Source: an uncultured Bacteroidota bacterium
GTDB taxonomy: Bacteria; Bacteroidota; Bacteroidia; Chitinophagales; LD1
Assembly: GCA_903917755.1 (NCBI GenBank)
Contig: CAIXBT010000361.1
Coordinates: forward strand, 1-53,855
Reading direction: 5' to 3'
DNA length: 53,855 nt
Every line of letters begins with the position of its first letter. Position 1 is the first letter of the stretch. Under the pieces are notes generated by a model. That model was not told the origin of the DNA, did not search any database, and saw only the letters and a list, made by a program, of their open reading frames with translations. Positions 1 to 53,855 of the stretch are shown one piece after another. Made by a program: the position numbers and the translations under genes.

Positions 1-284
1 GCTACCGAGATGATGAATACTTTGCGCTCAAAATACTTTCTTTACATCAATCCAGGTACGCATTATTGCGATGAACCACTAAATTCGCTGTATTTGTATT
101 TAATAATTCATTTTAGCAAAATGAATTTCAATTATGCATAAATTTATTTCAAATACTAAATTTCTATATGTCCAATCAATTAATTTTAAATGTTTTAATT
201 TTTTTCCAAAAAAGAGCCCAATAGTGGTAAATTAGGATTATTCATATGTATAAGTTAAAACTCAGCGCCGCTATTTTCAGCTGT

Positions 285-791
285 TTAGATCGGCTTAAAC
301 TGCTCAAATCCCTGCCGGCAGCTGTAGCAGAAACGGATGGCTCGGCATAGTGTAGAGCCGAAGCTGGAGCGTAGGGTGGTATCAGTACTGCCGCAGTGAG
401 GACAGCGGACCTTTTCGAGCAGTTCGGCGGTCATGTCTTCTTCCATCATAGCTGGTGGTGCGATGCCGAATTTTTCGAGCTTGAGTTTGGCCTCGGGTTT
501 CATCCTGTCGCTCGTCCAGGCGGTCTCCATATCGATGACCACCTCCACATCGTCAAAGCCCATTTTCTTGACGGCGTCATAGATGTCTTTTTTCATGACA
601 CCGAGAGCCGGGCAGCCCACGAATGTAGGCGTCATGGTGATATGAGCGAGCTTCTGACCCTGCATAGTACGGCACAGGACCTTGGTGATCATGCCCATAT
701 CGACCAGACTGAGCACAGGTATCTCGGGGTCTTTGACCGTCTCAAGGGTGGACCATACGTCAGCCTCGGTGAGTGTGTGTAGTGTGTGCAT
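285..791 (-). CDS. paaD: 1,2-phenylacetyl-CoA epoxidase subunit PaaD
   Basis: 168-aa ORF. It has an N-terminal DUF59-like 'VKDPEIPVLSLVDMGMI' motif and a C-terminal CPHCGS...CYSC four-Cys ribbon. It is the last gene of a paaA-B-C-x-D string. Confidence 0.85.
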   Translation of the reverse strand: MHTLHTLTEADVWSTLETVKDPEIPVLSLVDMGMITKVLCRTMQGQKLAHITMTPTFVGCPALGVMKKDIYDAVKKMGFDDVEVVIDMETAWTSDRMKPEAKLKLEKFGIAPPAMMEEDMTAELLEKVRCPHCGSTDTTLRSSFGSTLCRAIRFCYSCRQGFEQFKPI

Positions 792-797
792 GTTATG

Positions 798-1034
798 TTA
801 TTTTCCGGTCACCTGTTCTTTCACATTTTTGTAAAGCCAGTATCTGACGGCATATATCGCAAGGGCAGTAAAACTGATCCCTCCTTCGGCCAGTTCCTCT
901 CCTTCACCAATGATCGGAATGAGCTTGATCGGGTCGGGTATGAATAGCAATATGAAAAATAGCACTCCGACTATCAGCAGTATTTTTCCCGGTTTTCTTT
1001 TGGATGACGCGGTTTCCTTTATTGTAGTCTGCAT
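798..1034 (-). CDS. small two-TM membrane protein, DUF1232/YkvA-like, embedded in the paa cluster
   Basis: 78-aa ORF with two hydrophobic helices (ILLIVGVLFFILLF and ISFTALAIYAVRYWL). The 'IPDPIKLIPIIGEGEEL' stretch resembles the DUF1232 signature. Tightly packed between paaC and paaD. Confidence 0.5.
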   Translation of the reverse strand: MQTTIKETASSKRKPGKILLIVGVLFFILLFIPDPIKLIPIIGEGEELAEGGISFTALAIYAVRYWLYKNVKEQVTGK

Positions 1035-1110
1035 AGCTTTGTTTTAAAGATAAAGCAGAAAATAATGTGCCAAAGCCCAGTATCCGGTCGGTTTTAAGTT
1101 AATTAATGAC

Positions 1111-1869
1111 TTACCATTCGGCACCCGGATCGGTTCTGGTCACTTCTGTCATTTCGTCCAGCAGAGGTTCAAGAAATTTAGAGTGGTAGCCTTTGCGTCC
1201 GCCATAGACGATCTTAGAATCTGCCACCTGAGGCATGGTCAAGCCTGCAGCAGTGACGACCGCGCTGATCTTTTCGAGCCATTTTTCGCGAAGCATTTCT
1301 TCTCCGCCGAAAATACCTTCTTTGATCAGCACATCTTCATACTCAGACTTCTCGAATATGCCATAGGCGAAGGGCATGGCAAAATTCAGGGCAGCCTGCA
1401 TGCGCGCATGGCTCTCTTCGGTACCTTTAGCAAGCTGTTTCAAGAATGAATCCGCATGCATGACATGATATTTGATCTCGCCCTTTACTTTTTTGGCGAG
1501 CTGTGCCAGAGGCTTAAAGCTAGAAGCCGTGAGCATCTCATAGCGGATCAACTCTGCATGGTCAAACAGGAAATGGCGCACCAGACTGAAGTCATATTCA
1601 CCAATGGGAAGTTCCACTAGCTGACAGCACTTAAATTCCTTCTCTGTGCGTTGGAAAGCAATAGTATCAGGATCTTTGTCGCCTAATACTTCATGAGATA
1701 TCTGATACAATGCCTGAGCATGGCCTACTTTGTCCTGAGCCATAGAGGCAAAAGCCAGATCCTCTTCGAGCAGCGGACCGATACCGGTCCATTCAGAATT
1801 GCGGTGGCCAATGATGAGAGCGTCATCGCCCATTTTGTACAAAAGCTCTTTTATTGCTTCTTTATTCAT
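1111..1869 (-). CDS. paaC: 1,2-phenylacetyl-CoA epoxidase subunit PaaC
   Basis: 252-aa ferritin-like protein ('LIIGHRNSEWTGIGPLLEEDLAFASMAQDKVGHAQALY'). Position after paaA-paaB. Confidence 0.85.
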   Translation of the reverse strand: MNKEAIKELLYKMGDDALIIGHRNSEWTGIGPLLEEDLAFASMAQDKVGHAQALYQISHEVLGDKDPDTIAFQRTEKEFKCCQLVELPIGEYDFSLVRHFLFDHAELIRYEMLTASSFKPLAQLAKKVKGEIKYHVMHADSFLKQLAKGTEESHARMQAALNFAMPFAYGIFEKSEYEDVLIKEGIFGGEEMLREKWLEKISAVVTAAGLTMPQVADSKIVYGGRKGYHSKFLEPLLDEMTEVTRTDPGAEW

Positions 1870-1889
1870 AACGTAGGATTAGTATTGTT

Positions 1890-2255
1890 TTAAACGGTGT
1901 GATTTTTTGCCTGATAGGCCTCTATTCGATCACGGACCTTATAGTAGCCCGCCTCACGAAATTCTTTTGAGGGAGTCGTTTCAAAAATATCTTCATCCTC
2001 ATAGCTGAAAGAATAAACATCAGATGTTTTGGCCACCCATATATTGGTGGTAGCACCCCTTCTGGCAAATTGTTCTTTAGCCAGGACAAGGGCCATCTCC
2101 GGGTTTGAGGCATGTACGATACCTACATGAATGACTTGTTTGCCTTTTTTCTCCTGATGAAAAACCTCCCAGGTGATAAGGTGACTATTCGTGTGCTGCT
2201 CTTCATTTCCTATCTTGCTGAGGTCAATTCTATTGACGCGCGGATCGAGTGACAT
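1890..2255 (-). CDS. paaB: 1,2-phenylacetyl-CoA epoxidase subunit PaaB
   Basis: 121-aa ORF with the PaaB-like core 'WEVFHQEKKGKQVIHVGIVHASNPEMALVLAKEQFARRGATTNIWV'. Lies between paaA and paaC. Confidence 0.85.
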   Translation of the reverse strand: MSLDPRVNRIDLSKIGNEEQHTNSHLITWEVFHQEKKGKQVIHVGIVHASNPEMALVLAKEQFARRGATTNIWVAKTSDVYSFSYEDEDIFETTPSKEFREAGYYKVRDRIEAYQAKNHTV

Positions 2256-2272
2256 ATTGATATATTTATGTG

Positions 2273-3259
2273 TTAAGCTAAAGGAATTTTATACTTGTCT
2301 GAAGGGTTCATGAGCGCCTCACGCACCCAGCGGTGAGCCATTTCAGCATATCTGCGCACTTCGAGACGTTCTTTATTGCATGGTCCATCGCCACCGGATA
2401 CGCGTTTGAATTCATCCCAGTCCGGATCACTGAACTCCCATATACCATCAGCATTTTTATGAAGATTGGGGTCCGGCAGAGTGATACCGACTTCCTGGAT
2501 CTTGGATACATACATATCTAAAAACTGATTGCGCATGGCATCATTAGAAGCGAGCTTCACTTTCCATTTCATCAGTTTCTCGCTATGCTTTGAGTTTCTG
2601 TCGGGCGGACCGAAAAAGTGTATCAGTGGCCTGTACCAACGGTTCATTGCCTCCTGAAGCATGGCACGCTGATGTGGAGTACCGGTAGCGAGATAGACAA
2701 AGTTGTCATGGCCCTGCTTGAGGTGAAACGCTTCTTCGTAGCAGATCCTCTCCAGTGCACGGCAGTATGGCCCGTAAGAACCTTTGGAGTTGATGGTTTG
2801 ATTGACGATAGCAGCAGCATCTACCAGAAACCCGATCACGGCTATATCTGCCCAGGTATTGGCAGGATAATTAAACACATTGCTGTATTTGCTCTTGCCG
2901 TTCATGAGATCGTTGAGCATTTCCTCACGGGTTTTGCCGAGAGTTTCAGCAGCGCTATACAGCATCTGTCCGTGGCCTACTTCGTCCTGTACCTTAGCTA
3001 TGAGCGCCAGTTTGCGTCTGAAGTTCGGAGCGCGAGTGATCCATGTACCTTCGGGCAGGGCACCCACTATCTCAGAGTGAGCATGCTGCTCGATCATACG
3101 AAGCAACTGCTTGCGGTACTCTTTGGGCATCCATTCGCCGGGTTCGATCTTTTCACCACGATCGATCTTCGCTTCGAAGGCGGCAAGCTTCTCCGGGTCT
3201 TCATCGGTTACGTTAAGCCTTTTGGCTTCCTCTTCTGTGAGATGCGTGTTTCCGTACAT
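2273..3259 (-). CDS. paaA: 1,2-phenylacetyl-CoA epoxidase catalytic subunit PaaA
   Basis: 328-aa di-iron oxygenase-like protein. It carries E..H motifs ('HAHSEIVG', '[11 protein letters not shown]', '[10 protein letters not shown]') and is the first gene of the paa string. Confidence 0.9.
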
Positions 3260-3262
3260 GCC

Positions 3263-3841
3263 TTATTTTTTTATTCCTTTCAATAATAAGTTTGAAATGC
3301 TTTCTGCTATCTCTTCCTGCGTCAGTTTTTCGGTACTCTTATATAGGTCGTAGGTAGCATTAAGGGCAGATATGATAGTAAAGACTGCCAGTTTGATATT
3401 CACTTCTTTGAAATCTTTTTCCTCGATGCCTCTTTGTATCAGATCGCGGAAACCCTGATCATATTGATACCTCATTTTCTTGAATTTGGTCAGGTCAGGT
3501 TCTTTGAGAAATATCCATTCATGAAAGAAGACGGTAGATGCATCAAGGTTGTTGGCTATCACACCTATATGTGCTTTGATGGCTGCCTTTAATTTTTTAG
3601 AAGTGTTCTTCTCTGAAGAGATAGCCGTTTTATATGCCTGAAAAAACTGTTCTGCTATGTCAAAACATATCTCATTGAGCAATTCTTCTTTAGAAGCGAG
3701 GTGATTATACAAGCTGGCCGCTTCTATGCCGACTTCTTTAGCCAGATCACGCATAGATGTAGCTGCATAGCCCTTTTCTTTGAAGAGTTTTTTTGCCGTA
3801 CGGCGTATCTCTGACTTTCTATCGGGTTTGATTGTTGCCAT
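3263..3841 (-). CDS. TetR/AcrR-family transcriptional regulator
   Basis: 192-aa ORF with an N-terminal TetR HTH ('KGYAATSMRDLAKEVGIEAASLYNHLASKEELL'). It ends 4 nt upstream of the paaA start. Confidence 0.85.
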   Translation of the reverse strand: MATIKPDRKSEIRRTAKKLFKEKGYAATSMRDLAKEVGIEAASLYNHLASKEELLNEICFDIAEQFFQAYKTAISSEKNTSKKLKAAIKAHIGVIANNLDASTVFFHEWIFLKEPDLTKFKKMRYQYDQGFRDLIQRGIEEKDFKEVNIKLAVFTIISALNATYDLYKSTEKLTQEEIAESISNLLLKGIKK

Positions 3842-3850
3842 ATTTATTTA

Positions 3851-3864
3851 CTAACGTTCGTTAG
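3851..3864. promoter_or_regulatory. candidate TetR operator (inverted repeat CTAACG-TT-CGTTAG)
   Basis: Inverted repeat with 6-bp arms and a 2-bp spacer, lying 10-23 nt upstream of the TetR start codon at 3841. This placement is typical of autoregulated TetR operators. Confidence 0.35.
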
Positions 3865-3911
3865 CCAAAGATAAAGCTGCTTTTCCACTTTGTCAAATTT
3901 ATTTTTTGAGA

Positions 3912-5141
3912 CTACTTTATGGCAGCATCCTGCACTGATTCTGATGCCTTCCTGGCCGGAAAATAAGCCGCGACCAAGGCTATAATCACCACGGTAATGA
4001 ATGTGAGGAGATAGTCATCGATCTTTAATTTGATCGGATAGCCTTGTATCACAAAGCTATTATCTCCACCTGACAACTTGAGAAATTCATATTTCATTTG
4101 GAGGAGACAGAGGATGGTGGCCAGAATAATCCCTACAATGGCACCTATAGAGGCAGACAGCACCCCTTCGAGCAGAAAGATGCGCTGTATCATGGACCGG
4201 TCAGCACCCATAGCCATAAGAATAGAAATGTCGCTTTGCTTTTCGATCACGAGCATAGAGAGTGAACCAATGATATTAAATGAAATGATAAGCATGATAA
4301 AAGCCAGAATGGCATATACCGCCCAGCGCTCCAGCCTCATGACCCTGTAGATGGTCTCCCGCTGTTCGTATCTTGTCTTTACAGCATAGGTGCTCCCTGC
4401 CAGTTTTTGGATCTCTTCTTTTGCTGCATTGAGATCAGCATCAGGCTTCAACTTGATCTCATAGGCTGAGACGTCATGCTCTAGGCCCAGAAGCTCAGAG
4501 GCGAATTCTAAAGAGACAAACACATATTTAGAATCAAACTCCTGCTGAATAGAGAACACGCCTCCCGGTACCACGTCACGAAAGGTAAAGGCATCTTCCG
4601 GCATGATCGCCGTGCCTTTGCCCTTTTTCGGTACGGTGATCTGCAGCGGATATACTGACCGTTCTACATTTACATTCAGTGCAGCATAAACATTGGCTCC
4701 CACTACCGCATATTGATTGAAGGAATCGCTGAGCATGAATTTGCCCATCTTGATATGGCTCTTCACATCTGTTACATCGTTATATTTGTCATCAACCCCC
4801 TTCACCGTACAGATATAATCCTTGTCTATGTATTTGATGTAGGCATTTTCTTCGAGTGTACGAGAAAGTGCTGCCACATGAGGTGAACTGATCAGTTTAT
4901 TACGTAGCTGAATATCATCCGTAAAGGTTTTGCCTTTGATGGCTGTAACTGTAAGGTCTGTATAAAAGGCATTGTATAATGATGTGGCGAGACTCTCAAA
5001 ACCATTGAAAGTACTAAGTACTACTATCAGCGCGAATGCGCCGACTCCCATCCCCACCATCGATACTGCTGCGATGATATTAATCGCATTGGTAGATTTC
5101 TTTGAAAAAAGATAGCGTAGAGCTATTTTGAATGTGAGCAT
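3912..5141 (-). CDS. FtsX/LolC/LolE-family ABC transporter permease
   Basis: 409-aa ORF with the start 'MLTFKIALRYLFSKKSTNAINIIAAVSMVGMGVGAFALIVVLS', a large periplasmic loop and three C-terminal TM helices (FtsX fold). Confidence 0.8.
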   Translation of the reverse strand: MLTFKIALRYLFSKKSTNAINIIAAVSMVGMGVGAFALIVVLSTFNGFESLATSLYNAFYTDLTVTAIKGKTFTDDIQLRNKLISSPHVAALSRTLEENAYIKYIDKDYICTVKGVDDKYNDVTDVKSHIKMGKFMLSDSFNQYAVVGANVYAALNVNVERSVYPLQITVPKKGKGTAIMPEDAFTFRDVVPGGVFSIQQEFDSKYVFVSLEFASELLGLEHDVSAYEIKLKPDADLNAAKEEIQKLAGSTYAVKTRYEQRETIYRVMRLERWAVYAILAFIMLIISFNIIGSLSMLVIEKQSDISILMAMGADRSMIQRIFLLEGVLSASIGAIVGIILATILCLLQMKYEFLKLSGGDNSFVIQGYPIKLKIDDYLLTFITVVIIALVAAYFPARKASESVQDAAIK

Positions 5142-5189
5142 GCGGAATGGTTAGTGACGGGGACTATACCTCGTACCCCATTTAATGAT

Positions 5190-5558
5190 TTAGCTGCCTT
5201 TGATATTGTCGTCGTCTGTTTTGATCTTTTTGAAAAGCTCCTCCATACGAAACACATCATCCAATGTATCGTCAAGAAAAAATTCTACCTCTGGGACTCG
5301 GCGGAGACTAAATCTGAGCTTATCTCCCAACATCCTTTTTATCTCTTGCTTTTTGTCCTGAAACTGTTGAATCACCTCGTCTTTATCCCCATTGAACACA
5401 CTCAAATGAAAGCGTACCGTAGAGAGGTCCGGAGTCACTTTGACATTGGTCACCGTTACAAAGGCCTTGCCATAGATACTTCTGCCCGACTTAAGCAATA
5501 TATCTGTAAACTCCTCTTTGATAAGGGATGCTACTTTTTGTTGTCTTCTACTATCCAT
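5190..5558 (-). CDS. rbfA: 30S ribosome-binding factor RbfA
   Basis: 122-aa ORF with an RbfA-type start ('RRQQKVASLIKEEFTDILL') and an RbfA-like length. Confidence 0.85.
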   Translation of the reverse strand: MDSRRQQKVASLIKEEFTDILLKSGRSIYGKAFVTVTNVKVTPDLSTVRFHLSVFNGDKDEVIQQFQDKKQEIKRMLGDKLRFSLRRVPEVEFFLDDTLDDVFRMEELFKKIKTDDDNIKGS

Positions 5559-5642
5559 GCTCCAAAGTTAGGAGTAAATCCTGAAACGCGGGCTAAAATA
5601 TAAAAGCGATAGCCGGCATAAGGGAAGCAGAGACCCGGCTAT

Positions 5643-7235
5643 CTATTTAGGTGTAATGGATTTAACCCTTCTTCCCTGAAAATAAGCTACAATGAAGCAA
5701 CTCTTATAGCGCGGCTTCATGATATCAAAGTATAGCTTTTTAATAACCTCGAAATCTGTCGTATTGCCAAGCAGATATCTAAAGTTACCTTCTTCCTGCA
5801 GTACTTCATAACCTTTCAGGTGCTCATAATATGAGGTGTCGATAGGGATCAGCTTCTTTAGCTCATAGAATTGTATCCTGTAGATCGTATCTTCCGTAAT
5901 GGGGATATTATGTTTAGCTGTAGGGGCATCTGATTTGCTGAGGCCTTTCTCATCAAAAGGGTTGAACCTATTGTTGAGAGGCGCGTTGGTCAGCATGGTA
6001 GATTGAGCTACATTTTCCACTACTATCTCACTGAGATTATATTGAATCTCATCACTAGACCGGCCCAGCATCTTGCGGACGTCCATGATGCGTTGAGACA
6101 TGGTCTTTTTTTCTGTTTTGGGGATATTATTGAACATCAGGTCCTGCTCTACTGCTGCTGCAGGGAGTACATATACTCGTTTTTTCTCTGAGATGGTATC
6201 ATAATAGCTCCATAGCGGAATGAAGCCATAATCGCCCATATGCGTTTCGCCTGTGAAATTGTTTTTCTTCAGATCTATGTCCATTACTATGCCCGCTTTG
6301 GTCCTGTCTTCAGTACTACTAGACATTAGATTGCCGAGCGAGTAGCAGACAAGTCCCTGTTTTTCTTTGCCCTGATAGTAATAGTTCATGATATCGATCC
6401 GCTGCACGGTATTGGGAAATGTGCCGACCACGATATTAGCACCCTGCTCCAGAATGAATTTGCTGAGAGCCTCCTGAGAATAGGCCGGATATTCCTGATA
6501 GTTGCCACCCCAATCCAGATATACGATGATAAAATCAGGCTCCATAGACCGGGCCACTTTCATGTCGCGCTCTATCTGTACATGATCTATCTGATTGATG
6601 ATATAATCTCGTGAAATGCCCGGGCGCTGTGATATGCTCGTATAATTGAGCAGAGCGATCTTGAATCCTTTTCTGTTTATAATGAGCGGATAATTGCCAT
6701 TGCGCATCAGATTGTCAGCAAAAGCCCCTGTGGAGCGAATATCAAATATCTCAAGTGCTTTTTTGGTCCTTGACATTCCTTTTTTGTCGAGATAGGCCGT
6801 ATTAAGATTGGCCATGACACAGTTATTGATACCCGAATATTTCATAGCCAATGCCAGCTCATCAGGTGATGAGAATGGATTGGAATTATCTCCGGTGAAA
6901 CCTGTTTTCATGTTTGCTATCACCACATCACCGAGATTCAATATAGGATTGACATATCGCAACTCAGCACTGAAATCATATTTCTTTGTGACAGGATTGA
7001 ACGCATGCTGTATCTGATACTCGGATTGGTATATATTGCCCGCTATCATGAGGTGCAACATTCTGAAAGAATCTACCTGTTCCGGCCGATCATCGTCATA
7101 TTCCACAGACCGCACTCTGGCCTGTGTGAATCCGTTAACCGATACTAATAATACTACCAGCAGCAAACAGAGTTTATGCCACTGGATTTGAATCCAATTC
7201 TTCGACATTATTTTCGAAATTAATTCTTTGCCCAT
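5643..7235 (-). CDS. CapA/PGA_cap-like (metallophosphatase-fold) secreted protein, catalytic motifs apparently degenerate
   Basis: 530-aa ORF with a signal/TM segment. The motif spacing resembles CapA: 'MIAGNIY', 'LGDVVIANMKT', 'GINNCVMANLNTAYLD', 'FKIALLNYTS'. The start could instead be M10 (7208). Confidence 0.5.
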   Translation of the reverse strand: MGKELISKIMSKNWIQIQWHKLCLLLVVLLVSVNGFTQARVRSVEYDDDRPEQVDSFRMLHLMIAGNIYQSEYQIQHAFNPVTKKYDFSAELRYVNPILNLGDVVIANMKTGFTGDNSNPFSSPDELALAMKYSGINNCVMANLNTAYLDKKGMSRTKKALEIFDIRSTGAFADNLMRNGNYPLIINRKGFKIALLNYTSISQRPGISRDYIINQIDHVQIERDMKVARSMEPDFIIVYLDWGGNYQEYPAYSQEALSKFILEQGANIVVGTFPNTVQRIDIMNYYYQGKEKQGLVCYSLGNLMSSSTEDRTKAGIVMDIDLKKNNFTGETHMGDYGFIPLWSYYDTISEKKRVYVLPAAAVEQDLMFNNIPKTEKKTMSQRIMDVRKMLGRSSDEIQYNLSEIVVENVAQSTMLTNAPLNNRFNPFDEKGLSKSDAPTAKHNIPITEDTIYRIQFYELKKLIPIDTSYYEHLKGYEVLQEEGNFRYLLGNTTDFEVIKKLYFDIMKPRYKSCFIVAYFQGRRVKSITPK

Positions 7236-7876
7236 TCAAATATGTCCAAATTTTCAACAATACCCACCCCTTTGTATGGTTTTTGTACAGCATTTATCAT
7301 CGCCGTAGCAACAGTATCTGCCGAAACACCTTTGTACTTTGACAAAGGACCGGAAAAGAGAAATGGCATCTGCTTTGCCACCCACTGCCCGACCGCCTCT
7401 CCCGGGCGGGATTCGGTTCTTTCGCCTAGTAGTATAGACGGCCTGAGAATGATTACCTTCTCATATCCCAGTTTAGAAATGGCCTCTTCCACTTCACCTT
7501 TGACTTTCGTATAAAGCACCACAGATTTTTTGTCGGCACCTATAGAAGACAATAATATGAAAGTTGTGGCTCCATTTCTTCTGGCTATCTCTGCTACTTT
7601 GAGCTGATATTCATAGTCCACTTTTGTAAACTTAACCGAACTTCCGGCTTTGCGCAAAGTGGTACCCAGCGTAGACAAGACCGCATCTGCTTTGATCTCT
7701 GCCGCATAGTTATCCAGTTTATCAAAATCCACAATGGTTTGAGTCAATTTAGGATGAGTAATATCCAATGGCCTACGCACCAAGGCGATGACCCTGTCAA
7801 ACCTATCGTCTGAAAGGAGTACCTTAAGACAGTGACTGCCTATCAATCCTGAAGCTCCAAGTAAAAGTACTGTCAT
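7220..7876 (-). CDS. NAD(P)H-binding (atypical SDR / HTATIP2-like) oxidoreductase
   Basis: Rossmann motif 'MTVLLLGASGLIGSHCL'. I placed the start at the internal Met (residue 22 of the 239-aa ORF), just before the glycine-rich loop. Confidence 0.7.
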   Translation of the reverse strand: MTVLLLGASGLIGSHCLKVLLSDDRFDRVIALVRRPLDITHPKLTQTIVDFDKLDNYAAEIKADAVLSTLGTTLRKAGSSVKFTKVDYEYQLKVAEIARRNGATTFILLSSIGADKKSVVLYTKVKGEVEEAISKLGYEKVIILRPSILLGERTESRPGEAVGQWVAKQMPFLFSGPLSKYKGVSADTVATAMINAVQKPYKGVGIVENLDIFEWAKN

Positions 7877-7977
7877 AGTTTCTTTTTTATCACTATCCGT
7901 CTGTATGGGTTCAGCGATACAGCGAATATCAAAATACATTTTATCTGCGAATTAACAAAGGGCGACAAATGTATTCA

Positions 7978-8280
7978 TTATATCTCCCGAAGCAATGTCC
8001 TGAATGCGCCAAATTTGTCCGGCCATGTATCAAGAGCTTCTTTCTGCAGAGCTTCGGCATATTTTTCCTTGTAGTCAAAATAGTCGCTTAGCTCCTTTGC
8101 GAAATACTGCACTGCATATGTCATACCATCACTTTGGTTTTCCTCCATAATGCGATAAAATTTGAAATCTTTGAAACAACCTGTTTGCAGGACTTTCGGA
8201 ATATGGTCCTCTTTCATCCATCTGACCCAGAGTTCATGTACATCGAGGTCCACTTTTACGGTTACATTATATACTATCAT
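7978..8280 (-). CDS. DUF4286-family protein
   Basis: 100-aa ORF with the start 'MIVYNVTVKVDLDVHELWVRWMKEDHIPKVL', characteristic of the Bacteroidota DUF4286 family. Confidence 0.6.
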   Translation of the reverse strand: MIVYNVTVKVDLDVHELWVRWMKEDHIPKVLQTGCFKDFKFYRIMEENQSDGMTYAVQYFAKELSDYFDYKEKYAEALQKEALDTWPDKFGAFRTLLREI

Positions 8281-8337
8281 TTAATTACTTATATGTTTAA
8301 TTGCAGGTGTAAATATAGATTAAAGAGGCGATTGATC

Positions 8338-10152
8338 TTACTCCAATTTATCTCCCCGCAGAGCACGATATCTCTTCCGAGCCTCTATAACCAGAAGTGA
8401 GTTGTTGTAATCTGTGATGATAGACTTATAGAGCTCTTTGGCTTTTTCTATATTATGCAATTCCGTTTCATTGATCACAGCCAGCAGAAATGTAGCATCA
8501 TCGCCCTTTATGTCCTTACCGTAATTTTTAATGATGTCTTCCAGCAGCGGCACGGCTTTCTGAAATTCACGTTTGCGGACATATATCTCCGCCTTGGTAT
8601 ATTCTATATCATCAAACAAAGCATGACCGGGATATATCTTCAAAATCGAATCCAGTTTTTTTTCGGCCTCTTCATCTTTGTTTTGAAACAAAAGCAGCTC
8701 CGCACCGGCATATATACTCATAGCCTTGGTATCGGTATCCATACCAAGATTGTCAATAATAAATGCTGAAAGGTTAATAGCGTCATTAGAAGTAAGTTCC
8801 GATGTAGAGGCTTTCAGGACTTTGAGCTGCTCCTGTGCCCAGTCGAAATCCCCTTTGTAATATGAGAGTTTGGCGTTTCTGAATCTTGCTTCTTCGCCTA
8901 GTGGTCCGTCTTTTTCTTCTTTGTCTACCTGTGAATAGAGCAGCGTAGATTCCCACACATCGCCACTGATGAGATAAAAATCTCCCAGAGAAAGCTTGGT
9001 TTGATTCTTAAGTTGAACGGAGATGCCGGGCATATTTATCACGCCTTCACAATCGCTGATGGCAGCAGGAATATCATGCAGATAGAAACCCTCCAGATCT
9101 GCAAGTTCTTTCATAGACTGGGCTGTATGTGGAGTTTTGCCATTTTCCTCTATGAACGAGATGTAATCTGATTTCAAACCCAAGAGGTCCTCTCGTGTAT
9201 AGTTGATCGTCTTTGCTATTTTCTCTTTGCGGCAGTTGAGTAGTTCGGTCTTTGCCTCAAAATATAAGCTGCTCTTGGGCACTCTTTTTACTACATAATC
9301 AAACCCGTTGACAGCTTCATCATAAAATCCTTCTACCTGTGCCATCCGGGCTACGGTCAGGACCCGATAGCCATCATCACTTTTCCGTTTATCAAGGGCT
9401 TTCATTTGTACCAATGCACCTTCGAAATCCTTGTTCTGTACATATATCCATGTCAGAAAATCGATGTAGTCATCATTGTCAGGTTTCTTCTGTATACGGC
9501 CATATAGCTGAGTTTCCATTTGAGCCATCAGCTTGTCTGCATCACGTGCCGTCTGAAGAAGGTTTTTCACCTGCTGAACATTGCCCGGATTCTTCTCTAT
9601 ATTATCTATATAATACTTTGCTGCGGTAGGTAAATCTCCTTTATTAAAATATGCTCCTCCTAATTCATACGAGAAATCCAGATTGCCCTTGAATATCTTT
9701 CCTCCCTTTTCATAAGTAGCGATCTCGTAATCATTTTCCCTGTATGTCTTGAAGGCAATGGCTATCTGCCGAATATCCATTTCGTTCGCACGGATATTTT
9801 TGATCACCTTTTCATACATATCTTTACTCTTTGCCAGGTCTCCTTTTGATTTGTAGAGATAGCCCAGATCGATCTGATACTGTACTGTCTGGTCAAATTT
9901 TTTGATCTGCTTTTTGACTAGTTTCTCTGCGTCATCAAATTTTTTCAAGGTCAGATATGTACTGAACAAAGGCGCATAAAACTGCGGGGAGTAATTGTTT
10001 TTTTCCCAAAGTGATTGATAGAGTTCGGCTGCTTTTTCAAACTCTCCGTTTTGAAAATAACTTGCAGCCAAAGTCTCATCCCTGCCTTTCTGCGCAGAGA
10101 CCGAAGACAGTGCAAGCAAGTAGCACAGAAGTACCAAAAATCCATTTTTCAT
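8338..10152 (-). CDS. tetratricopeptide-repeat protein with signal peptide
   Basis: 604-aa ORF with the signal peptide 'MKNGFLVLLCYLLALSSVSAQ'. TPR-like A/Y/F-rich helices recur along its length ('AASYFQNGEFEKAAELYQ', 'GGAYFNKGDLPTAAKYY'). Confidence 0.75.
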   Translation of the reverse strand: MKNGFLVLLCYLLALSSVSAQKGRDETLAASYFQNGEFEKAAELYQSLWEKNNYSPQFYAPLFSTYLTLKKFDDAEKLVKKQIKKFDQTVQYQIDLGYLYKSKGDLAKSKDMYEKVIKNIRANEMDIRQIAIAFKTYRENDYEIATYEKGGKIFKGNLDFSYELGGAYFNKGDLPTAAKYYIDNIEKNPGNVQQVKNLLQTARDADKLMAQMETQLYGRIQKKPDNDDYIDFLTWIYVQNKDFEGALVQMKALDKRKSDDGYRVLTVARMAQVEGFYDEAVNGFDYVVKRVPKSSLYFEAKTELLNCRKEKIAKTINYTREDLLGLKSDYISFIEENGKTPHTAQSMKELADLEGFYLHDIPAAISDCEGVINMPGISVQLKNQTKLSLGDFYLISGDVWESTLLYSQVDKEEKDGPLGEEARFRNAKLSYYKGDFDWAQEQLKVLKASTSELTSNDAINLSAFIIDNLGMDTDTKAMSIYAGAELLLFQNKDEEAEKKLDSILKIYPGHALFDDIEYTKAEIYVRKREFQKAVPLLEDIIKNYGKDIKGDDATFLLAVINETELHNIEKAKELYKSIITDYNNSLLVIEARKRYRALRGDKLE

Positions 10153-10265
10153 CTCTTCAAATTTACTTTATAATTTCTCATTTCAATAATAAGGAGACTA
10201 TGTGTCGGAGTGATCATGAGCTTTTGGTCATAATACAATAACAAAGCGGGCTGATTTTAGGTTTT

Positions 10266-11495
10266 TTAAGGTTTACGGTTTATATCCTTGCTCACTTTTA
10301 GTGTAAAGTAGAGCAGCAGGGCCAGAATGGCAATGAGTACCGGCCATATCCACCATTTATTCATACCTTTTATAGCAGAGGCTTTTTTGGCAGGTTCAGT
10401 ATTGGGTATGATCTTGTTTGCGCTAATAGGTCCGCAGCTTATCTCCTTCAGGACGCTTTTTTTGATACTATCTTCGAAATAAGCGATGTCATAAGTAGGT
10501 CTGGTAGCTTTATTATTCCCAAAAACAACATAGTAATTTCTGTCTGCATCCAGATAGCCTATCAGGTATGTATTGAGCTGCAGCCCTTCTGCAGCCTGTA
10601 CCTGAAGAGCTGTATTATCTTCATTTTCTATCACGAGACGCAAGTGTTTGGTCCTAACATTCACAGAGATCTCATTCCCTGATGTGGAGCTCAGCATAGC
10701 TGTACCTTGCTCCATCCACCCCGATGTATCTCGGGTATAAAGATTGACCTGTCTATGATAAAACCGTGAGCCTGATACCGCGACATTAAGCCTGTCTATC
10801 GTATATGCTTCTTTATATTCCAGCCAGACGTAAGTCTTTTTGCCGCTATCGCGCTGCGAAATGACCGGAGCCGGAATGGCTGTGTATCTTCCGTTTGTGA
10901 GTAAGGGTTTCACAATGGCTGCCTTGATTATATTGATCGGTATGACCTTATTCAGTTTGATGGTCAGACGAAGTTTTTTGTATTTGACCGGCGGAAAACT
11001 GATCTGCTGATCAAATGTATCAGCCTGCATTTCTGATGAAGGCGAAAGGATGATATTGCTGCTGATATCAAACCATTGGTTTTCATCATCGCTACCGGAT
11101 AGTTGTGCGTACGTGCTTTGAGCTTTATTGCGAAGTGTCAGCACCAGCTGTGCGAGAGGCTGTGCGTCTCTATTTTCTATAATGATCGTTTCAAACTTAG
11201 CATCCGTTGTACTTTTGCTCGGTAGCACCGTGAGGTCCTGCGCCTGAGATACAGGCATCTCGGTCCTGAGCAGATAGGGCACATAATTTCCGGCACTGTC
11301 TACCAGACGCAGATCGGCACCGTCTGATGCGGCCCGGGCCCTCACATCCGGCGAGAGTAACAATCTATAGTAGCCTTCCCCCTGCAGTCCCGGTATGGGT
11401 GACTGCCACTGATAGGTTCCGGTTTGTGCTACCGCACATATACATGCACTGAGCATGAGTATGAGCAGAGCTCCGTTCTTATTTATTTTCTTCAT
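10266..11495 (-). CDS. DUF3999-like secreted protein with C-terminal TM anchor
   Basis: 409-aa ORF with a signal peptide and a C-terminal TM helix ('WWIWPVLIAILALLLYFTL'). Its start overlaps the stop of the upstream DUF2339-like gene by 17 nt. Confidence 0.5.
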   Translation of the reverse strand: MKKINKNGALLILMLSACICAVAQTGTYQWQSPIPGLQGEGYYRLLLSPDVRARAASDGADLRLVDSAGNYVPYLLRTEMPVSQAQDLTVLPSKSTTDAKFETIIIENRDAQPLAQLVLTLRNKAQSTYAQLSGSDDENQWFDISSNIILSPSSEMQADTFDQQISFPPVKYKKLRLTIKLNKVIPINIIKAAIVKPLLTNGRYTAIPAPVISQRDSGKKTYVWLEYKEAYTIDRLNVAVSGSRFYHRQVNLYTRDTSGWMEQGTAMLSSTSGNEISVNVRTKHLRLVIENEDNTALQVQAAEGLQLNTYLIGYLDADRNYYVVFGNNKATRPTYDIAYFEDSIKKSVLKEISCGPISANKIIPNTEPAKKASAIKGMNKWWIWPVLIAILALLLYFTLKVSKDINRKP

Positions 11496-13929
11496 CTTGG
11501 ATTATCAGTTTTTTAAGGCGCTGATACATAAATGAAACAACCAGCAGCATTACACCCAGACAAAAGAATGCAGCTATCTTGCCCGCTACAGGCACATCGC
11601 TGATATCGAATGCAAACAGCTTCAGCAATGTGACTGCAAACAGCACCAGAGACAAGATACGAAGCGTCCTGAATCTCTCCTTCATACCCACCCACATAAA
11701 TCCGAACGAACACAGACCCCAGAGTATCGGCAGACAGGCTTTGATAAAAACATTGTCAAGAGATAGCTCTGACTTAGGAGTATAAAATATACCAAACACA
11801 GCAAAGTAAAACTCTGCGCTCAGGAAAATTATTATCAGCGTTGATACAGCCCAGGTCAGTATAGTATATATCTGTTGCAGGTGTTCTGCTTTTCTGAGCA
11901 GGTCTATCAGCTTTGCAATGAGCAATGCTACAATGGCTGCACTTATCCAATGTGCCGTAAAATAGGGGATATATTTATGACCCTCGAGCATGGTGTGAAA
12001 AGTATCAAACAGCATCGGCAGATGTATCATATATGCAGCTATCACTGCGGCCAGGATAATGGCCTGAGTGACATAGCTCAGGTTTACAAGTTCATATTTC
12101 TTTATGATACTCATAACCGATACCACAAAGATGAGCAGGTACAGCATGAAATACATAGAACTCAGCGATATCTCAAATCTGCTGTCAAACTGATAAACGA
12201 TCTCCAATGCTCCGGCTATAAAACCAATCAATATAGCTGCCACCAGAAATACATATCTAGGCAACAAATAATTTTTAGGGATCTCTGTCTCCTCGGATCT
12301 TTTGCCTAAGAGAAAATATAGAATGGCTGTACATATACTTACATAGATAGCAGAAACAAACCCTTTATTGGCTATAATACTTAATTGCACATGACTATAG
12401 CTTTCTCCGTAATTTTGTCCCAGGAGGAGTGCCATGCTGATGATCGTGATACACCATACGATCGTGGCACTGAGAGATATGATACGGATCTGCGATTTTT
12501 GATACAACCAGAGCAAGACCACCGATTCTGACGCCCAAAACAGGGTGATAAAGCTGCCTTCGAGTTGCAGTGGTGCCGTGATGGATATAAAAGTAAGTGT
12601 GATGCCGATGAGCAGATAGAGTATGTTCTTGTCGGCTGTCTGTCTGCGAAACAGAAGCAACGATGCCGCCAGATGAAATGCCGCCATGCAGCTGCTGAAT
12701 AATCCCTTATACTCCATGCATTTCATTTCTGACAGGAGATAAAGCCCGAACGCGAAATACTGGATAGAGTTTGTGAGCAGCATACCAAAATCAAAAGGCA
12801 GAAACTTCTTGTTCTCTTTGATATTATTAGCTATCGCTGCACTAAAGAAAAAGATGAAAAAGACAGTCGCAAAAATAAATCCATTAGTATAGGTACCCAC
12901 CGGTGTCAGATAGTCCAGTGTGAATAACCAGGAGTCGAATATCAGGAATGTAAAAATGAAGCCGAGCACATTCAATATCCTCCATATCCTCATATAGGCT
13001 ATGACCAGCATACCCGTATTGAGGAGGCAGAGATAGGTGAACAGTGCAATATAGTTACCGCTTCCATTGCTTACCATAAACGGAGTCGCATAACCTCCTA
13101 CCATAGATATAACCGCTAACTCCTGCCTGTCGTAGAGCAGAGATAGCACCACTGCAAAAATGGTGATGACGATCATGATGCCGAATGATACGGTCTGATC
13201 AAAAAGATGGTACTGATGATACGCTAATGCAATGGTAAAATAAAATATAGCCAAACCGCCTCCGACCAGCACGGAAGTGAATGCCGCATAATCTTTGCGC
13301 AGCCTGTGTGCCAGCCCGACCAATATACCTCCGCAGAGTAGCCCTATACAAACACGTCCCACCGGCCCGATCCAATCGTTGTCGATGGCATATTTTACAA
13401 AAAATGCGATAGCCAATACCAGTATGGCTATACCTATTTTGCTGATCAGGTTTTCGCCGATATATTTTTCATAATCTATATCCCCCTTTTTAAATTTATC
13501 AAAAAGGTTTCCTATAGTTGGCTCTGTCGGATCTGCATTTGTTTCGACCTTGGTTTCTGTTACATTATTGATCCTTATCAATCTTGGGGCTTCGACTTCT
13601 TCTGTTGTTATTGCCTCCACCACGGGTTCTTCTGCCTGATCAACCGTTTCCTCTTTTATCTCTTCTTCCGCAGGAACGCTCTGAATGATCTGCTGTGCGG
13701 GTTCTACTTCTATTTTTGTTTCTTGAACGGGTTGAGATTCTACTATTACCTGCTTCTCTATTACTATTGGCTGTTGAACCTCTGCCAGTTTTTTATATAT
13801 CTGTATGAGTTGGGCTTTGATCTGCCGATTATCTTCTTCTGACTGGCTTATGTGGGTTTTAAGAAGGGAGATGGTTCTCTGAACAATGAAAACCAATACG
13901 GCCAATATTATAAATATATAGTAGTTCAT
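11479..13929 (-). CDS. DUF2339-like polytopic membrane protein
   Basis: 816-aa ORF: an N-terminal TM helix, an acidic E/V/Q-rich low-complexity linker, then about 20 hydrophobic helices. Confidence 0.6.
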   Translation of the reverse strand: MNYYIFIILAVLVFIVQRTISLLKTHISQSEEDNRQIKAQLIQIYKKLAEVQQPIVIEKQVIVESQPVQETKIEVEPAQQIIQSVPAEEEIKEETVDQAEEPVVEAITTEEVEAPRLIRINNVTETKVETNADPTEPTIGNLFDKFKKGDIDYEKYIGENLISKIGIAILVLAIAFFVKYAIDNDWIGPVGRVCIGLLCGGILVGLAHRLRKDYAAFTSVLVGGGLAIFYFTIALAYHQYHLFDQTVSFGIMIVITIFAVVLSLLYDRQELAVISMVGGYATPFMVSNGSGNYIALFTYLCLLNTGMLVIAYMRIWRILNVLGFIFTFLIFDSWLFTLDYLTPVGTYTNGFIFATVFFIFFFSAAIANNIKENKKFLPFDFGMLLTNSIQYFAFGLYLLSEMKCMEYKGLFSSCMAAFHLAASLLLFRRQTADKNILYLLIGITLTFISITAPLQLEGSFITLFWASESVVLLWLYQKSQIRIISLSATIVWCITIISMALLLGQNYGESYSHVQLSIIANKGFVSAIYVSICTAILYFLLGKRSEETEIPKNYLLPRYVFLVAAILIGFIAGALEIVYQFDSRFEISLSSMYFMLYLLIFVVSVMSIIKKYELVNLSYVTQAIILAAVIAAYMIHLPMLFDTFHTMLEGHKYIPYFTAHWISAAIVALLIAKLIDLLRKAEHLQQIYTILTWAVSTLIIIFLSAEFYFAVFGIFYTPKSELSLDNVFIKACLPILWGLCSFGFMWVGMKERFRTLRILSLVLFAVTLLKLFAFDISDVPVAGKIAAFFCLGVMLLVVSFMYQRLKKLIIQDEENK

Positions 13930-13977
13930 TATTTGTTCTTATAAAACAAATATATAGATATATGTAAGAAATATTTT

Positions 13978-14364
13978 TTACAAAGATTTTTGTCTGAATG
14001 AGACTAGCCATGTGGCAATATAGGTGCCTATCAATGATCCTGAGGCATTGGCCAATTCGTCCAGCAGCTCAAAATGGCGGTCTGTAGTCAATGTCTCCTG
14101 CAGTATTTCTACCATGAAACCATAGAGGGATAACAAAATAAATACTTTCAGAAAAGTCTTCTGATGCAGGCTCTGATAGGCGCTTTGCATGGACCAGCCG
14201 TAATACGTAAGAATGGAAAAAACAATGTAAATGCCTGTATGGACCACCTTGTCAAAATGCGGAATAGTGACATGCGGAATATGGCGCCCGGGCATCAGGC
14301 ATATCACCAAAATAAAAGCCGCCCACAAAATGGACGGCCAATTATATTTTAAATAAGATCCCAT
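13978..14364 (-). CDS. VanZ-like membrane protein
   Basis: Small four-TM protein ('DKVVHTGIYIVFSIL', 'DELANASGSLIGTYI'). The start is set at the internal Met (MGSYLKYNW) to avoid overlapping gcvH. Confidence 0.6.
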   Translation of the reverse strand: MGSYLKYNWPSILWAAFILVICLMPGRHIPHVTIPHFDKVVHTGIYIVFSILTYYGWSMQSAYQSLHQKTFLKVFILLSLYGFMVEILQETLTTDRHFELLDELANASGSLIGTYIATWLVSFRQKSL

Positions 14365-14368
14365 TCTA

Positions 14369-14749
14369 TCAAACACCAATGTGCTTCTTGTATGCTTCCG
14401 CATCCATCAGCTCACCCAGTTCTGCTGCGTTCGTGATCTCTACCTTTACCATCCATCCTTTACCATATGGATCCGTGTTGACAGACTCCGGTGCAGCATC
14501 CAGGTCCTTGTTCATTTCCAGCACCTTGCCTCCTATCGGCATGAACAGATCAGATACGGTCTTTACCGCTTCTACCGTTCCAAACACAGCATCTTTAGCT
14601 ACCGTATCACCTATAGTATTGATATCTACATATACTATGTCACCTAATTCCTTCTGGGCGAAGTCTGTGATACCTATGGTTCCGGTGTTACCATTTACTA
14701 GTACCCACTCATGCTCTTTGCTGTATTTTAGTTCTGCTGGAAAATTCAT
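14369..14749 (-). CDS. gcvH: glycine cleavage system H protein
   Basis: '[16 protein letters not shown]...[18 protein letters not shown]' includes the lipoyl-lysine motif. The start is at Met48 of the long ORF, giving the canonical length of about 126 aa. Confidence 0.9.
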
Positions 14750-14766
14750 TATTATAAAGTTTTGTC

Positions 14767-14774
14767 CAAAATTA
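14767..14774 (-). promoter_or_regulatory. putative Bacteroidota -7 promoter element (TAATTTTG) for gcvH
   Basis: The reverse complement of caaaatta matches TAnnTTTG, 18 nt upstream of the gcvH ATG. The evidence is the motif match only. Confidence 0.3.
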
Positions 14775-15029
14775 AGTGAAACAATAGATTTTGCAAGTGT
14801 GTACCTAATATTTGTGTGCTCATGGTGGGTAAAGGCCCGCAGGCAGGCTTTTAAAGGCAACATTTTCCACAACAATCGGGTTGTACACAAATAGCCTGTG
14901 AATAGCTGCCGAATAATGTTGGTATATCGCCTGCAATTTTTTTTGATTTAGTCGTTTTTTTTTCATCCCTCTTTTCCGATTTTAGAGATGTTCATCCTTT
15001 CGCTCATATCAACATCTCAACTAACAGGC

Positions 15030-15278
15030 TGTGGATATGAACTTATGCGTGAACGGTTGTCAACAGCGCTTTCCACCACATGTGGACTAATCCACAAAAT
15101 ATTCATAATCAGACCAGTACCTCTGTCTTGTTTTGTGGATTAGTGTCAGCGGATTAGTGATAACCCAAAATGCAATAGGCGCAAAAAAAACTTTTACTCT
15201 TATACACGCAGCTAATAACACTTATCTTTTAAAGTATTTAAATACTATACTATTAATACAGGTGTTTGCTGTGGAGAT
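15030..15278. other. cluster of DnaA-box-like 9-mers plus AT-rich tract (candidate oriC or DnaA-regulated region)
   Basis: TGTGGATAT (15030-38), TGTGGACTA (15081-89), TAATCCACA (15088-96), TGTGGATTA (15134-42) and TGTGGAGAT (15270-78). Each matches TTATCCACA at 7-8 of 9 positions. An AT-rich stretch lies at about 15215-15260, inside a 590-bp gene-free gap at a strand switch. Confidence 0.35.
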
Positions 15279-15346
15279 TTTAAAAACACAAAAAAGTTTT
15301 TTTCGATGGTTGAGTACTTATCTTCACCCTCCCAAAACTAAAGCTC

Positions 15347-15991
15347 ATGAAATATATCAAATATCTTTTTTACACACTGCTCACGGTAGTGATATTCTGT
15401 GCCGGGTTTTATAAGTTTTGGTTTCTGAGACAACCAGCCAGACATACACCGCATGACAATCATCTTTTCGTCAGCCCCGCCAATGGCAAAATAGTGTCGA
15501 TCACCACATGGAACAAAGATTACCTCGCTATCACCAAAGAAAAATACGGTCTCATCAGTGTCTGGGCCAAGGACGTAGATACAGCGGGCTACATGATCTC
15601 GATACAGATGGATCCGACACATGTACACTTCCAGAGGTCTCCGGTCGATGCACTGATCATATCGCACAGGCACGTTTCGGGCAGCTTCAATAATGCTTTG
15701 GGTTCTGACAATCCATACGGTATCCGCTTCGAAAATGAGCATAATGAAATACTGATACAAACTGCTGATAGCATTCGTTACAAGATCATTCAGATAGCAG
15801 GCTTCATGGCCAGAAGGATAGAAGACTATGTACAACCCGGCCAGCAGCTTAAGCAGGGAGATGTGATCGGACTGATCAAACTCGGATCTCAGGTCACTGT
15901 GATTCTACCCCACAATGTCAAGGTAGATGTTAAGCTCGGCGAGACGGTCATAGATGGTGAGACTACTTTAGGCGAGATCACTACACCTTGA
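15347..15991 (+). CDS. psd: phosphatidylserine decarboxylase family proenzyme (short type)
   Basis: 214-aa ORF with an N-terminal TM helix and a C-terminal 'GLIKLGSQVTVILP' containing a G-S self-cleavage-type motif. Confidence 0.7.
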   Translation: MKYIKYLFYTLLTVVIFCAGFYKFWFLRQPARHTPHDNHLFVSPANGKIVSITTWNKDYLAITKEKYGLISVWAKDVDTAGYMISIQMDPTHVHFQRSPVDALIISHRHVSGSFNNALGSDNPYGIRFENEHNEILIQTADSIRYKIIQIAGFMARRIEDYVQPGQQLKQGDVIGLIKLGSQVTVILPHNVKVDVKLGETVIDGETTLGEITTP

Positions 15992-16002
15992 TTTTTTAGG
16001 AA

Positions 16003-16021
16003 GTTCTACGTGGCACCGAAA
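16003..16021. repeat. palindromic-motif copy (GTTCTACGTGGCAC) within a 19-bp direct repeat, left copy
   Basis: gttctacgtggcaccgaaa, identical to 16643-16661. Intergenic, 17 nt upstream of the GNAT start. Confidence 0.9.
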
Positions 16022-16037
16022 AGGACCTTTTTAAATA

Positions 16038-16565
16038 ATGACGATGCTTAATTTAAGTTTCACACCCTTTCCTACTATTAAAACTGATAGACTTATTCTC
16101 AGAAGTCTGGAGAAAACTGATGCATACGATATACTGGCACTGCGCTCTGATGACAGGATCAATAAGCATGTGGATAGAAAGAAGATGCTGTCTATAGAAG
16201 AAGCAGAATTCTTTATCTACAAGATCAGGTCAGGAATAGAGAAAAATGAATTGATATATTGGGTTATTACCGATAAGCAGACTAATAAAATGCTTGGTAC
16301 CATTGGCGTTTGGAATGTAGAACCGGAAGAGGTTGCTGCAGAGTTGGGATATGAATTACTCTTTAAAGAACATGGCAAAGGCTATATGATAGAAGCTGTA
16401 AAGGGAGTGATAAAATACGGTTTTGAAACAATGAAATTAGAAACCATCAAAGCAGTGGTAAGAGATACTAATCTCGCTTCATTGAATATTCTGAATAAAA
16501 TGAAATTCGCGCTTGACAGAAGAGAAGGAGAAGATGGATTTTATACTTTGAGATCAGCTCAATAA
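16038..16565 (+). CDS. GNAT-family N-acetyltransferase (RimJ/RimL-like)
   Basis: 175-aa ORF with 'TDRLILRSLEKTDAYDILALRSD' and 'HGKGYMIEAVKGVIKYGF' (acetyl-CoA-binding region). Confidence 0.8.
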   Translation: MTMLNLSFTPFPTIKTDRLILRSLEKTDAYDILALRSDDRINKHVDRKKMLSIEEAEFFIYKIRSGIEKNELIYWVITDKQTNKMLGTIGVWNVEPEEVAAELGYELLFKEHGKGYMIEAVKGVIKYGFETMKLETIKAVVRDTNLASLNILNKMKFALDRREGEDGFYTLRSAQ

Positions 16566-17132
16566 TTTCTCTATCTCTTTCGGGTAATGCTCATGTTCCA
16601 GTTTGTGGACCTTGGCTGTGATAGTTTCTGTAGAATCTGAAGGTTCTACGTGGCACCGAAATTGGGCTATATACTCACCCTCATCATACTTTTCATTTAC
16701 ATAGTGGATGGTGATGCCTGTCTCTGTTTCTTTATTAGATAAAACAGTTTCATGGACCTTGCTGCCATACATACCCTTACCTCCGTATTTAGGTAGCAGA
16801 GCAGGATGTATGTTGATGATCTTGTTAGGATAGGCTTTGACCAGATATGCAGGAATCAATAGAAGAAAGCCGGCGAGAACGATCAGGTCTATCTGATACA
16901 ACTCCAGCAGGTCAAGTGTGGTTTCTTCTTCTTTTAGTTCTGCAGGCGATATAATGTCGAATGGTATTCTGTTGTCTTTGGCTATCTGAATGACACCGGC
17001 TGTCTTATTGTTGGTCACTATCAGGGCTACTTTAATGGCAGTATTACCTTTGAAGTGATCAATGATAGCCTGTGCATTGCTGCCACGGCCTGAGGCAAAG
17101 ATGGCGATGTGTTTGTGTGTGGAGTCTTTCAT
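16554..17132 (-). CDS. purN: phosphoribosylglycinamide formyltransferase
   Basis: 192-aa ORF with 'IAIFASGRGSNAQAII', 'IINIHPALLPKYGG' and 'GITIHYVNEKYDEG'. Its 3' end overlaps the convergent GNAT gene by 12 nt. Confidence 0.9.
   Translation of the reverse strand: MKDSTHKHIAIFASGRGSNAQAIIDHFKGNTAIKVALIVTNNKTAGVIQIAKDNRIPFDIISPAELKEEETTLDLLELYQIDLIVLAGFLLLIPAYLVKAYPNKIINIHPALLPKYGGKGMYGSKVHETVLSNKETETGITIHYVNEKYDEGEYIAQFRCHVEPSDSTETITAKVHKLEHEHYPKEIEKLLS
16643..16661. repeat. palindromic-motif copy within a 19-bp direct repeat, right copy (inside purN coding sequence)
   Basis: gttctacgtggcaccgaaa, exactly 640 bp from the left copy. On the minus strand it encodes F-R-C-H-V-E of PurN. Confidence 0.9.
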
Positions 17133-17177
17133 CTAGTGCTGCAAAGTAAAGCTATCAAAGACACATAAAAAAGGGAT

Positions 17178-17191
17178 GTTCTACATGGAAC
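17178..17191. repeat. palindromic-motif copy GTTCTACATGGAAC
   Basis: Intergenic, 46 nt upstream of the purN start and in the region upstream of the helicase gene. Confidence 0.85.
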
Positions 17192-17430
17192 GAAAACGCC
17201 CATTGTTGACGAAATGTAGATAACATTAGGAAATGTGGTTTATTATCCATAGTTTTGCGCCGCATTAGCAAAGCGAAGCCAAATTTCCTCTCGCGTATAC
17301 GACAAAGATCGTACATCATCATTAGGAAGTCAGGCTTTAATTGCCGACTTATTTTAATTAACGAAGTCACATACAGCCGCTCAAGCACCCAAAACACCCT
17401 TACAGAGGCGTGTCATGCTTGTATGTTGTA

Positions 17431-19452
17431 ATGGCTAAAAATCAACAAATGGAAAATTTTAAAGCCCTCGGGCTTAGCGACAATGTTCTTGAAGCATTGG
17501 CAAAGAAAGGTTGGGAAACCCCATCAGAAATTCAGGAAAAGACGATACCACTACTCCTCAAAGGAGAAAAAGATATCGTAGGCCAGGCTGCCACCGGCAC
17601 CGGCAAGACAGCGGCATTCGGATTGCCACTCATCGAGCAGCTGGATGATAATTCTAAAGCCGTGCAGGCGCTGATCATGTGTCCTACACGTGAGTTGGCT
17701 ATGCAGGTAGCTGAAGAGATCATGACATTCAAGGGCTCTAAGAGACTCTTTGTACAGCCTATCTATGGCGGACAGTCATACAATGTACAGATAGCTGCAC
17801 TGCGCAGAGGTGTGCAGATAGTGGTAGGTACACCGGGTCGTATCCGCGATCACATAGAGAAAGGAACTCTTAAGCTCAATGCGGTGACTCACGTAGTACT
17901 CGATGAGGCAGATGAGATGCTCAACATGGGTTTTGAAGAAGAAGTAAGAGAGATCCTGAAGAGTGTGCCTGAGAAAAGACGTATGCTTTTGTTCTCGGCT
18001 ACTATGCCTGCTCAGATATTGAGGCTGGCTAAGACCTTCATGAAAGATTATGATCTGGTAGAAGTAGAGAAGAAGCAGAACAGCACAGAGATGATCGATC
18101 AGTCGTACTTTGAGGTACGTGACAGCGACAGGTTTGTCACGCTTTGCAGAGTGATAGACACTGAACCGGAATTTTACGGTATCGTATTCTGTCGTACAAA
18201 GATGGAAACGGATGAGATAGCCAGCAAGCTTCTCGAAATGGGTTATGACTCGGAGGCGATACACGGTGATATCACACAGTCTCAGAGTGAGCTGATCCTA
18301 AAGAAATTCAAGATGCGCAAGATCAATATCCTCGTAGCTACTGACGTAGCCGCACGTGGTATAGATGTCAATGACCTCACACATGTCATCAACTTCAATC
18401 TGCCGCAAGACCCTGAGTCTTATATACACCGTATCGGTCGTACGGGCCGTGCCGGAAAGCACGGAACAGCGATCACTATCGTGAGCCCAAGAGAAAGGCG
18501 CGATCTGCAGTTTATTGAGAGACTGACCAAGGCACCTATCCGCAGGGAGACAGTACCATCTATCGCCGATGTAGTGGGCACAAAGACCATGAAGCTGAAA
18601 ACAGAAATGCAGTCAATGATCGAGAAGGGTCAGCATGAATTGTATCTGGACCTCGCTAAAGAACTGCTGGAAGACAATGCAGAACCGGAAGTAGTAGTAG
18701 CAGCATTGATGCGTTACTCTATGAAGGATACACTGGCAGAAGGCAGCTATCGTGAAATAGGACAAACACAATCCAGCGGCGGCAATGTGAATGCTAACAT
18801 AGCGAGACTATTCGTGGCTCGTGGTCATGAAGACAATATGAATGCAGGACAGATCGCACAGTTTCTGGCGAGTGAGACAGGAGTAGATGCGAATAATATC
18901 AATGACATCAGAGTGTTTGATAAATTCACTTTCATCACCGTATCTCCTGCGGATGCAGATATGATACTGGCCACTTTCTCTAAGGTGAAGGGCCGCAACA
19001 AACCATTAGTGACTCGCGCTAAAGAGAAACCGCAAGGTGGATTCGGTGGTGGAGGAAGCTTCGGCGGAGGCGGAAGAGGAAACTTCGAAAGAAGGGACAA
19101 CAATTCAAGACCAAGAGGCGGCGGTAACTTCAATGATGGCGGATTCAAGAGAAGGGAGGGTGACAGGACAGAGCGTCCTGCACGTCCTGAAGGCGAAAGG
19201 ACCGAGAGGCCTGCTCGCAAGGAATTCGTAGCATCTGAAAAACCAGCCGGAGAGAAGAAGTCTTACTTCAAAAAGGATGCACCTGCTACTGAAAAGGGTA
19301 CCAGTGAATTTATCCCTAAGAAAAGGGCAAACAAGATGACTGATTATCTTGAGAATGGCGATCCTGCGGTAAAACCTGCGGCACCAAAGAAAGAAAATCC
19401 AAGAAAAGAAAGTTTCAAGGTCGAGTTTAAAGACGATGATCTGAACTGGTAA
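17431..19452 (+). CDS. deaD: DEAD-box ATP-dependent RNA helicase (DeaD/CsdA-like) with DbpA-type RNA-binding domain and RGG-rich tail
   Basis: 'AATGTGKTAAFGLP', 'VLDEADEML', 'SAT' and 'HRIGRTGRAG'. The C-terminal tail is G/R-rich. The start may be ATG 17431 or 17449; the GTG at 17410 is less likely. Confidence 0.9.
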   Translation: MAKNQQMENFKALGLSDNVLEALAKKGWETPSEIQEKTIPLLLKGEKDIVGQAATGTGKTAAFGLPLIEQLDDNSKAVQALIMCPTRELAMQVAEEIMTFKGSKRLFVQPIYGGQSYNVQIAALRRGVQIVVGTPGRIRDHIEKGTLKLNAVTHVVLDEADEMLNMGFEEEVREILKSVPEKRRMLLFSATMPAQILRLAKTFMKDYDLVEVEKKQNSTEMIDQSYFEVRDSDRFVTLCRVIDTEPEFYGIVFCRTKMETDEIASKLLEMGYDSEAIHGDITQSQSELILKKFKMRKINILVATDVAARGIDVNDLTHVINFNLPQDPESYIHRIGRTGRAGKHGTAITIVSPRERRDLQFIERLTKAPIRRETVPSIADVVGTKTMKLKTEMQSMIEKGQHELYLDLAKELLEDNAEPEVVVAALMRYSMKDTLAEGSYREIGQTQSSGGNVNANIARLFVARGHEDNMNAGQIAQFLASETGVDANNINDIRVFDKFTFITVSPADADMILATFSKVKGRNKPLVTRAKEKPQGGFGGGGSFGGGGRGNFERRDNNSRPRGGGNFNDGGFKRREGDRTERPARPEGERTERPARKEFVASEKPAGEKKSYFKKDAPATEKGTSEFIPKKRANKMTDYLENGDPAVKPAAPKKENPRKESFKVEFKDDDLNW

Positions 19453-19499
19453 ATAATTGCGCAATATCGGTTTAGTCTGAGAAGCGTAACGGAATTGAG

Positions 19500-19531
19500 G
19501 GGAGCAGAATTTTCTGCTCCCTTTTTATTTT
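19500..19531 (+). terminator. rho-independent terminator after the helicase gene
   Basis: 9-bp stem gggagcaga/tctgctccc with loop attt, followed by tttttatttt. Confidence 0.7.
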
Positions 19532-19535
19532 AGGA

Positions 19536-19549
19536 ATTCTACGTGGAAC
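19536..19549. repeat. palindromic-motif copy ATTCTACGTGGAAC
   Basis: Lies between the convergent helicase and gldM ends, immediately after the terminator T-run and 2 nt from the gldM stop. Confidence 0.85.
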
Positions 19550-19550
19550 A

Positions 19551-21170
19551 TTAATTGTTAGTGATTGCTACAGCTATAGGAGAAAGTTGCCTCCTGTCGC
19601 CTTCGGGGCCTTTTGCTACTATATCTTCAAATACGACGGTACAGCCCTTTTTGATCTTGCCTTTATCCAGCATGTCTTTAAATTTTGAGTCATATCTAGG
19701 GCCGGTGCAAGTATATTTTGTAATACCATCAGGGAGTATGGCCACGATAGTATAGGATATAATGTCAAACCGGGCAGGAAATTCAAAGTTCTCAAGCTTT
19801 GGTACTATACCCGTCGTAGATTTAAATCTTGGTGCAGCCATATTTCCGCTTCCATATGTACCATCGAGAGTAGAAACAGGATCAGGCACACGTTTTACCC
19901 TAAACTCCATATCACCCATCGGCATTGTATTGCCACCTACTTTGGCTGAAACTCTTACTTTGTATTTACCCTTGCCGGAAGGTTTGACCATGTATGAACC
20001 ATCAGGTTTTCTATCTAATATCCCGGGCCCATCAAAGGAAGCCGTTACATCCCTTTGCGCTACACCAGGTACTGAAACGCTGATAGGATTATCAAGGCCG
20101 GCGTATAGTACATTCATATTAGTTGGAGATACGACAGCAGATTTTGCAGCCACCTGATATTCTCCTTCGAAGGGATAAAATTTATAGCCCGATCCGCTTG
20201 GGTCCTTTACGCGTATCACGCCGGTGTATTTGCTTTCGCCCACATTGTTTCCCTGCATTTGTATCTTGCCGAGACCATTTGATACATCTACTTTTTGTGG
20301 ATTATTAAGAGGAGGAATTTCTGTGGGCGATGATATTTCGTCATAATTGCCCGCCGCATTTTTCTTGACCTGTGCAGTGAAGGAACCAATGAATACATCA
20401 GGGTTCTGTGTGCTGCTATATGCAGTGAGCATCACATTAGCTTTGTACGGGAGGCCTTGCATGATATAGCTTGATGGTGAATTGACGAGAGCTGTCAGCC
20501 TGTCTACTTTGTGCTTGCCATAGTCTATTTTTTTGTAGAAATATTCCACTAGCTGGTTCTCTGCGGTCAATGCATCGTTCTGATATTTTGAAAGCAGCGT
20601 CACGGCGGCCACGGTTGGTACGTGATTGAACTTATGAAACTCCCAGCTCAGGCCATCTTTGGGTTCATCGATCAGTAAGGGTATGCTGCTTGTGAATTGA
20701 CCCTTATCCTCTTCGGCAGGTAATGCCAATAGCTGCTCGCGGCTTTTTTTGATGGCATCTTTTATTTTTTTGCCATGGCTCTCTTCTACGAATAACCTGG
20801 TGGCGATATCAATATTATCGTTGCTCACGAGCTGGCCGGACTGCGGGTCATAGCCACCTGCCTGTTTGATGACCTGCTGTTTATATTGTTCGAGCTGCTC
20901 ATATAGCGCCTTGCATATCTTTTGCGATTCTTCGGCTTTCAGTTTGAATGGTTCCGTCTTTTTTGCATCCATATTCATCTGCATCTGAAAGTCGCTGAAC
21001 AGGCTTGCATTCTTAGTGTCAAGAGATTGATTGGAGCGACCGATGCCATCGTCTACTGTCTTGAAAGCATTCAATACTTCTGCTGTCACATTCAGGGCGA
21101 GCATAGCAGTCAGGACCAGATACATCATGTTTATCATGCGCTGGCGGGGAGGTAGTTTGGTAGATGCCAT
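19551..21170 (-). CDS. gldM: GldM/PorM-family type IX secretion / gliding motility protein (not in a gldKLMN operon)
   Basis: 539-aa ORF with the N-terminus 'KLPPRQRMINMMYLVLTAMLALNV', the hallmark GldM start plus single TM helix, followed by a long periplasmic region. Confidence 0.8.
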   Translation of the reverse strand: MASTKLPPRQRMINMMYLVLTAMLALNVTAEVLNAFKTVDDGIGRSNQSLDTKNASLFSDFQMQMNMDAKKTEPFKLKAEESQKICKALYEQLEQYKQQVIKQAGGYDPQSGQLVSNDNIDIATRLFVEESHGKKIKDAIKKSREQLLALPAEEDKGQFTSSIPLLIDEPKDGLSWEFHKFNHVPTVAAVTLLSKYQNDALTAENQLVEYFYKKIDYGKHKVDRLTALVNSPSSYIMQGLPYKANVMLTAYSSTQNPDVFIGSFTAQVKKNAAGNYDEISSPTEIPPLNNPQKVDVSNGLGKIQMQGNNVGESKYTGVIRVKDPSGSGYKFYPFEGEYQVAAKSAVVSPTNMNVLYAGLDNPISVSVPGVAQRDVTASFDGPGILDRKPDGSYMVKPSGKGKYKVRVSAKVGGNTMPMGDMEFRVKRVPDPVSTLDGTYGSGNMAAPRFKSTTGIVPKLENFEFPARFDIISYTIVAILPDGITKYTCTGPRYDSKFKDMLDKGKIKKGCTVVFEDIVAKGPEGDRRQLSPIAVAITNN

Positions 21171-21467
21171 TGTGTTAGGATTTAGAGTGGTGAAAAGTTA
21201 TAATCCTGTAACGCGGCATCATTCAAAAAGTAACATTTCTAAAAAAGGAGTGCTGATAATGAATGAAGAAAAAGACAAATAACAATCAGAAAAATGTTAT
21301 TCCGTTAAATAAGTTCGGTGTGTGCCATAAAGCATTAGTTATAATGTTTCCCGACATTGAAGACCTGTTTAGAGCCGCTATTCACCTATTTGTTATGCAA
21401 AACCGTCATTTTATGTCTTAAAAGGCTTGGTTTAAAGCGTATTTAATGTGAAATATCCTTTACATTT

Positions 21468-21475
21468 TTATCTTT
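21468..21475 (+). promoter_or_regulatory. putative Bacteroidota -7 promoter element (TATCTTTG) for hppA
   Basis: Matches TAnnTTTG 39 nt upstream of the hppA ATG. The evidence is the motif match only. Confidence 0.3.
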
Positions 21476-21513
21476 GCCGACCAATAAAAAACTAAAAATT
21501 AGAAAAAATTATC

Positions 21514-23802
21514 ATGGAAAGTATTATTTACATTCTCCCGCTGTTTGGGCTCGTTGGATTAGCTTATATGCTTGTGCTCAGAAGCTGGGTGGTCAAGCAG
21601 GATGCCGGCGATGAAAAAATGACTACCATAGCCAGGTATATTGCTGAAGGCGCTATGGCATTTCTTAAAGCCGAGTATCGTATCCTTGCGATCTATGTGG
21701 TTGTGGCCGGTACCGCACTGGGCGCACTCTCTTTGCACCCTAAAGTATCAGAGCACTCAAGCCTGCTGATAGTAGTATCATTTGTGATAGGCTGTTTCTT
21801 TAGTGCACTGGCCGGTTTCATCGGTATGAATGTAGCTACTAAGGCGAATGTGAGAACCACACAGGCAGCACGCACCAGTCTTGCTAAAGCATTGAAGGTT
21901 TCATTTGCCGGTGGTACGGTGATGGGTCTCGGTGTGGCAGGTCTCGCTGTTATCGGTCTTTGCACATTGTTCATCATTTTCTTCCACATATTCATGGGAG
22001 GTGATATTCACAACGGTGGCACTGAGATGATGAAGAAAGTACTTGAAGTACTCGCAGGTTTCTCTGTGGGTGCTGAGTCTATCGCGCTTTTCGCTCGTGT
22101 AGGTGGTGGTATCTATACCAAGGCTGCTGACGTAGGCGCTGATCTGGTAGGTAAAGTAGAAGCAGGTATCCCTGAAGATGATCCTCGTAATCCTGCGACT
22201 ATCGCAGACAACGTGGGTGACAACGTGGGTGACGTAGCTGGTATGGGTGCTGACCTTTTCGGTTCTTATGTAGCTACAGTTTTGGCATCTATGGTTTTGG
22301 GCAACTTCCTGATAGGCGACAATCCTGGCCTTACGGCTTTCGGTGGTATCGGACCGATCCTTCTTCCTATGACCATTGCTGCTATGGGTATCATAGCATC
22401 TATATTGGGTAGCTTTCTGGTGAGTATCAAAGACGATAAGAGCGCTAATACTGACACCGTACAGTCTGCATTAAATCGCGGTAACTGGGTTTCTATCATC
22501 ATCGCCCTTGTAGCTTCTTTCTTCCTGATCAAATTGATGCTCCCTGAGACTATGAATATGACCATGTTTGCTGATGGTGATTTTGAGAAAACACCTACTA
22601 TTATTTCATCCATGAGAGTGTTCTGGGCGGTATGTGTGGGCATGTTCGTAGGTGCAGCTATCTCTTTCATCACCGAATATTACACAGGTCTCGGCAAGAA
22701 ACCGGTGAGCGATATCGTACAGAAATCTGGTACCGGTGCAGCTACTAATATTATCGCAGGTCTGGGTACAGGTATGCTTTCAACTTTTTTCCCTGTTCTT
22801 TTATTCGCAGGTGCTATCTGGTCAGCATACGCATTGGCTGGTTTCTATGGTGTAGGTATCGCAGCATCTGCTATGATGGCTACTACTGCCATGCAGCTCG
22901 CTATCGATGCATTTGGTCCGATATCTGATAATGCAGGTGGTATAGCAGAAATGAGCGAACTGCCGGCTAACGTTCGTGAGAATACAGACATCCTCGATTC
23001 AGTAGGTAATACTACCGCTGCTATTGGTAAGGGTTTTGCGATCGCTTCTGCTGCACTGACAGCATTGGCTCTTTTTGCTGCTTATGTGACTTTCACCGGT
23101 ATAAGAGGTATCAATATATTCGATGCGAAAGTTCTCGCAGCGCTTTTCGTGGGAGGTATGATTCCTGTAGTGTTCTCTGCTCTTGCAATGAACTCTGTAG
23201 GTAAAGCAGCTATGGATATGGTAAATGAAGTTCGTCGTCAGTTCCGTGAGATACCGGGTATCCTCGAAGGCACAGGCAAACCTGAATATGGAAAATGTGT
23301 CGAGATCTCTACTAAAGCCGCTCTGCGTGAGATGATGCTTCCGGGCGTACTCACTATCCTGACGCCTATCATCGTCGGTTTGGCTATGGGTGCTGAGGCA
23401 CTCGGTGCTTATATGGCCGGTGTGACCGTGAGTGGTGTGATGTGGGCTATATTCCAGAACAATGCAGGTGGTGCATGGGATAATGCAAAGAAGTCTTTTG
23501 AAAAGGGAGTTGATATCGGAGGTCAGACATTCTATAAAAAATCAGAGCCGCACAAAGCTGCTGTAGTAGGTGATACAGTAGGTGATCCATTCAAGGATAC
23601 TTCCGGTCCATCTATGAATATCCTTATCAAGTTAACCTGTCTGGTTGGTTTGACACTGGCACCGCTACTGGCTAAAGATAAACTCGCTGTAGCTGCTACA
23701 CCACAACCTACCGAGACCAAGATCGAGGTGACCAAAGTGGTAGAAAAATCAGGCGACAGCACAAAAACTGTAAGCTATGATTCTACAGTAGTGAAGAAAT
23801 AA
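21514..23802 (+). CDS. hppA: membrane-bound proton/sodium-translocating pyrophosphatase
   Basis: 762-aa polytopic protein with '[20 protein letters not shown]', '[18 protein letters not shown]' and '[21 protein letters not shown]'. Confidence 0.95.
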
Positions 23803-23827
23803 AAATTGAGATAATAATATTTTGAAA

Positions 23828-23860
23828 GGCCGAGGGTTGTACTCTCGGCCTTTTTTATTT
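23828..23860 (+). terminator. rho-independent terminator after hppA
   Basis: Hairpin ggccgagggttgtactctcggcc followed by ttttttatttt. Confidence 0.7.
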
Positions 23861-23866
23861 TCGGTA

Positions 23867-23880
23867 GTTCCACATGGAAC
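23867..23880. repeat. palindromic-motif copy GTTCCACATGGAAC
   Basis: Intergenic, 6 nt after the hppA terminator T-run and 69 nt upstream of the next gene. Confidence 0.85.
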
Positions 23881-23948
23881 AACTATGTATTTCACGGAAA
23901 ATGTAAAAGAGAAATTTTTGTACCTTCATATCCACTAAACACCAAACA

Positions 23949-24530
23949 ATGAAAAAAACAAACATAACACTGGGACTTATATTGGCCCTTCTGATCTCTG
24001 CTACTCAACTCAGCGCACAGGCTAGCATATCGGGGGTCACATTGCCGGCCACTCTCAAGGTCGGAGATCATAATCTGGTACTCAACGGTGGAGGCGTGAG
24101 GGTCAAACTTTTTATGGATATGTATGTAGGGGGACTATATGTGACCACTAAGGGCACTAACGGAGATGCCATAGCTAAGGCAAACGAACCTACAGCTGTC
24201 AGGCTTCATATCGTATCGAGCCTCGTGACTACAGACAGAATGAAAGAAGCTATCCTCGAAGGTTTTAAAAAATCTACAGGCGATAAGACAGCACCGCTGC
24301 AGGCCAGGATCGATAAGTTCGTAAAAGTATTTTCGCTGGAGCCGATCACAAAGGGAAACGAATTTGACATCACATACACTCCGACCGGAGGTGTTCAGAT
24401 ATCCAAGAATGGCAAGGTACTTGAAACTATAGATGGCTTAGATTTCAAATCAGCGCTCTGGGGCATCTGGCTCGGTAATGAACCTGCAGATAAAGGTCTC
24501 AAAGCAGGTATGCTGGGTGTAGCGAAATAA
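23949..24530 (+). CDS. chalcone-isomerase-like (Chalcone_3) secreted protein
   Basis: 193-aa ORF with a signal peptide. 'LVLNGGGVRVKLFMDMYVGGLYV' and 'FKSALWGIWLG' are typical of bacterial CHI-like proteins. Confidence 0.65.
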   Translation: MKKTNITLGLILALLISATQLSAQASISGVTLPATLKVGDHNLVLNGGGVRVKLFMDMYVGGLYVTTKGTNGDAIAKANEPTAVRLHIVSSLVTTDRMKEAILEGFKKSTGDKTAPLQARIDKFVKVFSLEPITKGNEFDITYTPTGGVQISKNGKVLETIDGLDFKSALWGIWLGNEPADKGLKAGMLGVAK

Positions 24531-24543
24531 ATCAGACTGAAAT

Positions 24544-24583
24544 AAAACAAAAAGCCGAGAGTACAACCCTCGGCTTTTTTATT
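24544..24583. terminator. bidirectional terminator between convergent genes
   Basis: An A-run, then hairpin gccgagagtacaaccctcggc, then a T-run. The hairpin core is the exact reverse complement of the one at 23829-23849. Confidence 0.65.
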
Positions 24584-24597
24584 GATATGCTTTTTGA

Positions 24598-25830
24598 TCA
24601 CTTTTTCACAAACTTCATCAGGTTCTGAGTGTTTTTATTTGCCCAGTGGTAGCCGAGAGAGAATGGTAACGGTTTGATATTCGCTGAGTCTGTTTTGTAT
24701 GCTCTGTATAGCTCCTCCTGATCTACACCCTTGAAATCACTGACCGGTTTCACATAGTTGCCATAGAACTTGATGCTCCATTTAGCCTTGTCGATATATT
24801 TCAAAGCTATACCGGTATCATCCTGCAGGATAGACTTGCTCTTAGCCAGACATATATTGCGTATCGCGCTGAAGGTCCCGTAGTTCATCAGATACGAGGC
24901 AGACTTCAGATAGGTGTAGCACTCTGGCATACTGTTCAGATATGTTTGCAATGGAGTATTTGATTTGAAACTTTCCATTTTTTCATAAGCATCGTCACAG
25001 AGGTTAGTTTTGAAATAAACGATCTTTTGGATCTTAGATGCTGCATTTTTGCGGAAGTAAATTTCCACACAGGCATTTCTGTATCTGCTCATAGAGTCTG
25101 ATGGTATTTCCACCAGGGTCTTGCCATCATCCAGCAGTTGTTTGTATTTTATATCCAGGATGGAGTATCCCGCACGTACCAGAAATACGGAAGCTACCGG
25201 AGTCACACCATTCCAGGGGTTCGACACATCGCGCATCATCTTGCGGGTGATGAAGTAGCTCTTGCCAAAAATATCTTCGAGAGATTTGAGCAATGAATTA
25301 AGGGTAGTAGTGGTTTTGCCGGAATCCATTTTCTCCATCACTGGCAGGGAACCATAGCGCTCCAGAGCTATCATGACATACTGATCTGCATCGGGATAAA
25401 ACTGCACACAGTGCAGCACATCCGGACCTGAAAAGGGATAAAAGACAGTCTTAGGTGAAGCCAGCTCGGGAGCCATCTCAGTTTTGGCCCATTCGCGCAT
25501 CTTGCTGAGGCGGATATCTTCGATATGTTTGAAACCCCTGTCCATCGAGTCGCTATACAGCTTGTAGTATCTCAGGTTTTGGAGCTTAGCGGGTATGGCG
25601 ATAAAGGAATCGGGTTTCATGCCTGCCAGATAGAGAGCGATATCATTTAGCTTGTTGTGGCTGTCTTTGTTGATGGTCGTGTCTGTGATGGTGGGGTTTG
25701 ATCCTGCTGCTGCTACGGCAGTAGAATCTCCTTTAGCAGGAGTGGCTCCGGGGTTTTTTGCTGCATGATTGGTGCAAGATGCGAGCATGACCAGCAAGCC
25801 CAGGCAAATGAACCGGGAAGTTATCTTCAT
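24598..25830 (-). CDS. lipoprotein of unknown function (paralogue A)
   Basis: Lipobox 'LLVMLASC'. The start is set at the internal Met (MKITSRF). Long identical blocks are shared with the adjacent gene, for example 'YLAGMKPDSFIAIPAKLQNL', 'YPFSGPD' and 'IKPLPFSLGYHW'. Confidence 0.75.
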   Translation of the reverse strand: MKITSRFICLGLLVMLASCTNHAAKNPGATPAKGDSTAVAAAGSNPTITDTTINKDSHNKLNDIALYLAGMKPDSFIAIPAKLQNLRYYKLYSDSMDRGFKHIEDIRLSKMREWAKTEMAPELASPKTVFYPFSGPDVLHCVQFYPDADQYVMIALERYGSLPVMEKMDSGKTTTTLNSLLKSLEDIFGKSYFITRKMMRDVSNPWNGVTPVASVFLVRAGYSILDIKYKQLLDDGKTLVEIPSDSMSRYRNACVEIYFRKNAASKIQKIVYFKTNLCDDAYEKMESFKSNTPLQTYLNSMPECYTYLKSASYLMNYGTFSAIRNICLAKSKSILQDDTGIALKYIDKAKWSIKFYGNYVKPVSDFKGVDQEELYRAYKTDSANIKPLPFSLGYHWANKNTQNLMKFVKK

Positions 25831-25913
25831 AAATTTTGATTCTAAAAAGTGGATCGAATAGGATGCTATCATTTACTAAAGGTACAATACTATTATTAAC
25901 TCAATAAATGAGT

Positions 25914-27140
25914 TTATTTTTTCTCAAACTTCATGAGATTTTGCACCTGATCTTTCCAGTGGTAACCCAATGAAAACGGCAATGGCTTTATGTTTGCAGA
26001 GTCTGCCTTGTATGCTTGCTGCAGATTGGCCTGATAGTATCCTCCGTGGAAATCACTGATCGGTTTTTCGTAGTTGCCATACAGTTTTATTTTCCATTTT
26101 GTCTTGTCATAAAATCCAAAACCCACACCGGTATCATCCTGCAGAATAGTTTTGCTCTTATTCAAACAGAAATTTCTGATGATGCTGAAATCTGTCTGGC
26201 ACATCAGATAGGAAGCTGACTTAGCGTAGGTATAGCACTCAGGCAGGTTCTCGAGATATGCTTTCATACCGGCGTTGTCTTTCATACCTGGTGTACCAAA
26301 TATGTGGTCTGAGAGATTTGCTCTGAAGTATGTCAGCTTCTGGATCTTGTCTTTGCCGTTCTTGCGAAAATAGATCTCTACGCAGTCATTGAGGTGTCTG
26401 CCCATAGAGTCCAGAGGAATCTCGACCATCGTCTTGCCATCATCCAGCAGGTGTTTGTATTTGATGTCGAGGATAGCATATCCTGTGCGAACCAGAAATA
26501 CAGAAGCAAGAGGAGTGAATCCATTATATTGATTAGAAACATTCACTGCCATTTTGCGAGTAATGAAATAGCTTTTGCCAAAAATATCTTCGAGAGATTG
26601 ATGTACATAGTCCAGTGTATGTATCGTTCTTGAGCTATCCATTTTGTCCATCACGGGCAGTGACCCGAATCTCTCTAATGCGATCATGATATACTGATCT
26701 GCCTCCGGGAAAAACTGCACACAATGCAGGATATCCGGACCGGAGAAAGGATACAAAACAGTTTTAGGTGCAGCGAGCTCAGGAGCCAGTTCGGTTTTAG
26801 CCCATTCGCGCATCTTGCTCAGACGGTTAGTTTCCATATTGTTGAAACCACTGGTCATCGTATCGCAGTATTGTTTGTAATATGCCAGATTTTGAAGCTT
26901 AGCAGGAATGGCTATGAAAGAATCGGGCTTCATACCGGCGAGATACAGAGCCACATCGTTCAGCTTATTATGGCTGTCAGTCTTGATGGTTTTGTCTGTG
27001 ATGACGGAAGAAACCACCTTTGGTGCAGTGGAATCTGCTTTAGCATCATTTGATGCAGGGCTCTTGGCGGGGGTATTATGACACGAGGTCAATAGGAACA
27101 CGCAAAATACTATGTAAGCAAAGCGAAGGGATACTTTCAT
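25914..27140 (-). CDS. lipoprotein of unknown function (paralogue B)
   Basis: 408-aa ORF with lipobox 'VFLLTSC'. It aligns over its full length with paralogue A. Confidence 0.75.
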   Translation of the reverse strand: MKVSLRFAYIVFCVFLLTSCHNTPAKSPASNDAKADSTAPKVVSSVITDKTIKTDSHNKLNDVALYLAGMKPDSFIAIPAKLQNLAYYKQYCDTMTSGFNNMETNRLSKMREWAKTELAPELAAPKTVLYPFSGPDILHCVQFFPEADQYIMIALERFGSLPVMDKMDSSRTIHTLDYVHQSLEDIFGKSYFITRKMAVNVSNQYNGFTPLASVFLVRTGYAILDIKYKHLLDDGKTMVEIPLDSMGRHLNDCVEIYFRKNGKDKIQKLTYFRANLSDHIFGTPGMKDNAGMKAYLENLPECYTYAKSASYLMCQTDFSIIRNFCLNKSKTILQDDTGVGFGFYDKTKWKIKLYGNYEKPISDFHGGYYQANLQQAYKADSANIKPLPFSLGYHWKDQVQNLMKFEKK

Positions 27141-27174
27141 AAAATATATTAAAATTTTTTGTGCGCGAAGTTAC

Positions 27175-28485
27175 TTATAAGGATTTGATTTCCTTATTTT
27201 TTGAAAGGAATTTTGCGAGGAAATAAACAAGCAGCCCGAGGGCCATAACGCTCAATCCGATCAGCGCGGCTCCCGGCTCTCCTTTGAATACAAACCAGAG
27301 GAACCAGCAGTTTAATATAAGGAAAATGGCAGGGGTGACGGGATAGCCCCAGGTTTTGTATGGTCTCTCCAGATCCGGCCTTTGATAGCGCAGGATAAAC
27401 ACCCCCAAAACGGTCAAGGTAGTAAACAGCGAAAGGGTGAATGAGATATAAGTGATGATCATTTTAAAAGACGAGGTATAAAGCAGAATCAGCGCGATAA
27501 TGGACTGAGAAGCAATCGCTATGACCGGTATCCCATTGCTGTTTTTGTGGGAGAGAACCTTGAAAATAGAGTAATCTTCGCCGATCATCTGAATGACACG
27601 AGGACCTACTATCACCATGGATGATATGGTAGAAACGAGCAAGACAGATATGATCAGGGAGATTAGTTTGGCACCATTGTCGCCGAAAATGTATTTAGCA
27701 GAGATAAAAGCCACTTCATTTACGCCTTTCATTTCCTCTACCGGTGCGGTACGCAGGAATACATAGTTTACCATGATATAAAGTACTGTGACCAGAAGGG
27801 TTCCCACCAGGATCGACAGCGGGATATTGCGTTTAGGATTATCGACCTCGCCGGCTATGTAGGAAGATGCGTTCCAACCCGAATAGGCGAAAGACACATA
27901 GACCAGAGACACAGCAAACGGAGCAGAAAAAACATCAGTATAGGTTTGGGCTGTGGGCATGACAGATATGTGCGTATTGCAGGCGCAGAGCAAACCGAAA
28001 ACGATAAATACAATGATGAGTATGACCTTGATGGCTGTGGCCACCGTCTGAAAGCCGCCACCGATGGCATAATTGATAGACTGAACAATGGTAACCAAGA
28101 TAATAACCACGGCGCCGATCATCTGCGGAGAATAGCCCGGGATAACAGTAGAAAAATAAGAGCCAAGTGCCCAGGCAGCAGCGGCAATTGGAGCTGCAAA
28201 CCCAATAGTAGCCGATACCCAACCGGACAAAAAGCCTACCGAAGGGTGATAGATCTCTGACAGAAAGTTGTACTCTCCACCCGAACGAGGCAGAGCGGCA
28301 CCAAGCTCGCTATAAGCAAAAGCGCCAAAAAGCGCTACGATACCACCTATCAGCCATAGGGCGATGATAGCTGCGAAGTCGGTGATAGCAGGAAGCTGAT
28401 AGCCCAGACTCGTAAAAACACCCGTGCCTATCATATTTGCTATGACCACAGAAAGGGCTGTAGGAAATTTTATTTTACCGTTCAT
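27175..28485 (-). CDS. APC-superfamily amino acid permease
   Basis: 436-aa, 12-TM protein with 'VIANMIGTGVFTSLG' and 'ELGAALPRSGGEYNFL'. Confidence 0.85.
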   Translation of the reverse strand: MNGKIKFPTALSVVIANMIGTGVFTSLGYQLPAITDFAAIIALWLIGGIVALFGAFAYSELGAALPRSGGEYNFLSEIYHPSVGFLSGWVSATIGFAAPIAAAAWALGSYFSTVIPGYSPQMIGAVVIILVTIVQSINYAIGGGFQTVATAIKVILIIVFIVFGLLCACNTHISVMPTAQTYTDVFSAPFAVSLVYVSFAYSGWNASSYIAGEVDNPKRNIPLSILVGTLLVTVLYIMVNYVFLRTAPVEEMKGVNEVAFISAKYIFGDNGAKLISLIISVLLVSTISSMVIVGPRVIQMIGEDYSIFKVLSHKNSNGIPVIAIASQSIIALILLYTSSFKMIITYISFTLSLFTTLTVLGVFILRYQRPDLERPYKTWGYPVTPAIFLILNCWFLWFVFKGEPGAALIGLSVMALGLLVYFLAKFLSKNKEIKSL

Positions 28486-28592
28486 GATTATTCAAATGCG
28501 GCGCAAGTTAAATAACTAATACATATTTTCACCGTCGAGATCAAAGGAGTTTTTAATACTTCGATCTTATTCTACATGATCATCCATAATTC

Positions 28593-29822
28593 ATGCCAAA
28601 CACACAAAAAACCGATGCTTTTGCTTCCCTCAGGATACCGGAATTCAGGGCATACCTATTCGCCCGGTCGCTGACCACGATCGCCCTGCTCATGCAGAGC
28701 ACCGTATTGGCATGGCATATCTATCAGATTACACACAATAAACTGGCACTTGGGCTTATCGGATTGAGTGAAGCGCTGCCATTTATTTTTACCACATTTT
28801 TCTCGGGGCTGGCAGCCGACAGGTATAACAGAAAGCGGATACTGCTCTTGTTCACTACATTTCTGATCGTTTGTTCAGCTACCTTATCTGTAGGGTCATG
28901 GCAGTTTGGGGCCAATACCAGTGTGTTTTGGTATTATATCGTGATCGGAATGATAGGTGTGTGCAGGTCTTTTGTCACACCGGCATCACAGGCCATTCAG
29001 TCACGTATCGTGCCGAGAGAACTGTATGCGAATAGTTCCACGTGGAGCAGCAATTCCTTTCAGGTCAGCGCCGTGGTAGGGCCTGTGGTAGCAGGACTTT
29101 TGCTGGAGGTTATCGCACCCGGATTCATTTATCTGATCTGTGCTGCATTCTTCAGTTTGTCTTTATATTTTACGACCAAGCTGGATGAACACTATCCTCC
29201 ACCTATGCAGGGCAAAGAACCTTTTGTTCGTTCATTCTTCGGCGGGATAAGATTTGTATTCGGGACGGAGGCCATCTTATCTTCCATCTCGCTGGATCTG
29301 TTTGCGGTTTTGTTTGGCGGTGTCACGGGACTTGTACCCGCTTTCTGTCAGGATATCCTTCATGTAGGACCTACACTGATGGGATTGCTGAAAGCATCTC
29401 TATTTCTTGGTTCTGCAGTGGCGGGTTTTATCCTTGCCCATCATCCACCCACTCGACATGCGGGCCGCAATCTGCTGATCTGTGTGGGAGGTTTTGGTTT
29501 ATGTATAATAGTTTTTGCTGTGTCACCTTTTTACTGGCTGAGCTTTTTGATGCTGTTTATGGCAGGAGCTTTTGACAATGTCAGTGTGATCATCAGAGGC
29601 ACGATCATTCAAATGTTCACACCTGATGAGATGCGCGGCAGAGTTGCAGCAGTCAATTCTATTTTTATCAAATCATCTAATGAAATAGGAGACTTCGAGT
29701 CGGGTCTGGCAGCTTCATATATGGGCCTTGAGTATGCGGTTATTTTCGGTGGTGTGATGACATTGCTGGTGGTAGGCGGTACTGCTTTGTTTGCACCCGC
29801 ATTGAGGAGGATGAAGCTCTAA
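28593..29822 (+). CDS. MFS transporter (MFS_3/EntS-like)
   Basis: 409-aa, about 12-TM protein with 'GLAADRYNRKRILL' (an MFS loop 2-3 motif). Confidence 0.8.
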   Translation: MPNTQKTDAFASLRIPEFRAYLFARSLTTIALLMQSTVLAWHIYQITHNKLALGLIGLSEALPFIFTTFFSGLAADRYNRKRILLLFTTFLIVCSATLSVGSWQFGANTSVFWYYIVIGMIGVCRSFVTPASQAIQSRIVPRELYANSSTWSSNSFQVSAVVGPVVAGLLLEVIAPGFIYLICAAFFSLSLYFTTKLDEHYPPPMQGKEPFVRSFFGGIRFVFGTEAILSSISLDLFAVLFGGVTGLVPAFCQDILHVGPTLMGLLKASLFLGSAVAGFILAHHPPTRHAGRNLLICVGGFGLCIIVFAVSPFYWLSFLMLFMAGAFDNVSVIIRGTIIQMFTPDEMRGRVAAVNSIFIKSSNEIGDFESGLAASYMGLEYAVIFGGVMTLLVVGGTALFAPALRRMKL

Positions 29823-30367
29823 ACTAATTCGATCACCTGATATATCTCTTTCAGATTTCGACCTAAACCATCATAGTCCAGACCATAGCCCACTATAAAT
29901 TCATTTGGTATCTCAATGCCTGTATAGTCTATGGTGATGTCGGTCTTGAGGGCCTTAGGCTTGAAGAGTAGTGTGGCCACGCGCACTGATGCAGGCTTCA
30001 GATCCCGAATAGAAGGGATGATCTTAGCCAGCGTATGACCTGTGTCTATGATATCTTCGAGAATGATAACATCCCGACCACTGATATCTTCATTGATGCC
30101 GATCAGAGCGGTGAGCTGACCTGTAGATTCAGTTCCTTTGTATGATGATGCCTTGATGAATGTGATCTGACACTGACAGGTGAGCTGTTTCATCAGGTCT
30201 GAGGCAAACATAAACGAGCCATTGAGAACGGGTACGATCAAAGGACACTTGCCATGAAAATCCTGATTGATCTTGTCTGCTATCTGCTTAATAGCTGCGA
30301 GGATCTGTTCTTCTGATATATATAGACGAAAGGATTTGTCTCCGAGGGTTACTGTTTGTGGCATCAA
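29819..30367 (-). CDS. hpt: hypoxanthine phosphoribosyltransferase
   Basis: 182-aa ORF with the PRPP-binding motif 'VIILEDIIDTGHTL' and 'FIVGYGLDYDG'. Confidence 0.9.
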   Translation of the reverse strand: MMPQTVTLGDKSFRLYISEEQILAAIKQIADKINQDFHGKCPLIVPVLNGSFMFASDLMKQLTCQCQITFIKASSYKGTESTGQLTALIGINEDISGRDVIILEDIIDTGHTLAKIIPSIRDLKPASVRVATLLFKPKALKTDITIDYTGIEIPNEFIVGYGLDYDGLGRNLKEIYQVIELV

Positions 30368-30476
30368 TATACTTTTGGTAAAAATGTACTTTTGGAGAGA
30401 GAGTACAAAATATTTCCCGCAGATTTCGCTGAGGACCGCAGAATTAGTTCAGAGCATATCTGCCAGATGCAGTGTA

Positions 30477-31136
30477 TTATTTCTTTATTCTGTCTTTAAA
30501 GACCTTTTCAAACTTCTCTACTTTAGGCCTGATCACTATCTGACAGTAGGGTTGTGAGCCATGCTGATTGTAATAGTCCTGATGGTAGTCTTCGGCCTTA
30601 TAGAATAGGGTGAAAGGCTTAAGCTCTGTGACGATCGGGTCGCTGAATACTTTGGCCTGTGTCAGTGCCGCTATGATGCTTTCCGCAGCCTTTTTTTGTT
30701 CCTCATTGCGATAGTATATACCCGAGCGATACTGTGTACCTGCATCATTGCCCTGCTGATTGAGCGTGGTAGGGTCATGCACGGTGAAGAATACTTTGAA
30801 TATCTCATCGAGAGATGTTTGTGTGCGGTCGTAGGTCACCTGCACACACTCTGCATGGCCCGAAGTGCCAGTGCATACATCGCGATAGGAGGGGTTTTTC
30901 ATCGTGCCGGCAGTGAATCCTGACTCTACGCTTACCACGCCCTCCAGCCGCTGATAGATAGCCTCTATACACCAGTAGCAGCCTCCGGCCAGAGTGATAG
31001 TATCCAGATTTGCTGTATTCATTGTTTTATCTGTTTTGATATTTGATTTTGGAGAATCGTTTTTTTGTCCGCAGCTCTGAAAAGATAGCGTGAGTGACAG
31101 AAAGATCAAGGAGAAAAATTTAGTGTAGCTGTTCAT
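30477..31136 (-). CDS. msrA: peptide-methionine (S)-S-oxide reductase with lipoprotein signal
   Basis: 'LAGGCYWCIEAIYQRLEGVVSVESGFTAG' and 'GNDAGTQYRSGIYY'. The N-terminal signal ends in 'SFQSC'. Confidence 0.9.
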   Translation of the reverse strand: MNSYTKFFSLIFLSLTLSFQSCGQKNDSPKSNIKTDKTMNTANLDTITLAGGCYWCIEAIYQRLEGVVSVESGFTAGTMKNPSYRDVCTGTSGHAECVQVTYDRTQTSLDEIFKVFFTVHDPTTLNQQGNDAGTQYRSGIYYRNEEQKKAAESIIAALTQAKVFSDPIVTELKPFTLFYKAEDYHQDYYNQHGSQPYCQIVIRPKVEKFEKVFKDRIKK

Positions 31137-31175
31137 ATTGTCTTTTAAACAATAGACGGATGGAAAGGTTTAAAC

Positions 31176-32408
31176 TTACAATGTCACGATCAGTGTCTGG
31201 CCTATCTTCAGGTCTTCATCTATCAGACCATTGATCCTCTTGAGGGTGTCGAGAGGTATATTGTATTGTTTGGAAATGGAATAGAGCGTTTCGCAAGTGC
31301 TCACCTTATGCATTTTCAGATCAGGGAGCGGAGTTGTTTCGGCAGATGTTTTGCTGGGATATATTTTTCCGGTGACGCGAAATTTCAGGGGAAATTCCCT
31401 TTTTCCACGTAGAACAATTATTTCTCCTGCTACCGGCTCACAGCCGCCTATGATCCCATTTCGAATGATAAGCTCCGATAGCTTGATCCCGAATTTCTGA
31501 GAGATATCGCGCATGGTCTCACCGTCCGAGACTTCATATTGATAGTATTGAGACTCTTGTTTTTTGCTTTCGACATAGATCAGTTCGTTGTCTTTGAATT
31601 TCTCATTCGGCAGCATATCGTTAAATGAATATAACTGCTGAACGGTCACGTTATATTTCTGCGCAATGAATGCTATGGGCACTTCTTTTTTGTACACGAG
31701 AGCTTTGGTGCCGTTTATAATTTTTTCTTCTGCAGTATATTTCGAAAAATCAAGACATCTGTCTACAGGCGTACTTGTTTTTATTTCAGATACAGGAACC
31801 GATACTTTGGTAGTGGCCGCCTGAGATTGGATCAATGACTGTTTGATCATTTGTATCTCGGCATTGTCTTTAGGCTCGACCTTAGCTACGATAACTGTCT
31901 GTCCGACCAGTTTGTCATATTGACTCAGGTTGTAATCTTCTATGAGTTTTATGATGATCTCCGGATATTTAGGATTAGTGGCATAGCCGGCAGCTTTCAG
32001 CCCTCTGGCCCATGCTCTATAGTCGCCACGCTCCAATGTGAAGAGTGTAGAATAACGTGACCTTGTTTTCAGAAATTCAGAGTGATCCCTGAATGATTCT
32101 TCCGGACAGTTATATACACGGAAACACTCCTGCGGCTGATCGTCATCGTGGTGATATGTCTGTCCGCACCATTCTTCATGGCATTTGATCCCGAAATGAT
32201 TGTTTGAATTCAATGCCAGTTTGGAATAGCCGCATCCTGACTCGTGTATGCCCTGTGCGAGCGTGACGCTGGCAGGTATGCCATATGCTTTCATTTCTTC
32301 GATGGCAATAGCCTTATATCGCTCCACATAGGCAGAGACAGCCTGAGGCGACTGCGCCTGAGTGGCAGAAATAAACAGAGCCAATAATGCTGAAAACAAT
32401 AAACGCAT
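31176..32408 (-). CDS. glucosaminidase-domain peptidoglycan hydrolase with LysM repeats
   Basis: Signal peptide, 'YGIPASVTLAQGIHESGCGYSKLALNSNNHFGIKC' (PF01832-like), and three LysM-like C-terminal repeats ('HKVSTCETLYSISKQYNIPLDTLKRINGL'). Confidence 0.8.
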   Translation of the reverse strand: MRLLFSALLALFISATQAQSPQAVSAYVERYKAIAIEEMKAYGIPASVTLAQGIHESGCGYSKLALNSNNHFGIKCHEEWCGQTYHHDDDQPQECFRVYNCPEESFRDHSEFLKTRSRYSTLFTLERGDYRAWARGLKAAGYATNPKYPEIIIKLIEDYNLSQYDKLVGQTVIVAKVEPKDNAEIQMIKQSLIQSQAATTKVSVPVSEIKTSTPVDRCLDFSKYTAEEKIINGTKALVYKKEVPIAFIAQKYNVTVQQLYSFNDMLPNEKFKDNELIYVESKKQESQYYQYEVSDGETMRDISQKFGIKLSELIIRNGIIGGCEPVAGEIIVLRGKREFPLKFRVTGKIYPSKTSAETTPLPDLKMHKVSTCETLYSISKQYNIPLDTLKRINGLIDEDLKIGQTLIVTL

Positions 32409-32532
32409 ATTATGATAGAAATTCTCAAGATAAAAGTAGGATATGTGCCTCTTTAATAAAACGTTGCTTTCTGACTAAAAAGTGTGTTTTATCTACTACA
32501 TAGGACAATCCCGGGTATGCACAGGCATGAAT

Positions 32533-33168
32533 TTATAACTTTCTGGCGAGATTTATTCCATCGCGTATCGGAATAATGACATTTTGGATACGTGGGTCAT
32601 TAGCTAATTTTCTATTGAACTGATGTATGTTCTCTGTTTCTTTGTCCTTTTTTTCTTCCAGCACTTTGCCGCTCCACAATACATTGTCAGTGATGATATA
32701 GCCTCCCGCTTTGACCTTGTCAATGATAAGATCATAGTAGTTTATGTAATTCATTTTATCCGCATCAATGAATACAATGTCAAATTCTTCGTGGATAGTG
32801 GGGATGGTTTGAATGGCGTTGCCGGCTATGAATTTTATTTTGTGGTCCAGCTCAGCGCGAACGAAGTATTTGGCAAAGATCGATTCTAATTCTTCGTTGA
32901 TATCGAGTGTGTACATGATCCCATCTTCAGTCAGACCTTTGGCCAGACAGATGGTGGAGTAACCGGTGTATGTGCCGATCTCTAATATTCTGCGCGGGCT
33001 TATCATGCGGCTAAGATTCTCAAGAAATAAACCCTGTACATGACCACTGAGCATTTGCGGCATCTGTACTTTCAGAAATGTTTCTCTCGACAGATCAGCG
33101 AGAATAGGGTCTTCGGCAGACGCATTAGTCTCAAGGTATGTGTCGAGTGTAGCAGATGTGAATGCCAT
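32533..33168 (-). CDS. class I SAM-dependent O-methyltransferase (caffeoyl-CoA OMT-like)
   Basis: 211-aa ORF with 'ILEIGTYTGYSTICLA' and 'FDIVFIDADKMNYINYY'. Confidence 0.8.
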   Translation of the reverse strand: MAFTSATLDTYLETNASAEDPILADLSRETFLKVQMPQMLSGHVQGLFLENLSRMISPRRILEIGTYTGYSTICLAKGLTEDGIMYTLDINEELESIFAKYFVRAELDHKIKFIAGNAIQTIPTIHEEFDIVFIDADKMNYINYYDLIIDKVKAGGYIITDNVLWSGKVLEEKKDKETENIHQFNRKLANDPRIQNVIIPIRDGINLARKL

Positions 33169-33214
33169 AGTAAAGGATTTTAAAGAATGAATATATACAC
33201 GTGATCTCTGTATA

Positions 33215-33742
33215 TCAATAGATACCTTTTGATATCATGTTTTCGATGATGATCGGAAACCAAAAAGAATATTCCTCAGGGCAGGTTTTAAGATCATTGA
33301 GCAGATCATCTTTGCTTATCCATTTGATCCCGTTTATCTCATGCGTATTATATTCAAATGGTTCATCAAATGTGCCTGTGAAAACCCAGTCATATTCATG
33401 TTCTGTCAAACCGCTTTTTTCATCTTTAGCTTTATAGATGAAATAGAATTCTTTATTGAGAGCTGTCACAATACCTAATTCTTCTTTCAATCTTCTCTGC
33501 GCAGCGTCAGAAAACGTTTCACCGGCGCGAGGATGACTGCAGCATGTGTTGCTCCAGATACCTGCCCAGTGATATTTTGTGAAGGCTCTCTGCTGAATAA
33601 GCATTTCTCCTTTTGAATTAAAGATGATCACACTTATTGCCTTGTGGAGTACCCCCTTTTCATGAGCTTCGGTTTTGCCCATCAGACCCAGATCATTTCC
33701 TTCTTCGTTTACCAGTACTACTTGTTCTTCCGTTTGTGACAT
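33215..33742 (-). CDS. idi: isopentenyl-diphosphate delta-isomerase, type 1 (Nudix fold)
   Basis: 'HEKGVLHKAISVIIFNSKGEMLIQQRAFTKYHWAGIWSNTCCSHP' and the 'EEL' Nudix region. Confidence 0.8.
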   Translation of the reverse strand: MSQTEEQVVLVNEEGNDLGLMGKTEAHEKGVLHKAISVIIFNSKGEMLIQQRAFTKYHWAGIWSNTCCSHPRAGETFSDAAQRRLKEELGIVTALNKEFYFIYKAKDEKSGLTEHEYDWVFTGTFDEPFEYNTHEINGIKWISKDDLLNDLKTCPEEYSFWFPIIIENMISKGIY

Positions 33743-33748
33743 TTGCTT

Positions 33749-34264
33749 CTATTTGCGAAACCAATCAGCATACATGACGTAGTTATTGCCGATCCTTTCG
33801 ATCAGGTGTTTAAAATTCTTTTCATCCAGGTCTTTTATCTTTTTGGCAGGTACACCACCATAGATCGTATTTGATTCTACTATGGTGTTTTCGAGCACCA
33901 CAGATCCCGCAGCAATAATAGAGTTTTTCTTTATGACAGCATTGTCCATCACGATGGCTCCCATGCCTATCAGTACATTATCTTCTATGGTGCATCCGTG
34001 CACGATGGCTCGATGACCGATAGATACAAAATCTCCAATAGTGGTTGGTGATTTCTGATAGGTGCAGTGAATAATGGCTCCATCCTGTATGTTGACTTTA
34101 TTGCCGATACGGATGTAATGTACATCACCGCGTACTACAGCTGTGAACCATACACTGCAGTCATCACCCATTGTTACATCGCCAATCACGGTGGCGTTTT
34201 CTGCGAGATAACAGTTGTTGCCGAATGTAGGTGAGATGCCCTTCACAGGAAGTATTAATGCCAT
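33749..34264 (-). CDS. gamma-carbonic-anhydrase-family / hexapeptide-repeat protein (YrdA/PaaY-like)
   Basis: 171-aa left-handed beta-helix protein with 'VWFTAVVRGDVHYIRIGNKVNIQDGAIIH'. Confidence 0.8.
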   Translation of the reverse strand: MALILPVKGISPTFGNNCYLAENATVIGDVTMGDDCSVWFTAVVRGDVHYIRIGNKVNIQDGAIIHCTYQKSPTTIGDFVSIGHRAIVHGCTIEDNVLIGMGAIVMDNAVIKKNSIIAAGSVVLENTIVESNTIYGGVPAKKIKDLDEKNFKHLIERIGNNYVMYADWFRK

Positions 34265-34337
34265 TTCTTTTTATTGAGATATGGCCCAAAGGTGCAAAGA
34301 ATTCGAGAAATTTCGGTTTAAAAATTTGCTTAAGGAA

Positions 34338-35183
34338 TCAGCTGATCGGGCACAATTGTTCCGAGATACGCCATAGGTCTTTTTGCAATTGTTTGTCAGT
34401 AGCTAGTGGAGCGGGTTCTTTAGGCTTGCATTTATCAAAGTATTTTCCCGACACGCCTTTGACCTCATCTGATGAAGCGAGATATACAGATGTTTTTGCT
34501 CCTGCTTCCGCAGTCATGGCACCCAGTCGTGAGGCTAATGTCCAGAATAATGAGGCATACCATTTGGTACCTTTCGTGCCGATGTCAGTTCTCACGAAGC
34601 CCGGATGCAGACAGTTGACAGTGATCTGTGTATCTTTTAATCTGTCTGCCAATTCTGCCGTGAATAGCACATTGGCCAGTTTGCTTTGGCCATAGGCTGT
34701 GATAATGAAATATCCCTTGTCTTTTGTGAATGAATCGAAATCCAGTTTGCCATTATAATGAGAATCCGAGGCTACATTTATGATGCGGGCCGAGTCTGAT
34801 CTTTTGAGCAGATCGAGGAGAAGGTTTGTCAATAGAAAATAGGCGAAATGGTTTGTTGCAATGGTCATCTCCAGTCCATCCTCATTTAGTTTGAAAGCTG
34901 AAAATACACCTCCGGCATTATTGATCAGTACATCCAGTTTTTGATAATCCTTTTTGATGTTTTCTGCCAGTGTTCTGATGGATCTTTGCGAAGAAAAGTC
35001 TGCGATATAATACCTGATCTTCCTGTTGCCTGTTTTATTTATTATCGTTTGTGCGGCTTCTTTAAGCTTTTCTTCACTTCGAGCCACCAATATTAATTCC
35101 GCACCCATTGTGGCCAATGGCTCTGCTGTGGCGAGGCCAATGCCAGAGCTGCCACCCGTGATCAGTACTATTTTATCCTTCAT
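34338..35183 (-). CDS. short-chain dehydrogenase/reductase
   Basis: 'VLITGGSSGIGLA', 'NNAG' and 'YGQSK' (catalytic YxxxK). Confidence 0.85.
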   Translation of the reverse strand: MKDKIVLITGGSSGIGLATAEPLATMGAELILVARSEEKLKEAAQTIINKTGNRKIRYYIADFSSQRSIRTLAENIKKDYQKLDVLINNAGGVFSAFKLNEDGLEMTIATNHFAYFLLTNLLLDLLKRSDSARIINVASDSHYNGKLDFDSFTKDKGYFIITAYGQSKLANVLFTAELADRLKDTQITVNCLHPGFVRTDIGTKGTKWYASLFWTLASRLGAMTAEAGAKTSVYLASSDEVKGVSGKYFDKCKPKEPAPLATDKQLQKDLWRISEQLCPIS

Positions 35184-35186
35184 GTT

Positions 35187-36452
35187 TTATTCTATTTGTA
35201 TTTTTCTTGTTATGGGAAACACTGTATTATCCTTTAGGTTTACTTTCAGGATATATATTCCCGGGGTCAGTCCTTGCAGTGGTATAGATGCATTTTTACC
35301 ACTTAGGTTGAGTTGATCTACTTCTCTGCCGGTGTAGTCATATAGAGTAGCTGATGATAGTTCATTTCCGTCTTCGACAGCTATCCGGATATGATCTGAA
35401 GCGGGAATAGGATAGATATTCAATTGGGCATTTTCTGCTATGGTTTTAATGTCCAAAGGTTGATTGCAATGGCCGGCTGCCTGTACGCAATTCACTGAAT
35501 AAAAAAAGGCGGCAACAGCAGAATCCATTCTGTTTTCGATCACCACGTTTGTATCCCATGGTACATGACCTGAGCCCGGAAATGGCAGCAATGAATATCT
35601 TACTCCTACTGAATCTAATTTTGGCGCCATACCACCCGATCCGCAGAAGTTTATGGTAGGATAGAGACCGAGCGTATATTGTGTCAATGCTAATCCGCAT
35701 TCGTATGGAACGGTACCATCGGCTGTGCCCTGACACAAAACCATCGGTGGTGCTCCGGGTTTGATCCAGTCTATGGTATTGACCGCTCCGGCCAGACTTG
35801 CCACCCCGATCACTTTGGTGGAGTAGCCTGCATTGCCGCTATTGCCATCTATACCGCCATTGCTGGTGGCTATCGTTTGAAAGGCTGGTGCCAATTGACT
35901 CAAACTATCTAATGTAGCAGCAAAATCTACCGCAATGCCACCTGCAGAACTACCGCCTATGAAGATGGCATTGGTATCTATATTCCAGTGGTTGGTCAGC
36001 GATGCATCTTTGTAGAAATAACGAATAGCTGCTTTGAGATCTGAGTAAGCCTCATAGGCATATTTAAAGATCTGTGCAGAATCATACAGAGCGACAATCG
36101 ATGAGGCAAGCCGGTAGTTGATAGTGGCACATACATATCCTCTTCTGCCGAATCTTTCGCTCAGAAACTGCACATCACCGTCGTTTTTGGTGCCCTGAAA
36201 GAAAGCACCACCATGTAGCCAGATGATCAGGTGCCTCAGACAGGCAGTATCTCCTGTGGGTTGGTATATATCCATCAACTCAGTGGTCGAGCCTCCGGCA
36301 GTGGTAGTATAAACTATGTTTGAGAATGAGTCTACAGATAGAAAGATGGTGTCAAGGTATCTGTTAGAACATTGTGCTCTTGCAGTATGAAACAGGGAGA
36401 GTGTGAATAGTAAACAAAATGCAAAACCAAGCTTGTATAATTTTGATCGCAT
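35187..36452 (-). CDS. secreted alpha/beta-hydrolase (carboxylesterase) with T9SS C-terminal sorting domain
   Basis: Signal peptide, 'IIWLHGGAFFQG' oxyanion motif and 'GGSSAGG' nucleophile elbow. The C-terminal region 'LNIYPIPASDHIRI...GIYILKVNL' resembles a Por_Secre_tail domain. Confidence 0.7.
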   Translation of the reverse strand: MRSKLYKLGFAFCLLFTLSLFHTARAQCSNRYLDTIFLSVDSFSNIVYTTTAGGSTTELMDIYQPTGDTACLRHLIIWLHGGAFFQGTKNDGDVQFLSERFGRRGYVCATINYRLASSIVALYDSAQIFKYAYEAYSDLKAAIRYFYKDASLTNHWNIDTNAIFIGGSSAGGIAVDFAATLDSLSQLAPAFQTIATSNGGIDGNSGNAGYSTKVIGVASLAGAVNTIDWIKPGAPPMVLCQGTADGTVPYECGLALTQYTLGLYPTINFCGSGGMAPKLDSVGVRYSLLPFPGSGHVPWDTNVVIENRMDSAVAAFFYSVNCVQAAGHCNQPLDIKTIAENAQLNIYPIPASDHIRIAVEDGNELSSATLYDYTGREVDQLNLSGKNASIPLQGLTPGIYILKVNLKDNTVFPITRKIQIE

Positions 36453-36621
36453 GATGAAATGTTTTGTTGTTAGCTTTCCGAATGTAAAGATTTTATTTCT
36501 TTTAAATATATGGATAATGGCTCATTTTCGATGTTTAACAATTTCATAATGAGGATATTTACTTTATTCATTTAAATCCATAACTTTATTTGAATATTTT
36601 ATTAAAACCATATTACCAAAA

Positions 36622-37773
36622 ATGAAGAAAGTCTACTCGTTTCTTTTAGCGATTCTCCTTACGCTTAGTTCATTTGCACAATACAGTACCAATAGTTTTA
36701 CGTTCGGCGGTGTGACCAGACAATATCTATTGTATATCCCTACATCTTATGATGGAACCAAGAATGTGCCTTTTGTATTAGCACTGCATGGACTGGGTGA
36801 CAATATGAATAATTTTGCGGGAGTGAATTTTAATTCTGTAGCAGATACAGCAGATTTTATTTTTGCTATCCCTCAGGCTTTGGTAGATAATGTAGTAACA
36901 GGTTCTACAGCCTGGAATAGCGGTGCAGGCGCATTTGGAATTACACTGAATCCCAATGTGGATGATGTGGGTTTTCTCAATGCCCTTATCGATACTGTTT
37001 CCGCTCATTATATGATCGACTCAACGCGTCTGTACTCTACCGGATTTTCAATGGGAGGATTTATGACGAATAGATTAGGCTGCGAATTGAATAACAGGAT
37101 CGCTGCTATTGCTTCTGTATCCGGCACTATAGGCAGCGGTATCACTTGCAATCCAACCAGAGTAGTACCTTCCTGCCACTTTCATGGCACAGCAGATCAG
37201 ACAGTAGCCTATACAGGAGATATGTATGGTTCGGATGCAGAGGCTCTGGTCGCCTTTTGGCGTGGTCATGATCGCTGCGATACAGTGGCATCTTCTATCG
37301 ACACTTTGCCACACATCTCGAGCGATAGTCTTCATGTAGTACACTATGTATATCCTCATGGCGCTTACAATTCTGATGTAGAATTTTATAAAGTCCTCAA
37401 TGGCCAGCACCAGTGGCTCGGACCTACAGGAGAGGATATCAATTATGCAGTTGCGATCTGGAATTTTTTCAACAGATATCAGTGGGTGCCACAAACGCCT
37501 AGCAGTATAATAGCTGTAAGCTCTGATCTGGGAATCAGTGTTTATCCAAATCCTGCATCTTCATCTATATTTCTGAACGTTCCACGTGGAGCAAGTGATC
37601 TGAAAGAGATCGTGATAAGAGATATATCCGGCAGAGTTGTTTATTCTGATGTACCATCTAATGCAGGCAATGATATGAGCATAGATGTGAAAGCATTCGC
37701 CAGAGGAATGTATATGGTGCAGATCAGAATGAATGAGCAATGGGTAAACAAGAAAGTCTGTTTGACAGATTGA
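36622..37773 (+). CDS. secreted esterase (PHB-depolymerase/LpqC-like) with T9SS C-terminal sorting domain
   Basis: Signal peptide, 'FVLALHGLGD', 'GFSMGG' nucleophile elbow and 'HGTADQTV'. The C-terminal region 'ISVYPNPASSSIFLNV...GMYMVQI' is a CTD. Confidence 0.7.
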   Translation: MKKVYSFLLAILLTLSSFAQYSTNSFTFGGVTRQYLLYIPTSYDGTKNVPFVLALHGLGDNMNNFAGVNFNSVADTADFIFAIPQALVDNVVTGSTAWNSGAGAFGITLNPNVDDVGFLNALIDTVSAHYMIDSTRLYSTGFSMGGFMTNRLGCELNNRIAAIASVSGTIGSGITCNPTRVVPSCHFHGTADQTVAYTGDMYGSDAEALVAFWRGHDRCDTVASSIDTLPHISSDSLHVVHYVYPHGAYNSDVEFYKVLNGQHQWLGPTGEDINYAVAIWNFFNRYQWVPQTPSSIIAVSSDLGISVYPNPASSSIFLNVPRGASDLKEIVIRDISGRVVYSDVPSNAGNDMSIDVKAFARGMYMVQIRMNEQWVNKKVCLTD

Positions 37774-37774
37774 T

Positions 37775-39502
37775 CTATAGTTTTATTTCTATTTCCAGAT
37801 CCCAGTTTCCTTTGAGTTCATAGGTCTCACGGAAGTTGATGATCTTTTCCGGTTGAGTTTTTTTAGCGTAGTCACCTGTATCCCATTCACCATTATGGTT
37901 TGTATCTTCTATGGCCTGAAGATGATATGAACCAGCTTTCATATTTTTGATCGTTATTTTTTTCTCTGCATTTCCTACGTAATAAAAAGTTTCTACTGTT
38001 TTGTTTTCCTGATCGAAGATCTTGAAGACATAGTATTTTTCAGGATGTTCGAATTTTAAATTCAAGATCATGTTGCCGTAATTTTCGGCAGCATCTGCAT
38101 TCCATTTATACAGGAATTTTTTATTCCACCATCCGAAAATATCATGGAAGGTCGAATCAGGAATCACAAGTGTGTAAGATGACTTTTCAGTTTGAACAAA
38201 AGGGATAGTCAAAACCTTTTTTGATTTTTGATTTAAGGTGAAACTCACGCTGTCTTTTTTTGTAGTCGAATCATTGATCAGGACAAGACGTTTATTTTGA
38301 TCTATACTGTCCACTGGTCGGGATAAATTCAAAATAAGTGGTTTAAAAGGGCTTAAGATTGGTTTCTCCTGGATGTATTTTCGTGTTGTATCTTGTTTTA
38401 TTGGTTGTGATTTAATCGATAATGAATATTTTCTGTCGTTATTTGTTGAATCCTTATTGAATACCCTTAGATCTACTGTCGTCGAATCAGATATAGTATC
38501 ATTTACGACCAGATTAAGTTTCATTTTTTTGGTGTAAATATTTGAATACCAATATGTTATGCTGTCTTTTTTATCATTTATCTCGACAATATCCTTCTTT
38601 GATAGCAGGTCTGAATTTAGTTTTAGGGTTTTGATAGGGGAATTATAGATGATAAGTAATTTGCCAGGAGAGATGCTTACCGCATCTGTGAATTTCGGTC
38701 TGCTATTGGCTGAAAGAAAAACACTCAAATTTATTTTTGCTTTAGAGGAATCAGAAAGCGTGACCATGCTATCCATAAACCCGATCAGCTCATCTGCCTG
38801 ATCATATTTGTAATTCAAGTTCTGGTCCTTGAGCGCATATACATTGTATGAACCGGAGTGTATATTATTTATAGTAAAACCTCCGGTTTTGTCAGATTTG
38901 GCAAAGTAGTAAGGCAGTGAGTGCCGGATACCATCTACTGTATCGGCAGGGTAGAGACAGATCATGATATTATCCAGGTCTTTTGGATCCACTACATTGC
39001 CTACAGATCCTGAGATACTGGCAGTATCTATGGTCGGTCCCGTAGCGAAAACATAAGTGAAATTTTTCAGGATATTTCCTTCATTTATATCCTTGATCGC
39101 ATCTCCGAAATTGATGGTATAGGTCGTATTTTCTTTAAGTTTTGACTTGAGAGTGATGTGGACCGTCTTGCCATCTACCAGAATTTTGGGTTTTTTGTCG
39201 ACAGGTGGCGATATGAGTATCTCCTTGGGATCTAAGGTTTGTACAATGAATTCTGAAAAGCGCAACTTGATCTTTTCTTCATGAAAATTGAGTGATTTGT
39301 TTACCGGCTCAGCATATTTCAGCTTCGGAGGAATGCTATCTTTTCTTCCGCCTGTGGGAGGTCTTTCATCTGCACAGGAAGAGACTAATAATAAGCCTAC
39401 AGGCACACATTTAGGAGCGATCTCAAAGAATGTGAACCGGATCAATGCCAATAGCATCAAGGAAATAGTAAGTAGGCCTGATTTTTGGGTTTTTGAGATC
39501 AC
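37775..39502 (-). CDS. Ig-like (Big_5/SbsA-type) domain lipoprotein
   Basis: 575-aa ORF with 'VSSCADERPPTGGRKDSIPPKL', typical of Bacteroidota Ig-like-domain lipoproteins. AT-rich, K/N/I-rich composition. Confidence 0.5.
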   Translation of the reverse strand: MISKTQKSGLLTISLMLLALIRFTFFEIAPKCVPVGLLLVSSCADERPPTGGRKDSIPPKLKYAEPVNKSLNFHEEKIKLRFSEFIVQTLDPKEILISPPVDKKPKILVDGKTVHITLKSKLKENTTYTINFGDAIKDINEGNILKNFTYVFATGPTIDTASISGSVGNVVDPKDLDNIMICLYPADTVDGIRHSLPYYFAKSDKTGGFTINNIHSGSYNVYALKDQNLNYKYDQADELIGFMDSMVTLSDSSKAKINLSVFLSANSRPKFTDAVSISPGKLLIIYNSPIKTLKLNSDLLSKKDIVEINDKKDSITYWYSNIYTKKMKLNLVVNDTISDSTTVDLRVFNKDSTNNDRKYSLSIKSQPIKQDTTRKYIQEKPILSPFKPLILNLSRPVDSIDQNKRLVLINDSTTKKDSVSFTLNQKSKKVLTIPFVQTEKSSYTLVIPDSTFHDIFGWWNKKFLYKWNADAAENYGNMILNLKFEHPEKYYVFKIFDQENKTVETFYYVGNAEKKITIKNMKAGSYHLQAIEDTNHNGEWDTGDYAKKTQPEKIINFRETYELKGNWDLEIEIKL

Positions 39503-39524
39503 TATGCTGTTTTTCTGTGAAGGA

Positions 39525-41387
39525 TTATCTCCCCATATGTACCAGTAGGACTGCTATATCTGATGGTGATACACCGCTGATGCGCTGTGCCTGACCCAAT
39601 GAGGATGGTTTGATTTTGGCTAATTTCTGACGAGCTTCGATGGAGAGTGACTTTAATCTGCTATAATCGAAATCGGTTTCCAACCTGATCTCTTCCAGTT
39701 TTAGCATTTTATTGGCTACTTCCATTTCTTTTTCGATATAGCCTTCGTATTTCAATTCTATTTCTGCAGATTCAATGACCTCTTTGCTATAATTTGACAA
39801 GAGGTTCCTAAGGTCTGGCAGTGCTTTAGCCAGTAAACTCAAACCCACATGAGGACGGGCGAGTACCTTATCCAATTTCATTTTTTGACGAAGTTCAGCA
39901 CTTCCGACCTCAGTCATCAGGCCATTTACATCTTCAGGAGCTACGCTATAACTGCTTATAAAGTCTGATATTGCTTTTATGGCAGCTTTTTTAGCCTTTA
40001 ATGTCTCCATTCTTGCATCATCAGCTAGGCCGATCTTATGTGCCAGCCCTGTCAATCTCAGATCTGCATTGTCCTGGCGTAGCAGGATCCGATATTCTGC
40101 TCTGCTGGTAAACATCCTGTAGGGTTCTTCGGTACCTTTATTTATCAGATCATCTACCAGTACGCCTATATAGGCGTCATTTCGTTTCAGGATGAGTGGT
40201 TCCAGTTCTTTGGCAGCATTATGAGCGTTGATTCCGGCTATCAAACCTTGACATGCAGCTTCTTCATATCCGGTTGTGCCATTTATTTGTCCGGCGAAGA
40301 ACAGATTTCGAACCAATTTGGTCTCCAAGGTCTGGCCAAGCTGAGTAGGCGGGAAGTAATCATACTCGATGGCATATCCCGGACGGAACATCCGCATATT
40401 TTCAAAGCCAGGAACCTGCCTGAGTGCTTTATATTGCACTTCTTCGGGCAGAGAGGTTGAAAATCCATTGACATATATCTCTACTGTATCCCATCCTTCG
40501 GGTTCAATGAATAACTGATGCGACTCTTTTTCCGAAAAACGATCGATCTTATCTTCTACTGAGGGACAATATCTGGGTCCAAGTCCTTTAATTCTGCCCG
40601 AAAACATAGGAGAGCGGTCGAAACCGGTTCTTAGAATGTCATGAACCTTTTGATTGGTATGAGTGATCCAGCAGCACCTTTGGGTAGTGGGCAGCTTGGT
40701 TTCTTTATAAGAAAATCTAGCGATTTCTTCATCGCCTTCCTGTACTTCCATGCGGGTATAATCCAGGCTTCGTCCATCTATGCGCGGAGGTGTACCTGTT
40801 TTCATTCTGCCCGCTTCAAATCCTAATTCGATAAGCTGTTCAGTAATGCCATGAGCGGCTTTCTCGCCAGCCCGACCACCCCCGAATTGTTTTTCTCCAA
40901 TATGGATCAGGCCATTTAGAAAAGTACCATTGGTCAATACGACAGACTTGGCCTCAATATCAATTCCCATGGACGTGCGGATCCCCTTTACAGCACCGTC
41001 TTTGATCACAAGGCCTGCTACCATTTCCTGCCAGAAATCTACATTGGGTGTTTGCTCTAGCATTTTGCGCCATTCGGCAGCGAACATCATTCGATCATTT
41101 TGGGTTCTCGGGCTCCACATAGCAGGCCCCTTAGACCTGTTGAGCATTCGAAACTGTATCATGCTGATATCTGACACGATGCCAGAGTAACCCCCCATAG
41201 CATCTATCTCACGCACTATTTGTCCTTTGGCTATTCCTCCCATGGCAGGGTTGCAGCTCATTTGCGCAATGGTCTGCATATTCATGGTGACCAGCAGCAC
41301 ACTTGAACCCATATTGGCAGCGGCAGCGGCAGCCTCGCAGCCTGCATGGCCGGCCCCTACTACAATGACATCATATTCTTTAAACAT
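39525..41387 (-). CDS. mnmG: tRNA uridine-5-carboxymethylaminomethyl(34) synthesis enzyme MnmG (GidA)
   Basis: 620-aa ORF with 'YDVIVVGAGHAGCEAA', 'MSCNPAMGGIAKG' and 'GQINGTTGYEEAA'. Confidence 0.95.
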   Translation of the reverse strand: MFKEYDVIVVGAGHAGCEAAAAAANMGSSVLLVTMNMQTIAQMSCNPAMGGIAKGQIVREIDAMGGYSGIVSDISMIQFRMLNRSKGPAMWSPRTQNDRMMFAAEWRKMLEQTPNVDFWQEMVAGLVIKDGAVKGIRTSMGIDIEAKSVVLTNGTFLNGLIHIGEKQFGGGRAGEKAAHGITEQLIELGFEAGRMKTGTPPRIDGRSLDYTRMEVQEGDEEIARFSYKETKLPTTQRCCWITHTNQKVHDILRTGFDRSPMFSGRIKGLGPRYCPSVEDKIDRFSEKESHQLFIEPEGWDTVEIYVNGFSTSLPEEVQYKALRQVPGFENMRMFRPGYAIEYDYFPPTQLGQTLETKLVRNLFFAGQINGTTGYEEAACQGLIAGINAHNAAKELEPLILKRNDAYIGVLVDDLINKGTEEPYRMFTSRAEYRILLRQDNADLRLTGLAHKIGLADDARMETLKAKKAAIKAISDFISSYSVAPEDVNGLMTEVGSAELRQKMKLDKVLARPHVGLSLLAKALPDLRNLLSNYSKEVIESAEIELKYEGYIEKEMEVANKMLKLEEIRLETDFDYSRLKSLSIEARQKLAKIKPSSLGQAQRISGVSPSDIAVLLVHMGR

Positions 41388-41404
41388 CTGGTGGCAAAGT
41401 TATG

Positions 41405-41437
41405 GGATTTAAGTTATAAGTTTTAGGATTTAAGTTA
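41405..41437. repeat. two direct copies of GGATTTAAGTTA spaced 21 bp, with partial inverted partners at 41526-41551
   Basis: ggatttaagtta at 41405-41416 and 41426-41437. Reverse-complement fragments aacttata (41526-33) and cttaaatcc (41543-51). Confidence 0.8.
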
Positions 41438-41450
41438 ATACAACGAATTG

Positions 41451-41474
41451 CGTTTGTTCCACGTGGAACAAACG
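41451..41474. repeat. perfect 24-bp palindrome CGTTTGTTCCACGTGGAACAAACG (motif copy)
   Basis: Read directly; it is its own reverse complement. Lies 64 nt upstream of the mnmG start. Confidence 0.95.
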
Positions 41475-41553
41475 GGCTATAGGTTTAAAATTGCACGCCC
41501 TATGGTTTGAAACGCAAAATCCTTGAACTTATACCCAGTTGTCTTAAATCCTC

Positions 41554-41573
41554 TTTGTTCCACGTGGAACAAA
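41554..41573. repeat. perfect 20-bp palindrome TTTGTTCCACGTGGAACAAA (motif copy)
   Basis: Read directly. Its centre is 101 bp from the centre of the first palindrome. Confidence 0.95.
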
Positions 41574-41889
41574 TTTTATGAATAGGGGTCTGTGGAGTCA
41601 AAACCCTTGCTATATCTATGTAAAAGAGCTTTATGAACAAATCCACAAACCTTTAAAGAACAGCTTGTGAAGAAAATAGTCCAAAGGCAAGAATTGGAGC
41701 GGCTTTATAATATTTATCAGATAACCAATGTGCATCTGAAAGCTAGATTAATATTAGATGATCCTGCTTTTTGAACAAATCAACAATAGCTAAAGGCACA
41801 GGTGGTGGAGAAATAATCGAGAGTTTGAAAGTGTCAGGGATAAATCAAAAAATTGAGTTGTATCTTTGAATGCGATCAAGAGCAATTTT

Positions 41890-42720
41890 ATGAAAGGGAT
41901 ATTGGTTTTAGGTTTGTGTATCGTAGCTGTTGTTTGCTCCAAAAGCAGCAATATGTGGAATCGGTCTGTGGCTAATAAAGCAACAATTGATTCCATCATA
42001 GATAAGTCTTTGGAAGGGGACAGTTTAAATCTGGCCGAAAAAATACTCCCGACGGTGCCGAAAAACATTAAACCGGTGATGGGTTATAGGTTTGTGATAA
42101 GGGGAGATTTTGATGGAGATGGCAGGCAGGATACCCTGACTGAGCACTTCACCAGTTTATTAAACGGTAAGGAAACAAACAAATATTATGATAGCCTTGA
42201 TAGTTATGAGCAGCTCGTAGCGCTGACAGTGCAGAAAGATCCGGCCTCCTTTGTGTCGAGCAATACTAAAAGCATTGATACACTATTCATATCAGCAGGT
42301 GGGCAGCTGCTGGGCCTGGCCTATCTGAAAAACGAAGGCGACCTGGATGGAGATGGGGGAGATGAGGTTTCATATGTGGTGGATGCGGCGGACTGGTCAA
42401 GTATTAACACTTGCTACATAATGAGCTTTAAGCACCACAAATGGAAGGAACTCTATAATTTTGGCATATGGGACTGGCAGATACCTCCACTGCCGCAGTT
42501 CACGGCGCAGTATGGGCCGTTTGGTGTGGCGGGCATGATGTCGACAGTGGGGAATGATACGATCAACGCGCAACTGCAAAAGCAACTGGACGCATGGCCG
42601 GGATTCGTGAAGAAGATATGCAATAACAAGATTCGTGTGACCTTCAGGAATGAGAACGCTGATATGGACACGATGGTGGTGGATCTTAGGCACCTAAAAA
42701 AGAAACCAAGGTCATTTTAG
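41890..42720 (+). CDS. hypothetical lipoprotein with DxDGDG (FG-GAP/calcium-binding-like) motifs
   Basis: 'MKGILVLGLCIVAVVCS' signal and lipobox, 'GDFDGDGRQD' and 'GDLDGDGGDE'. The start may instead be 41866. Confidence 0.6.
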   Translation: MKGILVLGLCIVAVVCSKSSNMWNRSVANKATIDSIIDKSLEGDSLNLAEKILPTVPKNIKPVMGYRFVIRGDFDGDGRQDTLTEHFTSLLNGKETNKYYDSLDSYEQLVALTVQKDPASFVSSNTKSIDTLFISAGGQLLGLAYLKNEGDLDGDGGDEVSYVVDAADWSSINTCYIMSFKHHKWKELYNFGIWDWQIPPLPQFTAQYGPFGVAGMMSTVGNDTINAQLQKQLDAWPGFVKKICNNKIRVTFRNENADMDTMVVDLRHLKKKPRSF

Positions 42721-42725
42721 TACAA

Positions 42726-44585
42726 TCATCTGATGCCATCCAGCCAGGCCTTTCTGATGCGTAGTTGCTCCGGGTCAGCTGAAGTTCGAAACTCAATGGT
42801 ATTATAAAACCGGACATCAGACCTGAACACTTTGGCCTTAAGAACCTTTTTGGCAGATTTGCCTTCCGGAGATTTGCGGTAAACGGTTATTTTGATCTGA
42901 TCTCCTTCCTTTACATTTTTCATCCATTGCTGCCGGAACATTCTGAATTCCATAAGGCCGATCTTTTTGCCGTTTATTTTATCTATCTCATCGCCTTTCT
43001 GATAGCCTAATGCCTTGCCGAATTCATTCATGTTTTTCGTGCCGGTCACCATCATCCTGCCCGTGGTGGGATTATAGCCCAGATCACACTGCCCGAAAGA
43101 AAAAGACCGGACCTTATCAATTCGGGTGTAATCAACACCGGCATAATCGAGCACTTCTTCGAAAGGAAGTTTTTTGCCACCCATCACATAGTCATCAAAG
43201 AAAGTTTTGATCTCAGGATAGGTCAGAGATACGATCTTTGGTATCAATTCATCATCCTTGAATGCTTTGTCTTTGCCATAAGATTTGGCCAGATCTTTAA
43301 TGAGTTCCATGAGGCCGTATTTGCCATTTGAAAGATGAAGAAGTTTCAGGTCAAGGCACATGGATATCAAAGCACCTTTTGAGTAGACATTGTTGTACTG
43401 ATCTTTGAATGTATCCAGACAGCCTTTGCTGAGCTCGGTGAAAGACAAAGAATCGTTGAATCCGAACATGGCCTCGTTCATTTTCTGCTTGATCACATCC
43501 AGAAACTTATTTTGCGAAATGAGACCGTAGCGCACCTGAACCACATGTGCATGATATTCTGTAGAGCCTTCATAAAGCCAGAGGTGTTCGCTCATTTTAG
43601 GATGATCAAAATCAAAATCTGCGATCTCTATTGAGTGAATATTGAGTGGGGTGACGATATGAAAAAACTCATGTGAGGCCACATCCCTGATGGTGGGTGC
43701 TATAGCAGCATCGGTCCCATCTACGAGAAAATACATGGAACAATAAGAATGCTCCAATGCTCCGAATCCACCGGATAGCCCCTCATGGTCCGACAGATAG
43801 ATGAGGAAGGAATAATTTTTGACAGGAAGTTTGCCTCCCAGATATTTGCCCTGATCCTGTAGCAGGGTGTCAAGCTGTATAGCTATGCCTTTTGCGGTGG
43901 CTCTTTTAGAAGGAGAATAAACGGAAATCAGAATATCGCTTTCACCGACCTTGATGTGGGCCGTATCGGGGCGATTGTACATGATCGGATTGTCTACAGC
44001 CTCATTGTAACTGCTGATCAGATAGCTGTCTTTTGTATTGCTGTGATCTCTATCGGTCAGAGATGTGCTGCCATAGAAAGCAGACTGATGAGTGACATTG
44101 AGTTCGTATGGCTGCTTGGTATGGTTTCTGAAATATCCCAGTATCGAATGCAGATTCAACACAAAACAGGTATCGGGCTCAAAGTCTGTTCCGGCAGGTT
44201 CAAAGATCGGATTGCTTCTCTTTTTCGGATGAAAAGTATCATTGACCTTATAAATGATCTTAGCCAGTTTTTGGCTGTTTTCGATCTCCCAGCTGTTATT
44301 GTCCAGACGTGTCACAGCCAGAGAATTTCCATTGACATCCATAGCTTTAAAATCTTCTACAAATCGTCCGAAATCATAGATCGAATAGGTGCCCGGCACG
44401 ATCTTAGGCAGGCTGAATATTATTTTGTCTTCAGAGAGTTGCGGTGGAATTAGTTCCACGTACAACTTTTTGTCAGCCATCTTGGTGAGGTCTATGGCAT
44501 AGTGATAAGTATTGTCCAGAGAAAATGCAATACAAAAAGCAAATAAACAGCATAATAAAAGTGACATTTTTTTCATATGCGACAC
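42726..44585 (-). CDS. M61-family (glycyl aminopeptidase-like) metallopeptidase with C-terminal PDZ domain
   Basis: 619-aa ORF with a signal peptide, the zinc motif 'SHEFFH', 'EGSTEYH' and a C-terminal PDZ-like 'LGYQKGDEIDKINGKKI'. Confidence 0.8.
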   Translation of the reverse strand: MSHMKKMSLLLCCLFAFCIAFSLDNTYHYAIDLTKMADKKLYVELIPPQLSEDKIIFSLPKIVPGTYSIYDFGRFVEDFKAMDVNGNSLAVTRLDNNSWEIENSQKLAKIIYKVNDTFHPKKRSNPIFEPAGTDFEPDTCFVLNLHSILGYFRNHTKQPYELNVTHQSAFYGSTSLTDRDHSNTKDSYLISSYNEAVDNPIMYNRPDTAHIKVGESDILISVYSPSKRATAKGIAIQLDTLLQDQGKYLGGKLPVKNYSFLIYLSDHEGLSGGFGALEHSYCSMYFLVDGTDAAIAPTIRDVASHEFFHIVTPLNIHSIEIADFDFDHPKMSEHLWLYEGSTEYHAHVVQVRYGLISQNKFLDVIKQKMNEAMFGFNDSLSFTELSKGCLDTFKDQYNNVYSKGALISMCLDLKLLHLSNGKYGLMELIKDLAKSYGKDKAFKDDELIPKIVSLTYPEIKTFFDDYVMGGKKLPFEEVLDYAGVDYTRIDKVRSFSFGQCDLGYNPTTGRMMVTGTKNMNEFGKALGYQKGDEIDKINGKKIGLMEFRMFRQQWMKNVKEGDQIKITVYRKSPEGKSAKKVLKAKVFRSDVRFYNTIEFRTSADPEQLRIRKAWLDGIR

Positions 44586-44622
44586 GATTGGTTTGAATAT
44601 ATAGAGAAAGAAAAAGGATTTT

Positions 44623-45558
44623 CTACAGTTTTTTCAGTTTATCCCAGAGGTCAGGGAGCATTTTAACGATGGCAAACTGTCTCGCCGCCCGGTGTATCTC
44701 ATCTGCCGGAGTGCCCAGATAGGTTTTGCCGCCTTCGAGAGATTTAGCAGAGGCAGAGCTGCCGAGCAGGATGGCGCGATCGCCCACAGAGATATTTTTG
44801 CTCAAAGCAGATTTGCCATACAGCGTCACAAAATTTCCCACACGTACATTTCCCGCTATGCCCACTTGTGCACAGATGATACAATGTTCGCCTATGGTGC
44901 TGTCATGCCCGATGTGAACCTGACTGTCCAGTTTGGTGCCACGACCTATCACCGTATCTGCAGACACGCCGGCATCTATCGTGCAGCCGCTTCCGATCTC
45001 TACATCATCGTGTATCAGCACACGACCTGCCGTGTGCATTTTGTCATAATGGGTACCACGACCTTTGTAGTAGAATGCGTCGCCACCGATGGTCGAATTG
45101 CCATGAATGATCACATTGTCGCCGAGTACGGTGTATGGATAGATCGTTACGTTAGGATAGATGATGCAGTTTTTGCCGATCACCACATTCTCGCCTATAT
45201 AGGCATTCGGATGGACCATCGTGCCTGTGCCGATCCGGGCGCTGGCTGCTACCGAAGAGCGGGAGAATAGCGTGGGTTGGAGCACGGTGGCCAGTGCATT
45301 GTATGCGATGAAAGGATCGACATTATACAGCAGGGTTTTGCCGGCGGGCGGATCAATTTTTTGATTGATAAAAATAAAAGTGGCGGCAGATGACAGCGCT
45401 AGTGAATAATATTTCGGATGATCTACGAATGTGATATCACCTTCGCTTACATTGTGAATTTCATTGAGTCCTGTCACTGATCCCGCAGCATCGCCGATGA
45501 TCTCAGAGTTCGTTTGTAGCGCTATGTCCCTGAGCGGGATGGGCTGTGGAAACTTCAT
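44623..45558 (-). CDS. lpxD: UDP-3-O-acylglucosamine N-acyltransferase
   Basis: Start set at the internal Met ('MKFPQPIPLRDIA'). The N-terminal LpxD domain is followed by hexapeptide repeats ('GENVVIGKNCIIYPNVTIY', 'IGHDSTIGEHCII'). Confidence 0.85.
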   Translation of the reverse strand: MKFPQPIPLRDIALQTNSEIIGDAAGSVTGLNEIHNVSEGDITFVDHPKYYSLALSSAATFIFINQKIDPPAGKTLLYNVDPFIAYNALATVLQPTLFSRSSVAASARIGTGTMVHPNAYIGENVVIGKNCIIYPNVTIYPYTVLGDNVIIHGNSTIGGDAFYYKGRGTHYDKMHTAGRVLIHDDVEIGSGCTIDAGVSADTVIGRGTKLDSQVHIGHDSTIGEHCIICAQVGIAGNVRVGNFVTLYGKSALSKNISVGDRAILLGSSASAKSLEGGKTYLGTPADEIHRAARQFAIVKMLPDLWDKLKKL

Positions 45559-45660
45559 ACTGCAATAATGATGAGGGGGCAATTTAGTTAGAAAATCTAA
45601 TATACACGAAAGCTTAGAATTAAGAGACAATTGATATCTTGCTAATGCTAAAAACAAGAT

Positions 45661-45891
45661 GTGAAAAAGCTAATCTTCGGGTTGTTTAGCTTATCGGTTG
45701 GGATGTTTCTGTTCTATTGTTATAGCGCAACCAATATCTTTTCTTATACATTTCTGCTGCTTGGATTGTACTATATTTTATTGGGAGTAAGAAAGCTCCA
45801 AAGTAATGATGTAATAGTAACTAGCGGAACGGAAAAGTCTTTGGCAGAAGAGAGCTTACAAAGATTGGATCAAAGTAAAAGTAGATTATGA
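45661..45891 (+). CDS. hypothetical small membrane protein (GTG start)
   Basis: 76-aa ORF with two hydrophobic helices followed by a polar tail. No recognisable family. Confidence 0.4.
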   Translation: MKKLIFGLFSLSVGMFLFYCYSATNIFSYTFLLLGLYYILLGVRKLQSNDVIVTSGTEKSLAEESLQRLDQSKSRL

Positions 45892-45898
45892 AAAGTGT

Positions 45899-46222
45899 GT
45901 GTTAAAGGACTATGGATATAGTTTTGAGAGAGAAGCAGAGACGGGGCGGGTGGCTGCCATGAATGTATTGAGCGGAGATGAAATGAGCAATGTAGAAATA
46001 ATAAAAGCCAACCAATTATTGCTTGAGTATCCATACAGAAAAACAGAATCATCGGGCGAAACAATTTTTCAAATTTCCTTGTATGATATAGACAAAGGTA
46101 GCTTCTCAATGCGTTTCATAGCGGGTGATATTTTTCTTTATATAGATCAGACGAATTGTGAAAATTGTATTCTTGATCTGGGAGACAAGCGGGTAAGAGG
46201 TTTTAGAAAAAAGCAATCATAA
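45899..46222 (+). CDS. hypothetical protein (GTG start)
   Basis: 107-aa ORF that follows the previous small ORF after 7 nt. No recognisable family. Confidence 0.35.
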
Positions 46223-46263
46223 ATTCAAATCCAAATCTTACATTTGACATCTCAAATATAAAA

Positions 46264-47340
46264 ATGAAAAACACAGCACTCACACACATTCACCAGGCAC
46301 TCGGAGCCAAGATGGCAGAGTTCGCAGGCTACAATATGCCGATCTCTTATTCAGGTATCAACTCAGAGCACAATCAGGTGCGCAATAGTGTGGGTGTGTT
46401 TGACGTGTCGCATATGGGCGAATTTATGCTGCGCGGCCCCAAGGCACTCGATCTGATACAGCTCGTCACCACCAATGATGCCTCCAAACTGACCGATGGC
46501 AAGATCCAATATTCATGCCTCCCGAACGATCAGGGCGGCATAGTAGATGACCTGCTCGTATATCGTCAGAATGCGAATGAATATTACCTCGTGGTCAATG
46601 CTTCAAACATAGACAAAGACTGGGACTGGATCAGCAAGCACAATACCGAAGGCGTGGAGATGAAAAATATGAGCGATGATACGAGTCTGCTAGCTGTGCA
46701 GGGACCGAACGCTATCAAAGTGCTTCAAAAGCTCACAGATGTGGACCTGAGCACAATACCATATTATGCCTTCACCGTAGGTACACTCGCAGGCATATCT
46801 CAGGTCATCATTTCAAATACAGGATATACCGGTGCAGGAGGATTCGAACTCTATGTGCCCAATGCAGAAGTAGAAAAACTATGGTATGCCATATTTGAAG
46901 CGGGCAAGGAATATGGAATACTCCCTACGGGGCTGGCATGCCGTGACACACTGCGTCTGGAGAAGGCATTCTGCCTCTATGGTCACGATATCGATGACAC
47001 GACATCTCCGATAGAAGCGGGCTTGGGCTGGATCACCAAATTTACGAAGCCTTTCGTACATTCAGATTACCACAAACAGCTCAAAGAGACCGGCGCGAGC
47101 AAAAAACTCGTAGGCCTCGAAATGATAGACCGCGGCATACCACGTCAGCACTATAAGATCAAAGATGCAGCTGGCAATGAGATCGGCGAGATCACCTCAG
47201 GTACACACTCTCCGACACTCAATAAAGCGATCGGTATGGGCTATGTGAAAACCGAATTTTCTCCGATAGGCACAGAGGTATATCTCGACATCCGCAATAG
47301 CCTCGTCAAAGCAAAAGTGGTGAAGACACCGTTTCTGTGA
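46264..47340 (+). CDS. gcvT: glycine cleavage system aminomethyltransferase T
   Basis: 358-aa ORF with '[12 protein letters not shown]', '[12 protein letters not shown]', '[14 protein letters not shown]' and '[18 protein letters not shown]'. Confidence 0.95.
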
Positions 47341-47370
47341 TATTAGAATAGGCTCCACTAGCATAGCTCC

Positions 47371-47384
47371 GTTCCACATGGCAT
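47371..47384. repeat. palindromic-motif copy GTTCCACATGGCAT (one mismatch)
   Basis: Intergenic, 31 nt downstream of the gcvT stop. Confidence 0.7.
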
Positions 47385-47696
47385 CGAGAGCTTTCTGCTA
47401 TCAAATTCCTATCGCATTTCACGCGAAATAGCTATATTTGTATTGTATAAGCTATTGTAGCAAACGAAATGTTCATTATGCATATTATTAATCTCCATAT
47501 TAAATAGCAAAATATCAAACCCATTGACATGTAGGAGAGTAGTTTTTTTGGAAAAAGGCATCCATAATGTCAAATATGGATTTTAACTAATACATAAACG
47601 AAAACCCACAGACAGAAAAGCAAAGGCAAATTCCTCTGACTATATTTGCTCCAATTAATGTATTTTGCTTTCTGAAAATTTTATCAAACAGGTATT

Positions 47697-48680
47697 ATGA
47701 AAAAATTGATCAGGCTGTTTTTATTGCTGGCTTTCATACAGGTCACTACTATGGCTGTGGCTCAGAATGAGCGACCCGTATTCACGCTGAAGCTAAGGAA
47801 CGGCGATATAATAACGGGTGTGGTCGACATCAGCTCCATCACGTTCAAGACCACCTATGGCGATCTGGCTTTCCCGATCAGGGAAGTGGCAGGCGTCACA
47901 TTGGGTGTCAATACATTCGGAGTAGACAAAACGCTGGTGATGGAATATCTCAATACCATCCAAAACGGCTCATTGACCGATGCGTCTATCTCCTTTGATA
48001 AACTGATAAAAATGGAGATCGGAGCCATTCCATATATCAAGGAGTTTATGGAGTCGCCTGCTTATAAGAAAAAAGAAGGCAGTGATATATCTGTGGAGCT
48101 GGCTTATGATGTGATGCTCTCTCGTCATAACATCAGCAAGACCTTCCGGGTCAAAGATGTGCTGCAAAACACCGGTGCCACATCTATCGAAGGCAGTTAT
48201 GAATTTGAATCGCTGACCCTCGAGACCGACTATGGACGGATCAGCGTAAACCGCGCTAAGATCGGCTCGATCAGTGTTATTTTCAAAGAAGTGAATAATG
48301 TCGGTACCGGCAATTTCAAACTCAATGCCAATCAGAATATAGTAGGCAATAACAACGGAGGCTGGGCCAATACAGGCATATTGGTCAGGCGCGATCAGGC
48401 CATTAAGATCATAGCCTCCGGTCAGGTCAATATAGCCAGCCTCTCGAACAATGCCTATACACCTGATGGTGGTGTGAACGGCACACCAGGGCCGAAATCT
48501 GCTGAGCCTACTTACGGTTGTCTGGTATTTAAGATCGGTGAGAATGGCCCCATGATGAAAGCCGGAGATAACTATCAGGGCAAATCTAACGCTACAGGGA
48601 TCATCTATATATCGATCTTCGAATCGGTCTATAATGCCGCCAATACCGGCACATATACTGTGAAAGTAGCGGTGAACTAA
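47697..48680 (+). CDS. secreted protein with C-terminal LecA/PA-IL-like lectin domain
   Basis: Signal peptide 'MKKLIRLFLLLAFIQVTTMAVAQ'. The C-terminal ~120 aa ('IKIIASGQVNIA...TPDGG...YGCLVFKIGENGPMMKAGDN...GIIYISIFESVYNAANTGTYTVKV') follows the block pattern of P. aeruginosa LecA ('ITIVAAGWASYG...GPQGD...[20 protein letters not shown]...[23 protein letters not shown]'). Confidence 0.5.
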   Translation: MKKLIRLFLLLAFIQVTTMAVAQNERPVFTLKLRNGDIITGVVDISSITFKTTYGDLAFPIREVAGVTLGVNTFGVDKTLVMEYLNTIQNGSLTDASISFDKLIKMEIGAIPYIKEFMESPAYKKKEGSDISVELAYDVMLSRHNISKTFRVKDVLQNTGATSIEGSYEFESLTLETDYGRISVNRAKIGSISVIFKEVNNVGTGNFKLNANQNIVGNNNGGWANTGILVRRDQAIKIIASGQVNIASLSNNAYTPDGGVNGTPGPKSAEPTYGCLVFKIGENGPMMKAGDNYQGKSNATGIIYISIFESVYNAANTGTYTVKVAVN

Positions 48681-48842
48681 CAGCCTTATTTCCGCAGATA
48701 ACAGATCAGCGAATATCTGCGCCATCAGCGGGAGCATTATTGTGAATTGCATTGAATTTTGTCCATCCGCAGCAGAGCTGTCGAAAACCATTTCCGCTTG
48801 CGATACTACGCATGGATAGTATTTCGTTGATTAGCAGACAGG

Positions 48843-51761
48843 ATGAAAAGGATAAGCTTTATTTTATTGGCTCTCGCCATAGTGTGCAGGTCTCTTGGCC
48901 AGCAGGATAACCCGTTTTTTCACTGGCCTGACAACAAAGCCTGCGTAGAATGGGTCAACAAAACATATGACAGCCTCAGTCCTGAGGAGCGTATCGCCCA
49001 GTGCTATATGCTCTCGGCTCATATCGATTCGCTGAATGAAATGCTCAAGGTCGAAGCACTGGTCAAAGAGGGCAAAGCCGGAGGAATTATTTTTTTCAAA
49101 GGCCACCCGTCCAATCAGCTCTACTGGACCAATAAACTACAGGCTCAGGCCAGAGTGCCACTCATGATCGGGATAGATGCAGAATGGGGACTCAGCATGC
49201 GTCTGGACTCTGTGCCGGTATTTCCGCATCAGCTCACACTCGGGGCCATGAGCGACAATCAGCTTATCCGTCGGATGGGTGCTGAGATAGGCCGCGAATG
49301 CAAAAGAATAGGTGTCAATGTGGACTTCGCACCTGTAGTGGATATTAATAGCAATCCGCAAAACCCCGTGATAAATGACCGCTCATTCGGAGAGGATAAA
49401 ATGAAAGTAGCGGTGAAAGGAGTAGAGTATGCTGACGGCCTGCAGAGCATGAATATTCTGGCCTGCGCCAAGCACTTTCCGGGTCATGGCGATACGGATA
49501 AAGACTCGCATAAGACATTGCCCACGGTGCGCAAAACCTTAGAGCAACTAGAAAACTTTGAGTTCTATCCTTTCAGAGTGATGATGGCCAATGGTGTGGG
49601 CAGTATGATGGTGGCGCATCTCAGCATTCCGGCATTGGATACCACACCTAATATCACTACATCTTTATCAAAAAAAGTAGTGACCGATCTGCTCAAAACG
49701 CAAATGGGTTTTCAGGGACTTGTATTCTCCGATGCGCTCAATATGAAAGGGGTGACGAGCCTCTATGCCAAGGGTACCGTAGATAGCATAGCCTTTATGG
49801 CCGGCACCGACATACTCGAATATTCCGAAGACCCGGAGAGCGGACAGGCCAAAATTTTGTGCGCATGGCAGGACAGCATCCTGACCGATTCAGCACTTGA
49901 GATACATGTCAAAAAGATACTCGCATACAAATATATGCTAGGTCTGCAGCGCTGGAAACCGCTGGATCCGACCAACCTCACCTATGATCTGAGCACTGAT
50001 TCTGCCCTGCTGCTGCGAAGGGAAATGTTTGAGCAGGCCATCACTATAGCTTCTAATGACAATGCCCTGATACCCCTGCGAGACCTCAGTGCGAAACGCA
50101 CAGCATGTATTTCTATAGATCATAAGGGCATGACAGATTTTCAGAAACACAGTTTTCAGTTTGCGGAGATGGACCTCTTCAATGCACCTAATGAAAGCAA
50201 TGACACGCTGCTCCCGCTGCTCGATACCGTATCTACATACGAACGCGTGATAGTAGCCCTGCATGGCATGAACCGCCTTGCTTCTACCAATTTCGGCATC
50301 AATAAAAACTCCATTGATTTCATTCAGAAACTATCTGAAAAGACACAGGTCATCTTGGTCGTTTTTGGTTCTCCATACAGTTTGAAATTTTTTGATGATC
50401 AGAAAAATGTGATCGTAGCCTATGAAGATAATGATGCCACAAATCTGGCAGCAGCCAATATTTTATTTGGTGCCCTGCCTGCGTTGGGCAAGCTACCGGT
50501 CACTGCTTCGCAGAAATATAAAGCCGGAAATGGGTTTATAGTTGAACAGGCATCACGTCTCAAACTTTCGCAGCCCGAAGAGGTCAGTATGAAATCTGAA
50601 GACCTGCGAGAGATGGATCAAATCGTGCTCAATGGTATGATAGCCCATGCCTATCCCGGCTGTCAGATCCTCGTGACCAAAGACAACAAGGTGATATGGA
50701 ACAAAGCCTATGGCAGCAAGATATATGAGAACCCGAAAGACAAGGTACAGACCACAGACCTCTATGATCTCGCCTCTATATCTAAGATCGCCGCTACCAC
50801 ACTCGCTGTAATGAAACTATATGAGGAGAAGAAAATAGAACTCGACAAAACCGTCGGCGACTATCTGAGCCTCGACGATAGCGCCACGATCAAACACCTC
50901 AGGATATCAGATGTCCTGACACATCAGGCGGGCTTGAAACCATTCGTGGAGTTTTACAGACGTACCATAGATACGACCAAATATGTCTGCTATTACAGGA
51001 CCAACAGCAATGATACTTTCTGCGTGAAGGTCTGCGACAGTATGTGTATGCGCAAAGACTATCCCGATACCATGTGGCATATCATGGCGCACAGCTATGT
51101 CAAACCGGATGCGGGCTATGTCTACAGCGATATAGATTTTTATATCATGCAGAAAGTAGTAGAGCAGGTGTCAGGCCAGAAACTAGATCAATACGTCTAT
51201 CAGAACATCTATCGCCCCATGGGCCTGACACGTATAGGCTACAAACCTTTAGAAAGATTTGACAGGGGCCGTATAGTGCCGACAGAGAGAGATACGATAT
51301 TTCGCAAAGAGCTCGTGCAGGGCTATGTGCATGATCCCGGCAGTGCCATGTACGGAGGTGTGGCTGGTCATGCAGGTGTATTCAGCGATGCGATGGACCT
51401 GGCCGAACTCATGCAGATGCTGCTCAACAAAGGAGCATACAATGGCAAGCAAATACTGACAGCAGAAACCATTGACTTGTTTACCAAAAGAAGTACCACT
51501 AAGTCTCGCAGAGGTTTAGGTTTTGATAAACCTGAGCCGGACCCACAGAAACAAAGCCCTACTTATAATAAAGTGCCACTGAGTGTCTTCGGTCATACGG
51601 GTTTCACGGGTACCTGTGTGTGGAGCGACCCGGATAATAACCTGACATTTATCTTCCTGTCCAATCGCGTATATCCTGATGCAGAAAATCCGAAACTGGT
51701 CAAGATGAATATCCGCACCGACCTGCAGAAGATCGTGTACAAGGCTTTGCCTAAAAAATAG
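48843..51761 (+). CDS. fusion protein: GH3 (NagZ-like beta-N-acetylhexosaminidase) N-domain + serine beta-lactamase/PBP-like C-domain
   Basis: 972-aa ORF with a signal peptide, the GH3 motif 'KHFPGHGDTDKDSH', then the SxxK motif 'LASISKIAATT' and the KTG-like 'GHTGFTG'. Confidence 0.8.
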   Translation: MKRISFILLALAIVCRSLGQQDNPFFHWPDNKACVEWVNKTYDSLSPEERIAQCYMLSAHIDSLNEMLKVEALVKEGKAGGIIFFKGHPSNQLYWTNKLQAQARVPLMIGIDAEWGLSMRLDSVPVFPHQLTLGAMSDNQLIRRMGAEIGRECKRIGVNVDFAPVVDINSNPQNPVINDRSFGEDKMKVAVKGVEYADGLQSMNILACAKHFPGHGDTDKDSHKTLPTVRKTLEQLENFEFYPFRVMMANGVGSMMVAHLSIPALDTTPNITTSLSKKVVTDLLKTQMGFQGLVFSDALNMKGVTSLYAKGTVDSIAFMAGTDILEYSEDPESGQAKILCAWQDSILTDSALEIHVKKILAYKYMLGLQRWKPLDPTNLTYDLSTDSALLLRREMFEQAITIASNDNALIPLRDLSAKRTACISIDHKGMTDFQKHSFQFAEMDLFNAPNESNDTLLPLLDTVSTYERVIVALHGMNRLASTNFGINKNSIDFIQKLSEKTQVILVVFGSPYSLKFFDDQKNVIVAYEDNDATNLAAANILFGALPALGKLPVTASQKYKAGNGFIVEQASRLKLSQPEEVSMKSEDLREMDQIVLNGMIAHAYPGCQILVTKDNKVIWNKAYGSKIYENPKDKVQTTDLYDLASISKIAATTLAVMKLYEEKKIELDKTVGDYLSLDDSATIKHLRISDVLTHQAGLKPFVEFYRRTIDTTKYVCYYRTNSNDTFCVKVCDSMCMRKDYPDTMWHIMAHSYVKPDAGYVYSDIDFYIMQKVVEQVSGQKLDQYVYQNIYRPMGLTRIGYKPLERFDRGRIVPTERDTIFRKELVQGYVHDPGSAMYGGVAGHAGVFSDAMDLAELMQMLLNKGAYNGKQILTAETIDLFTKRSTTKSRRGLGFDKPEPDPQKQSPTYNKVPLSVFGHTGFTGTCVWSDPDNNLTFIFLSNRVYPDAENPKLVKMNIRTDLQKIVYKALPKK

Positions 51762-51765
51762 TTCT

Positions 51766-52686
51766 TTAATATTTCGAATAATAGCCCGTGCCATCGTATT
51801 CACGTATGGCTGTGGATTGCATACACGCCTCAGAGCAACAGCCCTTCATCTTCCATCCGCATTCTTCGCAGAGCACGAAGTGTTCATTGCATTCGGCATT
51901 GGCACAGTTGACCATATGAGTAGATGCAGTACCGCAGACACGACAGGAAGAAATGACGGAAGGATTGACCACATTGACAGGCACTGAGACGCGCTTATCA
52001 AATACATAACAGTTCCCTTCGAAGTCCCTGCCCTGCATTTCTTTGCCGTACTTGACTATGCCGCCGTGAAGCTGATATACATTTTTGAAACCTGCTTCAA
52101 GTAGCAGTGCACTTGCCTTCTCACATTTGATACCACCCGTGCAGTAGGTCATGACCTTTTTGTCCTTGTACTGCTCGAGGTTTTTGATGTATTCGGGAAA
52201 GTCTCTGAAATTGTCTATATCTGCTGCGATAGCACCTTTGAACCGGCCCAGTCCGCTCTCGTAGTTAGAGCGCACATCCAGCACCACGACGTCGTCCTGA
52301 TGCATCATTTCGGCGAATTCTCTCGGCTCCAGATGTATGCCTGTGCGGGTATTGGGATCTATGCCCAGCTCGACGGTACCGGAGTTTACGATCTCATTCT
52401 TATATCGTATGTGTAGCGCAAAGAACGATGGCTCATCCACATCATCTATTTTAAAATCGATACCTGACAGCAGGGAATGATTGTTCAGCATGTCCATATA
52501 TTTCTGACATTGCACCACAGTGCCAGACACAGTGCCGTTCAGGCCCTCATCAGCCACGATGATCCTGCCTACCAGGCCTGTGCGCTGACAGAATGCAAGA
52601 TGCTGTTCGGTAAAAGTAGCTGCATCCGGTATATTGACATATTTGTAATACAGCAATGTCCTGAATGGTTTCATTTTCTTTTCCAT
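51766..52686 (-). CDS. trhO: rhodanese-related sulfurtransferase / tRNA U34 hydroxylase TrhO (UPF0176)
   Basis: 'LLYYKYVNI', the rhodanese active-site loop 'YCTGGIKCEKA' and a Cys-rich C-terminus. Confidence 0.85.
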   Translation of the reverse strand: MEKKMKPFRTLLYYKYVNIPDAATFTEQHLAFCQRTGLVGRIIVADEGLNGTVSGTVVQCQKYMDMLNNHSLLSGIDFKIDDVDEPSFFALHIRYKNEIVNSGTVELGIDPNTRTGIHLEPREFAEMMHQDDVVVLDVRSNYESGLGRFKGAIAADIDNFRDFPEYIKNLEQYKDKKVMTYCTGGIKCEKASALLLEAGFKNVYQLHGGIVKYGKEMQGRDFEGNCYVFDKRVSVPVNVVNPSVISSCRVCGTASTHMVNCANAECNEHFVLCEECGWKMKGCCSEACMQSTAIREYDGTGYYSKY

Positions 52687-52817
52687 GTTTGGGATTGCAA
52701 AATTAAAGGAAATAATTGATTAGCCTAAGGCCAATGCTCAGATAGCAATTGCCATTTTTTTGTAAAATCTGCTTTTGATTTATGGAAATTAGTATGTCAA
52801 CAGTATCTTTAGTATAA

Positions 52818-53489
52818 ATGAGTTACAACTCTATCCATATCAGCATACCCAAACCCTGTCATGAGGCATGGGATCGAATGGACCCGACGGAGCGCGGCGC
52901 ATTCTGTCAGAGCTGTCAGAAGGAGGTGATCGACTATAGCTCCATGACCGACCGCGAAGTGATAGAACATCTCACTAATGCAAAGAGAGGCTGCGGCAGA
53001 TTTCGATCAGATCAGGTAGAAGCTCCGCTTTCTCTCCCCAGATTGAATAATGGGTTTATGAAATGGAGGGCCATCCTGCTGGGATTGCTGCCGATATTTG
53101 CTTTCAGAGATGCCATAGCCTCGCAGCCGCGACCGGTGCTTAGCGATCAGACCACCCTTAATAAAGATATCAAACCCACATCCACTCTGCTTCCTGAGCA
53201 TATCATTGTAAACGGTCTGGTAATAAATGAAAAAGGGGAGCCGGTCATGGCCAATATTCAAGTCATAGACTCGGCGGGAGATTTCATCGGGCCGGCGGTC
53301 GGTACGGATAAAAAAGGCCGATTCACACTACAGGCAGAGCGCAAGGTTTACAAAGATAAACTGCCCTTTCTTAAGATCAATAGCCGAAACTATAATCCTC
53401 AATATATATCGCTGACCAAAGACAAGATACAGGCTGTTAAGATCAAAATGATCCAGCAGACTTATATCGTAGGAGACTGGTATTTTTAA
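52818..53489 (+). CDS. single-pass membrane protein: Cys-rich N-terminal domain + TM + CarboxypepD_reg-like domain
   Basis: 'HISIPKPCHEAWDRMDPTERGAFCQSCQKEVIDYSSMTDREV', the TM helix 'WRAILLGLLPIFAF', then 'IIVNGLVINEKGEPVMANIQVIDSAG...KKGRFTL'. Confidence 0.65.
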   Translation: MSYNSIHISIPKPCHEAWDRMDPTERGAFCQSCQKEVIDYSSMTDREVIEHLTNAKRGCGRFRSDQVEAPLSLPRLNNGFMKWRAILLGLLPIFAFRDAIASQPRPVLSDQTTLNKDIKPTSTLLPEHIIVNGLVINEKGEPVMANIQVIDSAGDFIGPAVGTDKKGRFTLQAERKVYKDKLPFLKINSRNYNPQYISLTKDKIQAVKIKMIQQTYIVGDWYF

Positions 53490-53499
53490 AACAATAAAG

Positions 53500-53748
53500 A
53501 TGAAAAGAGATTCTGTACATATCAGCATAGCGCAGCCATGCCACGAGCAATGGGATGGCATGACTGTGACCGAACGTGGCGCATTCTGCCAAAGCTGTCA
53601 GACAGAGGTCATTGACTTTAGCATCATGACCGACCGCGAGGTGGTAGACTATCTGTCAAAGAACAAGACTGGCTGTGGCAGATTCAGAAAAGATCAATTG
53701 AATACTCCATTAAGACTGGCACAAGTTGATAACGGTGAAGTTGTTTAA
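53500..53748 (+). CDS. truncated paralogue of the preceding gene (Cys-rich N-domain only; possible pseudogene or fragment)
   Basis: 'HISIAQPCHEQWDGMTVTERGAFCQSCQTEVIDFSIMTDREV' aligns residue by residue with 52818..53489. It stops ('DNGEVV*') where the paralogue's TM helix begins. Confidence 0.5.
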   Translation: MKRDSVHISIAQPCHEQWDGMTVTERGAFCQSCQTEVIDFSIMTDREVVDYLSKNKTGCGRFRKDQLNTPLRLAQVDNGEVV

Positions 53749-53782
53749 ACTTTTGTACAAAGCTAATAAAAATGTTATAAAA

Positions 53783-53822
53783 GCGGGATAGGATAGAAAA
53801 AAAAAGAAACTACCTATCCCGC
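53783..53822. other. 10-bp-stem hairpin (gcgggatagg ... cctatcccgc) in an AT-rich tail; possible terminator of a minus-strand gene beyond the window
   Basis: Perfect 10-bp inverted repeat with a 20-nt A-rich loop. On the minus strand it is followed by tttt. Confidence 0.3.
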
Positions 53823-53855
53823 AAAAAATGATAGTTATAGACGAAACTAAAATAA

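Follow-up and report, generated by a model that had tools for sequence, protein, structure and literature searches.

The palindrome that recurs 12 times in the 53,855-nt stretch of uncultured Bacteroidota DNA analysed here (the window) is very probably parS, the chromosomal centromere site at which ParB loads. A tandem pair of these predicted parS sites directly upstream of mnmG/gidA is a landmark widely conserved across Bacteroidota orders. An apparently unknown motif is thus resolved into a known one, and its value is mostly practical: it shows where the replication origin and centromere probably lie in the genome of an uncultured, Chitinophagales-like member of the Bacteroidota, which bears on the orientation of MAGs, the calling of ori and the interpretation of Hi-C data. 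No new mechanism is revealed. The cluster of 12 copies, though real, is a feature of an ordinary kind, and the 12-site array and the phylum-wide pair upstream of gidA are of modest interest. The sites are listed here, together with the putative oriC, which is given as context and lies outside the repeat family.

14750..15346, unstranded, putative oriC; gcvH-psd intergenic gap, proposed from skew and DnaA-box-like 9-mers
16003..16016, unstranded, weak parS-like site GTTCTACGTGGCAC; intergenic between psd and a GNAT gene; 2 mismatches to the 14-mer palindrome
16643..16656, unstranded, weak parS-like site GTTCTACGTGGCAC; inside purN; minus-strand reading R-C-H-V-E-P
17178..17191, unstranded, parS-like site GTTCTACATGGAAC; intergenic between purN and deaD; 2 mismatches
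19536..19549, unstranded, parS-like site ATTCTACGTGGAAC; between convergent deaD and gldM; 2 mismatches; terminator hairpin 19497-19524 ends 12 nt before
23867..23880, unstranded, parS-like site GTTCCACATGGAAC; intergenic, past the H+-PPase gene; 1 mismatch; terminator hairpin 23824-23854 ends 13 nt before
29035..29048, unstranded, parS-like site GTTCCACGTGGAGC; inside the MFS transporter gene; 1 mismatch; reads S-S-T-W-S
31402..31415, unstranded, parS-like site TTTCCACGTAGAAC; inside the glucosaminidase-LysM gene; 2 mismatches; minus-strand reading V-L-R-G-K
37579..37592, unstranded, parS-like site GTTCCACGTGGAGC; inside the T9SS esterase gene; 1 mismatch
41455..41470, unstranded, perfect 16-bp candidate parS TGTTCCACGTGGAACA; start codon of gidA/mnmG 68 bp downstream
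41556..41571, unstranded, perfect 16-bp candidate parS TGTTCCACGTGGAACA; second member of the gidA-upstream tandem pair, spaced 101 bp from the other
44453..44466, unstranded, parS-like site GTTCCACGTACAAC; 5' part of the M61 peptidase gene; 2 mismatches; minus-strand reading L-Y-V-E-L
47371..47384, unstranded, weakest parS-like site GTTCCACATGGCAT; intergenic, past gcvT; 3 mismatches; one half-site, GTTCCAC, intact

Identity of the repeated palindrome

With their flanking T and A, the two best copies (41455-41470 and 41556-41571) form the 16-bp palindrome TGTTCCACGTGGAACA, and both, lying upstream of gidA, belong to the TGTTNCACGTGAAACA family of 16-bp palindromes. An earlier note on this DNA knew of no bacterial box with the consensus; once the flanks are included, the sequence is the documented parS TGTTCCACGTGGAACA, given as a ParB site of Pseudomonas aeruginosa (PMC7022226 Table 1). 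One base separates it from the parS of Myxococcus xanthus, TGTTCCACGTGGAACG (PMC7022226 Table 1), and GTTCCAC is a recognised ParB half-site (PMC7022226). The suggestion that the palindrome serves a dimeric DNA-binding protein agrees with this match, which makes ParB the probable partner.

Neither ParB, ParA nor DnaA was found by Pfam among the 48 ORFs of the window. Regular-expression searches of six-frame translations for ParB box II (GERRxRA, ENLQR-like) gave no match in the window or in 80 related loci, the Pfam search being confined to the window. Because there is no ParB gene in the window, we infer ParB binding at its sites and assume the cognate protein.

Number, extent and surroundings of the copies

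The 12 copies, first picked out by eye, were all recovered in a scan of the window allowing up to 2 mismatches to the consensus GTTCYACRTGGMAC (12 positions, 23 strand-matches), against a chance mean of 1.44; the copy number therefore exceeds the compositional expectation. Six positions match GTTCYACRTGGMAC exactly (16003, 16643, 17178, 23867, 41456 and 41557), whereas 100 dinucleotide shuffles yielded no exact match. A search for the perfect palindrome GTTCCACGTGGAAC that tolerated up to 3 mismatches returned the same 12 positions and no others (chance mean 1.08, maximum 3). Measured against the 16-bp palindrome, six copies differ at 3-5 positions. All 12 fall within 16.0–47.4 kb, an interval of ~31 kb with sharp edges on one side of the putative oriC. 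Positions 1-16002 and 47385-53855, which together make up ~22.5 kb, contain no copy even when 3 mismatches are allowed.

Seven of the 12 copies are intergenic in a window that is 9.8% non-coding (binomial P = 4.4e-5), in line with the enrichment between genes noticed earlier. The five in-gene copies occupy different frames and strands, and the genes neighbouring the motif copies are functionally unrelated. Copies were also said to follow terminator T-runs, which is strictly true of two sites, 19536 and 23867, located 12-13 nt past strong predicted hairpins; 16003 has the T-run only. An AGGAA-like left flank shared by some copies did not hold up when the flanks were compared: information content is near zero outside the 14-mer and at background level directly outside the 14-16 bp core. 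The identical 15-mer reported in the MFS and esterase genes, GTTCCACGTGGAGCA, is present in both, and a 19-mer, GTTCTACGTGGCACCGAAA, is common to the copies at 16003 and 16643. Rfam and tRNA scans of the window gave no matches, so no RNA explanation arises.

Conservation in related Bacteroidota

For comparison we used 80 related Bacteroidota loci (1.39 Mb), in which the relatives are seen as pieces of ~20 kb. The nearest, uncultured Chitinophagales and "Bacteroidetes bacterium" MAGs, have a GidA at most 85-86% identical to that of the window. The motif was recovered among these relatives as well, with 119 sites in the 1.39 Mb, 105 of them (88%) no more than 500 bp upstream of gidA/mnmG and 14 elsewhere. 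At least one site lies within this distance of gidA in 51 of the 80 loci and at least two sites in 43; outside the gidA slot the motif occurs at a background of 0.10 per 10 kb. In the window, this same slot contains the two perfect copies, and many genomes carry the pair upstream of gidA at a distance of 30-350 bp. Mean column identity in the alignment of the gidA-upstream region (alignment A1) is 34%, and its conserved blocks are the motif copies.

The slot in relatives holds GTTCCACGTGGAAC, GTTCCACGTGAAAC or GTTTCACGTGAAAC, with continuous grading into the canonical GTTTCACGTGAAAC. The variants CTAC, CACATG and GGCAC, known from degenerate copies in the window, are found there in near relatives (L004-L010), which argues that all the copies form one site family. 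Clusters of several sites are also seen in the nearest relatives, with 8 sites in 21.9 kb of L001 and 7 sites in 20.3 kb of L011.

Individual copies could be followed into L001. The copy in the LysM gene (31402) is found there as GTTCTACGTGGAAC, with alignment column and frame unchanged, while the esterase copy (37579) is kept in another frame, where it encodes an unrelated peptide. The M61 copy (44453) has no counterpart at the same position in L001, where the nearby site lies at the lpxD-M61 junction. Site positions turn over among the window, L001 and L011. Since in-gene copies stand at orthologous places in L001 even where frame and peptide differ, the constraint is on the DNA. The gidA pair, the LysM-gene site and the esterase-gene site are conserved as DNA whatever the coding context, and the earlier suggestion that the motif acts on DNA is borne out by in-gene copies held at the DNA, not the protein, level in the nearest relative.

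This distribution bears on two other explanations of a short palindrome. It is extremely unlikely that the copies represent a short repeat over-represented across the genome, be it an iterated palindrome of the HIP1 type, a DNA uptake sequence or a REP/MITE core. The motif is indeed short, palindromic, present in many copies and sometimes placed beside terminators, but the remaining 22.5 kb of the window contain none at 3 mismatches and the relatives hold just 14 outside the gidA slot in 1.39 Mb. Flank information content at background leaves no longer repeat unit. REP, BIME and MITE elements were rejected, as the flanks share nothing and five copies lie inside genes. A HIP1-like or uptake-signal role, which the earlier note had entertained, was likewise set aside: in place of a uniform high density, copies are tightly clustered in the window, and in relatives 88% fall in one 500-bp slot upstream of gidA. 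The probability that the sites are targets of a restriction-modification system or orphan methyltransferase recognising CACGTG/CACATG is negligible. Type II systems do recognise palindromic cores of this sort; however, the window shows no enrichment of the CACGTG hexamer (16 strand-counts, mean 13.4), the conserved stretch of 14-16 bp is far longer than a hexamer target, and such a system would explain neither why the copies cluster nor why they are conserved across the phylum at gidA.

Proximity to a putative replication origin

The gcvH-psd gap is a putative oriC. Skew and DnaA boxes with 1 mismatch are the sole basis for this call, and there is no dnaA close by. The cumulative G-C minimum lies at 15730, and the parS cluster begins 270 bp away. 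DnaA-box-like 9-mers are concentrated in this region, with 8 of the window's 17 falling within 14.8-17.3 kb. In the gap itself such 9-mers lie at 14863, 15030, 15088 and 15134, followed at ~15180-15300 by AT-rich sequence; from the box cluster at 14.86-15.13 kb to the first parS-like site is ~0.9 kb. The gap upstream of psd in L011 contains 5 DnaA-box-like 9-mers, one of them perfect, and aligns to the gap in the window with conserved blocks. gidA is a classic ori-linked gene. As is typical of parS, the copies are clustered in what would be an origin-proximal domain, the oriC being proposed from sequence: within the window and the 20-kb pieces of relatives, 12 of 12 copies fall in 16.0-47.4 kb and 105 of 119 upstream of gidA, respectively.

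A palindrome with a CACGTG core might alternatively be the operator of a dimeric transcription factor regulating gidA and nearby genes. Such a role would suit the intergenic enrichment and the conserved pair that many genomes carry 30-350 bp ahead of gidA, yet we consider it very unlikely. Five copies are deep within coding regions, two others follow terminators at places where genes end convergently or in tandem and a promoter is unexpected, and the adjoining genes have no functional relation. Moreover, the sequence is identical to parS established experimentally in other phyla (PMC7022226), and within the window the copies are confined to a single origin-proximal stretch.

A possible one-sided array

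If the sites are parS, ParB dimers encoded elsewhere in the genome would use their helix-turn-helix domains to bind TGTTCCACGTGGAACA, after which they would form closed, CTP-dependent sliding clamps and spread along adjacent DNA. ParA would pull apart the resulting nucleoprotein complexes beside the replication origin, and the ParB-DNA complex would load SMC condensin, leading to segregation of newly replicated origins. The clamp, ParA and SMC steps are taken from established knowledge of ParABS; to our knowledge, ParABS and SMC loading are essentially unstudied in Bacteroidota.

In the window, the ancestral tandem pair upstream of gidA/mnmG, represented by the two perfect sites, would have been joined by ten weaker variants to form a one-sided array of ~31 kb whose start is only some hundreds of bases away from the putative oriC. 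In its full form, this proposal is that an ancestral Bacteroidota parS pair expanded here into a one-sided 31-kb array of 12 sites of graded affinity, that the array starts at an oriC unlinked to dnaA, and that individual sites are under selection even in genes and just past terminators. We put the chances of the full proposal at somewhat short of even. Provided that all 12 sites function, the array would be the first extended multi-site centromere to be described from the Bacteroidota. We infer, rather than observe, how many of the weak variants function.

A narrower version of the parS reading, in which only the strong copies work (the perfect pair and perhaps the four that deviate from the 16-mer at 2 positions) and the weaker ones are decaying relics or half-site matches, is possible but rather unlikely. 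Six of the 12 copies carry 3-5 mismatches to the 16-mer, and ParB binding elsewhere is much weaker at imperfect sites and half-sites (PMC7022226), so some of them may be non-functional; the turnover of positions between the window, L001 and L011 is consistent with this as well. Against it, 14-mers with 2 mismatches occur far above chance (6 observed, roughly 0.2 expected), and going to 3 mismatches adds only 47371 in the window. The same weak variants also fill the gidA-upstream slot in relatives, and the LysM-gene copy, with 2 mismatches, is position-conserved in L001.

Comparison with known parS systems

The closest match in sequence is P. aeruginosa, with the consensus TGTTCCACGtGGAACa, half-sites GTTCCAC/GTTTCAC and 9 listed sites, 4 of them in the ori domain (PMC7022226 Table 1). 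Its 16-bp palindrome is the same as in the window, including the C/G variant at positions 5 and 12, and both have an ori-proximal set of a few perfect and a series of imperfect sites. P. aeruginosa belongs to another phylum, however, and in the window the 12 sites all lie to one side of the putative origin, packed within 31 kb, without an adjacent parAB operon.

M. xanthus has 22 parS sites, TGTTCCACGTGGAACG, all in the ori domain (PMC7022226). Here too there is a large multi-copy array in the origin domain with a near-identical variant consensus, but M. xanthus has about twice as many sites, and the copies in the window are more degenerate, with parAB outside the 54-kb window. The Myxococcus array adjoins parAB.

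Corynebacterium glutamicum and Bacillus subtilis each have 10 parS sites, TGTTNCACGTGAAACA, of which the ori domain contains all 10 and 8, respectively; these sites are points of ParB nucleation and SMC loading (PMC7022226). Several ori-proximal sites, some within genes, are common to these species and the window, whereas their half-site is the canonical one containing A/T.

Within the same phylum, a Hi-C study of gut Bacteroidota (Bacteroides caecimuris and Muribaculum) reported ParABS homologues, 1-10 parS sites per genome of canonical consensus, and parS clusters at the GC-skew flip that mark an origin which need not adjoin dnaA (PMC10197239). The coincidence of parS clusters with the skew flip is the same as in the window; the tandem pair upstream of gidA and the 12-site array, in contrast, are not described there.

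Scanned with the canonical TGTTTCACGTGAAACA at up to 2 mismatches, the window would yield just the two perfect copies of its 12, and we give TGTTCYACRTGGMACA as a clade-specific parS matrix. Should the 12-site array be real as proposed, scans with the canonical consensus would undercount parS in this clade.

Distribution and structure of the palindromic repeat

The motif cluster is a real and strongly non-random feature of the window. Scanning with GTTCYACRTGGMAC at up to 2 mismatches exactly reproduced the coordinates of the 12 copies in the earlier note (shuffle mean 1.44 strand-matches). Exact GTTCYACRTGGMAC is present at 16003, 16643, 17178, 23867, 41456 and 41557 (n = 6; copies are named by their start coordinates) and did not occur in 100 dinucleotide-preserving shuffles. 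At up to 3 mismatches, the perfect palindrome GTTCCACGTGGAAC recovered the identical 12 positions and nothing further (chance mean 1.08), leaving both the 16 kb on the left of the cluster and the 6.5 kb on its right free of copies. The family is thus sharply set apart from background and limited, within the window, to 16,003-47,384. The enrichment between genes proposed previously also holds: 7 of the 12 copies are intergenic, and non-coding sequence makes up 9.8% of the window (P = 4.4e-5).

Information content is high over 14 positions and falls to background level beyond, except at the directly adjacent position on either side, where T/A is weakly preferred; an AGGAA-like flank, previously described for some intergenic copies, is therefore not conserved. 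No extended similarity was found between the flanks of the copies, so no longer unit of the MITE or REP type contains them. The remaining five copies lie in the following coding sequences:

purN
MFS transporter gene
glucosaminidase-LysM gene
T9SS esterase gene
M61 peptidase gene

The peptides encoded at these copies (RCHVEP, SSTWS, VLRGK, VPRGA and LYVEL) are unrelated, and strands and frames differ, indicating that the repeat is a feature of the DNA and not of the proteins. Of the placement after terminators suggested in the earlier note, the cases of 19536 and 23867 stood, these copies being 12-13 nt past strong predicted terminator hairpins.

Predicted intrinsic terminators beside copies (12- and 14-bp stems, T-tails)
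19497-19549, terminator together with copy 19536
23824-23880, terminator together with copy 23867

One might speculate that siting just past a terminator could guard bound ParB from read-through transcription. The weak GTTCTACGTGGCAC copies at 16003-16021 (intergenic) and 16643-16661 (inside purN) share an identical 19-mer, GTTCTACGTGGCACCGAAA, their identity running 5 nt past the motif on one side only. A recent duplication or conversion is possible, as is chance.

Identity of the repeat as parS

The two best copies, upstream of gidA/mnmG (41455-41470 and 41556-41571), read TGTTCCACGTGGAACA, a perfect 16-bp palindrome. The general consensus of parS, the centromere site bound by ParB, is TGTTNCACGTGAAACA, with TGTTCCACGtGGAACa in P. 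aeruginosa and TGTTCCACGTGGAACG in M. xanthus (PMC7022226). The motif, which the earlier note could match to no bacterial regulator box, is identical in sequence to established parS (PMC7022226). As far as sequence can tell, it agrees with parS in every respect, and the copies are very probably ParB-binding sites. The feature is an origin-proximal parS cluster, an instance of a well-known system; ParABS homologues were present in 12 of 12 genomes in a Hi-C study of gut bacteria including Bacteroidota (PMC10197239).

Ori-domain sites number 10 in C. glutamicum, 8 of 10 in B. subtilis, all 22 in M. xanthus and 4 of 9 in P. aeruginosa, which also has GTTCCAC/GTTTCAC half-sites (PMC7022226). An array of 12 sites in 31 kb is large against the species in Table 1 of that paper, which is of modest interest, as is the fact that a scan with the canonical consensus would detect only two of the 12.

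A palindrome of this kind could also be a transcription-factor operator, but this is unlikely: there are copies within genes and copies between the ends of genes, the neighboring genes are unrelated, and the sequence is that of parS as established by experiment. A restriction-modification target is likewise unlikely: the window shows no enrichment of CACGTG itself, and conservation covers 14-16 bp.

Conservation in related genomes

Species-representative genomes were scanned with the window GidA, giving 80 Bacteroidota loci (L001-L080) centered on gidA/mnmG. The nearest are from uncultured "Bacteroidetes bacterium" and Chitinophagales MAGs, with GidA identity at most 85-86%; next come Saprospiraceae, Cyclobacteriaceae, Fulvivirga, Arcicella and Emticicia. 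The motif is found directly upstream of gidA in these loci, mostly as a tandem pair, the upstream sequences forming a gradient from GTTCCACGTGGAAC through GTTCCACGTGAAAC to GTTTCACGTGAAAC. When sites were scored against GTTNCACGTGNAAC (at most 1 mismatch), the slot of 500 bp upstream of gidA (about 9500-10000 in full-length loci) held at least one site in 51 of 80 loci and at least two in 43 of 80, with a median spacing of 47.5 bp. This slot accounts for 105 of the 119 sites in 1.39 Mb of related sequence; density elsewhere is 0.10 per 10 kb. Across nine genomes, mean column identity of the upstream alignment is 34%, and the conserved blocks are the motif copies. The CTAC, CACATG and GGCAC variants, which make the window consensus degenerate, occur in the same slot in the near relatives L004-L010 and so belong to one functional family. 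A phylum-wide pair upstream of mnmG/gidA is of modest interest; we found no published account of this pair or of multi-site arrays in Bacteroidota, within incomplete literature coverage.

We also considered a dispersed repeat (HIP1-like, uptake sequence or REP/MITE), which is contradicted by the tight clustering and the absence of a longer unit. The clustering, in the window and in the gidA slot of relatives, speaks against the HIP1-like and uptake-signal options of the earlier note.

Multi-site clusters are present in the nearest relatives, L001 having 8 sites within 21.9 kb and L011 having 7 within 20.3 kb, and more distant taxa have the pair only, within ±10 kb around gidA. The pair is spread over many families, sometimes as 3-5 tandem sites; in L004 and L006 it is replaced by mini-arrays of 4-5 copies, of which most read GTTCCATGTGGAAC. 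Most Saprospiraceae loci are without the pair, and five Arcicella loci (L052, L054, L056, L061, L070) have a single variant, ACTCCACGTGGAAC, at about 9524-9539, ~470 bp upstream of gidA, with no close tandem pair.

Between lpxD and hpt, L001, the nearest relative, has the same gene order as the window, and it keeps the gidA pair. The LysM-gene copy matches in alignment column and in frame between the two genomes. The esterase-gene copy (window 37579-37592, L001 13745-13758) has hardly moved, from alignment column 324 in the window to 321 in L001, but the frames differ and the local peptides, NVPRGA and LHVET respectively, are unrelated. Its retention shows directly that the DNA sequence of the sites is under selection, a DNA-level constraint here overriding the protein sequence. 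Other sites turn over: the window M61-gene site, for instance, has as its L001 counterpart a site where lpxD and the M61 gene meet.

Collinearity with L001 is broken by a gene for a BD-FAE-type esterase that ends in a T9SS sorting tail (35187-36452); L001 lacks it, and it may be an insertion. Beside it, at 36350-36600, AT content reaches its highest value in the window, about 76%. In the matching intergenic position of L001 there is a parS-like site (14855), where the window has none.

Gene context and putative origin of replication

Pfam searches of 48 window ORFs identified ordinary chromosomal housekeeping genes of Bacteroidota type, including paaABCD, rbfA, gcvH, psd, purN, deaD, gldM, H+-PPase, hpt, msrA, gidA/mnmG, lpxD, gcvT and T9SS sorting-domain proteins. 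No ParA, ParB or DnaA was found among these ORFs, no tRNA or Rfam family in the window, and a ParB box-II motif search of six-frame translations gave no ParB gene in the 80 fetched loci.

GC skew switches sign at ~16 kb (cumulative G-C minimum at 15,730). Eight of the window's 17 DnaA-box-like 9-mers (at most 1 mismatch) lie between 14.8 and 17.3 kb, and the ~600-bp gcvH-psd gap holds four together with an AT-rich stretch. Left of this point every gene is on the minus strand. In L011, where psd is also near gidA, a 473-bp gap upstream of psd (17913-18386) contains five, one of them a perfect TGTGGATAA, and aligns with the gcvH-psd gap in conserved blocks. These features suggest that oriC likely lies at about 14.75-15.35 kb (14750-15346), not adjacent to dnaA; in the Hi-C study, origins were placed by parS clusters and skew flip and need not adjoin dnaA (PMC10197239). 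Given this putative oriC, the cluster would stretch 31 kb along one replichore, starting ~0.9 kb from the DnaA-box-like cluster and ~0.65 kb from the gap end.

Support in the sequence data comes from identity with parS, clustering, proximity to the putative oriC, conservation and DNA-level constraint. By what is established for ParABS systems, dimers of ParB would nucleate at the palindromes, form closed CTP-dependent clamps and slide to flanking DNA, and ParA would segregate the complex, which would also load SMC. Primary nucleation would likely take place at the two perfect sites upstream of gidA; at the ten weaker copies, which have 2-5 mismatches to the 16-mer, it is probably graded and of lower affinity, over ~31 kb.

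At gcvH, two long antisense ORFs, 14369-14890 (minus strand) and 14379-14894 (plus strand), overlap completely, and Pfam recognizes only the minus-strand one, as glycine cleavage H protein. The true start of the minus-strand ORF is likely the internal MNFPAELKY, and the plus-strand ORF is probably spurious.
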